From contig CAVQNN010000003.1 in the NCBI GenBank assembly GCA_963714175.1, positions 520,201-584,200 of the forward strand: a DNA stretch of 64,000 nt. The letters run 5' to 3'. Source of the DNA: an uncultured Actinomycetes bacterium. GTDB taxonomy: Bacteria; Actinomycetota; Thermoleophilia; RBG-16-64-13. Below are positions 1 through 64,000 of the stretch, one piece after another (positions within the stretch are counted from its first letter, which is position 1; the number at the start of each line of letters is the position of its first letter). The notes beneath the pieces are model-generated. The model worked only from the letters and a program-made list of their open reading frames with translations. It searched no databases and was not told the DNA's origin. The translations under genes were made by a program, and so were the position numbers.

Positions 1-2
1 CG

Positions 3-74
3 TTGATCATCGCGGTCAACCTGATAGTGGACATCTCGTACGGCTGGTTCGACCCGAGGATTCGATATGAGTGA
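3..74 (+). CDS. ABC transporter permease (DppB/OppB-like), C-terminal fragment; gene continues upstream of window
   Basis: Frame-3 translation LIIAVNLIVDISYGWFDPRIRYE* matches the conserved C-terminus of DppB-type permeases. Its stop overlaps the ATG of the next permease gene (ATGA coupling). Confidence 0.6.
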   Translation: MIIAVNLIVDISYGWFDPRIRYE

Positions 75-973
75 GGTCTCGAGCATGCAGGAACCCGAAG
101 TCGTCGTTCCGCCGCGGACCAGCGAGTGGAAACGCTTCCGTAGGATCTTCTTCCAGCGCAAGCTCGTGATGTTCGGACTGATCGTAGTGGTGCTGTTGGT
201 GCTCGTCGCCATCTTCGCGCCTCTCCTCGCGCCATACGACCCCTACGAAGACAGTCCGGGGACCTTGGCCGGGAGGCTGCAGGGCGCGAGCTCTGAGCAT
301 TGGCTGGGGACCGACGAGTCTGGGCCGCGACTCTCTCAGCCGCATCATCTACGGGACGAGGACGGCGCTGTACGTCGGCTTCGCCACGGTCGCGGTCTCG
401 GCGGTCGTCGGCATGATTCTGGGGCTGCTCGCCGGCTTCCTGGGGGGAGTGGTCAACGGGGTGATCATGCGGGTCATGGACGCCCTGATGGGCTTCCCCA
501 TGCTCGTCTTGGCCCTGCTTCTGGCCGCGGTGCTGGGAGGAGGCCTGCAGAACGTCGTCATTGCCCTGTCCATAGCAACTCTGCCTGGCTACGTGCGGCT
601 GATGTGCGCCGAGACCATGAGCGTCAAGGAGAACGAGTACATCATGGCGCAGAAGGCCATAGGTGCAAAGAGCCTGCGCACCATGGTCAGGCACGTCCTG
701 CCGAATGCTTTCCAGCCGAGTCTGGTGCTGATCACCACGATGCTCGGCAACGTGATCCTCGCCGAGGCCGGCCTGAGCTTCATCGGCATAGGTATCCAAC
801 CCCCCGGGGCGGCGTGGGGCAGCATGGCCGCCGGTGGATATCGGAGCCTCGCGACTCACCCCGAACTCTCGATCGCCCCGTCGGTGGCCATCATGATCGT
901 GGTGTTCGCCTTCAACATGGTGGGTGACGGACTACGAGACGCGCTGGACCCAAGGCTAAGGGGTACGCTTTGA
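67..973 (+). CDS. Oligopeptide/dipeptide ABC transporter permease (DppC/OppC-like); apparent +1 frameshift near nt 319
   Basis: N-terminal part (frame 1) is MFGLIVVVLLVLVAIFAPLLAPYDPYE...HWLGTDE. C-terminal part (frame 2) is LGRDSLSRIIYGTRTALYVGF...AFNMVGDGLRDALDPRL, the DppC hallmark. The two frames join at the conserved LGTDELGRD motif with one extra T. Confidence 0.8.
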
Positions 974-1999
974 TCGCGAACGATCCGACATGCGATACGC
1001 GCCCGGCGGGCGAACTGCTGCGGGTGAACGACCTCAAGACCGAGTTCAAGGTCGAGGGGGGCATAGTGCACGCGGTGAACGGGGTCTCTTACACGGTCAA
1101 CGAGCGGGAGATCGTAGGGATAGTGGGCGAGAGCGGCTGCGGCAAGTCGGTTTCCCAGCTCTCCGTCATCCAACTCGTGAGGCGACCCGGCCGTGTGGTG
1201 GGGGGAGAGGTGTGGTTCGAAGGTGAGAACCTCCTCAACTACAAGCCGACGGGCCCGGAGATGCGCGCTATCCGTGGCGCGAAGATCGGCATGATCTTCC
1301 AGGAGCCCATGACCTCGCTGAATCCCGTTCTGACCATAGGCCGCCAGATCACCGAGATCGCTCGAACTGCACCTAGGCATGAACAGGAAAGAGTCGCGCA
1401 ACCGGGCCGCCGAGCTACTGGACCTGGTGGGCATCCCCAGCGCCGAGAGTCGCCTGGACGACTACCCGCACCAGTTCAGCGGCGGGATGAGACAGCGGGT
1501 GATGATCGCCATAGGTGTGGCCTGTCATCCCAAGATGGTCATCGCCGACGAACCCACCACCGCACTGGATTGCACCACTCAAGCCCAACTGCTCGAACTC
1601 ATGCTGTCGACGATCGAGGGGTGTCGCGGCTCGCTGGTGCTCGTGACACACAACCTCGGCGTGGTGGCTCGCTACGCTCAGCGCATCTACATCATGTACG
1701 CGGGCAAGATCGTCGAGCAAGGTCTCTGCCGCGACATCTTCTACCATCCAAGACATCCATACACCGTCGGCCTGCTGAAGAGCGTCCCTCGCTTGGACGA
1801 AGTCCAAGGCCGTCGTCTGGTCCCCATCGAGGGCACTCCGCCCAACCTCATCGACATGCCGGACACCTGCGCCTTCCTGCCTCGCTGCCCTGAGAGGGGC
1901 GAGCGCTGCCGCCTCGAACCCTGGCCGGAGCTGGAGCCGGTCGACGGCGAGGGACACATGGCGCGATGCTACATGTGCGGGGGGAGGGCCGGAGAATGA
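970..1999 (+). CDS. Peptide ABC transporter ATP-binding protein (DppD/OppD-like); apparent +1 frameshift near nt 1357
   Basis: Walker A GESGCGKS, signature FSGGMRQRVMIA, and C-terminal oligopeptide-transporter domain (HPYTVGLLKSVP). Frames join at ITE|SLELHLGMNRKE with one extra A. TTG start overlaps the upstream stop. Confidence 0.8.
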
Positions 2000-3022
2000 C
2001 GACCATCGCCGACGCCACAGAGACTCCTGAGGTCACGAGCACGAACGACATGATTCTCGAGGTCGACCAACTCAAGATGCACTTCCCCATCACCCGAGGT
2101 CTGCTCAAGCGCAAGGTGGGCGAGATCAAGGCCGTCGACGGGGTGTCGTTCAAGATGAGGAGGGGCGAGGCCCTCGGGCTCGTCGGCGAGAGCGGCTGCG
2201 GCAAGACCACTGTGGGCCGGTGCGTCAGCCGGCTCTATGAGCCGACGGCGGGCCGCATCCTGTTCAACCAGCAGGACATAACCGCTATGCCGGAGAAGGA
2301 GTTCAGGCCGCTTCGGCGTCACATCTCCGTCATCTTCCAGGACCCCTACGGCTCGTTGGATCCCCGGCAGTCGGCCGGGGGCATCGTGGGCGAGCCGCTC
2401 AAGATCCAGAAGATGGTCGAGAGCAAGGCAGGACTACGATCAGAAGGTGGAGAGTCTCTTCGCCAAGGTCGGTCTGGACCCGGACCTGATGTCTCGCTAC
2501 CCCCACGAGTTCAGCGGCGGGCAGCGACAGCGCATAGGGATCGCCCGAGCCCTGGCCGGAGATCCCAGTCTGATCATCTGCGACGAGCCGGTCTCGGCGC
2601 TGGATGTGTCCATCCAGGCGCAGATCATCAACCTTCTCATGGATCTGAGAGAGGGATTCGCCGGGCTCAGCTACATCTTCATCGCGCACGATCTCTCGGT
2701 GGTCAAGCACTTCAGCGACCGGATCGCGGTGATGTATCTGGGGCGGATCGTGGAGATCACGACGCCCGCGGAGCTCTACGGCAATCCCATCCACCCCTAT
2801 ACGCGGGCCCTGTTGTCGGCGGTCTGTGTGCCCGATCCGGATATCGAGGCGACCCGCGAGAGGATCATTTTGGAGGGCGAGGTGCCGAGCCCTGTCAACC
2901 CGCCTTCGGGCTGCACCTTTCACGAGAGATGCCCGAACGCCACGCCGGCATGCCGCACGACGGTGCCTCAACTGAGAGAAGTAGGCCAGGATCACGAGGT
3001 CTCTTGCCTCGGAGTCGAGTGA
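1996..3022 (+). CDS. Peptide ABC transporter ATP-binding protein (DppF/OppF-like); apparent +1 frameshift at nt 2431
   Basis: Walker [10 protein letters not shown] and signature [15 protein letters not shown]. ORFs 1966-3033 and 2447-3022 join at ESKA|[15 protein letters not shown] with one extra G. RBS GGAGGG lies upstream of ATG 1996. Confidence 0.8.
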
Positions 3023-3049
3023 CGCGGACTTGAAGGAGACGGCGCAGAC

Positions 3050-3472
3050 ATGACCGACGCCAACACCTATAAAGACAACATCGTGACCAGCTACCTGGCC
3101 GACCAGAGCAAGTTCAGCGGCACTACCCTCTCGCCGGTTGCGTACATAGACTCCAGGTTCGTCCCCGGAGCGTTCTACGCGGAGAGTGTCTGGTTTCGCG
3201 AAGCCTCCGAAGGGTCTCCGCCGGAGCACAGCCACGACGATTTCGACGAGCTTCTGATGTTCTTCGGGTCTGACCCCGAGCGGCCGCACGATCTGTGCGG
3301 TGAGGTGGAGTTGTGGGTCGGGGGAGAGAAGCACCTACTGACCGAGAGCGCGATGGTCTTCGTGCCCAAGGGCGTGAAGCACTGTCCGATGATCTTCCGG
3401 CGGGTCGATAGGCCCATTCTTCACCTGTCGACGGCACCGTCGCAGAACTACAGCAGGGATGGCATCGGCTGA
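3050..3472 (+). CDS. Small cupin-domain protein, uncharacterised paralog family (copy C1)
   Basis: 140 aa. Cupin motif 1 PEHSHDDFDELLMFFG and motif 2 VFVPKGVKHCPMIF. RBS AAGGAGA. Paralogous to 3502-3961, 7407-8432 (two domains), 8448-8933 and 17434-17850. Confidence 0.7.
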   Translation: MTDANTYKDNIVTSYLADQSKFSGTTLSPVAYIDSRFVPGAFYAESVWFREASEGSPPEHSHDDFDELLMFFGSDPERPHDLCGEVELWVGGEKHLLTESAMVFVPKGVKHCPMIFRRVDRPILHLSTAPSQNYSRDGIG

Positions 3473-3501
3473 GCATTTCCGAACAGGAGGGAGAAGAAGT
3501 C

Positions 3502-3961
3502 TTGCACAAGCTGGAGAACTCACCGTACAAGAAGTACTTCAAGGTCGGTGACGAGATCAAGATCCCGTCTCATCCGCACGAGCACGAGGTGCCGTACCCG
3601 GCGATCTTACCTCGTTGGCACGGACGTGCCGGCGACTTCTGGCTTCAGGATCGCGACGTTCGCCATCACCGAGCCATTTGAGATGGTCCCGCACACTCAC
3701 ACCCACGACTTCGACCAGTACCTCTCCTTCTACGGCGGTGCGCCCGACATGTTGGATCTCGGCGGCGAAGTGGAATTCACACTCGGAGAGGAAGGGGGAG
3801 AGCTGGAGACCTACGTCTTCACGAAGCCCTTCATGGTTCACGTACCGCCGGGCGTGTTCCACTGCCCGCTGCGCTACACCAAGGTCTACGACCCCGCGAA
3901 GCCGATGATCCACCAGGATCTCGTTTTCACGGGTGAGTACATCCGGAAACCGGCCAGCTGA
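3502..3961 (+). CDS. Small cupin-domain protein, same paralog family (copy C2); apparent +1 frameshift near nt 3597
   Basis: RBS AGGAGGGA then TTG 3502. N-terminal LHKLENSPYKKYFKVGDEIKIPSHPHEHEVPYPAI is in frame 1. The remainder, YLVGTDVPATSGFRIATFAITEPFEMVPHTHTHDFDQYLSFYGG...VHVPPGVFHCPLRY, is in frame 2 (ORF 3548-3961). The N-terminus aligns to paralog 8448-8933 (KYDQYVHHPPH). Confidence 0.6.
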
Positions 3962-4101
3962 GGCCGGACAATCCATTGCCAGACGTGCGCGAGGAACTCG
4001 TCGGAAGGGGGTGCGGATCTCGGGGTGATAGGGGGAAGGTCAGGATTCTGCTGTGTGCACGACGATCGAAATGACACGACTGTGCAAGTTGTCCGAGATG
4101 G

Positions 4102-5773
4102 GGGTAGTGAAGTGAATCGAAGAAGAGCAATATGGAGCATCGGCGTTCTCCTACTGGTGGCCATCGTGATGATGGTCATGGTAGGGTGCGGTGAGGACGA
4201 TACGACCACGACTACGGCCGCTCCGTCCACCGACACCACCGCTGCCGCCGTCAACCGACACAACGGTGGCGCCCGAGACAACGACCACGATGTCGGCCGA
4301 TACGCCCGTCGCCGGCGGCGTCCTGCGTCTGATCATCAACGCAGGTCCGCAGAGCGTCGGCTGGTGGGCGACCATGGGCCCGACCGACGAAGGCGCGATC
4401 TTCCCCGGTGTGGAGAGGACTCATGAAGTTCGCCCCCGGGCGGCACACTGGTTCCCTGCCTTGCTGAGACCGTGACCGAGGATCCCGATGCCCTCACCAT
4501 CACCTTCAAGCTTCACGAGGGCGTCATGTTCCATGACGGCACCGAGCTGACCGCTGACGTGGCCAAGTGGAACTACGATATCGGCATGGCGACGGCAAGC
4601 TCCAGTTCGCCGACTCCATCAAGGAGTTCGAGATCGTCGACAAGTACAACTATCGTGCTACACCTGAACTACTGGCACAACCAGCTGCTGCAGGCCATCG
4701 GCTGGGTCCCCATGTTCTCCCAGGCCGCCTACGAGGCGAACGGTGGAGCGAACGGTGGAGCTGAGTGGTGCGCGGAGCATCTCGTCGGTACCGGACCGTT
4801 CACGCTCGACGAGTTCAACCGCGACCAGTCCCTCAAGTGGGTCAAGAACCCCAACTACTGGGGCGGAGAGGTCTATCTCGACGGTATCGAAGTGAGCATC
4901 ATCCCCGACAACGCGACGGCGGCGGCCATGATGCAGGCTGGCCAGGCCGACATCTGGCAGAGCGCCGACGCGCAGGGCCAGTCCGAGATGGAAGCTGCCG
5001 GCTTCACTCTGCAGTCAGGGCTGGGCTGGATTCCAGTGGCACCTGATGCCCAACACCGTCGACCCCGCCTCCCCGATGGCCGACCAGAAGGTGCGCGAAG
5101 CGGTGGAGTACGCTCTGGACAAGCCGGCTATCGCCGAGGCTATCGGCTATGGCCGTGCTGACCCCCATCTACTGCAGTCGCCCCCCGGGAGAATGGGGTG
5201 CGGACGCGATCATGGTCAAGCGTGAGTACGATCCGGAGAAGGCCAAGGCCCTCCTGGCCGAGGCCGGCTACGCTGATGGCTGCCCCATCGACATCCTTGC
5301 CGTCGCGGAGACAGGCGGTCGCAGCACCGGCGCCGAGGCGGTCAAGGGCTATCTGGATGCCGCCGGCTTTGTCACCAACATCGACATCGCTGATGCCGGC
5401 CGGTTCTACGGCTCGGTGTTCGGCACCGGCTGGAAAGACCTGGCCCTTATGTTCAGCGGCAACGACGTGACCTATCTCATGTCGTGCGCTGCCTGGTGGA
5501 GCCCGACACCCAAGACCAACCTCACCGAGCTTCGCGCGTCCCGCCGAGTTCTGGCGCACTCTTCGAGCCGGCCCTGATGGCCCGTACTCGAAGCGAGCAG
5601 ATAGCGAAGACCGCGGACTATCGTTCGCCATGATGAACGAGAAGGCCCTGATGATCCCGCTGTATCATCAGCCTGCCACCATCGTCATCCAAGACTACGT
5701 CCACTGCGAATACCCGATTGAAGCGGGCTTCGTGGGCTGGTCCTGGGAGAAGACCTGGATGGGCGAGCACTAG
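4102..5773 (+). pseudogene. ABC transporter substrate-binding lipoprotein, family 5 (DppA/OppA-like), disrupted by at least six frameshifts
   Basis: Signal/lipobox LLLVAIVMMVMVGCGEDD then a Thr-rich linker. Family-5 SBP pieces spread over three frames: GGVLRLIINAGPQSVGWW, TITFKLHEGVMFHDGTELTADVAKWNYD, WVKNPNYWGGEVYLDGIEVSIIPDN, AVEYALDKPAIAEAIGYGRADP, KALMIPLYHQPATIVIQDYVH, ending at stop 5771-5773. Confidence 0.7.
4738..4761 (+). repeat. 12-nt tandem duplication (aacggtggagcg/aacggtggagct) inside the SBP pseudogene, encoding ANGGANGG
   Basis: Direct reading of the sequence; the duplication is in frame. Confidence 0.6.
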
Positions 5774-5816
5774 TAACCAATAGGTATCGACCTGCAGCCG
5801 GCAAACAGGCTGCAGC

Positions 5817-5850
5817 GACTCGGCCCGCCCCCAGACTACGGTCTGGGGGC
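5817..5850. terminator. Perfect 15-bp-stem hairpin between convergent genes (candidate bidirectional terminator)
   Basis: GGCCCGCCCCCAGAC-tacg-GTCTGGGGGCGGGCC followed by GAGCTTTGTG. It lies between the SBP pseudogene end (+) and the NTF2 gene end (-). Confidence 0.5.
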
Positions 5851-5998
5851 GGGCCGAGCTTTGTGCGGAGCATGACTGCTCCCACGGGCTCGGTCGCTGT
5901 GCTCGGGCGGGTGGGCGCGCGGGACGTGCCTTATTCGTGCACAGGGGGATCGCATTGCCGCTGGCACCTGGCGCAGTGCCAGGCCGGCGCTGCCTGTT

Positions 5999-6715
5999 CT
6001 AGCCTTTCCGGGGCGCCAAACCGGGGGGCGGCGTGACTATAGGCTTGCCGGTCACCGGATGGACGCAGTGGAACGGAAGCACCTCATGCTCGGGCCATCT
6101 CAATGGCGTGTAGTCCGTCAGCTCATCCGGACCGTAGGGATCCTCCGGGAAGGTGGTGGTTTGCAGCGCCACAAACTCAGGCGGTGTGAAGGCCCATCCG
6201 TTCTCGAAGGTGCAGATCCATACCGGCCGGTAGTTGAGCATCTTGATCTTCCACACACCGTCGCGCTTGACGTAGGCATTCTCATAGAGGGCGCCTTCCC
6301 ACCACTGGCGGGCGATCGAGGTGGGGTTGGGATTCCTTTCGTAGTGAGTGCCGGCCTGCATCATGCAGCGGAAACGCGCCGAGGCGGTCAGTCGATCAGC
6401 GGACACGTCGACCACGTCCTGCATCTGGGGGTGATCGAGCAGGAAGCCGAAGACCGGTCCGTTCTTGCCGTCGGTGAAGCGGTTACGGAAGCCATCGCAG
6501 TACATGCGGCGGGCACCGGCAAGGCCTCGGAAGATTCCGCCAAAGAAGTGAATCTCGCAATCCTCGTCGTAGCAGTCGACCGCCTCGTCGTACATGCACT
6601 TGTCGATGAAGTAGCCATAGAGATGATGCAGACGGCGGATGGCATGCACGTCTTCCAGCACTCCGAGTCTGTGCTCCAGCCGTTCGACCCGTTTCTGCAG
6701 CTCATCATCACTCAT
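5999..6715 (-). CDS. NTF2-like (SnoaL-type) superfamily protein with C-terminal Pro/aromatic-rich extension (paralog A)
   Basis: 238 aa. N-terminus MSDDELQKRVERLEHRLGVLEDVHAIRRLHHLYGYFID is typical of SnoaL-like/NTF2 proteins. RBS GGGAGGG. The C-terminal ~90 aa (ENGWAFTPPEF...PLRWPEHEV) is shared with paralog B. Confidence 0.75.
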   Translation of the reverse strand: MSDDELQKRVERLEHRLGVLEDVHAIRRLHHLYGYFIDKCMYDEAVDCYDEDCEIHFFGGIFRGLAGARRMYCDGFRNRFTDGKNGPVFGFLLDHPQMQDVVDVSADRLTASARFRCMMQAGTHYERNPNPTSIARQWWEGALYENAYVKRDGVWKIKMLNYRPVWICTFENGWAFTPPEFVALQTTTFPEDPYGPDELTDYTPLRWPEHEVLPFHCVHPVTGKPIVTPPPGLAPRKG

Positions 6716-6744
6716 GATCTTGACCCTCCCGTATCCAGAACGGC

Positions 6745-7395
6745 CTAGTCGGCGTACGGCTCCGGCGGCGGTGGTTGCATCACATTTATCCGGTAGCGGC
6801 TGTACGGCATGTAGTAGGTGGTCGGCCTGTCCGGCACGTTTTCCGGAGAACCAGCGATACTGGCCGCCACCGGCTCCTCCGCCCAGCCTTTCTCATACGG
6901 GCACATGAACGTCTGGCGGTAGGCGAACTTGAGGAATCTCCACTGCCCGTCCTCTTTGACATACTCCATGTCGTATTTCCCCAGGCAGAGGAATTGCTTC
7001 AAGGTACCTTCCACCATGAGGGAACAGTAGCCGTGCGAGTGCCAGAGTCCCCTAGCTCTCGTTCGGTCGCGGTTGATTTCGATGATGGGGTTGACAGTCA
7101 TGTGAATCGCGAGGTGTCCCGCGCCGATCATCTTGTCGTCGAAGACTGTGTTCCAGAAGCGGGTGACGCTCTCGATGCCTTCGTAGACCCCGCTGTCCTC
7201 CATCTCCAGGTTGACCCCTGGCGTCTTCTGGGCAAACAGAGCTGGTACCTCGGATCTTCTTCCGATGTGGTAGAGGTGCGAGTACAGCGATTGCAGCTTC
7301 CAGAGCTCGAGGTAGTCCTTGGCGAGCGCTCCCTCGGCCACCTGCTCTTTCAGGCTTCTCAGTTCGGCTTCCAGCTGCTCCAGAGTCATGGTCAT
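6745..7395 (-). CDS. NTF2-like (SnoaL-type) superfamily protein (paralog B)
   Basis: 216 aa, MTMTLEQLEAELRSLKEQVAEG...YLELWKLQSLYSHLYHIG. Same architecture as 5999-6715, including the EKGWAEEP...YMPYSRYRINV tail. Confidence 0.75.
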   Translation of the reverse strand: MTMTLEQLEAELRSLKEQVAEGALAKDYLELWKLQSLYSHLYHIGRRSEVPALFAQKTPGVNLEMEDSGVYEGIESVTRFWNTVFDDKMIGAGHLAIHMTVNPIIEINRDRTRARGLWHSHGYCSLMVEGTLKQFLCLGKYDMEYVKEDGQWRFLKFAYRQTFMCPYEKGWAEEPVAASIAGSPENVPDRPTTYYMPYSRYRINVMQPPPPEPYAD

Positions 7396-7406
7396 TTCTC
7401 GTGCCC

Positions 7407-8432
7407 CTACCGACCGCCGGGATATAGCTTGATGCCCTCACCCATGGGCGACGACATCATGAAGAACAACTGCTTGCTGATGTTCCTGACGATCATCGGG
7501 CCTTGCGACACGTTCGGCGGAACGTATGCCCAGAAGGGCTTGTTGATAACGTGCTTCTCGCCGCCGATCCAGAGTTCCACCTCCGCGCGGAGGTCGGTGA
7601 TGTCGTCGTAGTTCAACGACGTGATCGCGATGGAGGTGCCGTAGGGCACGGTGTGGGTGTCCATGATCAGTTGGCCGGCTTTGGATGTGTCGCCGGGAAG
7701 AAGCCATCTCGTGTCGCAGCCGAACTCGGCGTCGGGGATCACGGTCTGGTCGATGTAGGCCATCGGACGACAGTAGGTGGGATCGAGGGGACGCATGAAG
7801 TCGGGCATCTTGATGTCGGCCGGCGTCCCGTAGACCATGTATCTCGCGTACTTCGATTCGCCGGGCTTCACTTCCCTGGCGATCGGGGGGGCTTTCTCCT
7901 CTGCCTCGGCCTTCTTGGTCTCGTCGTCCTTCTCTCTCGTGTAGACGCCGCCGGGGCCGGAGACCCAGTGCAGCGTCGGCCGGGAGTAGATCTGGCTGCG
8001 CACGCCTCTGTTGAACACAGGCATGTGGGGCAGGTTGGCGGGGATGTACGCCACCCAACTCGACTCCAGAGGGATTATCTCGTCGTCCATCTGCATGGCC
8101 ATGGGGTCTGTGTCTGCGAAATCTTCGGGATTTGTCCCCCACCAAGAGAGCAGCTCGGGAAAGCCATGAACATGGGGGAACATGCCTGGAGTCGCGTAGC
8201 CGATCTTCGCCAACTCCTCCCACGTCACCTGATTGGGGAAGGTGGAGGGCCATATCCAGGTGGTCTCCCCGTAGTAGGCACCGGGGATGACCTCCTCGTC
8301 GATCCAGTGCAGGTGCTCCATGCTGACGCGCTTGCCTTGGGCGGCCAGAAGGTCGCGCTGCTCCGGGGTCGGGCCAGGCAGTAGATGCCGCTTCTCGAGC
8401 GTGGTGCAGATGTACTTGTCGAATTCGCCCAT
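7407..8432 (-). CDS. Tandem-double cupin protein of the same uncharacterised paralog family (copies C3+C4 fused)
   Basis: 341 aa with two cupin units. Unit 1 is PHVHGFPELLSWWGTNPEDF...AYIPANLPHMPVFN. Unit 2 is DTHTVPYGTS...LRAEVELWIGGEKHVINKPFWAYVPPNVSQGPMIV. RBS AGGAGC. Confidence 0.7.
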   Translation of the reverse strand: MGEFDKYICTTLEKRHLLPGPTPEQRDLLAAQGKRVSMEHLHWIDEEVIPGAYYGETTWIWPSTFPNQVTWEELAKIGYATPGMFPHVHGFPELLSWWGTNPEDFADTDPMAMQMDDEIIPLESSWVAYIPANLPHMPVFNRGVRSQIYSRPTLHWVSGPGGVYTREKDDETKKAEAEEKAPPIAREVKPGESKYARYMVYGTPADIKMPDFMRPLDPTYCRPMAYIDQTVIPDAEFGCDTRWLLPGDTSKAGQLIMDTHTVPYGTSIAITSLNYDDITDLRAEVELWIGGEKHVINKPFWAYVPPNVSQGPMIVRNISKQLFFMMSSPMGEGIKLYPGGR

Positions 8433-8447
8433 GGTCGGTGCGTGCTC

Positions 8448-8933
8448 CTATCCCTTGTAGGGGATGATCTCGAAGTTCATGATCTTGTGCGGGTCGAAGC
8501 CCTTGTCTTCCTCGAAATAGGCTTCCCGCGTACCTTCCGCTCCGGCCATCATTATCTCCACCTGGATGATGGGGCTGTCGACGCGAGTGACCTCCAGCGG
8601 ACCGTGGGGCAGCTCCGGCGGCAGATAGACGAGCGTCGGGCGGGTGAAGACGTACTTCTCCAACTCCGGCCCCATGTGCAGCACCACTTCCGCGCCGAAC
8701 TCATCCGGGTCGTCAGGGTTGCCGCCATACCACGCCAGCACTTCGTGGAAGTTGTGGGTGTGGCATGGGTTGTCTCCCTTGAAGGGCTTGCGGACGAACT
8801 GATGACCCATCATGAAGGGGAAGCCGATCTGCTGGTGCGAGATCATCAGACCGTCGAACACAGCGGTGCCGTCCGCCTTCATCGTCAGGAGCATGTGGGG
8901 CGGATGATGCACATACTGGTCGTACTTGCTCAC
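8448..8933 (-). CDS. Small cupin-domain protein, same paralog family (copy C5)
   Basis: GTG start preceded by AAGAGG (MSKYDQYVHHPPH...). Motifs CHTHNFHEVLAWYGGNPDDP and VYLPPELPHGPLEV. The longer ORF (to 9047) overlaps the upstream SDR and is judged spurious. Confidence 0.65.
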   Translation of the reverse strand: MSKYDQYVHHPPHMLLTMKADGTAVFDGLMISHQQIGFPFMMGHQFVRKPFKGDNPCHTHNFHEVLAWYGGNPDDPDEFGAEVVLHMGPELEKYVFTRPTLVYLPPELPHGPLEVTRVDSPIIQVEIMMAGAEGTREAYFEEDKGFDPHKIMNFEIIPYKG

Positions 8934-8988
8934 GTCTACCTCTTTCGGAGTGCTGCCTGGTTGCCTGCCGCGGGTTCGCGGAGGGCAA

Positions 8989-9786
8989 CTACAATACCGA
9001 ACCGCCGGACACATGGAAGACCTGCCCGGTGACGTAACTGGTGACATCGGACGCTAGGAAGAGGGTGGCGTTGGCGATATCCCTCGCCGTGCCCATCCTG
9101 CCCAGCGGGAATGCCCCGAGAAACGCCTTGTTCCTCTCCAGTGCTTCTTCCGGCGACAACTCGGGTTCTCCCTCGTGGAGGATGGCCCCGAACTTGGTGG
9201 GCGCCGGACCGGGAGCGACGCAGTTGACGCGGAGGCCGGCCGGTCCCTCAACCTTGGCAAGTTGCTTCGTGAACAGATCGAGCGCGTACTTGGACATGGC
9301 GTAGGTGCCGACGCCCATGGCGTACTGATGCGTGCTACCAGAGCCGATGTTCACGATGACCCCGTACTTCTGCGCGCGCATCAAGGGGACGACGGCCTGA
9401 GTGACGTTCATGGTGCCGATGACGTTCAGCTTGAACTGCTTCTCCCAGGCGACAGGGTCCTGATCCTCGATCGGGATCCCATCCTTGTGGAGGATGGCAC
9501 CGGCGACGTTGCAGAGGATGTCGATCCGTCCGTACTCGTCAATCACCTTGCGTACCATCGCCTTGACGGCGGCGTTGTCGGTGATATCGGCCTGCACGGC
9601 GAAGCTCTTGCAGCCCAGCTTCTTCACTGCTTCAGCCGTCTTCTCGGTATCCTCCAGGATGATGTCGGTGACAGCCACCGCATCAATCCCTTCCTGGGCC
9701 AAGAGCAAAGCTATCTCTTTGCCGAACCCTACTTGGCTGCCGGCCCCGGTGACGAGTGCCGTCTTTCCTGCAAAGGCGAGATCCAT
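8989..9786 (-). CDS. Short-chain dehydrogenase/reductase (SDR) family oxidoreductase
   Basis: TGAGSQVGFG Rossmann motif, NVAG, and YAMSK catalytic Tyr-x3-Lys. 265 aa. Confidence 0.85.
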   Translation of the reverse strand: MDLAFAGKTALVTGAGSQVGFGKEIALLLAQEGIDAVAVTDIILEDTEKTAEAVKKLGCKSFAVQADITDNAAVKAMVRKVIDEYGRIDILCNVAGAILHKDGIPIEDQDPVAWEKQFKLNVIGTMNVTQAVVPLMRAQKYGVIVNIGSGSTHQYAMGVGTYAMSKYALDLFTKQLAKVEGPAGLRVNCVAPGPAPTKFGAILHEGEPELSPEEALERNKAFLGAFPLGRMGTARDIANATLFLASDVTSYVTGQVFHVSGGSVL

Positions 9787-9811
9787 GGTTACCTTCCAAT
9801 CAAAGTAGTAG

Positions 9812-11659
9812 CTATGCGCAGATCACTTCGGCTATGTCATCCAGGCCCAATTCAAGGAGCTTGGTCTTGCTCGGCATGCCGGTTGCTTTGTCCCAATCCA
9901 TCAGATCCATGTACTCGTCGTAGATCTCTGCGTGCGTGAAGGTGATGCCGGCACGCGGACCCTGGGTCTTGGCGGGGATGCCCCGTAGCCGTTCAGGATA
10001 CTTGAAGGGTGTGACTATGCCTTCTCGCTGGTTGAACGCTTGCCGTACGTTGGTGATGCGCTCACCGGTCTTGAGTATTTCTTCCGTGGTCAGGTCGTCC
10101 CAGCCCGTGATCGCCTTCATGGCCTCGACCAACTGATCGACGTGCGGATATGACCCGATGACGAATTGGCACAGGCCCAACGCGCTGGCGGCGTGCAAGT
10201 AGTTCGTGCTGGTCTTGTGATAGAGCCCGCGACCGGCGCGAGCGGCGCGATCGACCTCATCGATGAGACCCGGTGGGTGCTGCCCGCCCCCTTGATTGTG
10301 GCGGCCAGGTGTGGGGTCCGCTCCGTACCCGGTGGCGAAGCCCCAGCTTCCCCTTGGGTCGTGGGCCCCGATCTCCTGCCCTCCGACGTGCATCGCGTAC
10401 TTTTCGGAGCCCTTGCCGACCCTCTCCGCGGCCAGCTTCACCCCGTCAGCAAGGATGTCGCCGAACCCCTCGCGCTTGCCGATCATCTCGGTCATGGCAA
10501 CGATGGCCTTGTGATTGCCCCAGGTCATCTCCAGTCCGCCGGTATCTTCCTTGCCGATGATTCCATTCTCGTAGCATTCGATCGCGAAGGCGACACAACC
10601 TCCGGCGGATATGGTGTCCACACCCAGTCGGTTGCAGATGTCGGAGGCGACGATGATCGAATCGAGGTTGCCGTTCGCGCAGTTGCTGCCGAACATCGCC
10701 AGCGTCTCGTACTCGGGCTTGTGGGCGCCCTCCTCGAACTCGTATTCCCCGGTCCCCGCCTTCATGATGCCGCCGCACGCAATGGGGCAGCGCCAGCAAC
10801 CATACCGGCGCTTCTGCTTGGCAAACACAGGTGGGCCACCGCAGTCCTCGTAGTTCGGCACATCTATCGCGGCGACACCGCCCCAATTCTTGGACGGCGC
10901 ATCGTCGCTGTTGCAGCACATGCCATAGATGCCGGGCGTGCCGAACTCGTGCAGCCCTTCCTTGTGGCCACCGAGGGCGTCGACGTGCCTTTTGTGCATC
11001 GCCTTGAGCGCTGCCGGTTCGGAGGCCCCGGGAGGCTGCAGGGTGCCCTGGACGGCAACGGCCTTGAGCCTCTTCGAGCCCATGACCGCGCCCAGTCCCG
11101 AGCGCGCGGCAGCGCGGCCCTTGTTGCACATCACCGAAGAAATGAGGGCCAGCTTCTCTCCGCCGGGGCCGATGCAGGCCACTTGAAGGTCCTTGCCATG
11201 CTCCTGCCTGAGGATGTCCTGGGTCTCGAAGGTATCCTTGCCCCAGACGCCGGCAGCGTCTCTCAGTTCGGCCTTGCCGTTGTTGATATGCAGGTACACC
11301 GGCGTGTCCGATATACCGGTGAAGAACACCGCATCGTAGCCGGCGAACTTCAGGTAGGGCCCGAACTCCCCGCCCGAGTTGGCGTCTCCCCAGCCGCCCG
11401 TCAGCGGCGACTTGCCGACGACGACATACCGCGAGCCCCCGACACCCTCGGTGCCGGTCAGGATCCCGGTGACGAAGCCGAGTGTGGCCTCAGGGCCGAG
11501 CGGATCGACGCCCGGCTTCTGACGGTCGAAGAGGATCCTCGCGCCCAGGCCGTAGCCCCCGAGGTACTCCCGAGCCGTCTTCTCATCCAGGGGCTCTTCT
11601 CTCATCTCTTTTGTGGATAGATCCACCCAGAGGATCTTTCCCATCACACCAAAACCCAC
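9812..11659 (-). CDS. aor: Tungsten-containing aldehyde:ferredoxin oxidoreductase (AOR family)
   Basis: 615 aa. N-terminus MGKILWVDLSTKE is typical of AOR. Conserved GLGARILFD and Cys-rich CWRCPIACGG [4Fe-4S] region. Full-length AOR domain architecture. Confidence 0.9.
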   Translation of the reverse strand: MGFGVMGKILWVDLSTKEMREEPLDEKTAREYLGGYGLGARILFDRQKPGVDPLGPEATLGFVTGILTGTEGVGGSRYVVVGKSPLTGGWGDANSGGEFGPYLKFAGYDAVFFTGISDTPVYLHINNGKAELRDAAGVWGKDTFETQDILRQEHGKDLQVACIGPGGEKLALISSVMCNKGRAAARSGLGAVMGSKRLKAVAVQGTLQPPGASEPAALKAMHKRHVDALGGHKEGLHEFGTPGIYGMCCNSDDAPSKNWGGVAAIDVPNYEDCGGPPVFAKQKRRYGCWRCPIACGGIMKAGTGEYEFEEGAHKPEYETLAMFGSNCANGNLDSIIVASDICNRLGVDTISAGGCVAFAIECYENGIIGKEDTGGLEMTWGNHKAIVAMTEMIGKREGFGDILADGVKLAAERVGKGSEKYAMHVGGQEIGAHDPRGSWGFATGYGADPTPGRHNQGGGQHPPGLIDEVDRAARAGRGLYHKTSTNYLHAASALGLCQFVIGSYPHVDQLVEAMKAITGWDDLTTEEILKTGERITNVRQAFNQREGIVTPFKYPERLRGIPAKTQGPRAGITFTHAEIYDEYMDLMDWDKATGMPSKTKLLELGLDDIAEVICA

Positions 11660-11700
11660 GTTGCTCCTCCTGCCTAAGATACGTATTGCCGACTAGTTCC

Positions 11701-13020
11701 TCACTTGGCCCCGGAGATGCCCGGCAGCCAAGTAGCCAATTCCGGAATGAAGAAAATCAGCACCAGAAGGATCAGGCCCCACGCAAGGTAGGGCATGGAC
11801 GCCTTGAAGCAGTCGCTGAGAGTCACGTCTGGAGGAGCGAGCGCCTTCATGGTGTACACATCGAGCCCGAAGGGCGGGCTGATCAGCCCGAGTTGCACGC
11901 TCAGCAGGCACAGCGTGGCGAACCACAGCATGTCGAACCCCAGCACCTTGATCATGGGGAAGAAGATCGGCGCCGTGATCATGACGATGCTGGCCGGGTC
12001 CATGAAGGCCCCCAGGATCAGGAGGACGACCTGGGTGAAGGCGACGATGACCAGGGGGGGTACGTCGAGGCCGGTCGCCCACTCTGTCAGGCCCGTGACG
12101 GCGCCCGAGGTGGCAAGGAGGCGTCCGAAGCTTATGGAGCCCACCACGATGAAGAAGACCATCACCGAGATGCGCACGGTGCTGCGGCAGGCTCGGAAGA
12201 CCATCCTCCAGCTGAACTGCTTGTACAGCGCCGCCACAAGGACGCACGCGACGACGCCGAGCGCAGCACTTTCACTTGGGGTAGCGAGCCCAAAGAAGAT
12301 GCTGCCCATGACGGCGAGAAGGATCAGGCCGATTGGGACCAGGTAGAGCCACGTGGCCTTCAGCTTCTCGCGAAGGGGTATCTTGACCACATCGTAGGAC
12401 GGAGCCAACGTCGGATCCATCTTGCAGCGGACGACGATGTAGCCGGCCATCAACACAGCCAGCAGGATGCCGGGGAGGGTGATGGCCAACAACAGCTTCG
12501 AGATGGACACCTGGCCCATGGCCCCAATGAACACCGCCATCGCGCTGGGAGGGATGAGGATGGCCAGCGTGCCGGTGGAGATGATCGGGCCCAGGGTCAT
12601 CTCGTTCTTGTAGCCCCGCGCCATCATCTCGGGGAGGAGAACCCGCCCTAGGATGCCGATGCATCCACCGCTGATACCTATCGGCGCGCCCAGAAGCACG
12701 CCTACCCCGATCGCCACTAGGCTGAGTCGGCCGGGCACCTTGCCCATTACCTTGTCGACGGCGTCGACAACCATGGTGCCCGTTCCCGCCTCGAAGATGA
12801 CGTCACCCATCAGGATGAAAAGCGGGATAGGCAGAAAGACGTAGTTGGCCACCGAGCTGTACAAGCTCATGGCGAGCTGATCGATCCCGCTCCAGCCCCC
12901 CCAGAACACCGAGGCGCCGATGATGCAGGTGAACAGCATCCCGAAACAGATGGGCATGCCCGTGATCATGATGACCACAAGGCAGCCGAACATCAATACC
13001 AAGGCCTCAAACCACTCCAC
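11701..13020 (-). CDS. dctM: TRAP transporter large permease subunit (DctM family)
   Basis: 439 aa polytopic membrane protein with DctM-characteristic segments (GMPICFGML, LFILMGDVIFEAG, ISPPFGLDVY). Confidence 0.9.
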   Translation of the reverse strand: MEWFEALVLMFGCLVVIMITGMPICFGMLFTCIIGASVFWGGWSGIDQLAMSLYSSVANYVFLPIPLFILMGDVIFEAGTGTMVVDAVDKVMGKVPGRLSLVAIGVGVLLGAPIGISGGCIGILGRVLLPEMMARGYKNEMTLGPIISTGTLAILIPPSAMAVFIGAMGQVSISKLLLAITLPGILLAVLMAGYIVVRCKMDPTLAPSYDVVKIPLREKLKATWLYLVPIGLILLAVMGSIFFGLATPSESAALGVVACVLVAALYKQFSWRMVFRACRSTVRISVMVFFIVVGSISFGRLLATSGAVTGLTEWATGLDVPPLVIVAFTQVVLLILGAFMDPASIVMITAPIFFPMIKVLGFDMLWFATLCLLSVQLGLISPPFGLDVYTMKALAPPDVTLSDCFKASMPYLAWGLILLVLIFFIPELATWLPGISGAK

Positions 13021-13032
13021 AGGTGCTCCTCC

Positions 13033-13587
13033 CTATAGCGAGCTTTGTTCTCCGGCCTTGATGTACACACCGGACTTGTACGCCCGGTAGTAGGTCACCA
13101 CGTGCCTGATTGACTGTATGAAGAGAGCGAAGAATGCGATGGGGATGATCATCTCGATCGGCCACTTGACCGGCTTCAGAATGGTGGCCAGGACGAAGTG
13201 GTTCTGGTAGTCCTGAATCGTCAGCCGTGCCGTGTAGAACAACAAGAAGGCTATCAGCCCCGCTACGGCGCAGGTGGAGATGAGATTGATGATGTTTGCG
13301 GCTTTGGCCGGGAACCTTTCCACGACGGCCTCCATCACCACGTGTCCCCGGTCCCGATAGATGGCCGTGGTGCCGAGGAAGGTCATCCAGAGGATGGAAA
13401 AGGAGAGGATCTCGAAAGAAGGCGCCCATGTGAAGTTGAACGCCTTTCGGATGATGACGTCCTGGGTGATCCAGATGGTCTGGATGAAGACGATGACGCC
13501 GGCGAGTAGCAGCATGAAATCGATGGACTTGTCGAATACTCGCCCTGCCTTGTCCAATAGCCGCATGACCACGCCTCTCCCCGTCAA
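13033..13587 (-). CDS. dctQ: TRAP transporter small permease subunit (DctQ family)
   Basis: 184 aa with four TM helices, located between the dctP and dctM genes. Confidence 0.8.
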   Translation of the reverse strand: MTGRGVVMRLLDKAGRVFDKSIDFMLLLAGVIVFIQTIWITQDVIIRKAFNFTWAPSFEILSFSILWMTFLGTTAIYRDRGHVVMEAVVERFPAKAANIINLISTCAVAGLIAFLLFYTARLTIQDYQNHFVLATILKPVKWPIEMIIPIAFFALFIQSIRHVVTYYRAYKSGVYIKAGEQSSL

Positions 13588-13662
13588 TGTGTTGTTTACC
13601 AGGCACGGGGCGGCCGGTACACCGGCCGCCCCGTGCCTGCAGATGTGCTTGCGATCTAGTCT

Positions 13663-14826
13663 CTAGTTGTTAGCCCGCGGGAAGTTGGGGTTAACGAGCG
13701 CGTCATAGAGGAGCTTCCCTTCTGTCGGGAACGCCTCCAGGTCGGCCTTCCACATCGTGTTGCGGTACGCCGTGTAGAAGACCTTTGATTCCTCGGGGCT
13801 GAGATTGACGATCTTCACGCCGTCGGCCTCGATGGTGGCTTTGACGCTGTCGACCGTTTCGTTGAAGTGCGTCAGGTTGTCAAACTCGGTGGCGATCATG
13901 GCCTGGGTGAGCACCTGCTGCTGCTTCGGGGTCAGGCTGTTCCACTTGTCCATGTTCATGAGCATCATGCCGCCGCAAGAACTGACCGGCTCGTCGAGCA
14001 TGGCCTTGGTCAGCGGCGTGAGGCCGTAGTCAATGATGCCGGGGATGCCGACGTTGAACCCGTCGACCACGCCGCGCTCCATGGAGGTGAAGTAGTCGCT
14101 GAAGTCGATAGGCATGCAGGTCATGCCGAGCTCTTCGATGAACGCCTGGTTGGCGCCGCCGACAGCGGCCATCTTCAGGCCCTTGAGGTCGGCCAGCGTG
14201 CTGATCTCCTTGCCGAAGTAGAAGACCGTCTGGACCTGAGCCTCTGAGGAGACAGACGCGCCGAGGTACTTGATGCCCTTCGCCGCGAAGCCGTCTTCAA
14301 AGTACTTGAAGGCGGGGTTGCCGGCACGCAGTTCTACCGGGTTGTATTCCGCCCGGCCGATCGCGCTGCAGAGGGGAACGAGGGAATCGCCAAACATGGC
14401 CAGAGCGCTTCCTATGTCAAAGGTGCCGCGCTGGACGGCGGCAGGCACATCCGCGGGCGGGCAGGCTTCCGGTCCGTTGAACTTGATGGTCATCGCGCCG
14501 CCGGAGTACTCCGCGACCTTGTCCATGAAGTCGTGGTTCCAGTCAGAGCCCGGCGGAACGTCCGGGAGGAAGCTCACGAACGTGAGCTCTATGGGCTCCA
14601 CGTCAGCGACCACGTCGCGAACGACGTCGCCCGCTGCCACGGTGGTCTCAGTCGGCGCCGCGGTGGTCTCGGTGGGTGCAGCAGCGGTGGTCGTGGTCTC
14701 GGGTGCCGCGGTGGTCGTGGTCTCGGGTGCCGCGGTGGTGGTGGTCTCTTCTTCCCCGCCGCATCCGACGGCCAGGACGGACAGTGCCAAGATCAGACAT
14801 ATACCAATAATCGCCAGTTTCTTCAC
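13663..14826 (-). CDS. dctP: TRAP transporter substrate-binding lipoprotein (DctP family) with Thr/Ala/Pro/Glu-rich linker
   Basis: GTG start after GGGGGAA. Lipobox LAVGCGG. Linker TTTTAAPETTTTAAPETTTTAAAPTETT. DctP-fold body (KFNGPEA...AKGIKYLGA). The 5' extension of the ORF to 14910 is judged spurious. Confidence 0.85.
   Translation of the reverse strand: MKKLAIIGICLILALSVLAVGCGGEEETTTTAAPETTTTAAPETTTTAAAPTETTAAPTETTVAAGDVVRDVVADVEPIELTFVSFLPDVPPGSDWNHDFMDKVAEYSGGAMTIKFNGPEACPPADVPAAVQRGTFDIGSALAMFGDSLVPLCSAIGRAEYNPVELRAGNPAFKYFEDGFAAKGIKYLGASVSSEAQVQTVFYFGKEISTLADLKGLKMAAVGGANQAFIEELGMTCMPIDFSDYFTSMERGVVDGFNVGIPGIIDYGLTPLTKAMLDEPVSSCGGMMLMNMDKWNSLTPKQQQVLTQAMIATEFDNLTHFNETVDSVKATIEADGVKIVNLSPEESKVFYTAYRNTMWKADLEAFPTEGKLLYDALVNPNFPRANN
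14640..14760 (-). repeat. Tandem ~24-nt repeats encoding the TTTTAAPE linker of DctP
   Basis: Plus-strand text gcggtggtcgtggtctcgggtgcc repeated; in-frame coding repeat. Confidence 0.6.
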
Positions 14827-15135
14827 GAGTGTTCCCCCGATCCTATTCTTCGCCTGGATTTCACAGCATTGCTCGTATCTTGTCAGGGTCGAATCAGAAT
14901 TCGCTACCAAGACCTCCTTCCTGCATGTGGCATGCCGCCATACTAGCAGCGAGTCCTCCTATTTGGTCAACGGTTTGGTCGGTCGCGGCCGCCGGATAGT
15001 GCGAGCTGAAAGATGGGGCGGACCGTCGCGAAGGCGATCACTCGCGAGAGCCCATCATGTTACCGAGATCGCCGAATCCCATCATGTCCCCTCCAAGAAT
15101 AGCGAGTCCTACTAGTGAGCACTACTAGCACACGC

Positions 15136-15175
15136 TACTAGCAAACGCAAGTTCTGTGTGCTTTCCTAGGAGACG
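15136..15175. promoter_or_regulatory. Three direct copies of CTACTAG with 13-bp spacing in the dctP/tetR divergent promoter region (candidate TetR operator array)
   Basis: cCTACTAGtgag / cACTACTAGcac / cgCTACTAGcaa at 15139, 15152 and 15165. The same motif recurs downstream of tetR. Confidence 0.5.
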
Positions 15176-15247
15176 GTAGACGAGAGGTCGAGCCTCAAAT
15201 GGCCCCCATCCCCAGGTGCTGGGAGAGGCCGATCGGAGTAGACAGCT

Positions 15248-15886
15248 ATGGGAGCCCCTACGAAGGAAGGTACCCGCGAACCGCTCTCCACTCGCTGGAA
15301 GCGGATGAGCGTGGAGGAGAAGCGGCAGCGGATCGTGGATGCCGTCCTCCTTCTCATCTCAAAGCACGGAGTACAAGGTACGACCACCGCGCGGATTGCC
15401 GCGGCCGTAGGAGTATCCGAGCCGACCATCTATCGGACTTTTCGCAACAGAAAAGGGATGCTTCTTGCCGCTGCCGACAAGCTCTGGCAGCAAAGACGAG
15501 ACGAACTCGAGTCCTTCGAGTCGTCGGATGCGATGGACCACCTCCGGAAGATCTGTGAATACCACACCACGGGCATTCAACAGACACGGGTCGTCCGCTT
15601 CATCACCGAACTCGCCGTCGCCCCTCCCACCGATGGACTGCGTGAACACTTGAGAGACCAACAACTCAGTGAGGCTCGACGGCTCGCCGACTTGGTAGAC
15701 GAAGGGAAGGCGCAGGGTTGTATCCGTCCGGACGTCGATTCCGAGGAGACCGCTTGGCGGATCATGTCCGTGCACTGGACTGAGGCAATGGCTCGCCTGC
15801 ATGGTCTGGAAGACGTGGTGATGACGGGCTTCTCCACGAAGGTATTCCAGTCTATTCTGACAGACATCGCCACGAAGTCGCCCTAG
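15248..15886 (+). CDS. TetR/AcrR family transcriptional regulator
   Basis: N-terminal HTH ARIAAAVGVSEPTIYRTFRNRKGML with a TetR-like C-terminal ligand-binding domain. RBS GGAGTAG. An alternative start at M20 (15305) is possible. Confidence 0.85.
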   Translation: MGAPTKEGTREPLSTRWKRMSVEEKRQRIVDAVLLLISKHGVQGTTTARIAAAVGVSEPTIYRTFRNRKGMLLAAADKLWQQRRDELESFESSDAMDHLRKICEYHTTGIQQTRVVRFITELAVAPPTDGLREHLRDQQLSEARRLADLVDEGKAQGCIRPDVDSEETAWRIMSVHWTEAMARLHGLEDVVMTGFSTKVFQSILTDIATKSP

Positions 15887-15945
15887 ACCAATCGCGACGG
15901 TCCCGAACGCACCGGAAGGGCCCTTGGCACTGGCAAGCGACCGCT

Positions 15946-16013
15946 CCCTCATGGATAGTAGTGGCTTTACTTTGAGCCCCGCGGGGCTTAGAGTAGTGGA
16001 CACTACTAGCGTA
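15946..16013. promoter_or_regulatory. Operator-like cluster upstream of the UroD operon: perfect palindrome AGTAGTG-GA-CACTACT plus further CACTACTAG / TAGTAGTGG copies
   Basis: 15947-15955 TAGTAGTGG, 15981-15999 gAGTAGTGgaCACTACTag (inverted repeat), 16004-16012 CACTACTAG. A GC-rich hairpin AGCCCCGCGGGGCT at 15966-15979 sits between them. Confidence 0.55.
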
Positions 16014-16140
16014 CACTACTAGGTGTCGACCATCTTCAGATTGTCGACTGGTTGGCGTATCGTGGCGCTCCCGGGCATGGGTGTGGGCCCGGGCATCGGA
16101 TGTACGGTCTTCGACGAAGGCAGAACGAGAAGGAGCACAG

Positions 16141-17403
16141 ACAATGTCCGAGGAGTCCAAGACGCCGGAGATCCTGGGCGCGGAGAGAGCGCGGCGCATC
16201 CAGGACGCGATCGAACTGAAGCAGCCGGACAGGGTCCCCTTGTCGATGTCGATCGGCTACATGCTGGCCGACATGGGCGGCATCAGCAAGCAGGAACTGC
16301 TGGAGAACCCGGAGAAGGCTCAGGAGTTGCTGGAGAAGGCCGCCCTGGACTTCCAGCCGGATAGCATCCACGGTCCCATGCCCTCGGATCCGACACCGCA
16401 CCTCATTCTCGGCGACCGCATGACCGCCTGGCCCGGCCATGGCGTGGATGCGAGCACTCAGTATCAGTTCGTCGAGAGCGAGTTCATGAAGGCGGACGAG
16501 TACGACGCGTTTCTGGACGATCCGACGGACTGGGTGATCCGCACCTACCTCCCCCGCGCTTTCGCAGGCCTGGAGGCCTTCAGCCTCATGCCCCCTCTCA
16601 ACCAGTTCATCTCCGGCAGCTACTTTCTGAGCGCCCTGGGCGGGCTCGCCTCGGGGCCGATGGCCGATGCCTTCAGGACTTTCGCCCAGGCTCTCCAAGC
16701 CGTGGCCGACCAGAACGAGCTGATGATGAAGAACATGCGCCGGATGGCCGCCCTTGGCTTTCCCGCTTCGGTCATAGGCGGAGCCACGCTCACGGCGCCG
16801 TTCGACATGATGTCCGACGCCCTGCGGGGCATGCGCGGCATCCTATTGGATATCCGCAGGCAGCCTGAGAAGTTGCTCGCGGCCCAGGAAAAGATCGCGC
16901 GCTACGAGTTGGAGCATGCCATCAACACCTGCAAGGCCATGGGTGTGTACAAGGCCTTCCTCCCGCTGCATCGCGGTTCCGACGGGTTCATGTCAATCGA
17001 GCAGTTCGAGACCTTCTACTGGCCTCAGTTGAAAAGCATACTCGAGACGCTGGTCGAGAACGGCATCACCCCGATCGTGTTCTACGAGGGCTGTTGGGAC
17101 AAGCGCCTGGAGCATCTCGCTCAACTCCCCAAGGGCAAGACCGTGGGCTACTTCCAGTCGAGCGACATCTTCAAGGTGAAGGAGGTCGTCGGCGACACCA
17201 TGTGCATCATGGGGGGCATGCCCAACTCGCTGCTCGCGGCCGGCCCGGCCGAAGAAGTCCGTGCTCTCACAAAGAAGCTGTGCGAGAAGGTGGGCAAGAA
17301 CGGCGGGTTCATCATGTCCACGGCCGTGGGCGAGATGGCCGGCAGCAACCCGGAGATGGTCCGGGTTTGGGCCGAAGCCACCAGGGAGTTCGGGACATAC
17401 TGA
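16141..17403 (+). CDS. Uroporphyrinogen decarboxylase (URO-D) family protein (MtaA/CmuA-like methyltransferase fold; function unknown)
   Basis: 420 aa from M at 16141 (RBS AGGAGC). Family-typical segments: ...FQPD..., C-terminal FIMSTAVGEMAGSNPEMVRVW. No cobalamin-binding partner is seen in the window. Confidence 0.8.
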   Translation, partial: TMSEESKTPEILGAERARRIQDAIELKQPDRVPLSMSIGYMLADMGGISKQELLENPEKAQELLEKAALDFQPDSIHGPMPSDPTPHLILGDRMTAWPGHGVDASTQYQFVESEFMKADEYDAFLDDPTDWVIRTYLPRAFAGLEAFSLMPPLNQFISGSYFLSALGGLASGPMADAFRTFAQALQAVADQNELMMKNMRRMAALGFPASVIGGATLTAPFDMMSDALRGMRGILLDIRRQPEKLLAAQEKIARYELEHAINTCKAMGVYKAFLPLHRGSDGFMSIEQFETFYWPQLKSILETLVENGITPIVFYEGCWDKRLEHLAQLPKGKTVGYFQSSDIFKVKEVVGDTMCIMGGMPNSLLAAGPAEEVRALTKKLCEKVGKNGGFIMSTAVGEMAGSNPEMVRVWAEATREFGTY

Positions 17404-17433
17404 GCGGTTACTGAGACTAGGAGGAGCATCGCC

Positions 17434-17850
17434 ATGGGAATCTACGACAAATGGTTCGCGACGAACCCCATCCTGCCGGGTAAGAACTGTGACCGGCTGG
17501 TCTACCAGGCAGCCGAGCATGTGGGTGAGAAGAACTACTCGGTGCTCTGGCACTGCATCACCGAGCCCTTCCTCATGGTGCGCGACCCCCACAGCCACGA
17601 TTTCGACCAGTTCCTGCACTTCTTCAACGCCGATTCCATGCATGTGGGTGAGTTCCACGCCGAATTGGAGTTCACGTTGGGCGCGGAACTGGAGAAGCAC
17701 ATCATCACGGAGCCGACCGTCATCCATATCCCTGCCGGCGTGCTCCACGGCCCCCTTGAGTTCACCAGGGTCGACAAGCCCGTGATCTTCATGAACGTGG
17801 CCTTCACTCCCCAGTACATGAAGCCGGGTGAATCGCACCCACAGCCCTGA
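17434..17850 (+). CDS. Small cupin-domain protein, same paralog family (copy C6)
   Basis: 138 aa. RBS AGGAGGAGC. Motifs PHSHDFDQFLHFFNADSMH and IHIPAGVLHGPLEF. Confidence 0.7.
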   Translation: MGIYDKWFATNPILPGKNCDRLVYQAAEHVGEKNYSVLWHCITEPFLMVRDPHSHDFDQFLHFFNADSMHVGEFHAELEFTLGAELEKHIITEPTVIHIPAGVLHGPLEFTRVDKPVIFMNVAFTPQYMKPGESHPQP

Positions 17851-17865
17851 CATCGAGGAGGCACA

Positions 17866-18603
17866 ATGGATCTGAAACTACGGGACAAGATCGCGCTGGT
17901 GACTGGGAGCGGCAGTGCGATCGGCTACGGTAGGGCGATAGCTCTCCAGTTGGCCGAGGAAGGCTGCGACGTCGTCTGCGCGGACATCGACCTACCCGGG
18001 GCGGAAGAGACTGCGGCGCTGGCCGAGAAGCTCGGCCGCCGGGCCCTCGCGGTGAAGATGGACGTGACCGACCGCGCCGAGGTGGACGCCATGGTCAAGA
18101 AGGCCGTGGAGCAGTTCGGCCGGATAGACATCCTGGTGAACAACGCGGGTCGGAGCAGCGCCGACAAGCCCTTCATGATGAAGACCAAGGCCGACTGGGA
18201 CCTGGACATAGGCATCAATCTGTACGGGCAGATGAACGTGGCGCAGGCCGTCCTGCCCTATATGGCCGAGCAGAAGTACGGCCGGATCATCAACACCTCG
18301 GGCGGGCAGGGCATCCCGACGGTGTCCACCTATGGCGCGGCCAAGGCCGGGGTGGAGGCCTTCACCCATTCGCTCGCGCTCGAAGTCGGGCCCCTGGGCA
18401 TCGTCGTGAACGGTGTCGCGCCTGGTCTGGGCGAGACGGGGCTGAACGTCACCACCACCGACGAGCACAAGGAGGGGTTCCGGCGCATGTCGGCGTTGCA
18501 CAGGCTCTGCACTCCTCAAGACGTGGCGCCGGCGGTGGCTTTCCTGGCCTCCGACGTGTGCAGCTACATGGTCGGCCAGTGGATCAGACTCACCACCTTC
18601 TAG
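17866..18603 (+). CDS. SDR family oxidoreductase (FabG-like)
   Basis: TGSGSAIGYG motif, NNAG, and YGAAKAG catalytic motif. 245 aa. Confidence 0.85.
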   Translation: MDLKLRDKIALVTGSGSAIGYGRAIALQLAEEGCDVVCADIDLPGAEETAALAEKLGRRALAVKMDVTDRAEVDAMVKKAVEQFGRIDILVNNAGRSSADKPFMMKTKADWDLDIGINLYGQMNVAQAVLPYMAEQKYGRIINTSGGQGIPTVSTYGAAKAGVEAFTHSLALEVGPLGIVVNGVAPGLGETGLNVTTTDEHKEGFRRMSALHRLCTPQDVAPAVAFLASDVCSYMVGQWIRLTTF

Positions 18604-18616
18604 AGGAGCAAGAAAC

Positions 18617-18838
18617 ATGGCTATTCGCAACTTCGACGAGGACAAGTGCATCGGGTGCGGCAACTGCGTGGCCGCCTGCCCGATGGACGTCCTGCGAATG
18701 AACGAGGACGAGACCAAAGCGGTAGTGCAGTACCCGCAAGATTGCATAGCCTGCTGGGGATGTGAATCGTTCTGCCCCGAAGGTTGTTTTGACATCTCAC
18801 CAGAACGCGCCCGCGGCGAACTGGTCTCACCGTACTAG
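18617..18838 (+). CDS. 2x[4Fe-4S] ferredoxin
   Basis: 73 aa with CIGCGNCVAACP and CIACWGCESFCP motifs. Confidence 0.85.
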   Translation: MAIRNFDEDKCIGCGNCVAACPMDVLRMNEDETKAVVQYPQDCIACWGCESFCPEGCFDISPERARGELVSPY

Positions 18839-18840
18839 GA

Positions 18841-20544
18841 GTGGAAGGTATGAAAGAGTCGGGTCCGGAGCGAACGGTATTGACCACCGACGTGCTCGTG
18901 CTCGGTGCCGGGGGCGCGGGTATGTGTGCCGCGCTCAAGGCCAGGGAGAGTGGCGCGGACGTCCTCATGGTCGACAAGTGCGGCATCGGCTACAGCGGTC
19001 AGGTGCCCATCGGCGGGGGGATACTGGCCTACGTCTATCCTTCCTACGCCGACACCTGGGCCGAGAAGGTCACCAAGGACAGCAACTACTTCAACAACCA
19101 GGACTGGACCTACGCCTTCGGCAAGGCGATGCATCCGACGACCATGGATCTGGCCGACCTGGGGCTCACCTTCCTGAGGAAGGACGGGGAGATCGAAGTC
19201 CTTACCTGGGGACCGAACATCCACGTCACGCTCTTCGATGCGCCCAAGTCCCTGGAGGCTCTGAGGAGGACTGCGAAGGCCCGCGGGGTCAGGATGATGG
19301 ACAAGATATTCGTCATCGACCTGCTGAAGAACGGCGACCAGGTGGTGGGTGCCGTCGGCCTGGGGCTCGTCGACGGACGTGTCTACGAGTTCAATGCCAA
19401 GGCGACCATCGTCGCCACGGGGAACTGCGGATACCAGCACGAGAAGACCTATTCCTCCGTGCAGGGCGAGGGCCCCGCGATGGGCTACCGAGCCGGCGCG
19501 CAGATCACCAACGCCGAGTTCAACAGCATGTACGTCTGGGGCATCAAGCTCCTCGGCAAAGAGCTCATGGGCATTCATTTCTACCTGTACCTGGAGAACG
19601 CCCGCGGCGAGAAGATCATGGGCAAGCACTTCCCGGAACTGATGGTGGGCGAGCACGCGGTCTTGACCTTCGACCCCAGAGTCATCACTGCCATGTACAA
19701 GGAGGTCAAGGCCGGCCTGGGCCCGATCTACCTGAACCTGAACGGCCTGACATCGACTGAGATAGCCGGCCTGTGCGAGGAATTCGTCGAAGACCTGTCT
19801 CATATCATGGCGAACGACACGATGATGCTCCTCTGCGAGAAAGCCGGCGTCGACCCCTCCACAGAGAAGATGGAGATGTGGCCGAGGCTTCTCTACACAG
19901 GCGGCGGCCTCCGGATAGACATGAACTGCAAGACGACTGTGCCGGGCCTCTGGGCGGCCGGTGGCGCGTGCAGCAATCAGTGGACCAATGGGGGCGGCAG
20001 TCAGGCGGGTCTGGGAGTCCAGTCGGCCGCGGTGACCGGGTTCGCCGCCGGAGAGGACGCTGCGAAGTACGCGGTCGGCGCCTCGAGGTGCGATATCGAC
20101 CCCGACTATGCCGAGAAGGTAATCTCCAGGGTGCTGGCTCCGATGGAGCGCTCAGGCGAAGTCGATGCCTACGACATAACGTACAAGGTCCACGAGGCCA
20201 TCGTGCCGATGGAGTACAACCGCGTCCGCGAAGCCGCGAGGATGAACGAGGCGATGGGCATCCTGAAGGACGCCAAGGAAAGACTACAGCTGGTCGGTGC
20301 GGCCGACTTCCATGACCTTGCTCGCTACCACTCCGCGGAGAGCATGCTCATGTGCGCGGAGTTCACCTACAGGGCGGCTCTCATGCGCGAAGAGAGCCGC
20401 AGCCAGCACTTCCGCGAGGACTTTCCTGCTCGCGACGACAAGAACTGGTTCAAATGGATCAACGTCGAGCAACGGGACGGCGGCCCGGAGCTCTCCACCA
20501 TGCCCATCCCCATAAGCGACTACCGCCTACAACCCAACCCGTGA
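18841..20544 (+). CDS. FAD-dependent oxidoreductase of the fumarate-reductase/succinate-dehydrogenase/AprA flavoprotein superfamily
   Basis: N-terminal dinucleotide fold DVLVLGAGGAGMCAALKARESGADVLMVDK. 567 aa. Immediately follows the ferredoxin (ATG 4 nt after its stop), suggesting a Fd-flavoprotein pair. Confidence 0.8.
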   Translation: MEGMKESGPERTVLTTDVLVLGAGGAGMCAALKARESGADVLMVDKCGIGYSGQVPIGGGILAYVYPSYADTWAEKVTKDSNYFNNQDWTYAFGKAMHPTTMDLADLGLTFLRKDGEIEVLTWGPNIHVTLFDAPKSLEALRRTAKARGVRMMDKIFVIDLLKNGDQVVGAVGLGLVDGRVYEFNAKATIVATGNCGYQHEKTYSSVQGEGPAMGYRAGAQITNAEFNSMYVWGIKLLGKELMGIHFYLYLENARGEKIMGKHFPELMVGEHAVLTFDPRVITAMYKEVKAGLGPIYLNLNGLTSTEIAGLCEEFVEDLSHIMANDTMMLLCEKAGVDPSTEKMEMWPRLLYTGGGLRIDMNCKTTVPGLWAAGGACSNQWTNGGGSQAGLGVQSAAVTGFAAGEDAAKYAVGASRCDIDPDYAEKVISRVLAPMERSGEVDAYDITYKVHEAIVPMEYNRVREAARMNEAMGILKDAKERLQLVGAADFHDLARYHSAESMLMCAEFTYRAALMREESRSQHFREDFPARDDKNWFKWINVEQRDGGPELSTMPIPISDYRLQPNP

Positions 20545-20608
20545 TAGAGGCAAAACGGGGGAATACGAGCAAACGGACCGAGACTGAGGAGGAGGCAAGG
20601 AAGATACG

Positions 20609-22075
20609 ATGATCGCAAAAGAAAAGCTGGCAAAGATAGTTGGGGGTGCGAACGTCAGCGAGGATGCGGGGACGCTGGACGCGTACTCAAAGGACATGAG
20701 TTTTGTCAACCAGACCAGGCCGGCGTGCGTGGTGAAGCCACACAACGCTGACGAGGTGAAGCAACTGGTCGGACTCGCCAATGAGACCCTCACACCTCTG
20801 GTGCCGGTGAGTTCGGGCCCGCCTCATTTCCGGGGCGACACGGTACCGAGCACCGGTGGATCTGTGGTCGTGGATCTCAGCGGCATGAACAAGATCGTCT
20901 TCGTAGACCGGCCTCGCCGGGTCGCCATGGTCGAGCCTGGCGTTACGTTCGGCGAGCTGATCGAGGCCGCGACGAAGGAGGGAGTCAGGCTCAACATGCC
21001 GCTGCTCCCAAGGAGCACCAAGAGCGTCGTAGGCAGCCTCCTCGACAGAGAGCCTGTGGTGATGCCCAAGTATCAGTGGGACATCTCCGACCCCATCGCC
21101 TGCCTCGAGGTGATCTTCGGTGCTGGTGAGGATTTCCGGACAGGCCAAGCTGCCGGCCCGGGGACCGTCGAAGAGCAGTGGGCCGTGGGAGGCGTGCAGA
21201 AGGCGCCCTACGGACCTCATGTGGCCACCTGGCATCGGCTCGTCCAGGGAGCTCAGGGGACCATGGGCATCGTGACTTGGGCCTCCCTGCGCTGTGAGTT
21301 GCTTCCCAGCCTTGAGGAGCCCTACGTGGTGGGTTCCGCTCAGCTCGCACCGCTTCAGGAGATGGCCGCTTGGCTCATCCGCCTGAGGATGGTCAACGAG
21401 TGCTTCGTGCTCTCCAGCGCCAGTCTGGCGGCCATGTTCGCCGAACAATGGCCCACGGACTACAAGCGCCTCAAAGCCGCACTGCCGCCGTGGACTCTCT
21501 TCTATACAGTAGCCGGCTACGACTACTACCCGGAGGAAAGGGTCAGTTCCTACCTCAGCGACATCACCGACCTCACCAAGCGCCTGGGCGTTGAGCCGAC
21601 CAGGTCGGTCGGCGGTCTCTCCGCCCGCGAGATACTGAAGGCAGTCCAGCATCCCTGCTCGGAGCCCTACTGGAAGCTTCGTGCCAGAGGAGGCTGTGAA
21701 GACGTCCTCTTCCTGGCCCCGAACGACAAGGTCGAGGGGCTTGTGGAGATCATGAACGGTCTGGCCGGCAAAGCCGGCTACGCGATCTCCGACATGGGCA
21801 TCTACGTTCAGCCGATGGTGCAGGGGGCCGGTTCCCACTGCGAGTTCAACCTGTTCTACGATCCCGATAGCCCGGGCGACGCCGATCAGGTCAAGAACCT
21901 CGCCTCTCTCGCGACTAAGACTCTCATCGACGCGGGCGCCTTCTTCTCCAGGCCATACGGAGAAAACGCCCTGATGATCATGAATCGCGACGCGGCGACG
22001 GTCGCTGTGCTCAAGAAGTTGAAGCAAGTCTTCGACCCGAACGGGGTCATGAACCCGGGGAAGCTGTGTTTCTAG
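20609..22075 (+). CDS. FAD-linked oxidase (PCMH-type FAD-binding, GlcD-like)
   Basis: 488 aa with FAD_binding_4-like N-terminus (ADEVKQLVGLANETLTPLVPVSSG...VVDLSGMNKI) and FAD-oxidase C-terminal domain (VFDPNGVMNPGKL). Confidence 0.85.
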   Translation: MIAKEKLAKIVGGANVSEDAGTLDAYSKDMSFVNQTRPACVVKPHNADEVKQLVGLANETLTPLVPVSSGPPHFRGDTVPSTGGSVVVDLSGMNKIVFVDRPRRVAMVEPGVTFGELIEAATKEGVRLNMPLLPRSTKSVVGSLLDREPVVMPKYQWDISDPIACLEVIFGAGEDFRTGQAAGPGTVEEQWAVGGVQKAPYGPHVATWHRLVQGAQGTMGIVTWASLRCELLPSLEEPYVVGSAQLAPLQEMAAWLIRLRMVNECFVLSSASLAAMFAEQWPTDYKRLKAALPPWTLFYTVAGYDYYPEERVSSYLSDITDLTKRLGVEPTRSVGGLSAREILKAVQHPCSEPYWKLRARGGCEDVLFLAPNDKVEGLVEIMNGLAGKAGYAISDMGIYVQPMVQGAGSHCEFNLFYDPDSPGDADQVKNLASLATKTLIDAGAFFSRPYGENALMIMNRDAATVAVLKKLKQVFDPNGVMNPGKLCF

Positions 22076-22126
22076 CGGCGTAGTGACCGTTAGAGACAAA
22101 GCTGTGCAATAGAAGGAAGGAGCGAA

Positions 22127-23392
22127 ATGGCATTAGAAGAGTATTCCGGCGATATGAACATGTGCTGCCGGTGTTCGATGTGCAAGTTTGTGCCTTTGCA
22201 GATGGTCAAGGGTTACGAGCACGCCAACGTGTGCCCCAGCATATCCAGGTACAACTTCCACTTCTACGCGGGTGGCGGTCGGCTCAACATGGGAGCCCAG
22301 GGGCTGGACAAAGGGTTTGAGTACACGCCTCGGTACCTCGACAGTATCTACAACTGCCAGCTGTGCGGCGCTTGTGACGTTTCCTGCAAGTACGGCATGG
22401 ACATGGAAGTGCTCAGGCCTATCCAGGAACTGCGCATCAAGGCAGTCGCGGATGGTCACACCCATCCTGCTCTCGACAAGGTAGTGGAGAGGATGCGCAA
22501 GCAGGGCACCATGGTGCCCGGACCGGGCAAGCGGGGCGCGTGGGCTGAAGGACTGGGACTGAAGGACGCCACCAAGGAGAAAGTGGACGTTCTCTACCAC
22601 GTGGGTTGCTTGACCAGCTACGACAAGGAAATGCAGGGTGTCGCCAAGGCTACCGCCTCGATACTCACCAAGGCCGGCGTCAATTTCGGTATCGCCGGCG
22701 ACGCCGAGACCTGCTGCGGCGGCCGGGCCTACGAGATGGGCTACGAGGACGACTTCTTGGCGCAGGCTAAGAAGAGCATGGAAGTCATCGAGCGCTCCGG
22801 CGCGAAGACACTCGTGACCAGTTGTGCCACCTGCTATCAGTGCTATGCCGTCCTCTACGAGCGCTTCGGTCTCAAGGGCGATCTGAAAGTGGTGCACAGC
22901 AGCCAGATGATCGCCGATCTCATCGGCAGCGGCAAGCTCGAGCCGAAGAACCCGGTCGACCTGAATGTCACCTACCACGACCCCTGCCACCTCGGCAGGC
23001 TCGGGGAACCCTGGATCCATTGGAAGGGCAAGAAGGTCCCCGGCGACCGCTTCATCTTCGACCCGCCCAAGACCTACCGGCGCGGGACGAACGGCGTGTA
23101 CGAACCTCCACGCGAGGTGCTTGCCAGCCTTCCCGGCGTGACTCTCACCGAGATGGACCGGATCAAGGAGTACGCGTGGTGTAGCGGCTCCTGCGGTGGA
23201 GTGACCGATTCCAATCCCGAGTTCGCCGAATGGACGGCCAACGAGAGGATCGAGGAAGCCGTGTGCACCGGCGCCGAGGCGATCGTGACGGCCTCTCCCT
23301 GGAGCGAGAAGCTCTTCTCCGAGACCATCAAGAAGAACGGTGGCAGCCTGAAGGTGTATGACATCGTCGAACTGGTTGCCCAAGCCATATAG
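22127..23392 (+). CDS. (Fe-S)-binding oxidoreductase with ferredoxin-like and two CCG domains (GlcF/GlpC/HdrD-like)
   Basis: Cys clusters CCRCSMCKFVP and CQLCGACDVSC, then CCG-type motifs (CCGG...YHDPCHLGR; CSGSCGG). Confidence 0.85.
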   Translation: MALEEYSGDMNMCCRCSMCKFVPLQMVKGYEHANVCPSISRYNFHFYAGGGRLNMGAQGLDKGFEYTPRYLDSIYNCQLCGACDVSCKYGMDMEVLRPIQELRIKAVADGHTHPALDKVVERMRKQGTMVPGPGKRGAWAEGLGLKDATKEKVDVLYHVGCLTSYDKEMQGVAKATASILTKAGVNFGIAGDAETCCGGRAYEMGYEDDFLAQAKKSMEVIERSGAKTLVTSCATCYQCYAVLYERFGLKGDLKVVHSSQMIADLIGSGKLEPKNPVDLNVTYHDPCHLGRLGEPWIHWKGKKVPGDRFIFDPPKTYRRGTNGVYEPPREVLASLPGVTLTEMDRIKEYAWCSGSCGGVTDSNPEFAEWTANERIEEAVCTGAEAIVTASPWSEKLFSETIKKNGGSLKVYDIVELVAQAI

Positions 23393-23410
23393 GAAGGAGG
23401 GCGGTACGTC

Positions 23411-24901
23411 TTGGCTCTAGACAAGGATATCCACAGCGCGTTTGCAGATGTGGTGGGCGAGGAAAACATCTGTGACGATCCGGTGATGATGGCTTCGTAT
23501 TTCAAAACCGACTTCGCCGCCGTGATCTTGCCCAAAGACACGGCCGAGGTCCAGGCGGTCGTCAAGCTGTGCAACAAGTTCAAGCTGAAGTTCCGACCCA
23601 TCAGCACGGGTTGGACTGGAGTGTTCATCCCGGGCACCGTGCTGATCGATCTCAGGCGGATGAACAAGCTCATCGAGATCGACGAGAAGAACATGTTGGC
23701 GGTTTGCGAACCGTATGTGACCTCGGCCCAGCTGCAGGCTGAGCTCTTCAAGCGGGGTCTGAACACAAACATCAAAGGCTCAGGTGCCCAGGGCTCGGCG
23801 TTGCTGCGCGGCCACGGGGCCATGGACCAGTCCTGCGGGGCCGACGACAGGAACCATCTGGCCGTCGAGTGGGTGACCCCGGAGGGTGAGCTGGTGAGAA
23901 TCGGCTCGTGGGGTTCTTCGAACGAGTGGTTCTGTGGTGACGGGCCCGGCCCCTCCCTTCGGTGCCTGGTGCAGAGCACGGTGCCGCCGAGCGTGACGCC
24001 GGGGATCTTCACCAGGGTCGCCACCAAGGTCTACCACTGGCCGGGGCCCGAGAGATATCACCTGAAGGGCAACTCGCCGAACTACAGCCTCATCGAGCAG
24101 CCGGCGAACATGTTGCTGCGCTACTACAGCTTCCCAACGATCGACAAGTTGATGGAGGCGGAGAAGAAGATCGGCGAGAGCGAGATCTCCTTCATATGCT
24201 ACGGAATCAACTCAGCGATGGTCTCCGCGAACGTCACCCCCAGCAACGAAGAACAGATGGCCTTGTTCGATGTCGTCTCGAAAGAGGTGCAGGGCAACGG
24301 CTTCGTCGTGATCATCGCCGGCAACTCCGATGGGGATTTCGCGTACAAGAAGAAGGTGCTCGACACGATCATAAGCGAGACCGACGGCCTGTCGATGAAG
24401 ACGGTCGAAAGACCCGAGATCGAGGAGATCCTGCTGCGTCAGTGCACCCGGATCAGCGGCGCCATCAGAGAGACGTTCCGGCCCGGAGGCTACTTCAAGT
24501 CGCTCCCGGTCATGGGCCAGCGCGATCTGACCGTCCGGTGGGCGATCGGAGCCGGCGAGGCCAAGATGCCCCTCATCGAGAAGGGCTTGATCGTCGACGA
24601 CGGCGGGGCCTTCTTCGGTTGGGGAGTCGAGCACGGGCATCTCGGCAAGACCGAGATCTTCTGCGCGTTCAGCCCCATGAACCCCGAAGCCTGGAAGGGC
24701 GTCGACGCGTGGGAAGCGGAGCAGGGCAAGAGAGCGGTGGACGAGAAGTACTTCGCACTCACGATGGCCAGTCTAGACGTGATCGACGAGAGGACCGGAC
24801 CGGCCATGTCCAACTACCATCTGTGGTGGTACAAGGTGCTGGACACGCTCGATCCGAACGGAGTCATACCGCTGAAGGGCGTGAGCAAGCTCACACCTTA
24901 G
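23411..24901 (+). CDS. FAD-linked oxidase (PCMH-type, GlcE-like second subunit)
   Basis: 496 aa. TTG start after AGGAGGG. FAD_binding_4-like region (AEVQAVVKLCNKFKLKFRPISTGWTG...) with C-terminal LDPNGVIP. Confidence 0.8.
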   Translation: MALDKDIHSAFADVVGEENICDDPVMMASYFKTDFAAVILPKDTAEVQAVVKLCNKFKLKFRPISTGWTGVFIPGTVLIDLRRMNKLIEIDEKNMLAVCEPYVTSAQLQAELFKRGLNTNIKGSGAQGSALLRGHGAMDQSCGADDRNHLAVEWVTPEGELVRIGSWGSSNEWFCGDGPGPSLRCLVQSTVPPSVTPGIFTRVATKVYHWPGPERYHLKGNSPNYSLIEQPANMLLRYYSFPTIDKLMEAEKKIGESEISFICYGINSAMVSANVTPSNEEQMALFDVVSKEVQGNGFVVIIAGNSDGDFAYKKKVLDTIISETDGLSMKTVERPEIEEILLRQCTRISGAIRETFRPGGYFKSLPVMGQRDLTVRWAIGAGEAKMPLIEKGLIVDDGGAFFGWGVEHGHLGKTEIFCAFSPMNPEAWKGVDAWEAEQGKRAVDEKYFALTMASLDVIDERTGPAMSNYHLWWYKVLDTLDPNGVIPLKGVSKLTP

Positions 24902-24930
24902 CGGTCCGAGGATTGATCTGGTGATTTGTT

Positions 24931-24965
24931 GACGGGGGTGGACCCGCACAGGGTCCACCCCCGTC
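24931..24965. terminator. Perfect 15-bp-stem hairpin followed by TTCGCT; likely terminator of the plus-strand operon
   Basis: GACGGGGGTGGACCC-gcaca-GGGTCCACCCCCGTC, 30 nt after the stop at 24901. Confidence 0.55.
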
Positions 24966-25063
24966 TTCGCTGTCTGGGAGGCTGCCGAGGAACGAGGAGC
25001 CGGCCGCCAGAACCGGGTGCCCTCCGGGCGGGGCGGCGCAGTGCGGCGTTCTCGGCCGCGCGG

Positions 25064-25378
25064 CTACTCCCCGTCGGATAGTTCGTCTGGGCCGGCGTCG
25101 TCGGGTCGGGCCAGAAGGTCTCGGAAGCGTTGAGCCGCCCTCTCCTTCTCTGCATCTTGAGCAGCGCGTACTTTGAGGGCGGCTTCGTCGAGGGCGGGCT
25201 TCTCGCGCTGGGCGCTCGCAAGCAGGACGTCGATCGTGACCGGAGCCTGATCCTTGGCCGCCTGCTTCAGTATTTCCAGGAGTTCCTGTTGGAGCGAGCG
25301 CTGGTTGTGGATCGCGCGGCTGCGGAGTCCGGCGGCGACGTCGTCGGGGACGTTCTTGATGGAGAGGTTGATGGGCAT
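25064..25378 (-). CDS. Ribbon-helix-helix protein (FitA/VapB-antitoxin-like), orphan
   Basis: MPINLSIKNVPDDVAAGLRSRAIHNQRSLQQELLEIL is the FitA-like RHH signature. No PIN/toxin ORF is adjacent. Confidence 0.6.
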   Translation of the reverse strand: MPINLSIKNVPDDVAAGLRSRAIHNQRSLQQELLEILKQAAKDQAPVTIDVLLASAQREKPALDEAALKVRAAQDAEKERAAQRFRDLLARPDDAGPDELSDGE

Positions 25379-25394
25379 CCGGGGCCCTCCTTGG

Positions 25395-25592
25395 CTACTT
25401 GCACTCCAGCAGTTCTTCGACCTCGGCCATTCTGCCCTCAGCCAGCTCCTGAGGTATGAAGACCTTGCCGCACTTGGGGCAGGCCGGCACTTCGTGGGCG
25501 ACGGTGTTGCCCAGGTATGAGAAGACCGTCTTCTTCAGCACCAGTTCCCTGTCGCACTTGCCGCATTTCCAGATTCTCGCCTCAGCGTTCAC
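25395..25592 (-). CDS. Small zinc-ribbon protein (CxxC...CxxC, YgiT/MqsA-N-like)
   Basis: 65 aa, KCGKC...CPKCG. Immediately upstream of, and co-oriented with, the RHH gene. Confidence 0.5.
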   Translation of the reverse strand: MNAEARIWKCGKCDRELVLKKTVFSYLGNTVAHEVPACPKCGKVFIPQELAEGRMAEVEELLECK

Positions 25593-27862
25593 GCCGGTTG
25601 CTCCCCTCGATCGAAGCGCATGCGGTGATAGTAGGCGCTCAGTACCTCGTATGTCGTGGAGCCGTTTCTCGATACTGCACCCAGTAGGTGATGACGGGCT
25701 TGATCATGCTGGCACATGCACATGCCGTCGCTCTCGTCGTAGAACTTGTCGCCGGAGCTCTCCGCCAGCCATATCGCTTCCTTGAGGTCGGCTGCGGATA
25801 TCAGCTTCTTGTCCATGCTCTTCTGCAGTTCATCGCTGATGATCAGAGTCAGCTGATCCCATGCATGAGGCTCCGGCTGAAAATCGACATCCTGATTCTG
25901 CTTCATCAGTTCTCTCTTTACCCTCAGGCTGTTGTCCCGCTTCTCCTGGAGGCTGGGCACCCGGTCGTCTGGCGCCCAGCCCGAAGACCATGTCCAGGAT
26001 GTGTGCGCACTCCTTGCCCCGCGAAGCGAAGACCTCCTTGCAGTTGGCGCAGTAGACAATATAGGGCTTCTCGCTCGCCTCGGCGCGGTGCTGCGTGATC
26101 TCGTCGTAGAGCTCGGGATTGGCGATGCGTATGTGCCCGCCGTAGCCGCAGCAGCGGTTTCGTTCGCTGAGCTCCTCGAGCGCGACGCCCGCCTTCTCCG
26201 CAAGCTTCTCTGACGCCGGACTGCATCTCGTTGTCGTCCCTTGCCGCGCAGGGATCGAACACGGCGGCTTCGGGAAGAGGCTGGTTGGGGCGATCTCGTT
26301 CGGATCTCGCCAGCAGTTCGTAGAGCGACACCCTCGGGATCTCCGGCAGGAACAGGTTGAAGAGACTCTCGCAGGTCGCGCAGGCGAAGACCAGTGTGGG
26401 CTCTGCCCATATCGGTCCAGCTTCGCCGGATCTCTTCGATGTTCGCGCGTCATGCGCGCCTCGTCTCCCGCCCAGTAGGCGGGGGCGCCGCAGCAGCCGA
26501 GGATGATGCCCGCGTCGTAGTTCTCGCTCAGGAACTCATACGACCTCAGCACGTGCTCGGGATTCGACGCGCCCAGCTGGCAACCGGGATAGAAGGCGTA
26601 CTCGCAGGTCTCCTTCCCTTTCGGAGCGGAGGCGAAGGCGCCCTCTGAGGTGGCGAAATCCATCTCGCGCAGCCAGAAATCGTGCAGCGCGGCGGGATGG
26701 ACGCCGGCGCTCATGCGCGCCGCGCGCGAGAACTGCAGCAACGCGCCCATGTCCACCTTGACGGGGCACACCGACTTGCAGTAGCCGCAGATGTTGCAGG
26801 AGTAGACCTCCCTGGTCAGCGCGTGAGCGGAGAAGGGCGGAGTTGACTCCCATGTCGGTGTACACCTCGACCGCGATCTTTTGGGGATCTTTGCGGAAAC
26901 TCTTCAGCATCTCGCAGGCGGCCATGCAAGTGTCGCAATCGCATTGCAGGCAGCGCGCAGCCTCCGCCTTTGCCTCCTCCTCGGTAGTAGCCGTCGGGGC
27001 TGGCGGCCTCCACGCGAGGCACGGAAACAGCGTCTTCGTGCTTGAGGTAGCGTTCGCAGTTGCTCTTGTCGTAGTCGCCGAGCCGTGAGGTGCCGGCGCG
27101 CGCCTTGCCCGTCTGGAGGAACACCTCGATGGTCTTGGACACCTCGGTGCCCTGGGCGATGCCTTCCATGAGTGTTGGCCCCGCACAGCGCTCCGCCCAT
27201 GAACACCTTGGGGACCGAGGTTGTGAGCAGATCGCGGTCCCAGCTCTGGAGAAGCCCGAAGGAATCGCCGCCGGCTCCCGTCGCGATATATACGGCGTCG
27301 AAGTCGGCCAGCTCGTCGAGGGTCCTGATCTCCGTTCCATAGCGGAATTCCACCTCGACGGCGGAAAACTGCAGGGCTATATCGGCGTCGAATTCGGCGA
27401 AGCGGGGATGGGAGCGGAGGACGCCGCCCCAGCCGTTCTGCCTTTTCGAACACCGTGACCGGGAATTTCTTCTGGGCGAGATTCAGCGCGCAGGAAAGGC
27501 CGACGGCCCGCGCCGACGACGGCGATGCGCTGAGTCTTTGGGCGGTATGACGTAGGATTCCGCTCTGCGATTCTTCGCGTATCGAAGGCAGGCGGCCTCA
27601 AGGTCGCGCAGGGCGATCGCCTCGTCTCCGAGCAGCGTGCGCTGGCAGTGATCTCTGCACGGCTGATCGCAGAGCGTGCTGACGATAACGGGAAAGACGG
27701 TGGCGTTGCGCAGGGCTCTTGTAGGCCGCCATCCATCTGCCCTTGCCCGCCTTTGTCCAGAAACGAACGGATATCCATGTGGAACGGACACGCGTAGGAA
27801 CAGGAGGCGGGCTCTCCGCGAAAACACTTCGCGGTGTATGCAGTGGAATCCTCAAGCTTCAT
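25589..27862 (-). pseudogene. Fe-S flavoprotein oxidoreductase (GltD-like FAD/NAD(P) domain with CxxC/CP Fe-S motif, fused to a CCG-domain region), broken by many frameshifts
   Basis: Start MKLEDSTAYTAKCFRGEPASCSYACPFHMDIRSF at 27862. Later fragments: EFRYGTEIRTLDELADFDAVYIATGAGG, EAARCLQCDCDTCMAACE, CCG motifs CCGAPAYWAG / CCGYGGHIRIANPELYDEI, and an intact-looking C-terminal ~110 aa. Pieces lie in all three minus frames. Confidence 0.55.
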
Positions 27863-28004
27863 AGATCTCATCCTCGACGAAACAGCACAGATCGCCACGG
27901 ATTCACCGATTTCACGGATCCAGTGTATCTGTGGAATCCGTGCATCCGTGGCGTTCCTTCTCATATGCGGGTTGGCCTTGATCATCTCCAGCTCTTCCTC
28001 GAAG

Positions 28005-30803
28005 TCAGTGCCCGAGGAAGTACTTCGGAGGCGTCAGGTCCTCGCCGCGCTGCTTGGCTTCCCAGCCGGCCTTGACCTTGTCGGGAGTCGCGGGCAGAGC
28101 GTAGACACGGACGCCGCAGGCGTTGTTGATGGCGTTGATGACCGCCATGTGGTTGGAGCTCTGGAAGACTTCGGAGCAGCCGCAGGATCCATGAGGTCCG
28201 GCCGGACGCGGAGTCTCCTGGAAGATGAGGTTGAAGTCGTCCGGAATCACGTCGATGGTGGGGATGCCGCAGCCGACCATGTTGCCGTGCTTGTCCTCCG
28301 CGTCGTAGTCCTCGCTGAGAGCGAAGCCGATGGAATGGGAGATTCCGCCGTAGCCCTGGCCTTCGACGGAGAGCATGTTGCCGACAACGCCGACGTCGCC
28401 GACCCAGGTGAATCTCAGAACCTGGGTCTTGCCGGTGTTGACATCGACCTCGACCAGCGCGACGTTGACGCCATACATGTAGGTCGGGTTCTTTTCGCCT
28501 TCGCCGGTGTTGGGATCGAGTCCGGGCGGCAGACCGATGTTGAACTGGTCGTAGTGGCCGACGTACTTGGTGGGAATATCTTCGGCGACCATTTCGGCGT
28601 AGGTGCGATAGGTGCCGTCCTCCTTGCGCATGGCATCCATCAGCTTGCTTGGCGGCATCGATGGTGGCGTTGCCGGCCATGTAGTGGGAACGGCTGGCGG
28701 CGGCCAGGCTGGTGTCCGGGCAGGTCTTGCTGTCGTTCATGACGAGCCTCACCTGGCTCGCCTTGATGCCCAGAGGCGCAAGCGCCTTCACGGTGTGGGT
28801 CAGCGTGCCGATGTCGCCGCCCTGGCCCATGTCTTCCCAGGTGTTGAAGTGGGTGATGGTGCCGTCGGCGTTCAGTTCGAGGGCTACCTCGGCATGGTCG
28901 AACATGCCGATGGTGATGATGAACCCGCCCATGCTCATGCCGACGCCCACATGCCTGCCCTGAGCCTTGGCCGCCTCGGCCTCAGCCTTGTACTGGTCGT
29001 AGATCGGCTTGGCCTTCTCGAGCAGAGTCGGATAGACATATTCGTGATAGGGACGGCTGTTGATGGTGAGGTCGCCCGGCCTGGCCGCGTTCTTGTAGCG
29101 GAACTCCCAGGGATCGATGCCGGCCTTCTCGGCGGCCATGTCGATGAGGGCCTCGGTGGTGGTGTAGATCTGAGGAGAGCCGAAGCCGCGGTAGGCGGTG
29201 TTGAACGCATGGTTCGAGGAACCGCCGCGGGCAAGGGCCTTGAAGTTGGGGATGTTGTAGCCGTGGAATCCGACCGAGACGAGGTTGTTGAAGATGGGCC
29301 CACCGACGACGTGCGTAGGCGCCGTGGTCGAGGGCGATGTCGTATTCGGCGGCGATGATCTTGCCTTCCTCGTCGCAGGCGATGCGGCCGTTGGTGAAGG
29401 TGGCCGACCTCTTGCCGGTCATGTGGTTGAACTCGTCGTAGCTCAGAGTCAGCGTGCAGGGCATATCCAGATTCTGGACGGCCGTGACGACCAGCGCATA
29501 GGTGTTGGAGCTGACCGTGTAGCCGAAAGAACCGCCAACGTGGTTCAGGATGCATCCGGATGTTCTCCTTGGGGATGCCGCAGGCCATGGACACGAACTC
29601 TCTGTTCTCCGTCAGAGACTGGCACTTGCACTGGATGGTCATCATGCCGTCAACGCCCCAGTAGGCCTGAAGGACATCCGGCTCGATGGGCAGATGAGGC
29701 TCATGCTGGGAGTGGAAGCTGCCCTCGGCGACAACGGGAGCCGTCTCGAACAGCTCGGCGGTGTCCTGGCCCTTGAAGACGGGCTGCTCCATATAGAAGT
29801 TGGGCAGGCTCTTCGTGGAGCTGGATGGCGTTGGGCATGACAGCTTCGGGGAAGGTCATGTAGGCGGGCAGGATCTCCAGGTTCTGCTTGACCTTCTTGG
29901 CGGCCGCGCGGGCATGCTCCTCGGTGTCGGCTGCGACCAGAGCCACCACGTCGCCGCGCCGGCAGATCTTCTTGCCGGCGATGACGGGGAACTCCGTGAT
30001 GCCTTTGCCCTTCTGGCGCGCGAGTGTGGACGGGAGACGCCATGTTGTTGGTGCCCTTGACGTCCTTGGCGGTCATGACCTTGATGACGCCGGGCATCTG
30101 CTTCGGCTTCACTGGTGTCGATGCTGATGATGTTGGCGTGAGGAACCTCGGAAAGCGACGACGGCGAGGTGGGCGGTGCCTTCGGGCATCTGCAGCTTGA
30201 CATCATCGCCGTAGTCGGCAAGACCGGTGACCTTGGCCAGAGCGGTCGGCCTGGGGTGCTTGGATCCGTAGATTTCCTTCTCACCCTCGAAGTCATAGGT
30301 GATGTCTTCCATGGTGGCTTCGCCGCGCATGACCTTGGCGGCCGCCATCACGGCGTCGACCAGGGGCTTGTAGCCGGTGCAGCGGCAGATGTTGTGGTGA
30401 TCCTTGAACCACTCGCGGACCTCTTCGCGGGTGGGAGAGGCGTTCTCGGCCAAGCAGGCCGTAGGCGGAGACGATGAAGCCGGGGGAGCAGAAGCCGCAC
30501 TGGGCGCCACCGTAGGTGATCCAGGCCTGCTGCAGGGGATGCAGGTGCTGAGGAGTGCCGATGCCCTCAATGGTGGTGATCTCGCTGAATTCGGGCACCC
30601 GTCTTCATCTTCTTGGTGCAGGAGCGAACCACTTCGCCGTTCAGGATCACGGAGCAGGCGCCGCAGACGCCGGTGCCGCATCCGATCTTGACGCCGGTGA
30701 GGCCCATGCGGCGGAGAACCACCGCCAGAGTGTCCTTCTCGGGGTCGCAGACAACGAATCTTTCGACGCCGTTGATCTTCAAGCTCATTCTTGCGAGTTT
30801 CAT
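28005..30803 (-). pseudogene. Mop-type molybdopterin aldehyde oxidoreductase, single polypeptide (2Fe-2S domains + MoCo domain), copy A; many frameshifts
   Basis: Start MKLARMSLKINGVERFVVCDP...GCGTGVCGACSVILNG (2Fe-2S). Further pieces: second Fe-S domain [54 protein letters not shown], the MoCo domain, and C-terminal ALPATPDKVKA. These match the Desulfovibrio-type Mop architecture. Fragments lie in all frames. Confidence 0.7.
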
Positions 30804-30981
30804 GTTCTCTTCCCTATCCCATAGACGACACGGTTCACTTGCTGTTGCGCGGGTGCCGCAACGGCTGCACCCCTGATCTCGTATGACCACGGGCTACACC
30901 GGCTCCCACAGACCGATTTCGCGACTGTGGAGGACGGTGCAGCCCGTGGGCTACACGTTCGCCTCTTTCGAGGCCCGCTAC

Positions 30982-33816
30982 TTATCCGATCGGGTTGGCC
31001 TTGATCATCTCCAGCTCTTCGTCGAAGTCGGAGCCGAGGAAGTACTTGGGAGGTGTCAGGTCCTCGCCGCGCTGCTTGGCCTCATACGCGGCCTTGACCT
31101 TGTCGGGAGTCGCGGGCAGGGCGTAGACACGAGCGCCGCACGCATTGTTGATGGCGTTGATCACTGCCATGTGGTTCGAGCTTTGGAACACCTCGGAGCA
31201 ACCGCAGGAACCGTGAGGTCCGGCCGGACGCGGCGTCTCCTGGAAGATGAGGTTGAAGTCGTCGGGGATCATGTCGATGGTGGGTATGCCGCAACCGACC
31301 ATGTTGCCGTGCTTGTCCTCCGCGTCGTAGTCCTCGCTGAGAGCGAAGCCGATGGAATGCGAGATGCCGCCGTAGCCCTGGCCCTCGACGGAGAGCATGT
31401 TGCCGACCACACCGACGTCACCGACCCAGGTGAACCTCAGTACCTTGGTCTTGCCGGTGGCCACATCGACTTCGACCTGCGCGACGTTGACGCCATACAT
31501 GTAGGTGGGGTTCTTCTCGCCCATACCCGTGTTGGGGTCGAGTCCCGGAGGCAGACCGATGTTGAACTGGTCGTAGTGGCCCGACGTACTTGGTCGGGAT
31601 GCCTTCGGCGACCATCTCGGCATGAGTGCGGTAGGTGCCGTCTTCCTTGCGCATGGCGTCCATCAGCTGGTTGGCCGCGTCGATGGTGGCGTTGCCGGCC
31701 ATGTAGTGCGACCGGCTGGCAGCGGCCAGGTTGGTGTCGGGGCAGGTCTTGCTGTCGTTCATCACGAGCCTCACCTGCTCCGGCTTGATGCCCAGAGGAG
31801 CAAGCGCCTTCACGGTGTGAGTCAGAGTGCCGATGTCGCCGCCCTGTCCCATGTCTTCCCAGGTGTTGAAGTGGGTGATGGTGCCGTCTGGGTTCAGCTC
31901 GAGAGCCACCTCGGCGTTGTCGAACATGCCGATGGTGATGATGAAGCCGCCCAGGCTGATGCCGACACCGACATGCCTGCCCTCGGCCTTGGCCGCCTCG
32001 GCCTCAGCCTTGTACTGGTCGTAGACCGGCTTGGCCTTCTCGAGCAGAGACGGATAGACGTAGTCCTGATACGGACAGCTGTTGATGGTGAGGTCGCCCG
32101 GCCTGGCCGCGTTCTTGTAGCGGAACTCCCAGGGATCGATGCCGGCCTTCTCGGCGGCCATGTCGATGAGGGCTTCGGTGGTGGTGTAGATCTGAGGAGA
32201 GCCGAAGCCGCGATAGGCGGTGTTGAACGCGTGGTTCGTGGAGCCGCCGCGGGCCAGAGCCTTGAAGTTGGGGATGTTGTAGCCGTGGAATCCGACGGAA
32301 ACCAGGTTCATGAAGATGGGGACGACTGCCGTAGGCGCCATGGTCGAGCGCCACGTCGTATTCGGCCGCGACGATCTTGCCTTCGTTGTCGCAGGCAAGC
32401 CGGCCGTTGGCGAAGGTGGCCGACCTCTTGCCGGTGGTGTGGTTGAACTCGTCGTAGCTCAGAGCGTCAGCGTGCAGGGCATGTCCAGGTTCTGGACGGC
32501 GGTGACCACCAGCGCGAAGGTGCTCGCGGCGATGGAGTAGCCGAAGGAGCCGCCGACGCAGTTCAGCAACATGCGGATGTTCTCCTTGGGAATGCCGCAG
32601 GCCTGGGAGATGAATCCTTGGCTCTCCGAGAGGTTCTGGCACTTGGACTGGATGGTCATCATGCCGTCGACGCCCCAGTAGGCCTGGACGACATCGGGCT
32701 CGATGGGCAGGTGAGGCTCATGCTGCGAGTGGAAGCTGCCCTCGACCACAACGGGCGCCGTCTCGAAGAGCTCGGCCGTGTCCTGTCCCTTGAAGACCGG
32801 CTGCTCCATATAGAAGTTGGGCATGGTCTTCGTGGAGCTGGATGGCGTTGGGCATGACCGCTTCGGGGAAGGTCATGTAGGAGGGCAGGACCTCCAGGTT
32901 CTGCTTGACCTTCTTGGCGGCCGCGCGGGCATGCTCCTCGGTGTCGGCTGCGACCAGAGCCACCACGTCGCCGCGACGGCAGATCTTCTTGCCGGCGATG
33001 ACGGGGAACTCCGTGAGGCCCTTGCCGCTTGTGCGGGGAACGTGCAGCGGGCCGGCCAGGTTGTTGCTGCCCTTGACGTCCTTGGCGGTCATGACCTTGA
33101 TGACGCCCGGCATCGCGTCGGCCTCGGCGGTGTCGATGCTGATGATGTTGGCGTGATGGGCCTCGGCGAGGACCACGGCCAGGTGCGCGACGCCCTCGGG
33201 CATCTGCAGGGCCACGTCGTCGCCGTAGTCGGCAAGTCCGGTGACCTTGGCCAGAGCGGTAGGCCTGGGGTGCTTGGATCCGTAGATCTCCGTCTCACCC
33301 TCGAAGTCGTAGGTGATGTCGGCCATGGTGGCTTCGCCGCGCATGACCTTGGCAGCCGCCATCACGGCGTCGACCAGGGGCTTGTAGCCGGTGCAGCGGC
33401 AGATGTTGTGGTGATCCTTGAACCACTTGCGGACCTCTTCCCGGGTGGGAGAGGCGTTCTCGGCCAGGAGGCCGTAAGCGGAGACGATGAAGCCGGGGGA
33501 GCAGAAGCCGCACTGGGCTCCACCGTAGGTGATCCAGGCCTGCTGCAGGGGATGCAGGTGCTGAGGAGTGCCGATGCCCTCGATGGTGGTGATCTCGCTG
33601 AACTCGGCCACCCGTCTTCATCTTCTTGGTGCAGGCGCGGACCACCTCGCCGTTCAGGATGATCGAGCAGGCGCCGCAGACACCGGTGCCGCATCCCACC
33701 TTGACGCCGGTGAGGCCCATGCGACGGAGAACCTCCGCCAGAGTGTCCACCTCAGGGTCGCAGACCACAAACCTTTCGACCCCGTTGATCTTCAAGCTCA
33801 TTCTTGCGAGTTTCAT
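30982..33816 (-). pseudogene. Mop-type molybdopterin aldehyde oxidoreductase, copy B (tandem paralog, ~90% nt identity to copy A); many frameshifts
   Basis: Start and 5' UTR (GATAGGGAAGAGAAC ATG AAACTCGCAAGAATGAGC...) are identical to copy A. Same domain pieces, with indels at different positions. Ends ...YFLGSDFDEELEMIKANPIG*. Confidence 0.7.
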
Positions 33817-34356
33817 GTTCTCTTCCCTATCTCCAATCAGGAATCGACTCCATTGCCCGACAGCTGCCATGCTGGCTTCCCGCCCCGCCATTCTACCGTA
33901 TCTTTGGCGCTTTTCGTGAACGGGTGAAGGCCTCAATCAGCGGTGAATCGGGCGGCTGCGGAGGTCGCCCCGGCGACCACGATCTGGGTGCTCGGCGGTA
34001 CCTGATTGTGGGCTTGGGCCGCTGTTCTACGTCCCCACATTGTGTAGAATACGGTCCGGCCGGTCCATGTTTGGACGCTAGAAAGGAGGAGACATCGTGG
34101 TGCTTCACCGTAGAACCTGAGTCGGCGCCTGCGGTACACGTCGTGTGCCAGGCACATCGACCACGGCTCAAGCTGTCTCCTCTATCGGCCTGCCTCTCGT
34201 CTGATCTAGCCGCAAGTCCCCACTTCCGGCCCAGGTCCACAACCGGCCCGCTGCCAGAGCGAGACCGCCGGCTGCGACCGCAGCTACAAATGATCCACTG
34301 TTCGCGCCGCAGTGCTTGCGCGCTGCGCGCGCTCACATCACAAGGAGAACGTAGCA

Positions 34357-35202
34357 ATGCATCGTTGGAAACTGCCCTTCATGATCCTCGCCCTCGTACT
34401 TCTCGCGAGTCTAATGGTAGTCGGCTGCTCCGGGGGCGACGAAAGCGACACCACCATCACGAGTGTCGACTCAAGCGTCACAACCGTCACGGCCGCGGCA
34501 AACGACGCCTCTTGGCAGACAGTCGCCGACCGGGGCAAGCTCGTCGTCGGTCTGTGCGCGGAGTACCCTCCGTTCGAATCGCGCGATGAGGCCGACAACG
34601 CCCCCGTCGGCTTCGACGTCGACCTGGCCAACGCCCTGGGGGAGAAGCTGGGTGTCGAGGTCGAGGTCGTGGACGCCGCCTGGGAAGGTCTGCTGGGCGG
34701 GATCCTCAAAGGCGACTACGACGTGCTCATCACCGCCATGTCTCAACAAGAGGCGGCCGCTGAGAGCGTCAACATGAGCGATCCCTACTACGACTTGGCC
34801 GAGGTTATCGTCGTCGCGGCCGACGACACCAGCATCGCGACGGTCGATGATCTCGCGGGCAAAGTGGTCGGAGTGCAGAGCGCCTGTAGCGCGGAACAGG
34901 CTGTCGACGCTCTCACCGAGCTCAAAGAGGTCAAGCGCTACAACCGCAACGCCGAGGCCTTCCTCGATCTCCGCGCCGGCCGGGTGGACGCGGTCGTGGT
35001 GGGAGAGGCCTACGCCGCTACGGAGGCCAAAGGTCAAGAAGGAATCAAGGTGGTCGACGCGGATGTTGCCACCAACTCCCTGGTGTTCGTATCCAAAGCC
35101 GGGGGCGACGCGCTCACTGCCAAGCTCAACGAGGCTCTCGCTCAGCTCAAAGAAGACGGCACGTACGAGCAACTGGTGACCAAGTGGTTCTCCTTCAACT
35201 AG
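34357..35202 (+). CDS. Polar amino-acid ABC transporter substrate-binding lipoprotein (family 3)
   Basis: RBS AAGGAGA. Lipobox LMVVGCSGG. SBP_bac_3-like body (GKLVVGLCAEYPPFESRD...GDYDVLITAMSQ). Confidence 0.85.
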   Translation: MHRWKLPFMILALVLLASLMVVGCSGGDESDTTITSVDSSVTTVTAAANDASWQTVADRGKLVVGLCAEYPPFESRDEADNAPVGFDVDLANALGEKLGVEVEVVDAAWEGLLGGILKGDYDVLITAMSQQEAAAESVNMSDPYYDLAEVIVVAADDTSIATVDDLAGKVVGVQSACSAEQAVDALTELKEVKRYNRNAEAFLDLRAGRVDAVVVGEAYAATEAKGQEGIKVVDADVATNSLVFVSKAGGDALTAKLNEALAQLKEDGTYEQLVTKWFSFN

Positions 35203-35206
35203 ACAC

Positions 35207-35872
35207 ATGAACCTGGACTTCAGCCACGTCTGGAAATCCGCCTCGTTCATCCTCTGGGGCGCCTCCCATACCCTGGAGATCAGTCTGATGGCGTTCGTCC
35301 TGGCGCTCCTCATCGCATATGCGGTGGGGATTGCCAGGGCGCGCCGGCCCTCCCGCTGGCTTTCTCTGCCTTTGGGAGCCTATGTGGAAGTCTTCCGGGG
35401 AACGCCGTTCCTCGTCCAGGTGTTCCTCATCTACTACGGTCTGCCGGAGATCGGCATCGTCATGAACGCGTGGACCGCCGGCGTCGTCGGCCTCGCACTG
35501 AACAGCGGTGCCTACATGTCCGAGGTGGTGCGCGCCTGTCTCCTTTCTGTCGATCGCGGCCAGGGCGAGGCCGCTGAGGCTCTGGGCTATGGACGGTGGC
35601 AGGCTCTCCGGCACGTTGTCCTGCCCCAGGCCACGCGCACTGCCATCCCGCCTCTGACCAACTCGCTGGCCTCGCTCCTCAAGGAGAGCTCTCTGGTATC
35701 GGTCATCGCTATCACCGAACTCTTCCGCGTGGGCAATATCATCTACGCGAGAACGATGGCGCCCTTCGAGATCTACCTGACCATAGCTTTCCTCTATCTG
35801 GTCATGACCTCAGCCGTGACACTCGCTTCCCGCCGACTGGAAAGGGCGAATCAGAAGTGGTCGATTTCCTAG
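35207..35872 (+). CDS. Amino-acid ABC transporter permease (HisM/GlnP family)
   Basis: 221 aa with the EAA-like motif EAAEALGYGRWQALRHVVLPQA. Confidence 0.85.
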   Translation: MNLDFSHVWKSASFILWGASHTLEISLMAFVLALLIAYAVGIARARRPSRWLSLPLGAYVEVFRGTPFLVQVFLIYYGLPEIGIVMNAWTAGVVGLALNSGAYMSEVVRACLLSVDRGQGEAAEALGYGRWQALRHVVLPQATRTAIPPLTNSLASLLKESSLVSVIAITELFRVGNIIYARTMAPFEIYLTIAFLYLVMTSAVTLASRRLERANQKWSIS

Positions 35873-36597
35873 AGGTCAGAGAGGTGACCAAGTCTTTCGG
35901 AGACCTGAGGGTGCTCGACCGGGTGTCGCTGTCGCTCGAACCGGGGGAGATCGTCATGCTCATCGGCTCGAGCGGTTGCGGCAAGAGCACTCTCCTCCGC
36001 TGCATCAACGGCCTGGAGCCCGTCGACTCGGGGAAGGTGGAGCTACGCGGGCAGACCCTGCAGGGCAGATCCCGCGAGGCCCGGGAGGCGCGCAGGAGGG
36101 TGGGCACGGTGTTCCAGCACCTGAACGTGTTTCCTCACAAGACCGTGCTCGAGAACGTCGCCAACCCTCTGCGAGTGGTCCGCGGTCTTGAGAAGAAGGA
36201 GGCGGCCGCGGTCGCGGCGGAACAGCTGGCGCGTGTCAAGCTGACCGACAAGCTGGCCGACTATCCGGTGAGCCTCTCCGGGGGTCAGAAGCAGCGTGTG
36301 GCGATCGCCCGAGCACTGGCCATGGAGCCCGAGATCATGCTCTTCGACGAGCCCACCTCTGCTCTCGACCCGGAGATCGCCTATGAGGTGCTGGACACTA
36401 TCCACGACCTGGCCTCCGAGGGTCTGGCCATGATCATCGCCACTCACCAGGTGAACTTCATCGGCAGCTTTGCCCACCGCATTGTCTTCTTGGCCGACGG
36501 CAGGTTCGTCACCGACGGCCCTCCCGAGGTGGTTCTTGAAGGAACGGATGATCCGCAACTGAATCGGTTCCTGAAGCGGCTGCGGGAGAACACGTGA
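35860..36597 (+). CDS. Amino-acid ABC transporter ATP-binding protein (GlnQ-like)
   Basis: GTG start overlapping the permease end. Walker A GSSGCGKST and signature LSGGQKQRVAIARAL. Confidence 0.85.
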   Translation, partial: VDFLEVREVTKSFGDLRVLDRVSLSLEPGEIVMLIGSSGCGKSTLLRCINGLEPVDSGKVELRGQTLQGRSREAREARRRVGTVFQHLNVFPHKTVLENVANPLRVVRGLEKKEAAAVAAEQLARVKLTDKLADYPVSLSGGQKQRVAIARALAMEPEIMLFDEPTSALDPEIAYEVLDTIHDLASEGLAMIIATHQVNFIGSFAHRIVFLADGRFVTDGPPEVVLEGTDDPQLNRFLKRLRENT

Positions 36598-37800
36598 CCG
36601 GCGTGATCACGGGGCAAGGGCAACGGCAGTGGCGGCGATTCTCGCCCTTGGTACTCAAGGACAACGAGACCGAGGCGCGCGAGCGTCTGCGCGCCTTCCT
36701 GGACGGGGCGAGTCTGGGCGATCGCCCGGCCCTGTGGGTGGTCGCCGACGTCGAGAACCCGTGGGCCGTTCCGCCCCTGCCGGGCGACCGCAAAGGACCA
36801 CCGATCCTGTCCTACAAGCCGAACTCGCCAGATCCCTCGGAGTACCCGATCCAGTGCGCAAGGCCGCCGATCTCGACCCTGCCTGGCACATCGGGCGAAT
36901 CGATAGCGCGCTCGCGAACACCGCCTTTCTCGCGGAGGCCATGCCTACAGCCAGTGTGATGGTTGGCACCGATATCACCGACACGACTGTTCTTCTGGGC
37001 GGCGACTACGACTACATCCATGGGGAGGCGATCATCCGGCGAGACCCCCGGATTCTGGAGTACCCCGTGCCCGCGTTCGATCCCGGGCATCCATTCGTCC
37101 AGCGACTCGAGGGCGTCTACCGTTCCGTTGTCGAGCACGTGGGCCGAAGGGCGTTCGTGAATACAGTGATGACCCTGGATGGCGTTGACTACGATGTCCC
37201 AGCTCAGTGGTCCTCGGGACTTGTGTCTGGACCTCATGCGCCGTCCGGATTGGGTCGTCGAGCGGACGATCGAGATCACCCGGCTGAATATCGCCCTTCT
37301 ACCGGCATTTCTACGGTCTGCTGCGAGACCTCGGCCACGGCGAATCGAGCGCATGGTTCCACACCATGGCTGAAGGGAGGTTCGATTGTCTGAGAGCAGA
37401 CTTCACGTTCATGGTATCCCCGTCGATGTTCGAGCGGTTCGCCGTCCCCGAACTGCGGATGCAGAGCGAGTCGCTCGACCATTCTCTGTTCAACATGGAC
37501 AGCGTCAAGATGCTCCGGTTTCTGCGTCCGCTGGCGTGGATACCCAAGCTCGACGGGATCTACTGGAACCCGGAGCTGCCGCACCGCAGCTTGCGCGCGT
37601 GGATCCACGCCTTGCGCGAGATCAGGCGGTTGGGACTGATCGTGGAGGTGACGGCTGTGGATGTCGAAGAGGCCTGCTTTGTCGCCCACGCCCTTGGTCC
37701 CGACGGTCTCCTGATCGCATTGCCGCGGTTCTCGTCGCCGGACGAGGGTCTGGCCGCCATCGAACGAGTGAAGAAAGCCTGTAAAACCCAGTCTCCCTAG
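36594..37800 (+). pseudogene. Second URO-D-family (MtaA/CmuA-like) gene, fragmented by at least three frameshifts
   Basis: Fragments in three frames. The C-terminal SPSMFERFAVPELRMQSESL...LRPLAWIPKLDGIYWNPE matches 16141-17403 (MSIEQFETFYWPQLKSILETL...). An internal piece is DLCLDLMRRPDWVVERTIEI. Confidence 0.5.
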
Positions 37801-37813
37801 GAAAGGAGCTCCT

Positions 37814-38312
37814 GTGAAACGTGGGAGGAAAGTGGCCGTGGTCGCTCACTGCCTGCTGGACGTGAACACCAAGGTCAAGGGGTTGGCGACATATGCCGGG
37901 AGTCCATCCAGTGGTGCGCGAGCTGATCTCGGAGGACGTGGCCATCATCCAACTGCCCTGCCCGGAGGTGGCCCACCTGGGCATGCGGCGGTGGGGGATG
38001 ACTAGGGAGCAGTACGATGTGCCGGCCTACCGGCGGCTCTGCAGTCGCCTGGCCGAGCCTGTCGTGGACACGTTGACGGAGTTGGTCGGCGACGGATGCG
38101 AGATCGTGGGCGTGTGGGGGGTAGATGGCAGCCCCAGTTGCGGAGTGGAAGTCACCTGCGAGGGATTCTCGGGGGGCGAGCTCGAATCGCTGGGGGCGAT
38201 CCCATCGAGCGCCCACGTTCCCGGCGAAGGGGTCTTTCTCTCGATCCTGCGGGAGGCCTGTTCTCGAGCGGGGCTGGACGTCAGTTTCCGGGCGGTTGCA
38301 GAGGAGGAATGA
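37814..38312 (+). CDS. DUF523-like (2-thiouracil desulfurase-like) small protein; one frameshift near nt 37900
   Basis: MKRGRKVAVVAHCLLDVNTKVKG (frame 2) continues as HPVVRELISEDVAIIQLPCPE...VWGVDGSPSCGVE (frame 1). Confidence 0.5.
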
Positions 38313-38446
38313 ACTGGCGGCGGCGTTCGCCAGATGGCTCGGGCGCGTCGGCACTAACACAAGAGTCCACTCTCGCACTATCATAGTAGCCCGACCATGG
38401 GAAGGGTCCAGCTCGAGCACGTACTACCTGGCACAAGAGGGGACAG

Positions 38447-39883
38447 ATGATCAAGTTCAGCGAGCAGCAACTCAAAACGCCCAAGTTCATGCGACCGGTG
38501 TATCTAGTGAGCGCCGGTCAGTCCAAGTACGACAGGGCGAACCCGTACAAGAGGACCGAAGAACTATGCATCGACGCCCTCACCATGTCGGCGGAGCTAC
38601 TCGGACTCACCCCGGCAGAACTCAAGAGGTACATCCATACCTGCTACTACGGGCATTTTGCCGATCATTTCGGGGACCAGCTCCTTGGTGAAGCCCTGAT
38701 CCACGATCGCCTAGGTCTAGATCCTCTCGGCAACACCGGCGTCAAGTCGGGCGGCGCGACAGGCGGCTCGACCATCTGGGAAGCCGCGAAGGCGGTAGCG
38801 TCCGGCTATTCGGACTGCACTCTCGCCATGGGGTGGGAGCGGATGGACGAAGTGCCCACCGACGAGGGCAACTTCCTGATCGCGGCCGCGGCCGACAGAG
38901 ACTGGGAATCTCCCATGGGGCAGATCTACACGGGCTACTACGCGGTCATGGCCCAGAAGTACTGGCAGGTGTTCGGCAAGGCGGAGGCCTCGTTCCGGCG
39001 CACTCTGGCCGAGATCTCGGTGAAGCACCACGGCTACGCCCGCTTCAACCCGTTCGCTCACGGCGCCATGAAGATCACGGTCGACGACGTTCTGATGTCG
39101 CCCATCATCGCCGACCCGCTTCGGGCCCTCGATGCCTGCCTCATGAGCGTAGGCGCAGCCTGCGTGATCCTCTGCGACGAAGCCACGGCCATGGAGCTGA
39201 CCAAGAACAGCAAGAACAAGCCGCTCAGACTCTTCTCGACCGCCGGTTCACACACTCTGCGTCCCGCGGACAGACGCGATATGGACATACCGCTGCTTCC
39301 CAACGAGACGGCCGGACAGTACAAGAACCTGGGCAAGGAGTTCCCCGGAGGCGACCGCTATCCGGGCTTCACCGGCTTTCTCGCTGCCAGGATGGCGGCC
39401 TACTACGGCTACCGCATGGCGGGCGTCGTCGATCCTACGGAGGATTTCGACGTCATCGAACTGCATGACGCCTTCACCATCAGCGACGTGCAGACGTACG
39501 AGGACATCGGTCTGAGGCCATATGGCCACGGGCGTGACTTCGTCGAGTCCGGCGACTGCTACCACACCAACCCGCACACAGGCAAGCCGGGCAAGCTGCC
39601 TTCGAACCTCTCCGGCGGGCTGATCGGCTGCATGCACGCGGTCGGTGCCAGCGGCATCATGCAGGTGTTCGAGCTGGCGACGCAGATCTGGGGTCGGTGG
39701 GCCGAGATCCACGGCGACCCGAAGCGGTGGAAGGACTTCGGCAGGGAGAAACCCGCGGATTGGACCGACCTACAGGTCAAGGGCGCGAAGAGGGGCCTTT
39801 CCATCAGCCATGCCGGCGTGGGGTCGCACGTGACGGCCACCATCCTCATGGATCCCGACCATCTGATAAAGAAAGACGCGTAG
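38447..39883 (+). CDS. SCP-x-type thiolase family protein (BbsB/Ltp2-like)
   Basis: 478 aa. Thiolase-fold segments (TLAMGWERM, SNLSGGLIGCMHAVGASG) with a non-acetoacetyl-type active site. RBS AAGAGGGG. Confidence 0.85.
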   Translation: MIKFSEQQLKTPKFMRPVYLVSAGQSKYDRANPYKRTEELCIDALTMSAELLGLTPAELKRYIHTCYYGHFADHFGDQLLGEALIHDRLGLDPLGNTGVKSGGATGGSTIWEAAKAVASGYSDCTLAMGWERMDEVPTDEGNFLIAAAADRDWESPMGQIYTGYYAVMAQKYWQVFGKAEASFRRTLAEISVKHHGYARFNPFAHGAMKITVDDVLMSPIIADPLRALDACLMSVGAACVILCDEATAMELTKNSKNKPLRLFSTAGSHTLRPADRRDMDIPLLPNETAGQYKNLGKEFPGGDRYPGFTGFLAARMAAYYGYRMAGVVDPTEDFDVIELHDAFTISDVQTYEDIGLRPYGHGRDFVESGDCYHTNPHTGKPGKLPSNLSGGLIGCMHAVGASGIMQVFELATQIWGRWAEIHGDPKRWKDFGREKPADWTDLQVKGAKRGLSISHAGVGSHVTATILMDPDHLIKKDA

Positions 39884-39895
39884 GAGAGGCCGAGA

Positions 39896-40489
39896 ATGAG
39901 CTCATACGGACAGGTGCAGGTAAAGAGTGGTCGCTACAAGTTCCGGGGCGACTTCCATCGCCTCGAGCAGCATATGCCCATCAGGGATGCCGACAACGAC
40001 TGGAAACTGCTGGGCGTCACGAAGCCCAGGGATATGACCTACGTGCATTCCTACGGCGGTGAGGCGATATTCTTCGAATCGCTTTCCCAGGGCAAGCTCA
40101 TGGCCACCAGGTGCGACAACCCCGCCTGCGAAGCGAAAGGCTCGGTGTTTCAGCCGTTCAGGATCTACTGCCCGGACTGCCTCTCGAAGAACACGGTCAT
40201 CGACATGACCGATCTGGCCAAGAAGACGGCCACCGTGCACACGTTCATGGTCTGCCAGAGATCGGGCGCCTTCAACATGCTCGACAAGCCGATCCGCTTC
40301 ATCAATATCGAGTTCAAGGACGTGCCTACCATTCTGTTCAGCTATCTTCTGGTAGGTGATGAGCCTCAGATCGGGATGCGGGTCGTGCCGGTCTTCAAGT
40401 ACTACAATCCGAGCTACACGATCTTGGATCTTTCCTGGGTCCCCGCGGGCACGCCGGCCGAGGCGCTACCCGAAGGCTTCGGGTTCTAG
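39896..40489 (+). CDS. DUF35 Zn-ribbon/OB-fold protein (thiolase partner, BbsA/ChsH2-C-like)
   Basis: 197 aa with CDNPACEAKGSVFQPFRIYCPDC zinc ribbon. Sits immediately after the SCP-x thiolase, the known pairing. Confidence 0.8.
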   Translation: MSSYGQVQVKSGRYKFRGDFHRLEQHMPIRDADNDWKLLGVTKPRDMTYVHSYGGEAIFFESLSQGKLMATRCDNPACEAKGSVFQPFRIYCPDCLSKNTVIDMTDLAKKTATVHTFMVCQRSGAFNMLDKPIRFINIEFKDVPTILFSYLLVGDEPQIGMRVVPVFKYYNPSYTILDLSWVPAGTPAEALPEGFGF

Positions 40490-40589
40490 CCTCCAGGTGC
40501 GAACGTTCTAGGCGCGTAGACATCTTGTCGTTTGGCGGCGGGCGGTCCACCATAGAGTGGTGGGCCGCCCGCGACTGTCTGGAGGGTCG

Positions 40590-41572
40590 ATGTTGAGGAA
40601 CTATGACCTGCTCAGTGCTGAGGTCAACCTGATAGGCGTCATCAAGGCCAGGACGGTCATCGACCGCTACCTGAACCGCACCAATCTCACTTACTACTCG
40701 GAGCTATCCCGGCTGGCCGGCTGCGAGGTCTTCGTCAAGCACGAGAACCACAATCCCACCGGTTCGTTCAAGATCCGTGGCGCCTTGAACTTCTTCCACC
40801 ACATGTCCAAGGAGGAGTTGGAGAGAGGCGTGCTCGTCGCGACGCGCGGCAACCACGGCCTGGCCATGGCCTGGGCCGCTCAGTGGTTCCACGTGCCCTG
40901 CACCGTGGTCGTGCCGGAGAACAACAACCCGGAGATCAACCGCATCGTCGAGAGCCTGGGGGCCGACTTGATCACCCACGGCAACGACTTCTACGATGCC
41001 CAATCGTATTGCGACGAGCTGGTCGACAGCGCCGGGTACTACTACGTCGAGCAGGGCAACGAACCCGAGATCCTCAATGGCCTCGGCACCATGGGACTCG
41101 AGATACTTCGAGGACCTGCCGGACGTGGACGTCATCATCTGCCCCATCGGCGGCGGTTCGGGATGCGCCTCGCTGATCAAGGTGGTCCAGGCCATCAACC
41201 CGAAGGTGGAGATCATCGGAGTGCAGGCGGAGACGGGCGGCTGCTTTCTACGATTCGTGGAAGAAGGGCGAGTGGGTCACCATCGAAGGGGCCGACACCG
41301 TGGCCGACGGTCTGGCGGCGCGGAGCGTCTTCCAGCTCCCCTACGCGATCATGAAGGACCACATCACCGACGTGGTGCTCCTGAGCGAAGAGGAGATCCT
41401 GGAGGGTATCCGGCTGGCTCTGCGGGCCACGCACAACCTGGCCGAAGGGGCCGGGGCCGCAGCCATCACGGGGGCGATCAAGATCAAGGACCAGCTGGCG
41501 GGCAAGAAGGTGGCGCTGATCATGTCGGGCGGCAACCTGGACCACACCCATCTGCTGCAGGCACTCGCCTAG
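40590..41572 (+). pseudogene. PLP-dependent threonine/serine dehydratase-like enzyme (IlvA/TdcB fold) with at least three frameshifts
   Basis: PLP-lysine motif HNPTGSFKIRGA. Fragments GNHGLAMAWAAQWF, ICPIGGGSGCASLIKVVQAINPKVEIIGVQ, and C-terminal GAIKIKDQLAGKKVALIMSGGNLD lie in different frames. Confidence 0.7.
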
Positions 41573-42694
41573 GGCTATCAGTGGCCGAGAGGGCGCAGGG
41601 GCCTCCGCGAAGCACTGCAGATACTGCAAAGCTTCGCTCCGACTCCTACGCCCCCTCGGCGTCATTCATGTCAGGTGGCACTATCTGAGCTTCTCGGGTG
41701 TACTCCAGGGCTCGCAATTCACTCCTAGCGTCTTCGGCATGCCTTCGCATCGACTTTGCTCGCCTTGGTGCTCAGGAGACAGACCTCTGCCCATCTGGAT
41801 GAGCTCGTTGCCTTCCGTCACTGTAGCATCGAGCAACGATGAACGACCATCTGCGCATCTGGCACATCTCCGCCACAGGTGGCGATTGGGCAACGTTCAA
41901 AGCCGCTCTGGTCCAACGACCTCAGGCAACGATGCGCCGTTCGTCGATGTGCTCTCGCCGGTGGGTCACTCGCGCCAGCACGTCCCAGCAGCCTCATGAG
42001 TCCCAGTCGATTGAGGGCGAGGCAAGATGTCGATTTTGTCCTCGAACATGACAGGCGTCCCTTCTGGGGCTTCGAGGACACCATCTGGCCGATCAGAGCC
42101 GGAGACCCGGTCGAGACGGGCTCCCGTTCACCGACTTCGACTGATGAGATATGGCGACCTGTTCGCCGAGCGAGTCCCATGGCAGGCCAGGTCGGCCAGC
42201 GGTCGCCGACGGCATGCCCTAGGCGACGCCGGATTGAGTCTGCTCACAGGCACAGTCCGTCTGAGACAGATGGAGCTGTCATCGGTCCGACTCCGCGGCG
42301 CCGAGACCGTTGACGGCCGTACCTTGCGCATGGGATGCCGAGGCGGAACTGCACTCGACGGAGATCACGCTCGTGCGCTTCCTGACCGACAGTCGCCGGA
42401 CCCGTCCTACGCACGAGGCAGAACGGCGTCCAGCACGCACGTGCTGTGGGCGATGCTCGGCGCATTCCGCATGCAGGGCGCCTGGCGACACGCAGCGACC
42501 GCATCCCGGCTCGAGCATCGCCAGGTCGCTGTCCAATCGTCGCGGCTAGCCGTTCGCGCCAGACTGCGGTCGACTCGCAAGAGCGCGACCGGAGACATGG
42601 CTGTCTCACCTCGGCCTGCGATGTTCTTGCGCTTGCGTGTCCAGCCACCGCCCGGACCCTCTACCCACGCGCCGGAGCTGCGTAGCCTGTCGGG
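41573..42694. other. About 1.1 kb coding-poor, GC-rich region between convergent genes; only Arg-rich, low-complexity ORFs
   Basis: No ORF with recognisable domain signatures or a good RBS. Possibly a decayed gene remnant or ncRNA locus. Confidence 0.35.
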
Positions 42695-43637
42695 CTACTC
42701 GCTCGCCCGGTAGTACCCGCTCCACTTGGCGTCGACCTGGGCCTGGATCTCGGCGACCTGCTCCTCCGTGAGAGTCCTGAAGCGCGACTGGGTCTTCAGA
42801 TAGTCTCCCACCGGGACCAGTTGCTGCTTCTCCAGCAGCTTCTCTGAGGCGCCGGTCAGGCGGAATGCGCCTCGCTCCACCTCGTACAGGTCGAAGTAGC
42901 CGGTCTCCACGGCCAGCCGTGCCGATCTTGATGGTGTAGCGGGGGTCGAAGCCCCAGCCCGGCGGGCAGGGCGTGTGGATGTGGATGTACTTGGTGCCCT
43001 GGATCGCCAAGGCTTTCTTGATCTTGTCGTAGAGGTCGAGCGGGTAGGCCGAGGAGGCCGTGGCCACGTAGTCGATGCCGTGCGCGGCCATGATGGCGGG
43101 CACGTCCTTTTTCTGCTGCTGCTTTCCCCTGATGGGGGTGTTCGAGGTCAAGGCTCCCCATGGCGTGGTGCCCGAACGTTGCACCCCGGTGTTCATGTAG
43201 CCCTCGTTGTCGTAGCACATGAAGAGGAAGTCGTCACCGCGTTCGGCCGCCCCGGAGAGCGCCTGGATGCCGATGTCGGCCGTACCGCCGTCTCCGGCCC
43301 AGGCGACCACGTTGATGTGCTCCCTGCCCTGGGCCTTGAGCGCTTCCAGCACGCCCGTGGCCGCCGACGCGGTGGAGGCGAAGGTCACGTTCAGGCAGGG
43401 CAACTGGGTGGAGGCGATGGGGAAGAGCCCCTGCAGGACGGTCAGGCAACTGGGGGGCACGACGAGGATGGTATCCGGTCCCAGGGCCTTGAGTCCGATG
43501 CGGTAGGCGATGCCCAGACCGCAGCCCGTGCAGGCCCGGTTGCCCGGGTGGACGAGTTCTTCTCTGGGCAGGGTGAGTATGGTGGTCTTGGTGGGCACGA
43601 CAGGCGCTCCTCCAGAAGGCTGTTCCGCGGCCTTCAA
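42695..43637 (-). CDS. porB: Pyruvate/2-oxoacid:ferredoxin oxidoreductase beta subunit (TPP-binding); frameshift near nt 42915
   Basis: TPP-fold segments (GNRACTGCG, GDGGTADIG). The C-terminal ~70 aa (METGYFDLYEVERG...) lie in another frame (ORF 42695-42910). Confidence 0.8.
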
Positions 43638-44833
43638 AGCTTGAGCCCGATCCAGTTGGGACCCTCTTCGAGCGTGCCGGCGATGTAAGCGCGCAGGGTG
43701 GCGGTGAGATCGGGGGTCCGGATCTCGCGGCCGCCGATGCCGGCGATCAGGCCCTTGACGATGGGAGCCCGGTTCTTGTCCTCGATGTGTTCGTAGAGGG
43801 CGGCCTTGAGATCGGAGCAGAGCGCACCCTCATAGCCGTAAGACAGCGCCTTCTCGATGACGATCACGCCGCGGGCATGCCGCAGAGCGTCGGCCAGGGC
43901 CTGGTCGGGGAAGGGACGGTAGAGCCTGACCCCGAGTACGCCGATGTTGAGCCCTTCGTCCCGAAGGCTGTCAACCACGTCATGCAGCTGATAGGTCAGC
44001 GAACCGAGGCCGACCACGATGTACTCGGCGTCGTCGCAGCGATACGGTTCCAGAAGGGCGTTCCCTCCCCGGCCGAAGACCTCCTTGAACGAGTCCTCGG
44101 TCTGCTGGGCGACCGTCAGGGCGGCTCTCATGTCTTCCTGGAGCAGGTAGCGGATCTCCATGTAGCCGTGGGCCATCTCGCCCGTGACGTCCATGCGCAC
44201 GTCGGGCAGCGTCACGGTGTTGAGGTTGGCCGGATTCTGAGGGTCGAGAGCATAGGCCGGTTTGAAGGGCTTCAGAAACTGCGGGACCTTCTCCTCTTCC
44301 GGCACCACAAAGGGCATGTAGGTGTGCGAGAGCAGGTAGCCGTCGTAGCAGAGCATCACCGGGACACTGGTCGCTTCGGCGATGGAGAAGGCCTTGAGGA
44401 CGCCGTCGATGATCTGCTGGTGGTCGCAGGCATACATCTGGATCCAGCCGGTGTCGCGCTGCGAGATGGAGTCTTGGTGATCGTTCCAGATATTCCAGGG
44501 GGCGCCCACGGCCCGGTTCACCACGCACATCACGATGGGCAGCCGGGCACCCGCGGCCCAGTGGACCTGTTCGTGCATGTAGAGCAGCCCGTTGGCGCTG
44601 GTGGCGGTGAACGCCCGCGCGCCGGTCGAACTGGCGGCGATGCAGACCGCCAAGGCGGAGTGCTCGCTCTCGACCGGGACGTACTGGGCCTTCATCTCGC
44701 CGCCCTCGATGAGTTCGGAGAGCTTCTCGGTCAGAGGGGTCTGCGGAGTGATGGGATAGGCCGCCACCACCTGGACTCCGGCCAGCTTCACCCCCAGGGC
44801 GGCCGCGACGTTGCCGTTCTCGATTATGTGCAT
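43634..44833 (-). CDS. porA: Pyruvate/2-oxoacid:ferredoxin oxidoreductase alpha subunit
   Basis: Start MHIIENGNVAAALGVKLAGVQVVAAYPITPQT is typical of PorA. 400 aa. ATGA overlap with porB. Confidence 0.85.
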   Translation of the reverse strand: MHIIENGNVAAALGVKLAGVQVVAAYPITPQTPLTEKLSELIEGGEMKAQYVPVESEHSALAVCIAASSTGARAFTATSANGLLYMHEQVHWAAGARLPIVMCVVNRAVGAPWNIWNDHQDSISQRDTGWIQMYACDHQQIIDGVLKAFSIAEATSVPVMLCYDGYLLSHTYMPFVVPEEEKVPQFLKPFKPAYALDPQNPANLNTVTLPDVRMDVTGEMAHGYMEIRYLLQEDMRAALTVAQQTEDSFKEVFGRGGNALLEPYRCDDAEYIVVGLGSLTYQLHDVVDSLRDEGLNIGVLGVRLYRPFPDQALADALRHARGVIVIEKALSYGYEGALCSDLKAALYEHIEDKNRAPIVKGLIAGIGGREIRTPDLTATLRAYIAGTLEEGPNWIGLKL

Positions 44834-45171
44834 GGCCGCGGTCCTTCGTAGGAGCAGGCCTGCGCCTCTTCGTCGTCGACCGAGTCGGACTCGTCGACCA
44901 TGGTGATGGCCTTGGTGGGGCATTCCTCGGCGCAGATGGCGCAGCCTTTGCAGTACTCGTAGTCGATGGTGGGCGGGATGGTGCGCGAGATCACGCAATC
45001 GGGGCAGTAGAGCCAGCAGATGAAGCAGGCCTCGGAGCCGCGTTTGGCCGGTGTGCAGCGCTCGACGTCGATGACCGGACGCTGGACGCGCCAGGAGCCG
45101 GTCGCGCCGCCGTCGCCCGGGCCGGACTGGCTGTGCGAGGTCTTGAATCGATATCCCCTGGTGCCCATCAT
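44824..45171 (-). CDS. porD: POR delta subunit (2x[4Fe-4S] ferredoxin)
   Basis: CFICWLYCPDC and CKGCAICAEECP motifs. 115 aa. Confidence 0.8.
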   Translation of the reverse strand: MMGTRGYRFKTSHSQSGPGDGGATGSWRVQRPVIDVERCTPAKRGSEACFICWLYCPDCVISRTIPPTIDYEYCKGCAICAEECPTKAITMVDESDSVDDEEAQACSYEGPRPCT

Positions 45172-45823
45172 TCGCCCCCGGCGACGGCCGCGCCGGCGCC
45201 ACCTGTCTCGGCGTAGACGCCGGCGCTCGTTACGACGGCGGCCGCGCCGGCGCCACCAATGCCGGCATCCACGCCGACGTCACTCACGACGGTCTTCTCG
45301 TAGGCCAGTCTGGCGGCCTGCGCGTTGGCCTGCGGCTTCTTGGTCTCGAACTCGGCCTCGATCTCGGCGAGCACCGGTCGAAGGGCACGATGTCGAGAGC
45401 CCGGCACAGGGCACCGATGATGCCGGAGTTCACCCTGCCCTGAGGCAGCCCCGCCTCCACCGACAGGGCGGTGACGTCGGCCACGGCCAGGCGCATGCCC
45501 TCGAAGTCATAGGCCGAGAGAGGTCTGGGAGTGTTGAGGACGATGAGCCCGCCCTCCTTGAGCCCCCTGGTCACATCGGCCTCGGCCAGCAGCAGGTAGT
45601 CCAGCACGACCACGATATCCGGAGTCTCGATGGGGGAGATGTCGTAGATCTTCTCCTTGGCGATCTTGAGGGAGGTGAAGACCGGGGCGCCACGACGTTC
45701 GGTGCCGAAGGTCGGGGCCATGACCACCCCGGTGTATCCGGACTTGAACGCCGCCGTGGCGAATATCTTCGCCGCGGTGATCGCACCCTGTCCGCCTCTG
45801 CCGTGCCACCGTATCTCGATCAT
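45168..45823 (-). CDS. porG: POR gamma subunit; frameshift near nt 45380 and unusual Gly/Ala-rich C-terminal tail abutting porD
   Basis: MIEIRWHGRGGQGAITAAKIF is typical of PorG. The tail ...AYEKTVVSDVGVDAGIGGAGAAAVVTSAG...GGE* ends at a TGATG overlap with porD. Confidence 0.75.
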
Positions 45824-45945
45824 CCGGGTTCTTTCCTACTGTCTCGTATCGCGCGTGCGAGGTATTCTACTAACTCTTGGCCAGGAGTCTACATCTCCGG
45901 CGGCATCTCGGGGCTGATCAGCGCACAGGAGGTTGGGGAGTCGGC

Positions 45946-46716
45946 ATGTACATCGATCTCAAGAAGGATGGCGGAGTCGCTCTTCTCACCGTCAACCGGC
46001 CCGAGGCGCTCAACGCCATGAACGCCGCCATGCTGCACGAACTATGCGAGGCCGTGGAGCAGGTAGAGGGCGACGACGAGGTGAGAGTGCTGGTGATCAC
46101 CGGGGCGGGCAAGGCATTCATCGCCGGGGCGGACATCGGCCACATGAGCGGGCTCTCACCCCAGCAGGCGAAGGAATGGTCGGAGTTCGGCCAGAGTACG
46201 GTGGGCAAGTTCGAGAACATGAAGAAGCCGGTGATCGCGGCCGTCAACGGCTACGCTCTCGGCGGAGGCACCGAACTGGCCATGGCCTGCGACATCAGGG
46301 TGGCGTCGGAGCGGGCGGTGTTCGGACAGCCCGAGGTCAAGCTGGGCATGATCGCCGGGTTCGGGGGGACGCAGAGACTGCCCAGACTGGTCGGCCCGGG
46401 CAGGGCCAAAGAGATGCTGTTCACCGGCGATCACTACGACGCCGAAGCGGCGTGCAAGATGGGGCTGGTCAACAAGGTGGTCCCGGCGGACGAGCTGCTG
46501 GACTACTGCCTCGACATGGCCAAGAGGATCGCCTCGAGGGGACCCCAGGCCGTGAGACTCAGCAAAGAGGCCGTGAATCACGGCCAGGAGATGGATCTGG
46601 AAAAAGCCCTCCATTTGGAATCGGATCTCTACGGTCTGGTGTTCTCCAACGATGAGCCGCGCGAGGGTTGCAATGCATTCCTAGAGAAACGGGAGCCAAA
46701 GTGGACTTCAAGCTAA
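45946..46716 (+). CDS. Enoyl-CoA hydratase/isomerase (crotonase) family
   Basis: RBS GGAGG. Crotonase motifs ITGAGKAFIAGADI and NGYALGGGTELAMACD. Confidence 0.85.
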   Translation: MYIDLKKDGGVALLTVNRPEALNAMNAAMLHELCEAVEQVEGDDEVRVLVITGAGKAFIAGADIGHMSGLSPQQAKEWSEFGQSTVGKFENMKKPVIAAVNGYALGGGTELAMACDIRVASERAVFGQPEVKLGMIAGFGGTQRLPRLVGPGRAKEMLFTGDHYDAEAACKMGLVNKVVPADELLDYCLDMAKRIASRGPQAVRLSKEAVNHGQEMDLEKALHLESDLYGLVFSNDEPREGCNAFLEKREPKWTSS

Positions 46717-47840
46717 CAGACGACCAACAGCTGATCCGGGACACGGTCAGGGACTTCGCCCAGCAACAGATCGTGCCCGTGGCGGCGGAGATCGACAGGT
46801 CAGGCGTTTTCCCCGCGGACATCTTCAAGCAGATGGCCGAACTCGGGTTGATGGGGCTGCCGATACCGGAGGCCTACTGCGGGTCCGGGGCGGACTACAC
46901 CAGCTACTGCCTGGCTCTGGAGGAGATCACGCGGGCCTGTGGTTCGACGGGCTTGGGCTACGAGGCGCACATCTCCCTCGGCTGCATGCCCCTCTATCTC
47001 TTTGGCACCGAGGAGCAGAAGCAGGAGTATCTGACCGTGCTCTGCAGAGGCGAGAGCATGGGCTCGTTCGGCCTCACCGAGCCGGAAGCCGGTTCCGACG
47101 CCGGCGGCACCAAGACCACAGCCGTTCTTCAGGATGGCGAATGGGTCATCAACGGGTCGAAGTGCTTCATCACCAACGCGAGCTACGCCAAGTTCGTGAC
47201 CATCACCGCCGTGACCGACAAGGGTGTGGGGACACGCGGCATCAGCAACATCATCGTGCCCGCCGGAACGCCCGGCTTCGTCGTTCGCGAGGGCTACGAG
47301 AAGATGGGCCTGCACGGCTCCAACACGACGCAGCTGTTCTTCGACGACGTGAGGGTGCCCGAGAAGAACCTGGTCGGCGTGCGCGGGGAGGGCTTCAAGC
47401 AGTTTCTCAAGGTGCTCGACGGCGGCCGGATCGCCATCGGGGCCATGGGGGTGGGGATCGCCCAGGCCTGTCTGGACGCCGCGCTGAAGTACGCCAAGGA
47501 ACGCGTCCAGTTCGGCCAGCCCATCGGCAAGTTCCAGGCCGTCCAGTTCAAGCTGGCCGACATCGCCATGAACATCGAGTTGGCCAGGAACATGTATCTC
47601 AAGGCGGCCTGGCTCAAAGACACCGGCCAGCCCTACGCGCTGGAAGCCAACTACGCCAAGCTCTTCGGCTCCGAGATATCGACCAAGGCGGCGTTGGAGG
47701 CCATCCAGATCCACGGTGGATACGGATACATCAATGAGTTCCCGGTGGAGCGCTACCTGCGAGACTCCAAACTGCTGGAGATCGGCGAGGGCACCTCGGA
47801 AGTGATCAGATTGGTGATCGCAAGGAGCCTCGGCCTGTAG
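46701..47840 (+). CDS. Acyl-CoA dehydrogenase
   Basis: GTG start overlapping the crotonase end. Acyl-CoA dehydrogenase signatures (FGLTEPEAGSD, catalytic-base region YLRDSKLLEIGEGTSE). Confidence 0.85.
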   Translation: MDFKLTDDQQLIRDTVRDFAQQQIVPVAAEIDRSGVFPADIFKQMAELGLMGLPIPEAYCGSGADYTSYCLALEEITRACGSTGLGYEAHISLGCMPLYLFGTEEQKQEYLTVLCRGESMGSFGLTEPEAGSDAGGTKTTAVLQDGEWVINGSKCFITNASYAKFVTITAVTDKGVGTRGISNIIVPAGTPGFVVREGYEKMGLHGSNTTQLFFDDVRVPEKNLVGVRGEGFKQFLKVLDGGRIAIGAMGVGIAQACLDAALKYAKERVQFGQPIGKFQAVQFKLADIAMNIELARNMYLKAAWLKDTGQPYALEANYAKLFGSEISTKAALEAIQIHGGYGYINEFPVERYLRDSKLLEIGEGTSEVIRLVIARSLGL

Positions 47841-47868
47841 CGGTACCCGAGATCCCAGGCGGATCCAG

Positions 47869-48779
47869 CTACTGTGTCTCAGGAATCCAGCTGGCCGTGT
47901 ACTCCAGGCCGGCGAACGCGCCGTCGAGGGGTGGTTCGCTGGCTACCCAGCGGCCACTCAGACCGTGTTCGCGACAGACAAGATCGAAATGACTCATGGC
48001 GATCCCCATGTCGACCCGCTGTAGATCGGCCAGCCTCAACAAGGAGAAGGTGGCGCTGCCCTTGCCGTAGCCTTTGGTTCGCTGAAGGTAGAAATGCCAC
48101 GTCTTCCCAGACCGGATCAGTCGCCATGGTTGCTTGTTCGAAGCGGAAGGTGCCCATCTCACCGCCTCGAGCACCTCTGCGTACTCGTTGTCACGCGAGG
48201 GATCAAGGGGCTCTCCGAACCGTGCTTCGAAGAAGAGTTGCTCGGGAGGCAATCGGCGGTTGCTGCCCGCCATCTGCCGCATCCTGGTGTCTTTGCTGCC
48301 TTCAGCCGGGTATCCCACAGCCACCACGGCGGGTACGGTCTCGTCGCGCCCGGCCTTGATCTTCCGCGCGAAGGAGCTCTTGGAGAAACTGCCGCCGAGC
48401 CAACAGGTCTGCAGTCCGAGGTCGGTGGCCGCGAGTACCGCTCGCTCCAGACAGTGACCGTAGTCCTCCAGGTTCTTCAGACCGGGCTCGACCGCCCCCA
48501 CGATGAATCCGGGCGCGCCTTTGATGAAGCCGTAGGTTCCGAGTCGCTTCAGAGCCGCGCGGTCGTTCTCGGTCGCCGCCACCAGAGAGAATCTGGTGGA
48601 GCTCCCGAAAGGCCCGTGCGAAGGGCGGCCAGGAACTCGGTCAGTCCCTGCCTGCTCGCAGCTTCGATCGGCTGGTCCAGGTAGCTGCGGCACGAGTACC
48701 TGCGTTTGACCAGGTCGTCGATCGAGCTTCTCACCAAGGTCCTCCAGACAGTCGTTGTCGGCCGTTCATCCGTTCGCAC
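47869..48779 (-). CDS. Nitroreductase-family flavoprotein; frameshift near nt 48600
   Basis: N-terminal DDLVKRRYSCRSYLDQPIE is in one frame. The remainder (...ASNKQPWRLIRSGKTWHFYL...) is in another. Confidence 0.65.
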
Positions 48780-48803
48780 GGGCGTCCCTACAGCGGAAGG
48801 GTC

Positions 48804-50730
48804 TCACTCCCAACGGCCTGAGGCTAGGGCCTGGGTGCGCCCTGTCTCGAAGTACCCCTCCCAGGGATCGCCTTCCAGCCGGCTCAGCCTCTTCTGGAGG
48901 GTCCTCACCGTGTAGGTGTCGGGCCGGATGCGCCCGCTGAGTTCGGTCCAGCGCAGAGGGACGGCGACCGAGGCCCGCTCCTTGGCCCGCGTGGAGTATG
49001 GGGCGATGGCCGTGGCTCCGCGATTGTTGCGCACGTAGTCGATGAAGATCTTCCCTCCTCGCTTGGCCTTCGACATGTTGGCGGTGAACCCGTCGGGCGC
49101 CCTGCTCACAACGGCGTCGGCCACCCCTTTGCAGAACACGCGCACGTCTTCCCAGCCCGCCGACGGGGTCAGGGGCACCACCACATGCAGTCCCTTGCCG
49201 CCCGTCGTCTTGACGAAGCTCTCGAGCCCGACGTCGCGGAGAACGTCCCTCACCAGACGGGCTCCGGCGGCCAGCGCCGTCCAGGAGACGCGTGGGATCG
49301 GGATCCAGGTCGAAGACGAGCATGTCCGGGTGTTCGATGTCCGGCCAGGTGGATCCCCAGATGTGTATCTCCAAGACGCCCATCTGGGCCAGAGCGGTCA
49401 GACTGGCCGCTTCGGTGATGGTGAGGTAGGGGGCGGGGCCGCCCGACTCGGTGATCATCACCCGCTCGAAGGGGCCGGGAAAGTCCGCCGCCGGATGCTT
49501 GTGAAAGAAGCAGGCTCCGACCCGGCCGCGGCCCTGGCGCACGCTGGCCGGCAGTTCCGCGATCCCGTCTGGGCAGCGGACCATCGACACGGGTCTTCCG
49601 AGAACGTAGGGGAGCATCCGCTCGGCGACCTGGTCGTAGTAGGCGACCAGGTCGCGCTTGGTGATCTGGTCGAGCGGCCAGAAGATCCGCTCCGGGTGGG
49701 TGAGGGCCACGCCGTTCACGATTTCGCCCCCCGCGCTCACGAGGTCGCCTCCGCGGGCAGTTCGTGCGCGACCTCGGCCACGACCTCTGCCGGCGACTTG
49801 TCCTCGCGCAGGCCCGATGAAACTCGGATGGCGGATGCCTCCGGAAGACGTCCACTCCATGAACGCCACCTCCGCCACCAGCTCCGGCCTGACCCAGTGG
49901 ATTCCTGTCCGCGTCGGGGGCAGATTCTCCGTGAAAGGAGGATTCTCCATCTCCATCCCCCGGAGACGCTCTCCGAGGTTGCGCAGGAGTCTGTCGTCGA
50001 AACCCGTCCCCACCTTGCTCACGTAGCGGAGCCCGCCGCTGCTTTGGACGCCAAGGAGGAGAGCGCCGAAGCCTACTCGAGCCCCGCCGGGATCGGTGAA
50101 CCCCCCGATCACGAATTCCTGCTCGTGGCGGCACTTTGACTTGACCCAGTCGGCTCCCCGTGCGCCCGGCCGGTATCGGGCGGCGGCCTTCTTGCTGACC
50201 ACTCCCTCAAGCCCCATCCTGCAGGCCTCCGCCAGCACGGCGGGTCCGTCTCCGGGGATGTGCTCGGAGTAGTGGATCCGACCTCCGCTGTCTCCTCGGG
50301 CGAGCAACTGAGCGAGCAGCGCCCTGCGCTCCTCGATGGGAGCGTCGAGCAGGTCGAAGCCGTCCAGGTAGAGGAGGTCGAAGACGTAGTACGCGAGCCG
50401 GCCTCCGGCGGCGCCTCGGCGCTTTCCCTCCACGCCCTCTGAGCCAAGAACCCGCCGCAGTTCCTCGAAGCTGGTCGTCCCATCCGGGAGTTGGACCACC
50501 ACCTCCCCGTCCAGCATCGCGTTCTCGACCGGTAGCTTGGCCAACTCGTCCGCGAGGACCCGGTAGGGTCCCGTCCAATCCTTGTCGTTGCGCGAGCGCA
50601 TCTCGACCGTGCCTCGCTCGATCCTGGCCAGAGCCCGGTAGCCGTCGAACTTCACCTCGTGCAGCCAGTCGTCGCCTTGGGGGGCCTGCTCGACCAGGGT
50701 GGCCAGTTCGGGCTGCACGAAGCGAGGCAT
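48804..50730 (-). CDS. ligD: Multidomain DNA ligase D (ATP-dependent ligase domain + primase-polymerase domain); frameshift(s) near nt 49270
   Basis: Ligase domain FVQPELATLV...HEVKFDGYRA (adenylation lysine motif). Pol domain KTTGGKGLHVVVPL is in a second frame. Adjacent to the ku gene. Confidence 0.8.
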
Positions 50731-50847
50731 CTCCGCGACCCGTCGGGCGCCGGTCACGTTCGTGGATCGAGAAGGGTGTCTTCGCCCGGTCCCAGTCTTG
50801 GGGTGTCTGTCGATCGCCGCGGCCAACTGGACTGCTACCCCGCCGCC

Positions 50848-51681
50848 TCAGAGGCTTCGCGCCGGGTCTTTGACTTCCGGGCCGCGCTCCCTCCGCTCCT
50901 CCACGCTCTGCTTCAGCAGCGCCATGATGTCGACGACCTCAGCTTCCTTCGCCTCCGGCTTCGGCGGCTCCGGGGTGGCGACCGCATCCCCCGCCTTCAC
51001 CTTCTGGTCGATGAGGCGGAGCAGGTCTTCACGATAGGTGTCTCGATACTGCTCCGGCTCCCAGGGGGCGGCCATGATCTCCACCAACTGCTCGGCCATC
51101 TTCAGCTCCTGGGGACTGAGGCCAAGGTCGTCCACCTTCTCGCCCGGGAGCTCGAGATCGGACGCGTCGCGCAGTTGATACGGCCAACGGAGCGTGTACG
51201 CCAGGAGGGCCGGCCCGTCCGGCAGGACGGCGCACAGGTGCTGTCGCTCTCTGATGACTACCCTGGCCACGCCCACCTTGCCGGTGCGTTCGAGGGTCTC
51301 GCGAAGCAGGACGTACGCCCGTCGACCGACCTTGGTCGGCTCGGTGTAGTACGGGGTGTCGTAGAAGGCGATGTCGATCTCGGCGGCGTCGACGAAATGC
51401 ATGATGTCGATGCTCTGCGTCGCCTCGACGTTGGCGGCCTTCAGATCGGCCTCTTCCACGATCACGTATCGGTCCTTCTCGTATTCGTAGCCCTTGACGA
51501 TCTCCTCGAACGGCACCTCGTGGTCCTCGTCGTCTACCCACCGGCTGTGCACCCGGCGTAGATCGCTTCCGTGAAGCATGTGGAACGTCACGTTCTCGCG
51601 GGCATTCTTGACCGGATAGAGCGAGACCGGGATGGTGACCAGACCGAAACTGATGGCCCCTTTCCAGAGCGCGCGCGCCAT
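50848..51681 (-). CDS. ku: Ku DNA end-binding protein
   Basis: MARALWKGAISFGLVTIPVSLY is the canonical bacterial Ku N-terminus. 277 aa. Confidence 0.9.
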   Translation of the reverse strand: MARALWKGAISFGLVTIPVSLYPVKNARENVTFHMLHGSDLRRVHSRWVDDEDHEVPFEEIVKGYEYEKDRYVIVEEADLKAANVEATQSIDIMHFVDAAEIDIAFYDTPYYTEPTKVGRRAYVLLRETLERTGKVGVARVVIRERQHLCAVLPDGPALLAYTLRWPYQLRDASDLELPGEKVDDLGLSPQELKMAEQLVEIMAAPWEPEQYRDTYREDLLRLIDQKVKAGDAVATPEPPKPEAKEAEVVDIMALLKQSVEERRERGPEVKDPARSL

Positions 51682-51839
51682 GGCTTTCTCCTCGTCGTGT
51701 CGGTGTCGCCCTCATATACCCAATTGTCGAGATTGATAGCTTCGCCGGCCGGAGGTCGTCGGCGGGGGCGGTGGGGAGTAGAGAGGCGGGTTGCCGGGTA
51801 CTCTGTGCACTGCACTCAAGAATCGAGAGGGGCGGGAGC

Positions 51840-52274
51840 ATGAACAGCGAGTTCAAAGGGTATCTCCGATCATCACACGATCTGCCTGGTTCCAGAACGG
51901 GCCCCTCCCTGCTGCGTATCCAAGAGTCCTCTCGTCTAGGCCTTCCCCTTATCTACTTGAGTGGAGAACTCGACCACCAGTCGGCCGGGGGCCTCGCGAG
52001 CGTCATCGAGCAAGAACTCGGTTCGGGAGCGACTGCCCTGCTGCTCGAGATGAGCGAGTTGCGGTACATCGACAGCGGGGGTCTGGCGCTTCTGTTCGAT
52101 ACCCTGCAAAGGCTGGAAAATGCCGGCGGGTTGTTTGTCATCAGCCCCAACGCCGGTGTCGCCAAGCTGATGGAGCTGACCGGGCTGGTCGACCGAAGGG
52201 GCTTCCAGGTCCTTCCCGATCTTGCGGCGGTCAATGCGGCAGTGGCGGCGCTGGGAAAGCCCGACTCTCGATGA
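51840..52274 (+). CDS. STAS-domain anti-sigma-factor antagonist (SpoIIAA/RsbV-like)
   Basis: RBS AGGGGCGGG. 144 aa STAS fold with conserved phosphorylatable-Ser context (IDSGGLALL). Confidence 0.75.
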   Translation: MNSEFKGYLRSSHDLPGSRTGPSLLRIQESSRLGLPLIYLSGELDHQSAGGLASVIEQELGSGATALLLEMSELRYIDSGGLALLFDTLQRLENAGGLFVISPNAGVAKLMELTGLVDRRGFQVLPDLAAVNAAVAALGKPDSR

Positions 52275-52289
52275 GCCAGGTCTTCTAAG

Positions 52290-54010
52290 ATGGCCCGCGA
52301 CATAGGCGAGTGCGAACTGACAGAGGCACGGGAGAAGCCGGAGGGACGAGAATCAGACGCCGCGGAGTACGCGCGCAGTCTAATCGAGGTCAGTCTCGAT
52401 CCTCTGGTCACCATCAGTCCCGAGGGCAAGATAACCGACGTCAATGAGGCCACCATCAGGGTTACCGGTCGGGCACGCGATGAACTGATCGGCACCGACT
52501 TCTCCGACTACTTCACCGACCCCGAGAGCGCTCGGCGAGGCTACCGCGAGGCCTTCGACAAGGGCTCGGTCACCGACTACCCGCTCACGATCCGACATCA
52601 GAACGGGCGGCTCACCGATGTTCTCTACAACGCCTCGGTCTACAGGGGCAGGGAAGGCGACGTGCTCGGGGTGTTCGCCGCGGCTCGTGATATCAGCCAT
52701 CGCCGGCAGGCGGAGGCCATCGCCCGGGCCGAGCGTCAGCGGCTCAACGACGTCTTGGAGATGATGCCGGTCTACACGATCCTCCTCAGCCGCGACTATC
52801 ACGTTGTCTTCGCGAATCGCTTCTTCGAGGAGAGATTCGGGAAGTCCGACGGCCGCCGCTGTTTCGAGTACTTGTTCGGACGGACCGAGCCCTGCGAGAT
52901 CTGTCGGACCTACGAGGTCTTCGAGACCCAAGCCCCTCTGAACTGGGAGTGGACGGGGCCCGACCATCGCGACTATGACATCCTTGATTTCCCCTTCACC
53001 GACTCCGATGGCTCCGACCTCATCATGGAGGTGGGCATCGACGTCACCGACCGCAAGAGGGCCGAGGACGAGCTTCGGGAGCATCAGAAGACCCTCGAAA
53101 GCCGGGTGGCTGAGAGGACCGAAGAACTCGCTCAGGCTAACGCGCTGCTCAGGGCGGAGGTTGAAGAGCGGACAAAGGCGGAGAGGGAGAAGGACCGCCT
53201 GTACGAGGCTCAACGCAGGATCGCTGAGCACCTGCAACAGGCCATGCTCGATATCCCGGCGCATGTCGAACGACTGAGCATCGGCCACCTCTATCGCTCG
53301 GCCACCGAAGCAGCTCGGGTGGGAGGCGACTTCTACGATGTCTTCGAGGCAAGAAAGGGGAGGATCGCTCTTCTCATCGGGGATGTGGCGGGGCATGGCA
53401 TTGAGGCGGCCCGCTCCGCTACGTTGGTCAAAGACGTGGTCCACGCCTTCATACACCAGACCCTGCAACCCCAGAAGGTGCTCCGCAGCACAAATCGGCT
53501 GCTGATCGAGAAGTCGCCGGCCGGTTTCGTCACCCTCTTCCTCGGCATCCTCGACACGAACACCGGAAAACTGCGCTACTGCTCGGCCGGTCATCCTGAA
53601 GCTCTCCTCAGACGTACTTCGGGCGAGGTTCAGACTCTCGGCTCCGGCTCGCTCCCCCTGGGGATCTTCCCCGAAGCCACGTGGACGGCGAGTGACGGCC
53701 CAGCTCGAGACGGGCGACCTGCTACTGCTCTACACCGACGGTGTCATCGAGGCCCGTAGGGACGGTGATTTCTTCGGCCAGGAACGACTCCGAGCCATGC
53801 TCGAACCGGAAGTCGCCTCGGTGGAACTGCTTCCCGCCCTCATCCTCGACCAAGGTGCTCGACTTCGCCGAGGGATCGCTGAGGGATGACATCGCCATGC
53901 TCAGTCTGTCCCTGTCCGAGAGGCCGGTCCTGAGATCTGACTCACCGCGCGAATGGCGCCGCCGGTCGACACCCACATTGCGCATAAGGTACTATCAATA
54001 TACCTTATGA
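52290..54010 (+). CDS. PAS-domain(s)-containing PP2C-type serine phosphatase (RsbU/SpoIIE-like); two frameshifts near 53690 and 53860
   Basis: PAS region (VTISPEGKITDVNEATIRVTG). PP2C region (GGDFYDVFEARKGRIALLIGDVAGHG, then LLLYTDGVIEAR in a shifted frame). Confidence 0.7.
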
Positions 54011-54046
54011 GCTGTTTGACTCCTGGGGCGACGGCTCCAGGGAGGA

Positions 54047-56172
54047 GTGTGCGGAGTGGGCGCCACGAGTAGTACGAAGTATCGGAGGCTGCTTGCGCCT
54101 GGGTACATCGGATCGGTGAAGATCAAGACCCGGTTGATCAAGACAGGGTCCAACCCCGGCTTCTATCCCTACGATGGCGGGTTCGTCCAGCCCCTGATCG
54201 TCGACTACTACGAGGCCCTGGCCGCGGGTGGCGTAGGTCTCGTGACGGTGGGTGGCGGGGAGATCGACTATCCCATCGGCACGGTCCCGGACCACGGTTA
54301 CCGCCAGGATGAGGAGATGTACATCCCCAGCCTGAAGACACTGGCCGACGCGATCCACAGATACGACTGCCCGGCGTTCATCCAACTCTTCCACATGGGG
54401 CCCATGCACCCCAAGGCGGCTACCGGCCTTCAACATATAGCGGCTTCGTCGCTGTCGCTGGAAGAGCTCCCGCGAAAGGACTTCACGCCTCTTGCCAAGG
54501 AGATGACCCTCGACGACATCGTGAGAGTCGAGGGGAGGTTCGTCAACGCCGCGGTGATAGCGCAGAAGGCCGGATTCGACGGTATCGAGCTGAACTTCGC
54601 CTGCAATCATCTGGGCAACTCCTTCCTGTCGCGCGCTTGGAACAAGCGCCACGATGACTATGGCCGCGACAGTCTCGCGAATCGGGGACGGTTCCTGGTT
54701 GATACCATCAAGGGGATCAAAGGGGCCACGGGCAAGGACTTCCCCATATCCGTCATGATCAACAGCCTCGAAGCGGGTCTGGAGGACGGGATCACGCTCG
54801 AAGAGTGCAAGGCGTTCGCGGTGATGGCCGAGAAGGCTGGAGCCGATGCCATCCATCCGAGAGTCGAGTTCTACACGAATCCTCGGGATCTCATGAAGCG
54901 GGACAGCACGCACTTCCCGGACATGGTCCCCTTCCCCGCTAGGCCCAAGAAGGTGGATAGGGAGATCGACCTCAGCCATCACGGAGAGGCCGCCTGGGTG
55001 CCCGCCGCCGCTGAGGTCAAGAAAGTGGTCTCGATCCCCGTCGTCGCCGTCGGAAGGCTGGGCCCGGACCTTGGCGAGAAGATCCTGAGAGAGGGGAAAG
55101 CCGACTTCATCAGTCTCAACCGGCGTCTCATGGCCGACCATGACCTCCCCAGGAAGATCGCCGAGGGCAGGCCGGAGGACATCGCGCCGTGTACCGGCTG
55201 CATGACCTGCTTCGCTCGCGTGGAGCGGGGAGAGTCTCCCCAGTGCCGCACCAACGCAGCTCTCGGCAGGGAGAAGGAATACGAGATCAAACCGGCCCGA
55301 GAAGCAGAAGAAGGTCATGGTGGTGGGCGGCGGCCCGGCGGCCCTGGAGGCAGCCCGGGTGGCGGCTCTCAGAGGACACGAGGTCTCCCTCTACTCTGCA
55401 ATGAAGAGGTTGGGTGGCTCCATGCTGGTCGCAGCGGTCGTCAAGGGCGTCGAGAAAGAGGACCTTCCCGGTTTCGCCCGTTACTACGAGACGCAGATGA
55501 GGAAGCTGGGCGTGGAAGTCCATCGGGGGACGAAAGTGACTCCCGAGTTGGTGAAGAAAGCCGGTCCCGACGTCCTTCTTGTCGCCTCCGGCGCGAGGCA
55601 TGACATCCCGGACATCCCGGGGATCGACAGCAGAAAGGTCATGACCGGCGAAGACCTCCATCACAGCCTCAAGTTCTTTCTCAGGTTCGCCGGGCCGAAG
55701 TTGCTGAGATGGGGGACGAGGTTCGCGCTTCCGCTCATGCTCGGCAAGGATGTAGTCGTGATCGGTGGCAGGCTGCACGGGTGCCAGACGGCGGAGTTCC
55801 TGGTGAAGAGAGGCCGCAACGTGACGATAGTCGACACCTGCCCCGAGGAGCAGATCGGAGAAGGCCTCCTCGAGACCTTCATGAAGCCCTGGTTGCTCCA
55901 ATGGCTGGACGACAGGGGGGTGGAGATCCTGCCGGGAGTGAAGTACGAGGAGGTCAACAAGGAGGGCCTCGTCGTCACCACGAAGGACGGCGACGAAGCG
56001 GACCCTGAAGGCAGACAAGATCGTGACGGCGATGCCCATGCTGGCCGACTTCGAGTTCCTCGCTCAGTTCAAGGACGCTGCCGAAGAGGTCTACGCGATC
56101 GGCGATACTCGCGAACCGGGATACATCGTCGACGCCGTTGCCGACGGGGCAAAGATAGCCCGGGAGATCTAG
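54047..56172 (+). CDS. Old-yellow-enzyme-type NADH:flavin oxidoreductase / enoate (2,4-dienoyl-CoA-like) reductase with C-terminal FAD/NAD(P) domain; two frameshifts (~55300, ~56000)
   Basis: OYE TIM-barrel N-terminus, the Cys cluster CTGCMTCF, then VMVVGGGPAALEAARVAAL...VVVIGGRLHGCQTAEFL in a second frame and ...IVTAMPMLADFEFL in a third. Confidence 0.75.
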
Positions 56173-56194
56173 GCGGCGGCCCGCCGGGCTAGAC

Positions 56195-56790
56195 CTAGAA
56201 GAGGTGGCTGACTAGGATCCTAACGCCGATCGCTATGAGCACCAGGCCGCCAAAACGTTCCGCCCAGACACCGAAGCGTCGTCCCAGACGTGATCCGAAG
56301 AACGCCCCCACCGCGCTGAGGAGGGCGGCGACGACTCCTATCACCAGACTCGGCACCCATATGGATACCTCGAGGAAGGCCAGGCTGAGGCCGACGGCGA
56401 GGGCGTCGATGCTGGTCGCTACCGAGAGGATGAGCAGCGTCCATCCTCGCGTGGGGTCCTGGGCCGGATTCTCCGGCGGGCGCACGGATTCCCAAAGCAT
56501 CTTGCCGCCGATCACAGCCAGAAGGCCGAAGGCGATCCAGTGATCGACCGCGCCCACCCATTGGGATAGACCCCGGCCGGCCAACCACCCGATCACAGGC
56601 ATGAAGAACTGGAAGAAGCCAAAGCTGAGCGCGAGTCTGGAGACGTGACGGTAGTCGAGTGCCGTGACCTGAATGCCGGCGGCGACGGACACGGCGAAGG
56701 CATCCATGGCCAAGCCGAACGCGATCCCGAGTGTGTACCAGAAGCTCAGCGGGCCCAGCCCAACGTTCTCTCCACCGCTCTCTGCCAATC
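56195..56790 (-). CDS. mntP: Putative manganese efflux pump MntP (UPF0059)
   Basis: GIAFGLAMDAFAVSVAAG and a repeated ...SIDALAVGLSLAFL half. Start uncertain (TTG/CTG). Overlaps the glpK 3' end. Confidence 0.6.
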
Positions 56791-58324
56791 CTGATAGAGC
56801 CGTTCCCGCTCGCCCGGCTCCATGCTGGGGGTGAAGACGCGGTCGGTTCCCACCAGCCCCGCCACCTCGGCCGCCGTCCAGAACCCCACCGCCAGCCCTG
56901 CCAATGCCGCCGCGCCCAGGGCCGTGGTCTCCTGTAGCCTGGGCCGGACCACCGGGACGCCCAGCAGGTCGGCCTGGAGTTGCAGCAGGAAGTCGTCCCC
57001 GGCGGCGCCGCCGTCGGCCCGCAGACCGGCGATGTCGATCCCCGAGGTCTGACGCATGGCGTCCAGCACCGCGCGGGTCTGGAAGCAGATGGCCTCCTCG
57101 GTGGCCCTGGCCAGGTGCTCGGGTTTGGTGCCGCGGGTGAGGCCGATCAGGAGCCCGCGGGCGTAGGGGTCCCAGTATGGAGTCCCCAGCCCTGTCAGGG
57201 CAGGTACGAAGTAGACGCCGTCGTTGTCGGGAGCTTGTGCCGCAAGCGGGCCGATGTCGGCGGAGCTCTCGATAATCCCCAGAGTGTCGCGGATCCACTG
57301 GACCGCGCCGCCGCCCATGAAGACCGAGCCCTCCAGGGCATAGGTGACGGCGCCCCCGGCCGGTGCCCCCGGCCTCTGGGCCCAGCACCCAACCCACGGT
57401 CGACAGCAGTCCGCGTTCCGGCTTGGCGGGTCGCGAGCCCACGTTCATCAGCAAGAAGCAGCCAGTTCCGTAGGTGTTCTTGCAGTCGCCCGGCCGCAGC
57501 GCACCCTGCCCGAACAGAGCCGCCTGCTGGTCGCCGGCCACGCCGGTGATGGGGACGGCCGCTCCAAGCACCGTCGGCTCCGTCGACGCGATCAGCCCCG
57601 ACGAAGGGCAGAGTCGCGGCAGGATCGAACGGGGGACGCCGAAGACGGCCAGCAACTCGTCCGCCCAGTCGAGGCTTCGCAGATCGAGCAGCATGGTGCG
57701 CGAGGCGTTGCTGTAGTCGGTCACGTGCTGACGGCCGCCGGTGAGCCGCCAGATGAGGAAGCTGTCGATGGTGCCCACACGGAGGCGGCCCTTGGCGAGC
57801 AGGTCGGCGGCGCCTTCTCTGTTGGCGAGGAGCCATTCGATCTTGGTGGCGCTGAAGTAGGGGTCGAGCCTGAGTCCCGTGCGTGCCTCGACGGTGGGTC
57901 CGAACCCGGCCCGCTCGAGCTCCTCGCAGCGGCCGGCCGTCCGCCGGCACTGCCAGACGATGGCGTTGCCCAGGGAGGCGCCGGTCTCCGCATCCCACAA
58001 GAGGACCGTCTCGCGCTGGTTGGCGACGCCGATGGCGGCGAGGTCCTCGGCTCTCATCCCTGCCTGCTCCAGCGCGAGCCTGGCGCAGCGGTGTTGGGTC
58101 TCCCAGATGTCCTCGGGGTCCTGCTCCACCCATCCGGGTTCAGGATAGTGCTGGGGGAAGGCCTCCTGGGCGGCCCCAAGGATGGTTCCGTCGTGCCCGA
58201 AGACGATCGCTCGGGAACTCGTGGTCCCCTGGTCGAGCGCCAGTACCGCTGTGGCGGTACCCGTCGCCGCCGTGCCGGTACCCGTCGCCGCCGTGCCTGT
58301 CACTGCTGTGGGTCTGTTCGCCAT
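56746..58324 (-). CDS. glpK: Glycerol kinase; frameshift near nt 57340; N-terminal TG/TA-rich extension encoded by a 21-bp tandem repeat
   Basis: LALDQGTTSSRAIVF and GCFLLMNVG motifs. The C-terminal half (ORF 56746-57318) is in another frame. N-terminus MANRPTAVTGTAATGTGTAATGTATAV. Confidence 0.8.
58262..58310 (-). repeat. 21-bp tandem repeat (cccgtcgccgccgtgccggta x2, plus partial) inside the glpK 5' end
   Basis: Direct reading of the sequence. Confidence 0.6.
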
Positions 58325-58394
58325 AGCTCGTACAATAGGGCAGCGGACGCACATCGAGCAAGCCCGGCCGGAGCGGGACTGGAGGTAGCGACGG

Positions 58395-59159
58395 ATGGAA
58401 TGGAACGAGCCTCTGTTCAAAGCGGGATCCGGCGACAACGCCCGGATCGGGGTTCTGGTGAGCCACGGCTTCGGCGGCTCGCCTCGCTCGGTCCAGGAGG
58501 TCGGACTGCGACTGACGGACGCGGGCTACACCGTCGCTTTGCCTCTGCTGGCCGGCCACGGCCTCACCCCCGAGGCTATGGAGAGGTCGCTCTGGACCGA
58601 ATGGACCGCGGACACCGAGCGGGCCTTCCAGTGGCTGAGCGAGCGGACCGACCAGGTCTTCGTCTTCGGCCTCTCGATGGGTGGCGCCTTGGCTGTCTGG
58701 ACGGCGGAGCGCCATCCCGAGGTGGCGGGGCTGGTCACGGTCAACGCTATCCTCCGCCATCCTCAAGAACTCGTGATGCGCGTCTTCGGCCGGATCGGGA
58801 TACCCCGGTGGGCCAAGGCGATCGGAAACGACACGAAGCTGGCCGGCGTGGACGAAAGGGCTTACGACAAGATCCCCATGCGCTCCACGCACCAGCTGGC
58901 CTTGCTGCTGTCCGCCGTCCGCCGCGATCTTCCCCTCATCCGCTGTCCGGCTTTGCTTTTCTCGTCGGTCACGGACCATGTGGTTCCGCCTGCGAACCAG
59001 CGCGAGATCTACTCCGCCATCGCTTCCACCGACAAGGAACTGGTGGAACTCCAGGACTCCTACCATGTGGCCACGATGGATAACGACAAGGAACTCATCT
59101 TCGCGAGGACTCTGGAGTTCCTGGCGGCGCACTCTCTCTGGCGGCGGTCCGGAAGCTAG
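58395..59159 (+). CDS. Alpha/beta-hydrolase (carboxylesterase/lysophospholipase-like)
   Basis: HGFGGSP oxyanion region, nucleophile elbow GLSMGG, and C-terminal His. 254 aa. Confidence 0.8.
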   Translation: MEWNEPLFKAGSGDNARIGVLVSHGFGGSPRSVQEVGLRLTDAGYTVALPLLAGHGLTPEAMERSLWTEWTADTERAFQWLSERTDQVFVFGLSMGGALAVWTAERHPEVAGLVTVNAILRHPQELVMRVFGRIGIPRWAKAIGNDTKLAGVDERAYDKIPMRSTHQLALLLSAVRRDLPLIRCPALLFSSVTDHVVPPANQREIYSAIASTDKELVELQDSYHVATMDNDKELIFARTLEFLAAHSLWRRSGS

Positions 59160-59169
59160 CTATCCCGGA

Positions 59170-59964
59170 CTAGCGTCCCCCCAGCCGCGACAGAGGAACA
59201 TGCTTGTGGATCAGTCTGATCATCCAGCGAGGCATGACGGTCATCGCGAACGCCATGGACTTCGCCAGGAATCCGGGCACCACGACTGCCCTACCCCGGG
59301 CCATGCCTTCCACGCCCGCCCGCGCCACGCCGGCCGGGTCCTTCATCACGCCGTACCTGACGGCGGTCTTGACCGGGATGTTGGTCCCTTCGTAGAGTCC
59401 GGTGGCCACCGCTCCGGGCGCGAGGCAGGTGACGCTCACTCCGCTGTCGCGTAGCTCCTCGCGCAGGGCGGAGGAGAAGCTACGCAGGAACCGCTTGGAG
59501 CTGCCGTAGTAGGCGATGTCGGGGAAGTCGCGCCAGGCGGAGATGCTCGAGACGAAGAGGATGTGCCCCGACTTTCTGGAGCACATGTCTTGGCCGAAGT
59601 AATGAGCGAGGAGCGAGGGTGTCACCACGTGGAGCTGCATCATGGTCTCGGCACGTGCGGGATCGGTGTCGATGACCTCCCCGAAGAAGAACATCCCCGC
59701 GTTGCTGACCAGGATGTCGACCTCTAAGCCGAGGCGGCTCACCTCCTCATGGAGTCTGCACGCGGCATCGGGGCGCGCCAGATCCATTGCGATCGGGCGC
59801 GCGTCCACCTGGTGTTCGGCGGCGATCCCGCGTGCAGCGGCTACGAGTTCCGCCTCGCGGTTGCTCACCATCACCAGCGGGTGCCCGCGCCGCGCCAGTT
59901 CGCGAGCGATCTCGAGCCCTATGCCCGAGCAGGCCCCGGTAACGAGTGCATAGCCTTCCGTCAT
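59170..59964 (-). CDS. SDR family oxidoreductase
   Basis: Start MTEGYALVTGACSGIGLEIAR after RBS GGAGAAA. Catalytic motif YYGSSK. The long 5' ORF extension to 60489 is spurious. Confidence 0.8.
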   Translation of the reverse strand: MTEGYALVTGACSGIGLEIARELARRGHPLVMVSNREAELVAAARGIAAEHQVDARPIAMDLARPDAACRLHEEVSRLGLEVDILVSNAGMFFFGEVIDTDPARAETMMQLHVVTPSLLAHYFGQDMCSRKSGHILFVSSISAWRDFPDIAYYGSSKRFLRSFSSALREELRDSGVSVTCLAPGAVATGLYEGTNIPVKTAVRYGVMKDPAGVARAGVEGMARGRAVVVPGFLAKSMAFAMTVMPRWMIRLIHKHVPLSRLGGR

Positions 59965-60011
59965 CGTTTCTCCATGGCGTGTTACGAACTCCAGCGTAAC
60001 GGTGTCAACGG

Positions 60012-60731
60012 TCAGGCGAAGACCGATAGCGCGGCGGCACTCGCGAACCCCATCACCGTGAACAAGCCGGTCAGCCGGCCCCCGTGCTCGAAAGCCTCCG
60101 GCATCATAGCGTCGGACAGCATGGTAAGAACGGCCCCGGCTGCGAAAGCTTGAGCAATGCGGGCGTCGGCGGTCGGGACCCATTGGACGATACCGTACCC
60201 AAGCACCGCGCACGCCGCCGAGATGACAACCAGCACGATCCACATCCAGAACGTGCTGCGTCGGGAATGCCCCGCGGCGCCGAGGTTGATCGTCCCGCCG
60301 ACCCCTTCGGGGAGGTTGGACACGAAGACAGCTACGAGGAAGGCCACGCCGATCGAGCCGCCCAAAGCCAGACCCATGCCCAGCACGATCGATTCCGGGA
60401 TGGCGTCGAGCAGAGTCCCGATGAAGATGGCCGCGCCCGAACCCTCCTCCTGCTTGCCTGCCAGGGTCTTGCGATGCCGGCCGCCCCAACGGTCAACGAA
60501 CCAATCACCCAGGAAGAAGACCAGCGCGCCCAGCACGAAAGACACGGCCATTCCCCACCCGCCGATATCCGACTCGGGCACCAACTCGTAGGCGATGGCG
60601 CTGATGAGCGCGCCGCCGCCGAACCCCATGATCAGACCGACGGTCCGGTTGGAGAGCCCGCGCTCGGCAATGAAGTATCCGAGCAGCAGCGAGATCGCCG
60701 CCAGACCTCCCCAGAGGAACGCAGCAAGCAA
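60012..60731 (-). CDS. ZIP-family metal (Zn/Fe) transporter (ZupT-like)
   Basis: 239 aa with eight TM helices and a conserved HxxxE/D-containing helix (IGTLLDAIPESIVLG). Confidence 0.85.
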   Translation of the reverse strand: MLAAFLWGGLAAISLLLGYFIAERGLSNRTVGLIMGFGGGALISAIAYELVPESDIGGWGMAVSFVLGALVFFLGDWFVDRWGGRHRKTLAGKQEEGSGAAIFIGTLLDAIPESIVLGMGLALGGSIGVAFLVAVFVSNLPEGVGGTINLGAAGHSRRSTFWMWIVLVVISAACAVLGYGIVQWVPTADARIAQAFAAGAVLTMLSDAMMPEAFEHGGRLTGLFTVMGFASAAALSVFA

Positions 60732-61024
60732 CTCCTATCCTCCCTGGCTCTCGGACTCATGGCCGCGGATGGGACAGAGGGCGACGTTGCGCGTGCTGTA
60801 GGCCTCCACAGTCCGCGTTTGCCGAGGGGTGCTGGACGGCGCTTCCCACGACAAGAGACACACTATCAGCAGCCGGCTTCAGCTGTCGACGCCCAGCCGC
60901 TCTCTCCCGCCATATCGACGGTATTTGCATAGTCTGACGCTCAGCTGATGTAGCATGTGCGAGGATATCCGGAGCGCAGGCAGCGATTACTCGGGGCAGG
61001 CGCCGGAAAGCGAGGGAGGCTCAC

Positions 61025-63050
61025 ATGGCGATGGATGACAAGACCAACGCTCAGCGAAAGAACGCCAGGGGTAGCCAGGCCGGCGGGCCGGGCCGGCCGC
61101 AAGGGGGGGCGCAAGGCGGCAACGACGATCGTGGGCGAAACGGCGGTCGGCGCGCCTGGCATCTCATAGCCTATGTCGTTGTGGCTCTGGTCGCCCTGTA
61201 TCTCTTCAACTACCTGCTGGGCTCCATGACCTCCCCGTCTCATGTACTCAGTTACAGCGAGTTCAAGACCAAGGTGGCCGAGAAGCAGATACTGACGGCG
61301 GTGATAGGGACAGCGCAGATCACCGGCACGATGGCCAGCACCGACCCTGAGTCCACAGAGCCGAGCGACTTCAAGACCAACTACCATCCGGACTCCGATC
61401 CTCGAGCTGGTTTCGGAGCTACAGGCGGCCGGGGTCGAGGTTGGTTTCAGCGACCCTTCCAGCCAAATCGGGGGCATCCTCATCAATCTGCTGCCTTTCG
61501 TGGTGATAGGGGTGTTGTACTACTACATCTACCGCCGCATGGCGCGCGGGGCCGGAGGCGGGATGGGCGGCATCTTCGGAGTGGGCAAGAGCAAGGCCAC
61601 CCAGGTGACCGCGGAGCAGGTGGGCGTCACCTACAAAGACGTGGGAGGCGCCGACGAGGCCATAGCCGAACTGCGCGAGATCATCCAGTTCCTGAAGACC
61701 CCCGAGCAGTTCGCCAAGCTCGGCGGGCACATCCCCAAGGGCGTGCTTCTTGGTGGGCCCTCCCGGCACCGGCAAGACCCTGCTGGCCAAGGCTACGGCC
61801 GGCGAGGCCGGGGTCTCCTTCTTCGAAAGCAGTGGTTCGGAGTTCGTGGAGATGTTCGTGGGAGTGGGCGCCGCCCGGGTGCGCGACCTCTTCGAGCAGG
61901 CCCGCAAAGCGGCGCCGGCGATCGTCTTCATCGACGAGATCGACGCCATAGGTCAGACCAGGGGAATGGGACTCGGGCCCAGTGGCGGCAATGACGAGCG
62001 TGAGCAGACGCTCAATCAACTCCTTGCCGAGATCGATGGGTTCAGTACCGACGTGGACCGGCCGGTCATCATCATGGCGGCCACCAACCGTCCCGAGGTG
62101 CTCGACAAAGCTCTGCTGCGCGCCGGCCGTTTCGACCGGCAGGTGGAGGTCGGCAACCCGGATCTCATCGGCCGCGTGCAGATACTCAAGATCCACAGCA
62201 AGGGCATCAAGCTCACCCACGATTTTGACCTGGAGCGGGCTGCCCGCATGACACCCGGCTTCAGCGGCGCCGACTTGGCGAACGCCATGAACGAGGCGGC
62301 GCTGCTCGCCGCCCGTCGCAAGGCCAGCGCGGTGGGCATCAAGGACTTCGAGGCGGCGATGGAGCGGGTGATCGCCGGGCTGGAGAAGAAGAGCCGGGTG
62401 ATGAACGAGCGCGAGCGCTCGACCGTTGCCTATCACGAGTCGGGTCACGCGCTGGTGGCAGGACTGGTCCCGCACGCCGACCCCGTGGCCAAGATCAGCA
62501 TCATCCCTCGGGCCCGCGGGGCCCTCGGATACACGCTGCAGATGCCCAGCGAAGACCGCTACATCCTCACGCGCGACGAACTGACCGACCGGGTGGCCGT
62601 CATGATGGGAGGACGGGCGGCGGAGACCATCGTGCTCGACACCATCAGCACCGGAGCCAGCGACGACATCCAGAAGGCCACCGAACTGGTCCGCCGCATG
62701 ATCACGGAGTTCGGCATGAGCGACAAGCTGGGGTCGGTGCGCTACGCGGGACCACAACTGCAGTACCTGGGCGGTGTGATGCAGGACAACAGCCAGATCA
62801 GCCCCCACACGCAGGAGACTGATCGACGCCGAGGTACAGAAGACCGTCACCGAGCAGTACGAGCGGGCCCAGGCGCTGCTCCGCGATCACCGGGTCGCGC
62901 TGGAGACCCTGGCCAAGGAGTTGCTGGAGCACGAGACTGTCGACGGGAAGGCCGTACAGGCCGCGCTTGAGGCCGACGCGGCCGGGGCCGCGAGTGCTCC
63001 GGGCGGAGGAGTCACCGCGGGCGGAGTCGCCGCGGCCGGGGCTACTCCCT
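61025..63050 (+). CDS. ftsH: ATP-dependent zinc metalloprotease FtsH; three frameshifts (~61400, ~61755, ~62815)
   Basis: TM/periplasmic N-terminus. AAA region Walker [14 protein letters not shown] (in a shifted frame) and SRH. Protease HESGHALVA zinc motif. The C-terminal tail lies in a third frame. Confidence 0.8.
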
Positions 63051-63824
63051 GACCAAGGCCGCGATGCCTCCCTGATAGTACGGTTCGGAGAATAGGACGG
63101 TCTTCGACCGCTCCTCGGTGATGGTTATGCAGGCGGCGATCATATCTACCTCACCCGCGGCCACCTTGGGCATCATCTCGTCGAAGCCCATGCTGACGAC
63201 CGTGAGAGTCTTCCCCAGCCGCCGCGCCACGTAGGTGGCGAGCTCGATGTCGAAGCCGACCACTGCCTGGTCTCCTGCTGTGAAGGAGAACGGTTCGGTG
63301 ATAGGCGCCGTGCCCACAGTGAGGACTCCGTTGCTGCCATCCAGAGGGATATCGGGCATGGCGGCCGGGCTACCCTTCGCAGGCAACCATCGGTCGAGCA
63401 TCTGTGCGTAGGTGCCATCGTCCTTGAGTTCCTGGACGACAGCATCTATCGCGGTCTTCAGCTCCTGGTTGTCCAGCGCCACCGCGATTCCATACTGGTC
63501 GACCGTGATCATGTCGTCGAGCACGACGAGGCCCTCATTCTTCGCGGCAAGGTTCCTGAGGATGGGTTCATCGTACGCGGCGGCGTCGGCCTTTCCGTCC
63601 TTGACCGCTAGACAGCAATCCAGGGCCGAATCATGGTAGGTGAACGTCGCGTCCTCGAACCTGGACAAGACCAGCTGATCGGCGATCGTCCCGCTCGGCA
63701 CGGCGAATACCTTTCCCTCCAGCTGATCCAGGCTGGTGATCGGCTGGTCCGACCCGCAGCCGCCCATCGTCGATGCTAGGATCACCACGGCCGCCGCCGC
63801 TAGGGCTAACCATCTTCTGCCCAC
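63042..63824 (-). CDS. Polar amino-acid ABC transporter substrate-binding lipoprotein (family 3)
   Basis: Lipobox LASTMGGCGS with SBP_bac_3-like body. 260 aa. Confidence 0.8.
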   Translation of the reverse strand: MGRRWLALAAAAVVILASTMGGCGSDQPITSLDQLEGKVFAVPSGTIADQLVLSRFEDATFTYHDSALDCCLAVKDGKADAAAYDEPILRNLAAKNEGLVVLDDMITVDQYGIAVALDNQELKTAIDAVVQELKDDGTYAQMLDRWLPAKGSPAAMPDIPLDGSNGVLTVGTAPITEPFSFTAGDQAVVGFDIELATYVARRLGKTLTVVSMGFDEMMPKVAAGEVDMIAACITITEERSKTVLFSEPYYQGGIAALVRE

Positions 63825-64000
63825 TTAGACCTCCCTCGCCATCGCCCGACTCCTCGTCTTGCATCAGACCTAGACTACCCATCTTCCCTCCCTTTCTCCC
63901 ATGTCGATGCGGCGTCGGGGCCTGTCGAAAGGTCTTCGTCCCTCTTTGGGAGGAAGGTCTCCATCGCGACCGAACATAACGAAAGGACAGCGCTGCGGCG

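Follow-up and report, generated by a model that had tools for sequence, protein, structure and literature searches.

Clustered single-base insertions in a bacterial contig are probably consensus errors rather than gene decay

Introduction

The stretch of DNA analysed here (the window, 64,000 nt) holds many genes that read as complete proteins only if the frame is changed, among them the essential ftsH, next to a long run of genes with no frameshift at all. What does such an uneven load represent: true loss of genes by the organism, some form of decoding that skips the extra bases, or errors in the assembled consensus? The host is a GC-rich anaerobe, and the closest named homolog comes from a Thermoleophilia MAG.

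Results

Frame-breaking events are nearly all single-base insertions

Frame switches inside genes were traced by a map of fragments drawn from codon usage and by a Viterbi decoder, and the joining of fragments was checked against family profiles (contiguous profile positions across frames). Counts for both mop copies, the GltD-like/CCG gene, the SBP, UroD2, dppC, dppD, dppF and ftsH were taken from frameshift-aware alignment against intact orthologs. Alignment to orthologs together with the decoder gave ~62 frame-breaking events across ~19 genes of the window, arranged as follows:

61..973, plus strand: dppC-like permease, one +1 insertion at 316-319
949..1999, plus strand: dppD-like ATPase, one +1 insertion at 1357-1360
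1996..3022, plus strand: dppF-like ATPase, one +1 insertion at 2430-2432 (contiguous profile positions and alignment)
3469..3961, plus strand: cupin C2, one +1 insertion at 3606-3608
4130..5770, plus strand: SBP_bac_5 lipoprotein (SBP), ten single-base insertions (4247, 4420, 4446, 4654, 5019, 5155, 5526, 5552, 5622, 5629) and one deletion (4592)
5999..24901: clean block of 17-18 genes, no intragenic frame switch (Viterbi decoder)
25640..27900, minus strand: GltD-like/FAD/CCG fusion gene ('geneX', 749 codons), 13 single-base insertions and a deletion at 25656
27980..30806, minus strand: mop copy A (mopA, aldehyde oxidoreductase), ten insertions (30602, 30454, 30156, 30099, 30024, 29809, 29552, 29311, 28645, 28013)
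30980..33819, minus strand: mop copy B (mopB), four single insertions (33615, 32826, 32328, 31582) and a 2-nt insertion (32463-32467)
36594..37800, plus strand: second UroD-like gene (UroD2), three events, namely insertions at 37181 and 37296 and one event of either class (see below) at ~36.76-36.85 kb
40599..41572, plus strand: PLP-dependent (Thr-dehydratase-like) gene, insertions at 41103 and 41245
42698..43601, minus strand: porB, one insertion at 42917 (decoder switch with a 1-nt gap)
45174..45823, minus strand: porG, one event of the opposite class at 45375-45376 (1-nt deletion or 2-nt insertion)
47890..48722, minus strand: nitroreductase-like gene, one frame change at ~48.6 kb (fragment phases only)
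48846..50760, minus strand: ligD, one insertion at 49275
52287..53932, plus strand: PAS/PP2C (RsbU-like) gene, two insertions at ~53.6 kb and 53851 (fragment phases 0 to 1 to 2)
54104..56169, plus strand: OYE/pyridine-nucleotide-disulphide reductase, insertions at 55298 and 56004
56809..58303, minus strand: glpK, one insertion at 57358
61025..63037, plus strand: ftsH, three insertions at ~61394-61403, 61749 and 62818

The spectrum is strongly one-sided: 57 events are single-base insertions, two are single-base deletions (one in the SBP, one in the GltD-like/CCG gene) and three, one each in porG, UroD2 and the nitroreductase-like gene, are compatible with a loss of 1 nt as well as with a gain of 2 nt. 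Insertions thereby make up 97% of the resolved events (57 vs 2, binomial p = 6e-15).

dppC, dppD and dppF are each broken once. The dppC-like permease has contiguous NCBIfam profile positions over two frames and a single event (F1) relative to its L161 ortholog (81% identity), while in the dppD-like ATPase PRK09473 positions 1-112 and 113-312 lie on two frames and the event is confirmed by the L161 alignment. Corrected DppF is 341 aa long, as are its 40 closest full-length homologs, which are intact (best 89% identity). The cupin C2 fragments, 3469-3606 and 3608-3943, have one base between them and correspond to a single 152-aa gene in a related JGI contig. Events in the SBP were placed by alignment to the L161 SBP (73% identity), and its relatives are intact at 531 and 560 aa.

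Events in the GltD-like/CCG gene come from alignment to its L149 ortholog (79% identity), and eight intact orthologs of ~750 aa are found downstream of mop in metagenome loci. For mopA we used DNA alignment with six intact orthologs of 941-942 codons in addition to the frameshift-aware alignment. UroD2 was aligned to its best homolog, P0134, which is intact at 391 aa (64% identity, BLASTP). In several of the remaining genes family profiles run across the breaks: Pfam PALP positions 4-149, 152-194 and 198-295 are contiguous over three frames of the PLP-dependent gene, Oxidored_FMN and Pyr_redox_2 occupy successive frames of the OYE reductase, and in glpK the frame changes between FGGY_N and FGGY_C, the latter starting at profile position 37. 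TPP_enzyme_C of porB falls in the first fragment. TIGR01241 positions 103-198, 199-551 and 554-597 lie on three frames of ftsH, where deleting one T or G at 61749 brings back the Walker A context.

An earlier note, made from the same DNA, had listed at least 20 split genes; the splitting is real but the number comes to ~19. Its junctions in dppC (319), dppD (1357) and dppF (2431) differ from ours by a few bases at most, and its three frameshifts in ftsH are confirmed, whereas the cupin C2 junction, put near 3597, moves to 3606-3608. The statement that all resolved junctions are single insertions describes the 57 insertions but not the deletions at 4592 and 25656 or the three events of either class. 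One or two events each in glpK, ligD, porB, porG and the OYE reductase were found as described (one in ligD), the porG event being of the opposite class. Many frameshifts had been ascribed to both mop copies, the GltD-like/CCG gene, the SBP, UroD2 and the Thr-dehydratase-like gene; the first four indeed carry 10 (mopA), 5 (mopB), 14 and 10-11 events, UroD2 is frameshifted but three times, and the Thr-dehydratase-like gene has two events only.

The load changes over 1-2 kb

Events are far from evenly spread. The stretch between 5,629 and 25,656 (20,027 nt) is event-free, which under a uniform rate would happen with a chance of ~8e-11, and the variance/mean ratio of 2-kb counts is 4.3. The clean block had been noticed earlier as free of frameshifts, and we find no intragenic event in it: the only decoder switch there, at 9820, sits at a gene boundary, and its genes of 341, 265, 439, 488 and 421 aa are equal in length to those of JGI relatives. 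Density is high in dpp, the SBP, the GltD-like/CCG gene and both mop copies, and it flips between 0 and ~6 events per kb over 1-2 kb.

The events are very probably errors of the consensus rather than mutations

More than 30 independent metagenome contigs carry orthologs that are uninterrupted at every site, the exception being one site that is also broken in L162, a related 310-kb long-read contig with Flye-style naming. The intact comparators include the six mop and eight GltD-like/CCG orthologs, the L161 dpp operon and SBP and the 341-aa DppF homologs. Corrected lengths of 943, 941, 749, 341, 341 and 530 codons agree with those of homologs, and the ~4,250 corrected codons of seven genes hold no in-frame stop.

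Three mopB sites coincide with mopA sites (codons 67, 331 and 496/497), as might be expected if both descended from a broken ancestor, and the highest event densities are in duplicated or accessory genes (both mop copies, the SBP, UroD2). One can ask whether true frameshifts are removing such genes from the organism, among them mop, dpp with the SBP, and UroD2. However, mopA and mopB differ at 60/39/180 sites by codon position, with dN/dS 0.18 at dS 0.31, so both copies were under purifying selection throughout their divergence in spite of the three common lesion sites. The insertion:deletion ratio of 57:2 is also opposite to the deletion bias known for bacterial genomes, the corrected codons show neither nonsense codons nor larger deletions, and 10-14 frameshifts per gene with otherwise perfect codon usage are unlike decay. 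Lesions are also present in glpK, porB, porG and ligD, and the essential ftsH has three. Real pseudogenes, the decay suggested earlier for duplicated and accessory genes, are on this evidence very unlikely. Because of the insertion bias, the intact orthologs, the lack of stops, the purifying selection on mop and the three events in ftsH, we conclude with a probability of about 0.9 that the frameshifts are errors of the assembled consensus and not mutations in the organism, as the earlier note had also proposed.

Could the insertions be real, but tolerated or decoded, whether by widespread programmed +1 frameshifting, by a suppressor tRNA that reads quadruplets or by excision of the extra bases from the mRNA? 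The shifts share one direction, skipping one base would give intact proteins, and one site is common with a related organism and three with a paralog. However, the sites share no motif (maximum information 0.28 bit, where random positions have a 95th percentile of 0.35), are absent from orthologs, which are single ORFs there, and number up to 14 in a single gene with none in 17 neighbouring genes; two -1 events are present as well, and no tRNA or known RNA element was found in the window. We regard such decoding as the least probable of the readings weighed here. The wider proposition that the extra bases are real, whether as dozens of tolerated or decoded +1 sites (quadruplet decoding, removal from the mRNA) or as a recent insertion-only burst of mutagenesis that preceded selection, is extremely improbable too.

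Extra bases resemble two alleles written side by side

Where would consensus errors of this kind come from? Context was analysed for the 35 precisely placed insertions against simulated random insertions in the same genes. Sites compatible with a run error (run of 2 or more) are depleted, 11/35 (31%) vs 0.50 simulated (p = 0.03), and cases such as GAG[T]CTG (319) and GAG[A]CTG (62818) are incompatible with run errors. In contrast, synonymous tie doublets are found at 20/35 sites vs 0.40 expected (p = 0.03), synonymous transition doublets at 14/35 vs 0.20 (p = 0.005), and a transition partner is adjacent to the extra base at 28/35 vs 0.60 (p = 0.01). The +2 cases read as two adjacent or nearby synonymous doublets: ACGC-TCTG as Thr ACG/ACC plus Leu TTG/CTG, and GAC[T]ATCGTT[C]GCC as Asp and Val synonyms. 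The excess of transition doublets suggests that both alleles of a polymorphism entered the consensus, although the doublet statistics are modest (p 0.005-0.03) and mutually correlated, any insertion is formally readable as a doublet, and 15/35 events are not synonymous ties.

We propose the following mechanism. The source would be a long-read metagenome-assembled genome that drew on several close strains, and such a mixed-strain origin is most likely. At a polymorphic site the consensus step would put both alleles in tandem, giving a doublet (GA[C][T], GG[G][C], CA[A][G]) and a +1 shift; two neighbouring variants would give +2, and occasional loss of both alleles would give -1. Event density should then track local between-strain divergence, and in the 20-kb block with zero events the pooled strains would be identical, or the region would be present in one strain only. 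In the mop pair, events fall in stretches of higher mopA-mopB divergence (p = 0.015), strain polymorphism itself being a different quantity, and events also fall in more variable protein segments (p = 0.02, with a slight aligner bias possible). Since density flips at 1-2 kb and long-read coverage cannot change so fast, strain variation would fit better than coverage; low coverage, named earlier as a possible cause, fits poorly, while collapsed strain variation, named alongside it, gains some support from the transition doublets.

Several points weigh on the other side. We can name no assembler or polisher that is known to write out both alleles, and under common POA settings one mismatch is preferred to a pair of gaps. 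An extra assumption, for example gene conversion or shared polymorphism, is needed for the three sites common to mopA and mopB; cross-mapping between the two paralogs was tested directly, with a negative result. Overall, allele-doubling at polymorphic sites is somewhat more probable than not as the mechanism.

An alternative view is that ordinary errors of long-read sequencing or of the consensus, without any link to polymorphism, were left by low coverage or failed polishing, the clean block being better polished. An insertion-only, patchy pattern is expected of unpolished long-read assemblies generally, and 15/35 events are not doublets of synonyms. L162 is damaged in a similar way, a point that also counts for consensus error under the mechanism above: its GltD-like/CCG gene and mop have like breaks, most of them at other positions; the one event that is identical there and in the window hints at a context effect and could reflect a context-specific systematic error instead. 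However, depletion of run-compatible sites is opposite to the chemistry errors of nanopore, PacBio, 454 and Ion Torrent, and goes against the homopolymer origin that had been suggested as a check. Synonymous transition doublets stand at twice random expectation, density flips over less than a long-read length, and no k-mer survives multiple-test correction. Plain error is unlikely, though it deserves more weight than any reading in which the bases are real, and consensus error, most likely in a mixed-strain assembly, is very probably the best explanation overall.

Discussion

Comparison with known systems helps to place the pattern. Pseudogene-rich, decaying genomes, as in Mycobacterium leprae and recent host-restricted bacteria, likewise have many frameshift-interrupted genes at uneven density. 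However, true decay spares essential genes and is accompanied by deletions, stop codons and relaxed selection, and the window has none of these marks. Programmed +1 frameshifting, known from prfB and from many +1 sites in Euplotes, also leaves one extra base to be skipped for the full protein, but it uses a conserved motif, is conserved in orthologs and is usually limited to one site in a gene; the sites of the window lack both motif and conservation, and a single gene can hold as many as 14.

Nanopore errors tend toward deletions. Single-base indels in genes with full-length homologs are familiar from long-read bacterial genomes and MAGs (proovframe preprint 10.1101/2021.08.23.457338; Sereika et al. 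2022, PMC9262707), and the window resembles them in this respect. Classical long-read errors are, however, tied to homopolymers (PMC9262707), unlike the events here, with 31% run-compatible sites and 97% insertions. A close parallel is a long-read assembly in which the collapse of allelic variants caused INDEL errors and made genes look frameshifted (Cosentino et al. 2021, PMC8445201): there too INDELs cut ORFs short at or close to allelic variants, separating the haplotypes gives intact genes, and the load is patchy. The species there, Trypanosoma brucei, is a diploid eukaryote whose haplotypes are known and for which there is read evidence, while in our case the 'haplotypes' would be co-assembled bacterial strains. 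The near-pure insertion bias and the doublet signature are observations of the present analysis, not of that study.

The combination of insertion-only events outside homopolymers, raised synonymous transition doublets and patchiness on the scale of genes can separate collapsed-strain consensus errors from chemistry errors without reads, and it suggests strain-aware re-polishing as the remedy, not more coverage. There is no new biology in the frameshift pattern. None of the broken genes (the mop A and B copies, the GltD-like/CCG gene, dpp with the SBP, UroD2, ftsH, glpK, ligD, porB, porG and the others) is to be annotated as a pseudogene; they are to be treated as intact genes of this organism, and metabolic reconstructions should use the frame-corrected proteins.

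Continuity of the split genes

The window has a G+C content of 63% and nothing unusual in its composition. Since spurious long open reading frames are frequent at this G+C, coding fragments were mapped in all six frames with a codon log-likelihood model trained on the intact genes between 6 and 25 kb, and later with a Viterbi decoder in which skips of one or two bases were allowed. By both methods many genes are read in at least two frames, with consecutive fragments mostly exactly one base apart, as at 318/320, 1359/1361, 2427/2429, 3606/3608, 25969/25971, 31581/31583 and 62817/62819. Family profiles confirm that these fragments belong to single genes. TIGR01241 positions 103–198, 199–551 and 554–597 are found on three successive frames at 61.4–63.0 kb, so ftsH does carry the three frameshifts described in the earlier note. 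The PLP-dependent threonine-dehydratase-like (PALP) gene is likewise spread over three frames at 40.6–41.6 kb (profile positions 4–149, 152–194 and 198–295), profile positions of dppC, dppD and dppF are contiguous across frames, FGGY_N and FGGY_C of glpK are split between two frames, and Oxidored_FMN is followed by Pyr_redox_2 on successive frames in the OYE gene. The fragment map and the frameshift-aware alignment described below place the four junctions proposed earlier (dppC, dppD, dppF and cupin C2) to within a few bases of their original coordinates; the cupin C2 junction exists, at 3606–3608 rather than at 3597.

Intact orthologs and the count of events

A search of public metagenome contigs with the frame-corrected mop (aldehyde oxidoreductase) protein returned 80 loci, many with an uninterrupted ortholog of 941–942 codons at up to 91% amino-acid identity, and more than 30 with an intact GltD-like/CCG ortholog of ~750 aa downstream of mop. 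The corrected DppF protein found intact 341-aa homologs, the best at 89% identity; on the contig of a DppF homolog (L161) the dpp operon and the solute-binding protein (SBP) are intact, and a syntenic JGI contig, judged by its gene layout, likewise has both genes uninterrupted (dppF, 341 aa; SBP, 560 aa). A 129-aa query spanning five events, used to look for fragments from the same species, found nothing above 86% identity; neither it nor the DppF search turned up an independent assembly of this species over a frameshifted gene. Genome contigs scanned with the corrected FtsH gave relatives of at most 54% identity, in a result dominated by a conserved peptide pattern.

Frame-breaking indels within genes (events) were placed with a frameshift-tolerant protein-to-DNA aligner that we wrote and ran against the intact ortholog references. 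For ftsH, alignment to 50%-identical references mis-placed the C-terminal event, and NCBIfam profile coordinates with codon statistics were used instead. Including ftsH and the events seen only by the decoder, there are 57 insertions, 2 deletions and 3 events of ambiguous class in ~19 genes.

Events per gene (a, placed by frameshift-aware alignment)
27980–30806 (−), mopA: 10 single-base insertions (a)
30980–33819 (−), mopB: 4 single-base insertions and one 2-base insertion (a)
25640–27900 (−), GltD-like/CCG gene: 13 insertions and 1 deletion (a)
4130–5770 (+), SBP (SBP_bac_5 lipoprotein): 8 single-base insertions, one 2-base event (resolved as a pair of insertions at a distance of 7 nt) and 1 deletion (a)
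dppC, dppD, dppF: 1 insertion in each (a)
UroD2 (second UroD-like gene): 2 insertions and 1 event of ambiguous class (a)
ftsH: 3 events, placed with NCBIfam profile coordinates
Decoder-only events: cupin C2, PALP gene, porB, porG, nitroreductase-like gene, ligD, RsbU-like gene, OYE, glpK

The events of opposite direction are a single-base deletion at 4592 in the SBP, which leaves a codon 'AC', and one at 25656 in the GltD-like/CCG gene, which turns CAG into 'CG'; at 45375 in porG a 2-nt remnant makes the class ambiguous. Two solute-binding lipoproteins, at 13663–14910 and 4130–4300, carry repetitive linkers rich in Thr, Ala and Pro behind the lipobox (TTTTAAPETTTTAAPE...). The insertion call at 4247 falls within this low-complexity stretch and is less certain than any other SBP event. 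LigD, with one insertion, adjoins an intact Ku (277–279 aa) at 48846–51696 (−), forming a bacterial non-homologous end-joining pair. Downstream of the mop paralogs (27980–33819, −) come the GltD-like/FAD/CCG fusion gene (749 codons) and then a small gene encoding a zinc ribbon, and the order mop, fusion gene, small gene is kept in more than 30 of the metagenome loci (among L081–L160).

Distribution of the events

The load is strongly non-uniform, with a long clean stretch, as had been noticed from the sequence alone. No intragenic event is found in the 20,027 nt between those at 5,629 and 25,656, a gap with a probability of ~8e-11 for 62 events on 64 kb that was reached in 0 of 200,000 simulations, and the variance-to-mean ratio of event counts per 2 kb is 4.3. 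Outside this clean block the density also switches on a scale of 1–2 kb: there are no events at 34.3–36.6 kb, three in UroD2, none at 38.4–40.5 kb, two in the PALP gene and none in porA and porD.

At its left end the clean block meets a synteny break (window 5770–7400) relative to a 14.9-kb contig of JGI 3300075153, where the relative has a single 240-aa gene (Cytidylate_kin2) and the window has two minus-strand genes, 5999–6715 and 6745–7395. In an exact look-up of seven intact window proteins only the 421-aa CCG protein (22127–23392) is on record, in JGI 3300075153; this sample has it at 100% identity, but its best DppF is only 89% identical. Several paralogous cupin-like genes to which no function is assigned accompany both the dpp-like transporter (3038–3961) and the TRAP transporter/AOR/SDR cluster (7407–9047), and the related JGI contig shows such a cupin-like gene/transporter pairing too. 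The ~1.1 kb that separate the PALP gene from porB (41560–42700) have a negative codon score and stops in all six frames, with no tRNA and no Rfam match; this stretch may be a remnant of foreign DNA, a gene damaged past recognition or non-coding sequence.

Real mutation, programmed frameshifting or artefact

Five lines of evidence say that the events are not real mutations: the insertion bias, the lack of stops, the divergence of the mop copies, their common lesions and the lesions in ftsH. Bacterial mutation is biased to deletions, and the spectrum here is 57 insertions against 2 deletions (p = 6e-15). Seven corrected genes, ~4,250 codons together, contain no in-frame stop and have the lengths of their homologs. 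The tandem paralogs mopA and mopB, 88% identical in DNA, differ in the corrected frame at 60, 39 and 180 sites in codon positions 1, 2 and 3 (dN = 0.055, dS = 0.31, dN/dS = 0.18). Their lesions coincide at three homologous codons, 67 (30602/33615), 331 (29809/32826) and 496/497 (29311/32328), with a chance probability of at most ~1e-4; were these three old and real, purifying selection on both copies would have been impossible. Of the three lesions in the essential ftsH, one immediately precedes the Walker A motif, and deletion of a single T or G there restores the 11-residue context. Real decay, which the earlier note had kept as an alternative, is therefore rejected.

Programmed frameshifting, in which the extra bases would be genuine and bypassed in translation, is unsupported. 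AGA/TCT (p = 6e-4) and ACT/AGT (p = 1e-3) are mildly enriched at the sites, but neither these nor any other k-mer survives correction for ~180 tests. The sites have no common motif (maximum 0.28 bit, against 0.35 as the 95th percentile for random positions) and are absent from the orthologs, one gene has 14 of them versus none in 17 neighbouring genes, and the window holds no tRNA or Rfam elements. The same motif and k-mer searches brought out no methylation-like motif at the event sites.

Context of the insertions and a possible mechanism

For 35 insertions, all single-base deletions within ±10 nt were enumerated and those with the best local protein score against the ortholog alignment were retained. 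The null was 4,200 random insertions, simulated in the corrected versions of the same genes and treated identically; the transition tests had a second set of simulations.

Context of 35 insertions (observed; simulated; p)
Explicable as a homopolymer run-length error: 11/35; 50%; 0.03
Neighbouring pair of unlike bases, either removable to give the same protein: 20/35; 40%; 0.03
Same-protein pair that is also a transition pair: 14/35; 20%; 0.005
Candidate extra base adjoined by its transition partner: 28/35; 60%; 0.01

Because run-compatible sites are rarer than simulated, homopolymer chemistry errors, a possibility raised earlier, are excluded as the main cause; low coverage also explains the pattern poorly. 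The pairs are of the kind AAG[A][C]GG (Arg AGG/CGG, in both mop copies), GT[C][G] (Val), GC[A][G] (Ala), CA[A][G] (Gln), GG[G][C] (Gly), GA[C][T] (Asp), TA[C][T] (Tyr) and AA[C][T] (Asn), and the 2-base events likewise resolve into two synonymous-type pairs. The events lie where the mop paralogs are less alike (p = 0.015) and where the protein segments are more variable (p = 0.02, with a possible small placement bias). This agrees with a connection to natural variability and speaks against simple cross-mapping of paralogs.

These contexts suggest that both alleles of a polymorphism may have been entered one after the other in the consensus, which would leave an adjacent pair and a +1 insertion; the rare −1 events would be the reverse outcome, with both alleles dropped. 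Allelic variants collapsed in a PacBio assembly give INDEL errors and apparent frameshifts (PMC8445201). We regard such doubling of alleles as reasonably probable and put it no higher, because the context statistics are modest and mutually correlated. The main interpretation of the earlier note was a consensus error, with collapsed strain variation as a possible source; the analysis supports it and narrows it to errors that are not of homopolymer type.

An origin of the mop events from reads of one paralog mapped on the other was rejected, since they lie in divergent and not in high-identity stretches, and cross-mapping in high-identity stretches does not explain the coinciding lesions either, which may stem from a polymorphism common to both copies or from gene conversion. 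Identity of the inserted base with the other paralog's allele was dropped as evidence, as random insertion predicts it likewise. The window DppF, tested as a mosaic of its two nearest JGI proteins, is not one: the three are equidistant.

A parallel case

A search with a small part of the GltD-like/CCG gene found a 310-kb ENA contig (ERZ25039495, contig_8340; L162) from a related organism, with 63% G+C. Its mop has 2 insertions and its GltD-like/CCG ortholog 7 insertions and 3 deletions, so patchy frameshift damage occurs in another public long-read assembly. The context of the insertions is similar (5/9 synonymous ties, 3/9 run-compatible) and most event positions differ from those in the window. 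Within L162:1–12300, a series of very short genes is also called at 0.4–4.5 kb. At codon 106 of the GltD-like/CCG gene the extra base in GA[C][T]CAG is identical in both (L162:10318 and window 27533–27542), within a 40-nt identical stretch whose flanks are only ~80% identical. Since an exact coincidence has a chance of ~17% and is not rare, we do not count this match as evidence for inheritance; it may have arisen by chance, from an error specific to the context or through recombination of the segment.

Overall, we put the probability that the events are an artefact at about 90%, and the frameshift load is not a biological feature.

Follow-up and report, generated by a model that had tools for sequence, protein, structure and literature searches.

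Two operons and a probable shared operator

The stretch of DNA analysed here (the window, 64 kb) carries, between positions 5999 and 24901, 18 intact and tightly packed genes that make up a minus-strand operon, a plus-strand TetR gene and a plus-strand operon. A previous sequence-only reading had described two compact operons with short gaps and, unlike the rest of the window, without frameshifts, and our analysis agreed: the intergenic gaps within the operons are 2–75 nt, and none of the island genes is interrupted, while the flanking genes (OppC/ABC, SBP_bac_5, HdrD-like, XDH-family, OYE and FtsH) are fragmented. Every gene named in that reading was recovered in its place with strong family matches, and its view of the locus as a compact catabolic island also held, the island being linked to a repressor, conserved, and of anaerobe type (W-AOR, ferredoxin, Fe-S/CCG proteins). 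Some gene boundaries were revised. The DctQ frame is 13033–13587 and not 13007–13606, and the most likely starts are placed at 8936 for the small cupin (162 aa, the same length in orthologues), 16144 for the URO-D gene (419 aa, identical to P0001) and 14826 for DctP.

The regulator, a TetR-family protein of 212 aa (15248–15886, plus strand; TetR_N, 1.2e-11), keeps the same position in orthologous clusters. The locus had been called TetR-centred and divergent, which is correct for the TetR gene relative to the TRAP operon but not relative to the plus operon, with which it is co-directional. Operator-like repeats lie in the DctP/TetR divergent promoter region (15100–15154), as overlapping copies spaced by 13 nt that contain the palindrome TAGTGAGCACTA, and operator-like tandem palindromes, AGTAGTGGACACTACT followed by TAGCGTACACTACT, lie 5' of the plus operon (15992–16022). 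Within the 64 kb, the palindrome TAGTGnnCACTA was found only at 15992–16022 and at 15113, that is, in both promoter regions; its three matches compare with 0.41 expected in the window, and none of 100 shuffles reached three. Among 11 fetched loci, some of them duplicates, TAGTGnnCACTA was present at equivalent intergenic sites in 8 distinct orthologous clusters. The palindrome in both promoter regions is probably the binding site of the TetR-family repressor, which would then control the divergent TRAP-uptake/catabolic operon together with its own downstream operon, making the whole region a single predicted regulon.

All 18 genes stand in the same order in at least 10 distinct MAGs, at 55–93% protein identity, and their clustering is far beyond chance; comparative genomics, suggested with the sequence-only reading, found the genes syntenic. 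The MAGs are labelled Gaiellales, Thermoleophilia, Actinomycetota or RBG_16_64_13; uncultured anaerobic actinobacteria from soil and sediment thus share the island. A 2-oxoacid:ferredoxin oxidoreductase is also encoded in the window and, by gene content, together with the W-AOR, the ferredoxin and the CCG Fe-S proteins, points to an anaerobic setting.

Lyase, methyltransferase and transporter

LdpA is a diarylpropane lyase, a formaldehyde-releasing quinone-methide lyase that acts on lignin beta-1 dimers. The 238-aa NTF2/SnoaL_4 protein at 5999–6715 (minus strand; SnoaL_4, 3.7e-23) is an LdpA-family lyase by similarity, matching the LdpA structures 8abv, 8abt and 8abu over its full length (E 1e-51 to 1e-53, about 50% identity). 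All seven catalytic residues that are conserved across the family (Y35, D40, Y74, H97, E143, Y147 and Y165, NaLdpA numbering) are present, and the residues known to be essential from LdpA mutagenesis (PMC9942872) are all kept. Position 170, which is Gln in LdpA and His in most homologues, is Ile in this protein, so its substrate specificity may differ. The nearest relatives outside the lineage (65–66% identity) are encoded in operons with the order SnoaL_4, RPE65 (the lignostilbene dioxygenase family, LSD) and aldehyde dehydrogenase (Aldedh), which also carry GSTs, SDRs and GCV_T/MTHFR; these operons are an aerobic lignin-dimer funnel. A second, divergent SnoaL_4 protein (216 aa, 6745–7395, minus strand; SnoaL_4, 2.4e-15) is 26% identical to the first, and in all orthologues it has His or Tyr for LdpA Asp40, Cys for Glu143 and Trp for Tyr74. 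The LdpA acid/base residues are absent from this protein in the alignment with all its orthologues, and LdpA-type catalysis by it is unlikely. The generic description of both as NTF2-fold enzymes was right about the fold but missed the LdpA-family identity of the first.

The URO-D gene (16144–17403, plus strand; 419 aa; URO-D, 2e-23) had been assigned correctly to its superfamily, but not recognized as a putative corrinoid-dependent methyltransferase I (MT-I) of the O-demethylase/CdmB group. Among solved structures, CdmB is its closest match (E 1.3e-33), with HemE reaching only 3e-3. The CdmB clade, whose members include MtvB, OdmB, VdmB and MtoB, is the home of methoxy-aromatic O-demethylases. 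Among homologues at 54–60% identity, most are directly preceded by genes for a B12-binding protein and a MetH-pterin-like MT-II. In one variant of the cluster (L024), a gene for a corrinoid protein with a DxHxxG motif lies between the TetR gene and that for MT-I, directly upstream of the latter; in the 64-kb window, neither a corrinoid protein nor an MT-II or an activating enzyme was found. Expression of corrinoid methyltransferase genes in anoxic peat has been reported for the genus RBG-16-64-13 (PMC10805028). The LdpA-family lyase and the corrinoid MT-I are the two most informative assignments, and both were missed by the sequence-only reading.

The transporter genes, all on the minus strand, encode the large permease DctM (439 aa, 11701–13020; DctM, 1e-62), the small permease DctQ (up to 184 aa, 13033–13587; a hydrophobic translation whose orthologues carry PF04290 DctQ) and the solute-binding lipoprotein DctP (387 aa, 13663–14826; DctP, 4e-26), in which a lipobox precedes a Thr/Ala/Pro-rich linker. 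TRAP systems are classically known for acid transport, and import of an organic acid had been proposed here. However, alignment with E. coli YiaO and SiaP revealed that the carboxylate-binding, selectivity-filter Arg (LKIR/LKLR) is replaced by Ala (LK[MI]A) in DctP of the window and in 10 of 10 orthologues, which argues against that proposal.

Redox enzymes and a new cupin family

The tungsten-type aldehyde:ferredoxin oxidoreductase (W-AOR; 615 aa, 9812–11659, minus strand; AFOR_N about 1e-77, AFOR_C 1e-100) matched AOR structures over its full length (9mqx, 2e-108; 1aor, 8e-99; 8c0z, 4e-83), and more strongly than FOR, WOR5 or BamB. Two short-chain dehydrogenases/reductases, of 265 aa (8989–9786, minus strand; adh_short_C2, about 9e-52) and 245 aa (17866–18603, plus strand; adh_short_C2, 2e-58), fall under every NCBIfam equivalog cut-off. 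The remaining redox genes are on the plus strand. A 73-aa 2x[4Fe-4S] ferredoxin (18617–18838), with two CxxCxxCxxxCP motifs and ferredoxin-type NCBIfam matches, has its stop codon 2 nt 5' of the start of an AprA/FrdA-superfamily flavoprotein (567 aa, 18841–20544; FAD_binding_2, 3e-30; Succ_DH_flav_C, 4e-18). The best solved relative of the flavoprotein is 8a8o, the PAPS reductase alpha subunit (4e-33). Relative to E. coli FrdA, R287 is kept but H44, H232, H355 and R390 have no equivalents; the Sdh/Frd/AprA fold assigned earlier stands, but the protein lacks both the His/His/Arg set that binds fumarate and the His for covalent FAD attachment.

Two VAO-family flavoproteins (488 aa, 20609–22075, FAD_binding_4 2e-16; 496 aa, 23411–24901, FAD_binding_4 3.5e-19) enclose a 421-aa Fe-S protein with Fer4_8 and two CCG domains (22127–23392; CCG 1.5e-27, Fer4_8 1.4e-6), for which the nearest NCBIfam is TfrB (1.6e-37, below its cut-off). 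In profile searches, the best solved relatives of the first flavoprotein were 4-phenol oxidases (eugenol/vanillyl-alcohol oxidases) and p-cresol methylhydroxylase (PCMH), at 1e-22, followed by D-lactate dehydrogenase (1e-14) and glycolate oxidase (3e-9); the second gave the same order, more weakly (1e-11). The Tyr/Tyr/Arg phenolate-binding triad is the defining feature of 4-phenol oxidoreductases. It is missing from the VAO-like proteins (in the first, R, K or H stands in place of the phenolate Tyr, and the C-terminal Tyr-Arg is unaligned), so their tie to phenolic substrates is weak.

Three Pfam-negative genes form one new cupin family: a bicupin (341 aa, 7407–8432, minus strand), a single-domain cupin of about 162 aa (8448–8936, minus strand; HxHx3E...H motif) and another of 138 aa (17434–17850, plus strand; HxHx3Q...H motif). 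The 162-aa protein is paralogous to the 138-aa protein (E 2e-17) and to both bicupin domains.

A possible anaerobic route for lignin fragments

No published pathway matching the island was found in the literature, in line with the earlier statement that it fits no textbook pathway. The explanation that we favour, and to which we give about an even chance, is that the island would serve the uptake and funnelling of a lignin-derived methoxylated para-hydroxyphenyl compound by an anaerobic Thermoleophilia-type actinobacterium; possible substrates are a diarylpropane of the beta-1 type or a related phenylpropanoid unit. The LdpA-family lyase, the corrinoid MT-I and the revised readings of DctP and the flavoproteins point to methoxylated lignin-derived phenolics and not to a hydroxylated aliphatic carboxylate. 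A simple acid is disfavoured because DctP lacks the selectivity-filter Arg, the AprA/FrdA-type flavoprotein lacks dicarboxylate-binding residues, and the closest relatives of the FAD_binding_4 proteins are 4-alkylphenol oxidoreductases.

Going by family membership, the Arg-less binding protein would catch a largely neutral phenolic substrate, and the LdpA-family enzyme would dehydroxylate its benzylic carbon via a quinone methide and expel formaldehyde as a C1 aldehyde, so that a product of stilbene or vinyl type remains. Released and downstream aldehydes would be oxidized to acids by the W-AOR with reduction of ferredoxin, and O-methyl groups would be moved by MT-I onto a corrinoid protein, presumably encoded elsewhere in this genome and in-cluster in one relative. 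O2-independent side-chain redox and cleavage would replace the O2-dependent lignostilbene dioxygenase of aerobes; candidates are the ferredoxin-coupled AprA-like flavoprotein for reduction, the VAO-like/CCG Fe-S dehydrogenase complex for water-dependent hydroxylation or dehydrogenation, the two SDRs for alcohol/ketone interconversion, and the metal-cupins for isomerization, decarboxylation or C–C hydrolysis.

An unlikely competitor is a co-regulated mosaic without a single linear pathway. Its core (AOR, cupins, VAO-like/CCG complex, SDRs and flavoprotein/ferredoxin) would carry out generic aldehyde/alcohol redox chemistry, either to balance redox during fermentation or for another class of substrate, and the LdpA-like lyase and MT-I would have been recruited independently (methoxydotrophy). 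The paralogous cluster L091/L092 combines AOR-bicupin, the FAD_binding_4/CCG/FAD_binding_4 triad, an SDR and ETF in the absence of LdpA, MT-I and TRAP, so the island core may serve a substrate more generic than a lignin fragment; UroD-like paralogues (72–83% identity) occur in other contexts of the same lineage (L007, L011 and L015), and the 138-aa cupin is dispensable, being missing from L002, L014 and L018. However, the gene order strictly kept in at least 10 genomes includes LdpA and MT-I, the operator is common to both operons, and the combination of the same functional classes in aerobic LdpA clusters suggests a coherent funnel.

The model of the sequence-only reading, in which a TRAP-imported aliphatic hydroxy or aldehydic carboxylate is processed by a GlcDEF-like oxidase, the AOR, SDRs and NTF2 dehydratases/isomerases, is improbable. 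The FAD_binding_4/CCG/FAD_binding_4 architecture does mirror GlcD–GlcF–GlcE, but the NCBIfam matches to GlcD, GlcE and GlcF score 5–10 times under the cut-offs, and solved VAO/PCMH enzymes outmatch D-lactate dehydrogenase and glycolate oxidase. Acids are the usual TRAP cargo, L091 also holds a PrpD-family gene, and a Chloroflexota locus (L086) has an AOR–MR_MLE–SDR–AOR run beside a UroD homologue, MR_MLE being a sugar-acid dehydratase family; against this, the model conflicts with the DctP and flavoprotein residues described above, and leaves neither the LdpA-family lyase, with its intact catalytic set, nor the corrinoid MT-I a role. It is hardly credible that the island makes or tailors a secondary metabolite of aromatic polyketide type, with SnoaL-type cyclases, SDR ketoreductases, cupins, a methyltransferase and flavoenzymes. 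Tailoring enzymes do often come from the SnoaL-like, SDR, cupin and FAD-oxidase families, and such clusters typically have a TetR regulator, but PKS, NRPS, ACP and exporter are all absent, the operon contains an uptake system, the NTF2 protein is specifically LdpA-like and not SnoaL/cyclase-like, the methyltransferase belongs with the corrinoid demethylases and not with SAM-dependent enzymes, and the W-AOR is a catabolic enzyme.

The favoured lignin-fragment route shares its functional classes (lyase, aldehyde oxidation, SDRs and O-demethylation) with the aerobic LdpA clusters, but has a W-AOR where aerobes use an NAD-aldehyde dehydrogenase and a corrinoid methyltransferase where they use LigM. 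On its best reading, the island would be the anaerobic counterpart of the aerobic lignin-dimer/methoxy-aromatic funnel.

Layout, integrity and conservation of the island

ORF mapping and family scans confirmed the gene list that the sequence-only reading had given for positions 5999–24901, although the strand of the TetR gene, the frame of DctQ and three start codons needed correction. The minus-strand operon begins with the promoter-proximal DctP gene (13663–14826) and continues with DctQ (13033–13587, in the corrected frame), DctM (11701–13020), an aldehyde:ferredoxin oxidoreductase, AOR (9812–11659), a first SDR (8989–9786), a 162-aa cupin (8448–8936), a 341-aa bicupin (7407–8432), a SnoaL_4 paralogue (6745–7395) and an LdpA-family SnoaL_4 protein (5999–6715). 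On the plus strand, the TetR gene (15248–15886) is followed by an operon whose first gene encodes a URO-D family protein, a putative methyltransferase I (MT-I, 16144–17403); behind it lie genes for a 138-aa cupin, a second SDR, a 73-aa 2x[4Fe-4S] ferredoxin, an Sdh/Frd/AprA-superfamily flavoprotein and a triad of FAD_binding_4, Fer4_8+2xCCG and FAD_binding_4 proteins (20609–24901). Gaps within both operons span 2–75 nt on the ORF map.

In the window, all 18 island genes are intact, whereas the genes on both flanks are broken up in different frames. The contrast noted in the sequence-only reading therefore stands for the window, but it is not a conserved property, as the orthologous islands L012, L014 and L024, from long-read MAGs, carry frameshifts themselves. 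It is thus more likely to reflect how evenly the contig was assembled or polished than to be biological, even though it coincides with the island borders.

Most genes in the flanks (1–5998 and 24902–64000) are split, among them those for FtsH, OppC/ABC ATPases, SBP_bac_5, an OYE-type reductase, two XDH-family Mo enzymes and an HdrD-like CCG protein. HdrD/CCG fragments, GltD-like Fer4_20 pieces and two xanthine-dehydrogenase-family molybdoenzymes, one apparently of the fused Fer2-Fer2_2-hammerhead-MoCoBD (Mop-like aldehyde oxidoreductase) type, follow directly downstream on the minus strand (25589–33936). They lie outside the conserved cluster and may act as additional redox enzymes for aromatics or aldehydes. 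A thiolase-like protein, its OB-fold (ChsH2_C-type) partner, an enoyl-CoA hydratase and an acyl-CoA dehydrogenase are encoded in the intervals 38447–40489 and 45877–47840. The products of these beta-oxidation-type genes might act on side chains or on what ring cleavage yields; in other genomes, the genes are not linked to the island. LigD, with ligase and primase-polymerase domains, adjoins Ku at 48766–51681 on the minus strand, forming a bacterial NHEJ pair. No tRNA genes and no Rfam matches were found in the window.

A database search with the URO-D-like protein returned thousands of relatives, and a scan of species-representative genomes yielded 80 loci, which we annotated by tblastn with the 18 window proteins. 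At least 10 distinct genomes carry the complete gene order, at about 55–93% protein identity. Among the 80 loci and the database contigs, it was found only in JGI metagenome contigs and in MAGs labelled Gaiellales (an order within the class Thermoleophilia), Thermoleophilia, Actinomycetota or 'Actinobacteria bacterium RBG_16_64_13'. Over the stretches that the loci cover, their flanks are not shared and differ among genomes. Scattering of the genes in relatives, which the sequence-only reading had named as speaking against it, is thus not what was found, and the island is a conserved unit within a single uncultured actinobacterial lineage. The AOR, the ferredoxin and the CCG proteins, together with a 2-oxoacid:ferredoxin oxidoreductase encoded elsewhere in the window, indicate by their predicted functions that the host is an anaerobe.

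Two intergenic regions carry candidate operators: overlapping repeats around TAGTGAGCACTA in the divergent region between DctP and TetR (15100–15154), and AGTAGTGGACACTACT followed by TAGCGTACACTACT in the spacer between TetR and the URO-D gene (15992–16022). With at most one mismatch, the palindrome TAGTGnnCACTA occurs three times in 64 kb, always within one of these two regions; 0.41 occurrences were expected, and none of 100 shuffles reached that number. Exact copies of TAGTGnnCACTA lie at equivalent intergenic sites in 8 distinct orthologous clusters. Such a shared palindrome is what a TetR operator common to two promoters should look like, which suggests that the repressor may bind at both sites. 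The repressor/operator pair is a potential biosensor for the island's substrate.

The LdpA-family lyase and the putative URO-D-family methyltransferase

The protein encoded at 5999–6715 matched SnoaL_4 (3.7e-23) and, over its full length, the LdpA crystal structures 8abv, 8abt and 8abu (E 1e-51 to 1e-53), with residues 6–227 aligning to 8abv 25–248 at E 2.6e-53; it shares the NTF2/SnoaL_4 fold with the extended C-terminal arm. LdpA, a diarylpropane lyase from Novosphingobium and Sphingobium, conducts the erythro-DGPD lyase step of the aerobic sphingomonad beta-1 lignin-dimer pathway, releasing lignostilbene and formaldehyde via a quinone methide, and mutagenesis has proven its Motif I His-Asp dyad (H97/D40 in NaLdpA) and the oxyanion tyrosines Y35/Y147 essential (PMC9942872). 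The corresponding residues of the window protein, H95, D38, Y33 and Y144, are invariant across all orthologues and 120 database homologues, and Glu143, Tyr74 and Tyr165 (NaLdpA numbering) are likewise kept in all of these. In the Motif II triad (E143/Y165/Q170), Glu and Tyr are retained and Gln170 is replaced by Ile in the window protein; position 170 varies within the family, being His in LSD-linked homologues, and so does position 183. By sequence, the gene belongs to the LdpA family, and diarylpropane deformylation is its predicted activity. The SnoaL_4 paralogue (6745–7395) has lost both the LdpA Asp and Glu.

The nearest relatives beyond the lineage (65–66% identity) lie in operons of the order SnoaL_4, RPE65 (lignostilbene dioxygenase family) and aldehyde dehydrogenase, which further hold GSTs, SDRs and a TonB receptor, and in one case also GCV_T, MTHFR and formyl-THF deformylase. 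These operons are an aerobic lignin-dimer funnel, and both of the two nearest outside relatives examined sit in oxygenase-containing operons. To our knowledge, LdpA-family lyases have so far been characterised solely in aerobic sphingomonads. Three SnoaL_4 homologues of 223–243 aa (P0260, P0308 and P0349) are labelled 'carotenoid cleavage dioxygenase' by JGI, probably an annotation spill-over from the neighbouring RPE65/LSD gene.

The protein encoded at 16144–17403 matched the URO-D family at 2e-23. Its best solved relative in the PDB is CdmB (E 1.3e-33, compared with 3e-3 for HemE), and matches to the MtaA-type and HemE NCBIfam models reached only about 1e-7, which sets this UroD TIM-barrel apart from HemE and MtaA and nearer to the MT-I enzymes. 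In a corrinoid-dependent chloromethane system, CdmB acts as methyltransferase I, and its clade includes the methoxy-aromatic O-demethylases MtvB, OdmB, VdmB and MtoB (PMC13222342). The island MT-I resembles those of the three-component corrinoid-dependent O-demethylase and methyl-halide systems (MtvABC, OdmABD, VdmABD, MtoABCD and CdmBCA) in its fold, with CdmB nearest, but it stands alone and heads a redox-enzyme operon rather than a methyltransferase operon.

Using the B12-binding and pterin-binding domains of E. coli MetH as probes, we searched for corrinoid protein and MT-II (partner methyltransferase) neighbours. For most URO-D homologues of 54–60% identity (Chloroflexota, Desulfobacterota and others), the gene directly upstream encodes a B12-binding protein, in many cases preceded by a pterin-type MT-II, and two actinobacterial paralogues (72–76% identity) have a B12-binding neighbour too. 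In the orthologous cluster L024, a 229-aa corrinoid protein with DIHDIG, GLSG and MIGGG motifs is encoded between TetR and the MT-I gene (9300–9989); this gene is missing from the window island and from the other orthologous islands, and no corrinoid protein, MT-II or activase was found within the 64-kb window. The genus RBG-16-64-13 has been reported to express corrinoid methyltransferase genes actively in anoxic peat (PMC10805028). Six Chloroflexota loci (L053, L059, L063, L067, L079 and L081) carry arrays in which two to four UroD-like MT-I paralogues are interspersed with as many as four B12-binding genes and with pterin-type MT-II genes. The arrays have the look of extensive methoxydotrophy-type methyltransferase islands in MAGs of Anaerolineae and Ardenticatenaceae.

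The TRAP transporter, redox enzymes and cupins

DctP, DctQ and DctM are encoded together as a TRAP gene set, with PF04290 detected on the DctQ orthologues. The 'LK(I/L)R' strand of DctP-type binding proteins carries an arginine that pairs with the substrate carboxylate. Alignment with E. coli YiaO and SiaP revealed that this residue, at the position of SiaP R147, is Ala in the window DctP and in 10/10 orthologues, and the second arginine is also absent. A carboxylate substrate is therefore doubtful for this arginine-less protein. At its N-terminus (14560–14760), a lipobox cysteine is followed by a Thr/Ala/Pro/Glu repeat linker (TTTTAAPE repeated, then TETTAAP), which is typical of Gram-positive-type tethered lipoproteins and varies in length among orthologues. 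Benzoylformate, the presumed ligand of the TRAP binding protein with the nearest solved structure (4MNC/4MNI), played no part in this argument.

The AOR aligned over its full length with 9mqx (2e-108) and with P. furiosus AOR (8e-99); carrying AFOR_N and AFOR_C, it groups with AOR proper over FOR, GAPOR, WOR5 and BamB, and its metal is predicted to be tungsten. For both FAD_binding_4 proteins of the triad, eugenol, vanillyl-alcohol and 4-ethylphenol oxidases and p-cresol methylhydroxylase ranked above D-lactate dehydrogenase and glycolate oxidase (orthologue profile: VAO/PCMH 1e-22 to 1e-20, D-LDH 1e-14, glycolate oxidase 3e-9). The 4-phenol oxidoreductases are thus the closest solved relatives, but alignment with solved relatives is limited to the FAD domain, and the cap (substrate) domains are unalignable with any solved member. 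The phenolate-binding Tyr/Tyr/Arg triad of VAO, EUGO and PCMH is not kept: the first Tyr aligns with R76 (K/H in orthologues), and the C-terminal Tyr-Arg of the target lies unmatched in an insertion relative to the profile.

As in the glycolate oxidase GlcDEF and the related dehydrogenases LctD/ETF and Dld-II, two FAD_binding_4 paralogues bracket a Fer4_8+2xCCG protein, which bears out the architecture behind the earlier description of the complex as GlcDEF-like; however, its scores fall far under the equivalog cut-offs (49 against 568 bits for GlcD, 25 against 284 for GlcE and 29 against 333 for GlcF), and unlike GlcDEF its FAD domains are nearer to VAO/PCMH. Because the VAO likeness is confined to the FAD domain, without the phenolate triad, and the Glc scores are low, the complex is GlcDEF-like by architecture, VAO-like by FAD domain and a member of neither functional group.

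The Sdh/Frd/AprA-superfamily flavoprotein, translationally coupled to the ferredoxin, has FAD_binding_2 and Succ_DH_flav_C domains and an AprA/TfrA-type likeness, with the PAPS reductase alpha subunit as its best solved match. Coupling to a small 2x[4Fe-4S] protein recalls AprAB and TfrAB, but it scores under all equivalog cut-offs and lacks both fumarate-binding residues and a sulfur-metabolism context. At the positions of E. coli FrdA His232, His355, Arg390 and the covalent-FAD His44 it has Y/V, L, S/G and G, and only the equivalent of Arg287 is kept.

Family scans gave no sequence-family match for the 341-aa bicupin. Both smaller cupins (162 and 138 aa) are paralogous to its domains. The HxHx3(E/Q)...H metal site is kept in 3/4 cupin domains and, with a predicted double-stranded beta-helix fold, places them in the cupin superfamily. 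By these sequence features, the cupins constitute a new family without a Pfam match.

A proposed anaerobic funnel for methoxylated phenolics and its rivals

In the aerobic sphingomonad pathway, LdpA is followed by lignostilbene dioxygenase, vanillin dehydrogenase and O-demethylation by LigM or VanAB. The island likewise combines an LdpA-family lyase bearing the catalytic residues with aldehyde oxidation, SDRs and a predicted O-demethylation part, and it has its own uptake system and local repressor. In contrast to that pathway, it has no RPE65/LSD dioxygenase. A tungsten AOR with ferredoxin takes the place of the NAD-dependent Aldedh; THF-dependent GCV_T/LigM or a Rieske oxygenase gives way to a corrinoid-type MT-I, and the TonB receptor or MFS transporter to TRAP. 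The AprA-like flavoprotein, the VAO-like/CCG complex and the new cupin family are additions, and the host is an uncultured anaerobic actinobacterium rather than an aerobic sphingomonad.

The island shares its functional classes (lyase, aldehyde oxidation, SDRs, O-demethylation, uptake and repressor) with the aerobic LdpA operons, and on this basis we read it as a probable funnel, working without oxygen, for a methoxylated 4-hydroxyphenyl fragment of lignin. Anaerobic counterparts would have taken over from every oxygen- or NAD-dependent part, and ferredoxin/Fe-S-linked flavoenzymes and cupins would replace the dioxygenase. Anaerobic p-cresol and p-ethylphenol pathways employ a PCMH-type water-dependent hydroxylase, an SDR alcohol dehydrogenase and aldehyde oxidation; the island's VAO/PCMH-family flavoprotein, SDR and aldehyde oxidoreductase may follow a similar O2-free logic for 4-hydroxyphenyl side chains, although a CCG Fe-S protein takes the place of the cytochrome c subunit and the phenolate triad is not conserved. 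What the data bear out is that the island is one unit, that it is conserved, that its operator motifs are shared and which families its proteins belong to; from this we infer the substrate, the sequence of steps and what the flavoproteins, SDRs and cupins do.

The strongest competing reading is a co-regulated mosaic, in which the redox core would act more generically on aldehydes and alcohols. In the paralogous cluster at loci L091 and L092, the AOR gene (72% identity) overlaps the bicupin gene (58%) by 4 nt (L091 8157–11038, L092 4961–7827). EtfB-EtfA, FAD_binding_4-CCG-FAD_binding_4, an SDR and a PrpD-family gene run divergently from this pair. This layout implies that AOR, bicupin, triad and SDR form a core able to exist without the LdpA, MT-I and TRAP genes. 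By coupling the triad to EtfAB, as in lactate/ETF complexes, the cluster suggests an ETF-coupled, possibly bifurcating, version of the core module. The earlier proposal of a TRAP-imported aliphatic hydroxy acid is weakened: GlcDEF-like architecture notwithstanding, the DctP is arginine-less, the GlcDEF scores are low, and the LdpA and MT-I genes are left without explanation. Four further candidates were rejected: bile-acid or steroid chemistry (BaiE, a SnoaL_4 protein, matched at E 8e-3 vs 1e-53 for LdpA), fumarate/succinate chemistry (the flavoprotein lacks the catalytic, fumarate-binding residues), tricarballylate TcuAB (specific similarity is absent) and a phloroglucinol/gallate pathway with SDR and cupin (no support past family names).

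Within the anaerobic-funnel reading, a more far-reaching version, which we consider unlikely, is an O2-independent cleavage route for lignin dimers (beta-1 diarylpropanes, possibly beta-O-4 aryl ethers). Here the LdpA-type lyase would work through a quinone methide and expel C-gamma in the form of formaldehyde, a parallel to the 'C2' acidolysis of chemistry, and the tungsten AOR would capture formaldehyde and aryl aldehydes, with electrons passing to ferredoxin. In place of lignostilbene dioxygenase, the two-carbon bridge would be reduced, water-hydroxylated, oxidised and hydrolytically split by the new metal-cupins, the SDRs, the VAO-like/CCG dehydrogenase and the ferredoxin-coupled flavoprotein, and the corrinoid methyltransferase would harvest methoxy groups.

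The enzyme superfamilies are all known; what is new is how the genes are combined, that an LdpA-family lyase stands in an anaerobic setting, that a TRAP binding protein lacks the arginine and that a cupin family has no Pfam match. Our literature search found no description of this gene combination, of an anaerobic LdpA/lignostilbene pathway or of what becomes of LdpA products under anaerobic conditions, and all dimer-cleaving enzymes known to us come from aerobic sphingomonads and are dioxygenase-dependent. Gene-level knowledge of the O2-free breakdown of lignin-derived oligomers in peat, sediments and digesters is still scant. The island sets an LdpA-family lyase amid strictly anaerobic enzymes (W-AOR, ferredoxin, CCG Fe-S proteins and corrinoid methyltransferase) in a lineage of widespread uncultured actinobacteria reported active in peat. 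The lyase, the arginine-less TRAP binding protein, the new cupins, the VAO-like/CCG complex and the AprA-like flavoprotein are candidates for O2-independent C-C cleavage of lignin fragments, and the dimer-cleavage version, if true, would open a first genetic access to the way bacteria split lignin dimers without oxygen.

Follow-up and report, generated by a model that had tools for sequence, protein, structure and literature searches.

Overlapping palindromes on both sides of a tetR gene in an uncultured Thermoleophilia bacterium as candidate operators of a multi-operon regulon

The tetR gene and its neighboring operons

The DNA analyzed here, referred to as the window, is a 64-kb stretch of contig CAVQNN010000003.1 (assembly GCA_963714175.1) from an uncultured Actinomycetes bacterium, RBG-16-64-13 (Thermoleophilia). 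It carries a gene for a TetR-type regulator between two long operons:

7407–14826, minus strand: leftward operon with dctP (13663–14826), dctQ, dctM, an aldehyde:ferredoxin oxidoreductase (AOR), an SDR and two proteins without a family match; order conserved
15248–15886, plus strand: tetR, a TetR/AcrR-family regulator of 212 aa (PF00440, E 1.2e-11)
16144–24901, plus strand: rightward operon with a URO-D-like gene (16144–17403), an unknown protein of 138 aa, an SDR, a FAD_binding_2 flavoprotein (fumarate-reductase-like), a FAD_binding_4 oxidase, an Fe-S protein and a second FAD oxidase; order conserved

The TetR protein has an N-terminal helix-turn-helix (HTH) of the TetR_N type at residues 29–75 (PF00440, 44.6 bits against a cut-off of 24), and its C-terminal match to TetR_C_13 (24.2 bits) falls under the cut-off of 27. 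Its nearest solved relative is FadR of Bacillus halodurans (5gp9, E 2.7e-9), with a match covering FadR residues 25–166, and the NCBIfam FadR model scores 42.8 bits against a cut-off of 200. Other matches to TetR proteins in the PDB, with E about 1e-7, are confined to the HTH region. No equivalog-level name was found in NCBIfam for TetR or its neighbors, all equivalogs scoring far under their cut-offs. The protein is a TetR-family member without a close characterized relative. In its clade the recognition helix reads TIYRTF, versus TLYKYF, ALYRHF or TLYSHF in distant homologues. Neither a second TetR of the same clade nor etf genes were found within the 64-kb window.

Among solved structures, the URO-D-like protein comes closest to CdmB of Acetobacterium (9rui, E 1e-33), a corrinoid-dependent chloromethane methyltransferase (PMC13222342). 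No corrinoid-protein gene adjoining the URO-D-like gene was noticed in the window. A family of small proteins of 138, 199 and 341 aa, the last with two repeats of the domain, lacks a Pfam or NCBIfam match (28–40% mutual identity); the genes fall at 3110–3946, 7407–9047 and 17434–17850, that is, in both operons and at 3.1–3.9 kb. A literature search on this combination of genes returned nothing relevant.

Structure and conservation of the palindromic arrays

The heptamer CTACTAG occurs five times in the window versus 1.5 expected, a count reached in 1 of 100 shuffles. Upstream of tetR, copies at 15109, 15122 and 15135 follow an exact 13-bp step, and two further copies downstream, at 16003 and 16016, are again 13 bp apart. 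The window contains four-fold fewer CTAG tetranucleotides than expected (54 versus 217), which makes these clusters more striking. The earlier note had described the upstream copies as three direct repeats with 13-bp phasing. Their number and spacing hold, but they are not merely direct repeats, as they belong to overlapping palindromes (ACTAGTG-AG-CACTACT at 15111–15126, one mismatch). The start that it had assigned to the feature, 15136, excludes the first two upstream copies, and the actual extent is approximately 15096–15154 together with 15955–16022. Its perfect inverted repeat before the URO-D operon, AGTAGTG-GA-CACTACT, is present at 15992–16007, as are the further downstream copies that it had mentioned (CACTACTAG at 16001 and 16014, ATAGTAGTG at 15955–15963). 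The elements are as follows:

15096–15154, no strand: predicted upstream operator array of four 20-bp units with a 13-bp step, namely U0 at 15096 (12.8 bits, weak), U1 at 15109 (33.2 bits), U2 at 15122 (25.3 bits) and U3 at 15135 (8.6 bits, weak); the block is conserved in orthologues
15109–15128, no strand: U1, the main upstream palindrome, CTACTAGTG-AG-CACTACTAG, which matches the pattern of the genome scan
15955–15963, no strand: isolated half-site ATAGTAGTG, just upstream of a putative −35; not conserved in orthologues
15975–15988, plus strand: GC palindrome AGCCCCGCGGGGCT, in the spacer of the putative URO-D promoter; folding energy −18 kcal/mol here
15990–16022, no strand: predicted downstream operator array, with D1 at 15990–16009 (27.1 bits, holding the perfect inverted repeat) and D2 at 16003–16022 (30.3 bits)

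Alignment of orthologous sites identifies the unit as a 20-bp dyad, CTAsTAGyG-nn-CrCTAsTAG, and each array consists of 2 to 4 such palindromes that overlap. The 7-bp CTAsTAG is a small palindrome by itself and is common to neighboring dyads; the 13-bp step arises because adjacent dyads share it. The most informative bases of the dyad are the TA.TAG positions, 4–8 bp from the center, which places the half-sites ~11–13 bp apart. Such a distance is usual for TetR-type dimers.

The bit scores given above were obtained with a 20-bp matrix, symmetric and based on 32 orthologous sites. After the four strong sites (U1, U2, D1 and D2), the next scores in the window are those of U0 and U3, where the upstream array decays at its edges. 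No other position of the 64 kb exceeds 7.1 bits, and the best value obtained in 50 shuffles was 14.4 bits. Together with the restriction of CTACTAG to the two arrays, this bears out the earlier statement that the motif is seen nowhere else in the window. The GC hairpin said to accompany the motif does exist as a palindrome, AGCCCCGCGGGGCT, but it is specific to this genome and lies outside the conserved element. As a conserved terminator or other element it was rejected, being variable or absent in orthologues and followed by no terminator-type T run.

A protein search with TetR gave 182 homologues, and those carrying a source name were assigned to Actinobacteria bacterium RBG_16_64_13 and Thermoleophilia. 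When an alignment of the TetR homologues was used to scan metagenomes, 80 loci were obtained, and the orthologue set comprises 27 loci (214 kb; TetR identity 62–92%), nine of them from genomes. The long orthologous loci, with TetR identities of 62–79%, share the gene order AOR, dctM, dctQ and dctP running leftward and tetR, URO-D, the 138-aa protein, SDR and flavoprotein running rightward. The 20-bp dyad is found at tetR in all 27 loci, and every one of the 105 matrix matches of at least 15 bits in these 214 kb falls within 300 bp of a tetR end. Phased palindromes occur upstream of tetR and again 40–145 bp past its stop codon in essentially all long orthologous loci. Within the arrays the majority-base frequency is 0.79–0.83, versus 0.39–0.51 in the flanking intergenic DNA, and the position of the arrays relative to tetR is fixed across loci whose TetR proteins are only 62–80% identical. 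Conversely, no match above 12 bits was found in any of 59 loci of distant TetR homologues (identity of 47% or less), and the simple palindromes upstream of those homologues yielded no common motif. The arrays track the whole gene cluster rather than tetR alone.

Where sequence is available on both sides of tetR, arrays are found on both sides except in two loci. In L017 (4699–4713), a gap of 14 nt separates tetR from the URO-D-like gene, and there is an upstream array but none downstream. The rearranged locus L019 (3785–4871) has tetR after an acetyl-CoA synthetase gene and directly before FAD oxidase and Fe-S genes, with a single site over the tetR stop codon and none upstream. Each of these arrangements is compatible with TetR acting on the promoter of these enzymes, wherever that promoter lies. 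A further variation was seen in L092 (2353–2469), from a Gaiellales metagenome-assembled genome (MAG), where the downstream operator pair between tetR and the URO-D-like gene is expanded to a 28-bp tandem repeat, TGGACGCTAGTAGTGGATGCTACTAGCC, in 4 copies; L018 (4801–4985) has the same 28-bp array in about 6 copies.

A genome-wide motif count had been proposed in the earlier note, where a high frequency would have refuted its reading. The exact pattern CTASTAGYGNNCRCTASTAG is present in only 23 stretches among 185,579 species-representative genomes (596 Gb), and at so low a frequency the motif is not REP-like. Nine of the 23 stretches lie beside tetR orthologues with conserved gene order. Two more, L100 and L103, are on other contigs of the MAGs that hold L098 and L092, and contain the whole upstream block, GATAGTG...CACTACTAGCAyACGCTAC...CAAATGCAAGC. 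There the block (L100:2920–2995; L103:1745–1815) lies ~100–175 bp upstream of an etfB-etfA-FAD oxidase operon, with no tetR nearby. This etfBA operon is likely an additional member of the regulon, which probably extends past the two operons described here to etfBA in other genomes. The remaining matches are single sites in unrelated genomes, mostly of low GC. A literature search on the motif string returned only noise.

Promoter-like elements around the arrays

Four putative promoter or start-region elements can be placed relative to the arrays:

14940–14970, minus strand: second, dctP-proximal promoter-like element, TTGACC-N19-(TGC)TAGTAT, i.e., TTGACC-N19-TGCTAGTAT; present in about half of the orthologues
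15122–15150, minus strand: putative leftward promoter within the upstream array, with −35 TTGCGT (15150–15145), a 17-bp spacer and −10 TAGTAG (15127–15122), preceded by TGC
15157–15169, plus strand: TGTGCTTTCCTAG element, conserved only where tetR follows and absent from L100 and L103
15966–15994, plus strand: putative URO-D operon promoter, with −35 TTTACT (15966–15971), a 17-bp spacer and −10 TAGAGT (15989–15994)

Downstream of tetR, the orthologues share TTTwCw-N17-TAnAGT, except for the L001–L003 subclade, which has TTGACT beside the palindrome instead. In the orthologues with the shared layout, the dyad begins within the last three bases of the −10, and the left flank of D1 consistently follows TAnAG in place of the operator consensus (CTAs), which argues for a real −10 constraint. 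Because the dyad starts inside the −10, D1 and D2 would cover the −10 and the expected start, a standard geometry for repression by occlusion.

On the leftward side, the minus strand has TTGCrT-N17-(TGC)TAGTAG. The −10 TAGTAG of this element is the same as the operator half-site, so that its promoter and operator roles are inseparable. At the etfBA loci L100 and L103, CTTGCrTTT is retained despite a decayed adjacent half-site, and TGTGCTTAnCTAG is found only where tetR follows, 12–13 nt before the ATG in most orthologues. These two observations point to a leftward promoter, with its −10 and start under U1/U2, and to a tetR-specific promoter or ribosome-binding site immediately to the right of the array. 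The TGTGCTTTCCTAG element may be a TG-extended, non-canonical −10 or the ribosome-binding region of tetR. No canonical TAnnnT −10 for tetR that is consistent across the orthologues was found in the conserved block; GATAGT at the left edge and a TG-extended TTAnCT before the ATG are candidates, and the assignment of the tetR promoter is uncertain. The window differs from most orthologues at 15170–15247, where ~72 extra bases separate the conserved TGTGCTTnCCTAG element from the tetR ATG. In most orthologues the ATG lies within 12–16 nt of TGTGCTTnCCTAG, and some look leaderless.

The tetR-dctP intergenic region is 420 bp long, and the upstream array is ~280 bp from the dctP start. This distance, with the second promoter-like element in between, suggests that control of the transporter is less direct than that of tetR and URO-D. 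The dctP-proximal element, which has the 8-mer TGCTAGTA in common with the operator half-site, may serve dctP as a promoter independent of TetR, or it may be a solitary half-site. As an additional operator the TGCTAGTAT region was rejected, since its 4.9 bits are under the shuffle noise. The dctP leader (14830–14935, minus strand) contains two strongly conserved elements, GGAAGGAGGT (reverse complement of 14913–14921 plus 1 nt), which precedes the GTG start at 14826 by ~85 nt, and GCTGTTGAyTCCAGG, ~40 nt from that start. The leader showed no conserved small ORF, Rfam match or consensus RNA fold. A riboswitch-like fold of this leader was likewise rejected (consensus −2.5 kcal/mol, no covariation), and an Rfam search of 14600–16300 gave no match at E up to 1.

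Predicted regulation by TetR and alternative explanations

We propose, with a probability of about 0.8, that the two arrays serve the TetR-family repressor encoded between them as its cognate operators. As judged from sequence comparison, the earlier reading, in which palindromic operators of one type flank tetR and mark a single regulon, is supported by the conservation of the arrays in orthologous loci, their absence at distant homologues, the rarity of the pattern in genomes and the overlap with promoter-like elements. Since neighboring palindromes overlap via the common CTAsTAG, several TetR dimers can probably sit side by side on each array. At the downstream array, which starts in the putative TAGAGT −10 of the URO-D-like/SDR/flavoprotein operon, bound TetR would block RNA polymerase. 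The upstream array, in the divergent control region, overlaps the likely leftward promoter (TTGCGT-N17-TAGTAG, minus strand) toward dctPQM, AOR and beyond; as it ends just before the tetR-specific element by the tetR start, it would also autoregulate tetR. A small molecule, probably the substrate imported by the TRAP transporter or a pathway intermediate, would release TetR and thereby induce all units together. The same promoter-operator block would control the unlinked etfB-etfA-FAD oxidase operon in other genomes. The sequences themselves show how the motif is built, that it is conserved, specific to this TetR clade and rare among genomes, and that it overlaps promoter-like sequences. We infer TetR binding, the number of bound dimers, the transcription starts and the ligand, drawing for binding and ligand release on the known behavior of the family.

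The palindromes could also be operators of another DNA-binding protein encoded elsewhere, with tetR merely one of the regulated genes. This explanation draws on the same block being present at the unlinked etfBA loci with no tetR nearby, and on an association of the arrays with the whole cluster that is as strong as that with tetR. Nevertheless, we regard it as unlikely, because no regulator gene other than tetR was seen among the cluster genes examined, the arrays flank it on both sides in the orthologues with sequence on both sides (L017 and L019 excepted), and in the rearranged L019 the site stays with tetR. Moreover, TetR-family repressors normally have sites at their own genes (PMC3511530). 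The conserved sequence might instead consist of promoter elements only, with repeated and duplicated TGCTAGTAG-like extended −10 boxes and no repressor site. The half-site does read TGCTAGTAG on the minus strand, like an extended −10, and the dctP-proximal TGCTAGTAT has 8 bases in common with TGCTAGTAG. However, conservation covers both arms of the 20-bp dyad, and the dyad recurs in steps of 13 bp on either side of tetR, whereas a promoter needs neither two-fold symmetry nor 2–4 phased copies, and the downstream array sits past its −10, over the expected start. An arrangement of promoters alone is therefore quite improbable.

The least probable view is that these repeats belong to a REP-like or mobile family, or arose by local duplication through chance, and play no part in regulation. 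The 28-bp tandem amplification in one MAG (L092, L018) indicates that the sequence is able to expand, but the absence of any further copy in 64 kb, the 23 stretches found in 596 Gb of genomes and the fixed position relative to tetR across diverged loci largely refute this possibility.

The Tn10 tetR-tetA system has tandem palindromic operators (tetO1, tetO2) over back-to-back promoters, with autoregulation and release by an inducer. The present locus is similar in having the repressor gene beside a divergent transporter gene and tandem palindromes in the common control region, over putative back-to-back promoters; autoregulation and release are proposed here by analogy. Unlike in Tn10, a second operator array is located downstream of tetR, before a long operon of enzyme genes. 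The predicted operators here overlap by 7 bp (13-bp step), whereas those of Tn10 are separate, and the divergent genes encode TRAP uptake where Tn10 has an efflux pump. Tn10 TetR is itself only distantly related, as the HTH-only PDB matches to TetR proteins (E about 1e-7) indicate.

For Streptomyces, a genome-context rule (Ahn, Cuthbertson, Nodwell 2012) predicts a divergent neighbor at less than 200 bp as the target of a TetR-family regulator, and the targets are often enzymes besides membrane proteins (PMC3511530). The present locus is alike in having a divergent neighbor as a predicted target, but its 420-bp intergenic region exceeds the 200-bp limit, and the co-directional downstream operon and the unlinked operon predicted as targets here are outside the rule. 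In layout the sites also recall those of dimer-of-dimers regulators (FadR, QacR-IR1, CprB, CgmR), whose extended operators consist of overlapping or offset pseudo-palindromes with room for more than one dimer. FadR binds its 21-bp site as two dimers (PMC5397183), as does CprB its own site (PMC4150764), so that both are documented cases of several dimers occupying overlapping pseudo-palindromes. In contrast to this group, the arrays described here have up to four units at a regular 13-bp step, and the similarity of the protein to FadR is weak.

A bolder version, which we put forward only tentatively, is that three or four TetR dimers load cooperatively, head to tail, with the phased palindromes as their platform, and silence two back-to-back promoters at once. 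The promoter-operator block would then be a portable module, moved to etfBA and amplified as the 28-bp repeat in the Gaiellales MAG, that marks the regulon of an uncharacterized anaerobic pathway. If so, this pathway would involve TRAP uptake, a URO-D-superfamily enzyme related to corrinoid methyltransferases, a tungsten-type aldehyde oxidoreductase and flavoproteins.

The cross-locus comparison provides a precise operator consensus for an unstudied TetR clade of uncultured Thermoleophilia- and Gaiellales-type Actinomycetota, and it joins ~15 genes of unknown pathway function, plus etfBA elsewhere, in one predicted regulon. The regulon and its operator make the inducer of the pathway experimentally approachable, and TetR with its 20-bp site could serve as a ligand screen or biosensor. 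The understanding of TetR regulation itself is unchanged, as the proposed switch is of an ordinary, well-known bacterial kind.

In two cases, Capsulimonas and Actinophytocola (L088:6153–6185; L102:5476–5510 and 7797–7830), the remaining matches of the genome scan are similar 13-bp phased repeats, CTAGTAGCGCGCA. They lie right after a canonical TTGACA-N17-TATAAT promoter or beside LacI-type regulator genes, with no TetR of this clade nearby, and look like a convergent or unrelated operator.

Follow-up and report, generated by a model that had tools for sequence, protein, structure and literature searches.

Organisation of the tandem Mop-type genes and their neighbourhood

The window, i.e. the whole stretch of 64,000 nucleotides that was analysed, carries two genes for Mop-type aldehyde oxidoreductases lying head-to-tail on the minus strand, as the preliminary description had stated. 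Copy B (mopB) occupies positions 30982..33816, with its ATG at 33816-33814 and a TAA stop at 30984-30982, and copy A (mopA) positions 27961..30803, with its ATG at 30803-30801 and a TGA stop at 27963-27961. The repeat families at the two genes have a period of 3013-3023 nt and the same orientation. After removal of 6 extra bases, copy B reads as 942 codons plus TAA and, after removal of 11, copy A reads as 943 codons plus TGA, the latter including an A-specific two-codon insertion (GGTGGG, 'VVGGP'). The nucleotide identity of the copies, previously put at about 90%, amounts to 90.3% over 2857 aligned nt, and the proteins are 91% identical.

In a sequence comparison of the 178-nt spacer between the stop of copy B and the start of copy A (30804..30981, minus strand), resemblance to the leader region of copy B (33817-33836) was confined to the final ~20 nt, i.e. 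the RBS leader tgg-gatagggaagagaac. The leader and RBS of copy B, GATAGGGAAGAGAAC at 33817..33831 on the minus strand, equal the leader of copy A at 30804-30818 and lie at the 5' limit of the duplicated unit. Apart from this ~20-nt leader, no similarity beyond the CDS was found between the spacer and the regions downstream of A or upstream of B, and both the spacer and the two flanks of the pair are unique sequence. The duplicated unit consists of the RBS and the coding sequence. Identity of the two RBS/5' regions had been noted before and was said to extend over the first ~30 codons; it holds for 50 nt, made up of 15 nt of leader/RBS and 35 nt of coding sequence (11 codons plus 2 nt), and ends well short of 30 codons. 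Within the genes there are runs of identity that exceed this one (96, 84 and 73 nt), and so the shared 5' stretch cannot be taken as a sign of recent conversion. Scans for promoters and terminators yielded no signal above background.

Downstream of copy A, on the same strand, lies the gene of a partner Fe-S flavoprotein of ~750 aa with a Fer4_20 domain (25595..27862), whose ATG at 27862 is 98 nt beyond the stop of copy A and whose frame is interrupted by thirteen +1 breaks and one -1 break. Intact orthologs of this flavoprotein, whose genes immediately follow the Mop gene in L001 and L006, have FAD/NAD(P)-binding domains, 2x[4Fe-4S] and CCG domains, and the one from L001 matches FAD_binding_2, DAO, Pyr_redox_2 and NAD_binding_8. 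The last gene of the conserved module is a small Cys-rich gene on the minus strand (25398..25598, CGKC...CPKC). Relatives carry a DUF7479 gene at this position, in L001 and L160 following the flavoprotein gene, and the gene of the window is putatively DUF7479-like by position and sequence resemblance. Taken together, mopB, mopA, the flavoprotein gene and the small Cys-rich gene probably constitute an operon on the minus strand. The window also encodes an intact protein of 610 aa (9812..11644, minus strand) with the AFOR_N and AFOR_C domains (PF02730, E=1.2e-77; PF01314, E=1.2e-100), which, judged from these matches, is predicted to be a tungsten-type aldehyde:ferredoxin oxidoreductase. Thus, the earlier count of three aldehyde oxidoreductases from two cofactor families in the window was correct.

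Enzyme family and domain architecture

Both copies matched the Pfam domains Fer2, Fer2_2, Ald_Xan_dh_C, MoCoBD_1 and MoCoBD_2, in agreement with the two 2Fe-2S domains and the MoCo domain assigned to each of them in the preliminary description. The plant-type [2Fe-2S] domain Fer2 (PF00111) was found at residues 9-62 of corrected A and also in homologs of corrected B, the helical [2Fe-2S] domain Fer2_2 (PF01799) matched residues 77-151 (E=1e-28), and the matches to the Ald_Xan_dh_C hammerhead, MoCoBD_1 and MoCoBD_2 (PF01315, PF02738, PF20256) were full-length. Between the Fe-S and the Mo domains of the corrected protein, neither FAD_binding_5 nor CO_deh_flav_C was matched in Pfam. The protein could be aligned to the 907-aa MOP chain without interruption, while the match to 1330-aa XDH chains fell into two separate stretches.

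The aldehyde oxidoreductase MOP of D. gigas contains two [2Fe-2S] clusters and a molybdopterin cofactor. Corrected B aligned to residues 6-905 of this protein (1SIJ/1VLB) with E=3.7e-256, including the motif CGTGVCGAC. The segment GCSEVFQSSNH of corrected B was aligned with GVGELPLTSPH of 1SIJ, which places Glu on the catalytic Glu near the Mo centre (Glu869 in D. gigas MOP). Like D. gigas MOP (and also D. desulfuricans 1DGJ), the products of the window genes are single polypeptides with two [2Fe-2S] domains followed by the Mo-cofactor domains and without a FAD domain. Unlike in D. gigas, they have ~35 additional C-terminal residues (...QRGEDLTPPKYFLG[ST]DF[DE]EELEMIKANP[IL]), their genes form a tandem pair, and the pair is followed by the ~750-aa Fer4_20/FAD/CCG flavoprotein gene and the small Cys-rich gene with its DUF7479 counterparts in relatives. 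Since the interruptions of the reading frames described below were judged to be consensus errors, the extra bases being absent from orthologs, membership of the real genes in the Mop family is secure.

Position and nature of the frame breaks

As written, the reading frame of copy A is interrupted by eleven breaks and that of copy B by five. These were located by banded frameshift-aware DP alignment, and orthologs were taken, among others, from L162 (ENA ERZ25039495 contig_49695), an independent assembly of a related organism that is syntenic with the window at 87-93% nt identity. All 16 breaks are extra bases, eleven of +1 in A, and four of +1 and one of +2 in B; neither deletions nor, after correction, in-frame stops were found in the two copies.

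All positions in this paragraph are on the minus strand. Break 1 of copy A (30602..30605) reads AAG-A-CGG, where orthologs have AAA-CGG, and is the same as the one at 33615-33618 in B. Break 2 (CTG-C-TTG, 30454..30457) falls on a codon at which the A ortholog of L162 has an error of its own (aa 116), and the A ortholog is likewise broken (aa 234) at break 4 (GCA-G-ATG, 30098..30104). Breaks 3 (GTC-G-CTT, 30156..30159), 7 (ATG-C-ATC or ATG-CaTC, 29549..29555), 9 (CAA-G-CTG, 28647..28650) and 10 (GGG-C-ACT, 28013..28016) are each of +1, as is break 5, an extra base within CTCGCGCGC (30019..30022). Break 6 (GAG-C-CTG, 29808..29814) lies a few nt from the place equivalent to break 2 of copy B, and break 8 (GCA-C-GTC, 29311..29314) affects the same codon as break 4 of copy B. 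Break 11 (ccg-c-ata-tga, 27964..27970) directly precedes the stop and creates an apparent read-through towards the flavoprotein gene. In copy B, break 1 (AAG-A-CGG, 33615..33618) coincides with break 1 of A, break 2 (32822..32831) reads CA-T-G for CAG in the ortholog, break 3 consists of two extra bases in CTGACGCTCTG (32466..32470), break 4 (32327..32333) reads GG-C-A-GTC where the ortholog has GGA, and break 5 (31582..31585) reads GGG-C-CAC where the ortholog has GGG and paralog A GGC.

These results bear on two statements made earlier about the pair. Many frameshifts at different positions had been reported for the two copies; both are indeed broken, but three of the five sites of B coincide with sites of A (33615/30602, 32822-31/29808-14 and 32327-33/29311-14). 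The ends of the genes are as described, with ...ANPIG-TAA in copy B and copy A, as written, running on (...ANPHMRR...). The latter had been read as the boundary of the duplication and is instead due to a single extra base before the real TGA stop.

Orthologs, synteny and selection

The L162 contig has the same B-A-flavoprotein order as the window. Its A ortholog shares the GG insertion of copy A, ends with ANPL-TAG, and is heavily broken, mostly at sites other than those of A in the window, and its B ortholog (P0122) is intact. Wherever copy A or B of the window is broken, precisely the base or bases in excess are missing from the L162 ortholog. Corrected B is 97% identical to another intact protein (P0001), on whose contig a gap of 179 nt is followed by another gene on the same strand, compared to the 178-nt spacer of the window. 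An exact search with 45-aa N-termini for this downstream gene gave no match, and a metagenome scan revealed no contig closer than 87-91%.

The codon-wise comparison of the copies proposed in the preliminary description was carried out after frameshift correction and resulted in a dN/dS of 0.17 for A versus B, compared to 0.146 for A and 0.084 for B versus their orthologs. The dS was 0.30 for the paralogs within the genome and 0.25-0.29 for the orthologs. The duplication predates the split from the organism represented by L162, and both copies have since been under purifying selection.

Clusters of Mop, flavoprotein and DUF7479 genes with the same order and 80-97% aa identity are found in MAGs of Actinomycetota, Acidobacteriota and Oscillospiraceae (L001, L006, L160). 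Most relatives carry a single Mop gene at this locus, whereas the window has two. Some Firmicutes have the order Mop-flavoprotein-Mop (L035, L042, L045) or a more diverged direct Mop-Mop tandem (L116). The 96-aa protein P0121 corresponds exactly to a part of copy B.

Frame breaks elsewhere in the window and their signature

Breaks of the +1 type were also detected in other genes of the window, namely ftsH (3), glpK, porB, ligD, those of two ABC ATPases, an ABC permease, a solute-binding protein and a PALP enzyme, and the Pfam matches of the corrected proteins are continuous across the break sites. The density of breaks in the mop-flavoprotein cluster is ~3.6 per kb, which is ~8x that of the rest of the window, and the regions 6-25 kb and 34-40 kb are without a clear intragenic break.

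For 17 of the 27 insertions, the result is a synonymous doublet at the third codon position, compared to 40% of simulated random insertions, which is a modest excess (p=0.015); the null distribution was simulated with the same aligner, and an analytic estimate of p ~0.001-0.005 was dropped in favour of this weaker value. Only 26% of the insertions are compatible with homopolymers (34% expected at random). In the classic nanopore error, it is the length of a homopolymer that is wrong. The events in the window differ from it in that about a quarter are homopolymer-compatible and nearly all are insertions beside wobble positions. They resemble the indel errors of nanopore-only metagenomes, on the other hand, in that fragmented ORFs result whose pieces join into full-length conserved proteins. 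Three contigs of Microflora Danica MAGs and metagenomes (L160, L063 and L074) likewise have +1 breaks adjoining the third codon base, most of them readable as two synonymous third bases, and none were seen in L161, a contig of another assembly collection (Logan). The MAGs of Microflora Danica are built from nanopore reads only and were assembled by Flye with one round of Medaka (PMC12313526), and nanopore consensus indels lead to frameshifted gene calls (PMC9262707).

Interpretation of the locus

mopA and mopB are a genuine tandem paralog pair that is conserved and selectively maintained. We are largely confident in the reading that also accounts for their interrupted frames, namely that the breaks in these real and selected genes are extra bases introduced by consensus assembly rather than mutations. 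The extra bases are absent from the orthologs, which is why the breaks are regarded as errors of the consensus; for each individual base, error status is deduced from sequence comparison and is thus probable. The 16 breaks of the mop genes and the ~14 of the flavoprotein gene would be extra bases from consensus building, the metagenome assembly most likely being one of long reads (nanopore-type). Insertions only, beside wobble positions, suggest heterogeneous pile-ups rather than pore chemistry: the pile-up may have been mixed with reads from the paralog or from the 80-97% identical copies of the module in other community members, and a polymorphic wobble base may sometimes have been written twice, once per allele. 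The clustering of breaks at the mop module is probably due to such mixing of paralog or community reads, and a purely technical model of the ~8x density would appear to need it. Of the explanations offered before, 'mis-assembled' comes nearest to this, with the qualification that the arrangement is right and the consensus bases are wrong.

Decay of one or both copies by real frameshifts after a redundant duplication, the other explanation offered, has in its favour that both copies are frame-broken as written, that breaks are twice as numerous in A as in B, and that in L162, too, the A ortholog is heavily broken and the B ortholog intact. A is thus heavily damaged in both nanopore-type assemblies, and there may be a real relaxation of this copy. 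Nevertheless, we consider decay very unlikely. The dN/dS of A is 0.15-0.17, against B as well as against its ortholog, and not near 1 (0.08-0.17 over all comparisons), and small insertions occur throughout without any in-frame stop, deletion or truncation. As the breaks of A in the window and in L162 are mostly at different sites, decay would imply that each of the two lineages acquired its breaks recently and on its own, and the intact B ortholog as well as the same +1 lesions in ftsH and other housekeeping genes of the window and in other Microflora Danica contigs speak against it. To the idea that the tandem itself is an artefact, in which a single Mop gene is represented by two strain or species haplotypes laid side by side, we assign, if anything, still less weight. 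The sequence is clearly error-prone, metagenomes of the same kinds contain several Mop genes at 83-97% aa identity, and the paralog dS is no larger than the ortholog dS. However, a different organism (L162) has the same gene order with orthology copy by copy, as judged from the GG insertion and the identities, the gap on the P0001 contig matches the spacer in length, spacer and both flanks are unique, and Mop tandems occur in other assemblies, e.g. L116. An assembly duplication with only one real copy, which had been named as the finding that would overturn the pair, is therefore contradicted by L162.

That the extra bases are real and decoded by frequent +1 ribosomal frameshifting or transcript editing would be in line with breaks that are almost all +1, mostly adjoin third codon positions and interrupt otherwise well conserved frames, but it is given virtually no credence. 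The sites share no slippery or stop-codon motif and differ between related assemblies, the intact B ortholog has none of the five sites of B, the regions at 6-25 kb and 34-40 kb are free of clear breaks, and unrelated Microflora Danica MAGs from other taxa show this signature too. Programmed frameshifting was rejected for lack of a common motif and because the sites are missing in orthologs.

If consensus errors are the cause, both genes would be intact in the living cell, and, by analogy with the MOP family, their products would convert aldehydes to acids at the Mo centre, with the electrons travelling via the two [2Fe-2S] clusters to the flavoprotein encoded next to them. For long-read metagenome contigs, this means that a cluster of frameshifts should not be taken as pseudogenisation. 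Automated annotation evidently calls gene fragments on the contig of the window (P0121), and such calls can make the metabolic potential of a genome look smaller than it is and the number of pseudogenes larger. The signature, made up of insertions alone next to wobble positions, may be useful for spotting consensus errors without recourse to reads, and both alleles written in tandem may be a general and diagnosable consensus error of nanopore metagenomes at polymorphic sites.

With the frameshifts ascribed to extra bases of the assembly, the locus is ordinary and not decaying: in biological terms, it adds another pair of tandem paralogs to a well-known enzyme family and is of little significance. 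A more far-reaching idea, which we regard as speculative and rather unlikely, is that a horizontally spread and conserved four-gene module (two Mop paralogs, a fused GltD-like/HdrD-like Fe-S flavoprotein and a DUF7479-like protein) encodes an uncharacterised aldehyde-oxidising electron-transfer complex, in which the paralogs are kept as a heterodimer or by a split substrate range and undergo concerted evolution via gene conversion. As a minor observation, the neighbourhood of the pair is aldehyde- and aromatic-catabolic, and the host is an uncultured anaerobe.

Structure and identity of the tandem gene pair

Within the 64-kb window, just one large repeat is present, namely two Mop-type aldehyde oxidoreductase genes arranged head-to-tail on the minus strand. 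After frame correction, i.e. removal of the extra bases, copy B (mopB, ATG at 33816 to TAA at 30982) encodes 942 aa and copy A (mopA, ATG at 30803 to TGA at 27961) 943 aa, with a start-to-start distance of 3013-3023 nt. In a global alignment, the two copies share 90.3% identity across 2857 nt. The duplicated unit starts approximately 15-20 nt before the ATG, including the RBS leader GATAGGGAAGAGAAC, and ends with the final codons; besides this leader, no similarity was detected when the spacer of 178 nt between B and A was compared with the sequences flanking the pair. In the preliminary description, the first ~30 codons had been reported as identical. We found an identical 5' stretch of 50 nt, i.e. 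11 codons, which is not special since longer identical runs of 96, 84 and 73 nt are present elsewhere within the genes.

The gene identifications made in that description were confirmed by domain content, by alignment to a characterized MOP and by the intact tungsten-type AOR (W-type AOR) at 9812-11644. Corrected A contains Fer2, Fer2_2, Ald_Xan_dh_C, MoCoBD_1 and MoCoBD_2, and a FAD domain was absent in the domain scan; the close homologs retrieved with corrected B have the same five domains. Corrected B yielded a single continuous alignment with the aldehyde oxidoreductase MOP of D. gigas (1SIJ/1VLB) over MOP residues 6-905 (E=3.7e-256), in which the catalytic Glu of MOP is aligned. About 5000 homologs of 936-953 aa were retrieved, the top match being the intact protein P0001 with 97% identity to B. 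Both copies are ordinary representatives of the xanthine oxidase family (MOP branch), in which tandem paralogy is not unusual. The gene 98 nt downstream of A (25595-27862, minus) codes for a flavoprotein of ~750 aa with Fer4_20, two [4Fe-4S] and two CCG domains, the intact orthologs of which have FAD/NAD(P)-binding domains. It is followed by a small Cys-rich gene (25398-25598, minus), in the place of which relatives have DUF7479.

The tandem is, with high probability, a real arrangement, because the order mopB-mopA-flavoprotein is kept in the related syntenic contig L162 (ENA ERZ25039495 contig_49695; 87-93% nt identity), because a two-codon GG insertion of copy A is also found in the L162 A ortholog, and because spacer and flanks are unique. 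On the contig of P0001, the gap to the next same-strand gene is 179 nt, close to the spacer in the window. Other assemblies contain a tandem Mop pair (L116) or the order Mop-flavoprotein-Mop (L035, L042, L045). The dS values were 0.30 and 0.34 for within-genome paralogs, 0.25-0.29 for orthologs and 0.46 for one cross-genome paralog comparison. Paralog dS is thus no larger than ortholog dS and lies below the cross-genome value, which hints at gene conversion between the tandem copies, with read mixing as a source that may alternatively account for an artificial homogenisation.

Frame breaks in the two copies

Frameshift-aware alignment to intact homologs placed ten +1 events in copy A; in copy B, it placed four +1 and one +2. 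An eleventh +1 event in A lies right before the stop codon (ccg-c-ata-tga, 27961-27970). This extra base is what makes A seem to continue into the flavoprotein gene, a read-through that had previously been taken to mark the duplication boundary: after removal of one base, A ends with ANP(I/L)-TGA, and its ortholog ends with ANPL-TAG. Neither deletions nor in-frame stops were found in either gene. Three of the five B sites match A sites, one of them in identical sequence (AAGACGGGTG), a coincidence with a chance of p about 0.001 by hand estimate, given 11 A sites per 2.8 kb. The flavoprotein gene contains thirteen +1 events and one -1 event.

Five lines of evidence indicate that the breaks in A and B are assembly noise and not mutations. 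With the extra bases removed, the codon-wise comparison of A and B gave a dN/dS of 0.17 (dS 0.30, dN 0.051), and the values against the L162 orthologs were 0.146 (A) and 0.084 (B); breaks common to both copies cannot be ancestral if the two continued to evolve under such constraint. The B ortholog of L162 (P0122) is intact with 942 aa, and at every window break site, precisely the extra base(s) are missing from the L162 sequence; the A ortholog is interrupted by nine +1 events and two -1 events, mostly at other positions than A in the window. Gene decay in bacteria is typically biased towards deletions and involves several types of lesion, and the spectrum in A and B, which consists of insertions only, without stops or truncations, is the opposite and thus points to errors. 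Other genes across the whole window are affected as well: dynamic programming on codon usage (DP) located +1 breaks in ftsH (3), glpK, porB, ligD, two ABC ATPase genes, the ABC permease gene and the PALP enzyme gene, and about 8 in the solute-binding protein gene; after correction, the Pfam matches of the proteins were full-length and ran continuously through the break points, and three genuine frameshifts in ftsH are not credible. In loci of the Microflora Danica survey, all events found were +1 and lay beside the codon third base (L160, four; L063, one; L074, two), and no such +1 events were found in the Logan collection contig L161. The Microflora Danica MAGs are nanopore-only Flye assemblies with one round of Medaka polishing (PMC12313526), and indels in the consensus of nanopore assemblies are known to result in frameshifted gene calls (PMC9262707). 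The preliminary description was largely correct in what it observed, but not in its readings of two decaying copies and of a visible junction. The 96-aa database protein P0121, encoded on an NCBI/ENA contig of 1,368,673 bp, is an exact fragment ORF of copy B (32459-32824, minus), so public annotation of the source genome calls pieces of mopB.

Distribution and possible origin of the breaks

At 25.4-33.8 kb, breaks number about 3.6 per kb, compared to roughly 0.4 per kb elsewhere in the window. Error density is very uneven, with 6-25 kb and 34-36.6 kb looking clean. Such +1 breaks occur window-wide, at 61-5800 (+) in an ABC peptide transporter operon (permease, two ATPases, SBP_bac_5) and at 40560-41600 (+), 42690-43640 (-), 48766-50826 (-), 56770-58260 (-) and 61000-63040 (+), the genes affected in these six regions being those for the ABC peptide transporter, PALP enzyme, PFOR beta, LigD, glycerol kinase and FtsH. 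Across assemblies, break positions in the Mop copies A and B of the window and of L162 recur at aa 116, 234 and 257-260.

Homopolymer-compatible events made up 26% of the located insertions compared to 34% of simulated random insertions. Synonymous wobble doublets (GGG-C, CAA-G, GCA-C) accounted for 17 of 27 insertions compared to 40% in the simulation (p=0.015), and in several doublets both bases correspond to the alternative third base of the ortholog or paralog, e.g. at B break 5, where the window has GGGC, the ortholog GGG and paralog A GGC. Since sequencing chemistry is blind to codon positions, yet the breaks are tied to wobble sites, natural polymorphism is suggested to be involved in these insertions. 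Reads of the paralog, or of 80-97% identical module copies of other community members, may have entered the same pile-up; both alleles would then sometimes have been retained in the consensus, thereby adding a base. The metagenome ERZ25039495 contains at least four such Mop genes across two contigs. This account of the break clustering is plausible but unproven, the wobble statistic being modest.

A conserved Mop-flavoprotein-DUF7479 module

The gene order of the window is also found in relatives, as Mop, flavoprotein, DUF7479. In those from Actinomycetota, Acidobacteriota and Oscillospiraceae, the flavoprotein (a fusion of 750 aa) and the small Cys-rich gene always follow Mop, with 80-88% aa identity. 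The cluster looks like a mobile module, of which we know of no functional study. This widely shared module and the diagnostic error signature are the least ordinary features of the locus.

Compared to L162 (9815-9859), the window has about 4.4 kb extra at 33958-38351, between a thiolase-like gene (38447-39883) and mopB, which encodes an amino-acid ABC transporter (34312-36597) and contains one more gene at 36.6-37.8 kb. The neighbourhood at 6035-24901 includes, besides the W-type AOR, the TRAP transporter components DctM (11701-13020) and DctP (13663-14910), a URO-D-like protein (16081-17403), an SDR (17866-18603), a fumarate-reductase-like flavoprotein (18841-20544), two FAD_binding_4 oxidases (20609-22075 and 23411-24901) and a CCG/Fer4 protein (22127-23392), a gene content that suggests anaerobic aldehyde or aromatic catabolism. 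In an Acidobacteriota MAG (L006, 20256-21068), an inverted, truncated C-terminal Mop fragment of 271 aa with 90.8% identity to copy B lies 7.4 kb downstream of the full-length Mop of that MAG, which is further evidence of a tendency of the Mop gene towards duplication or transfer.
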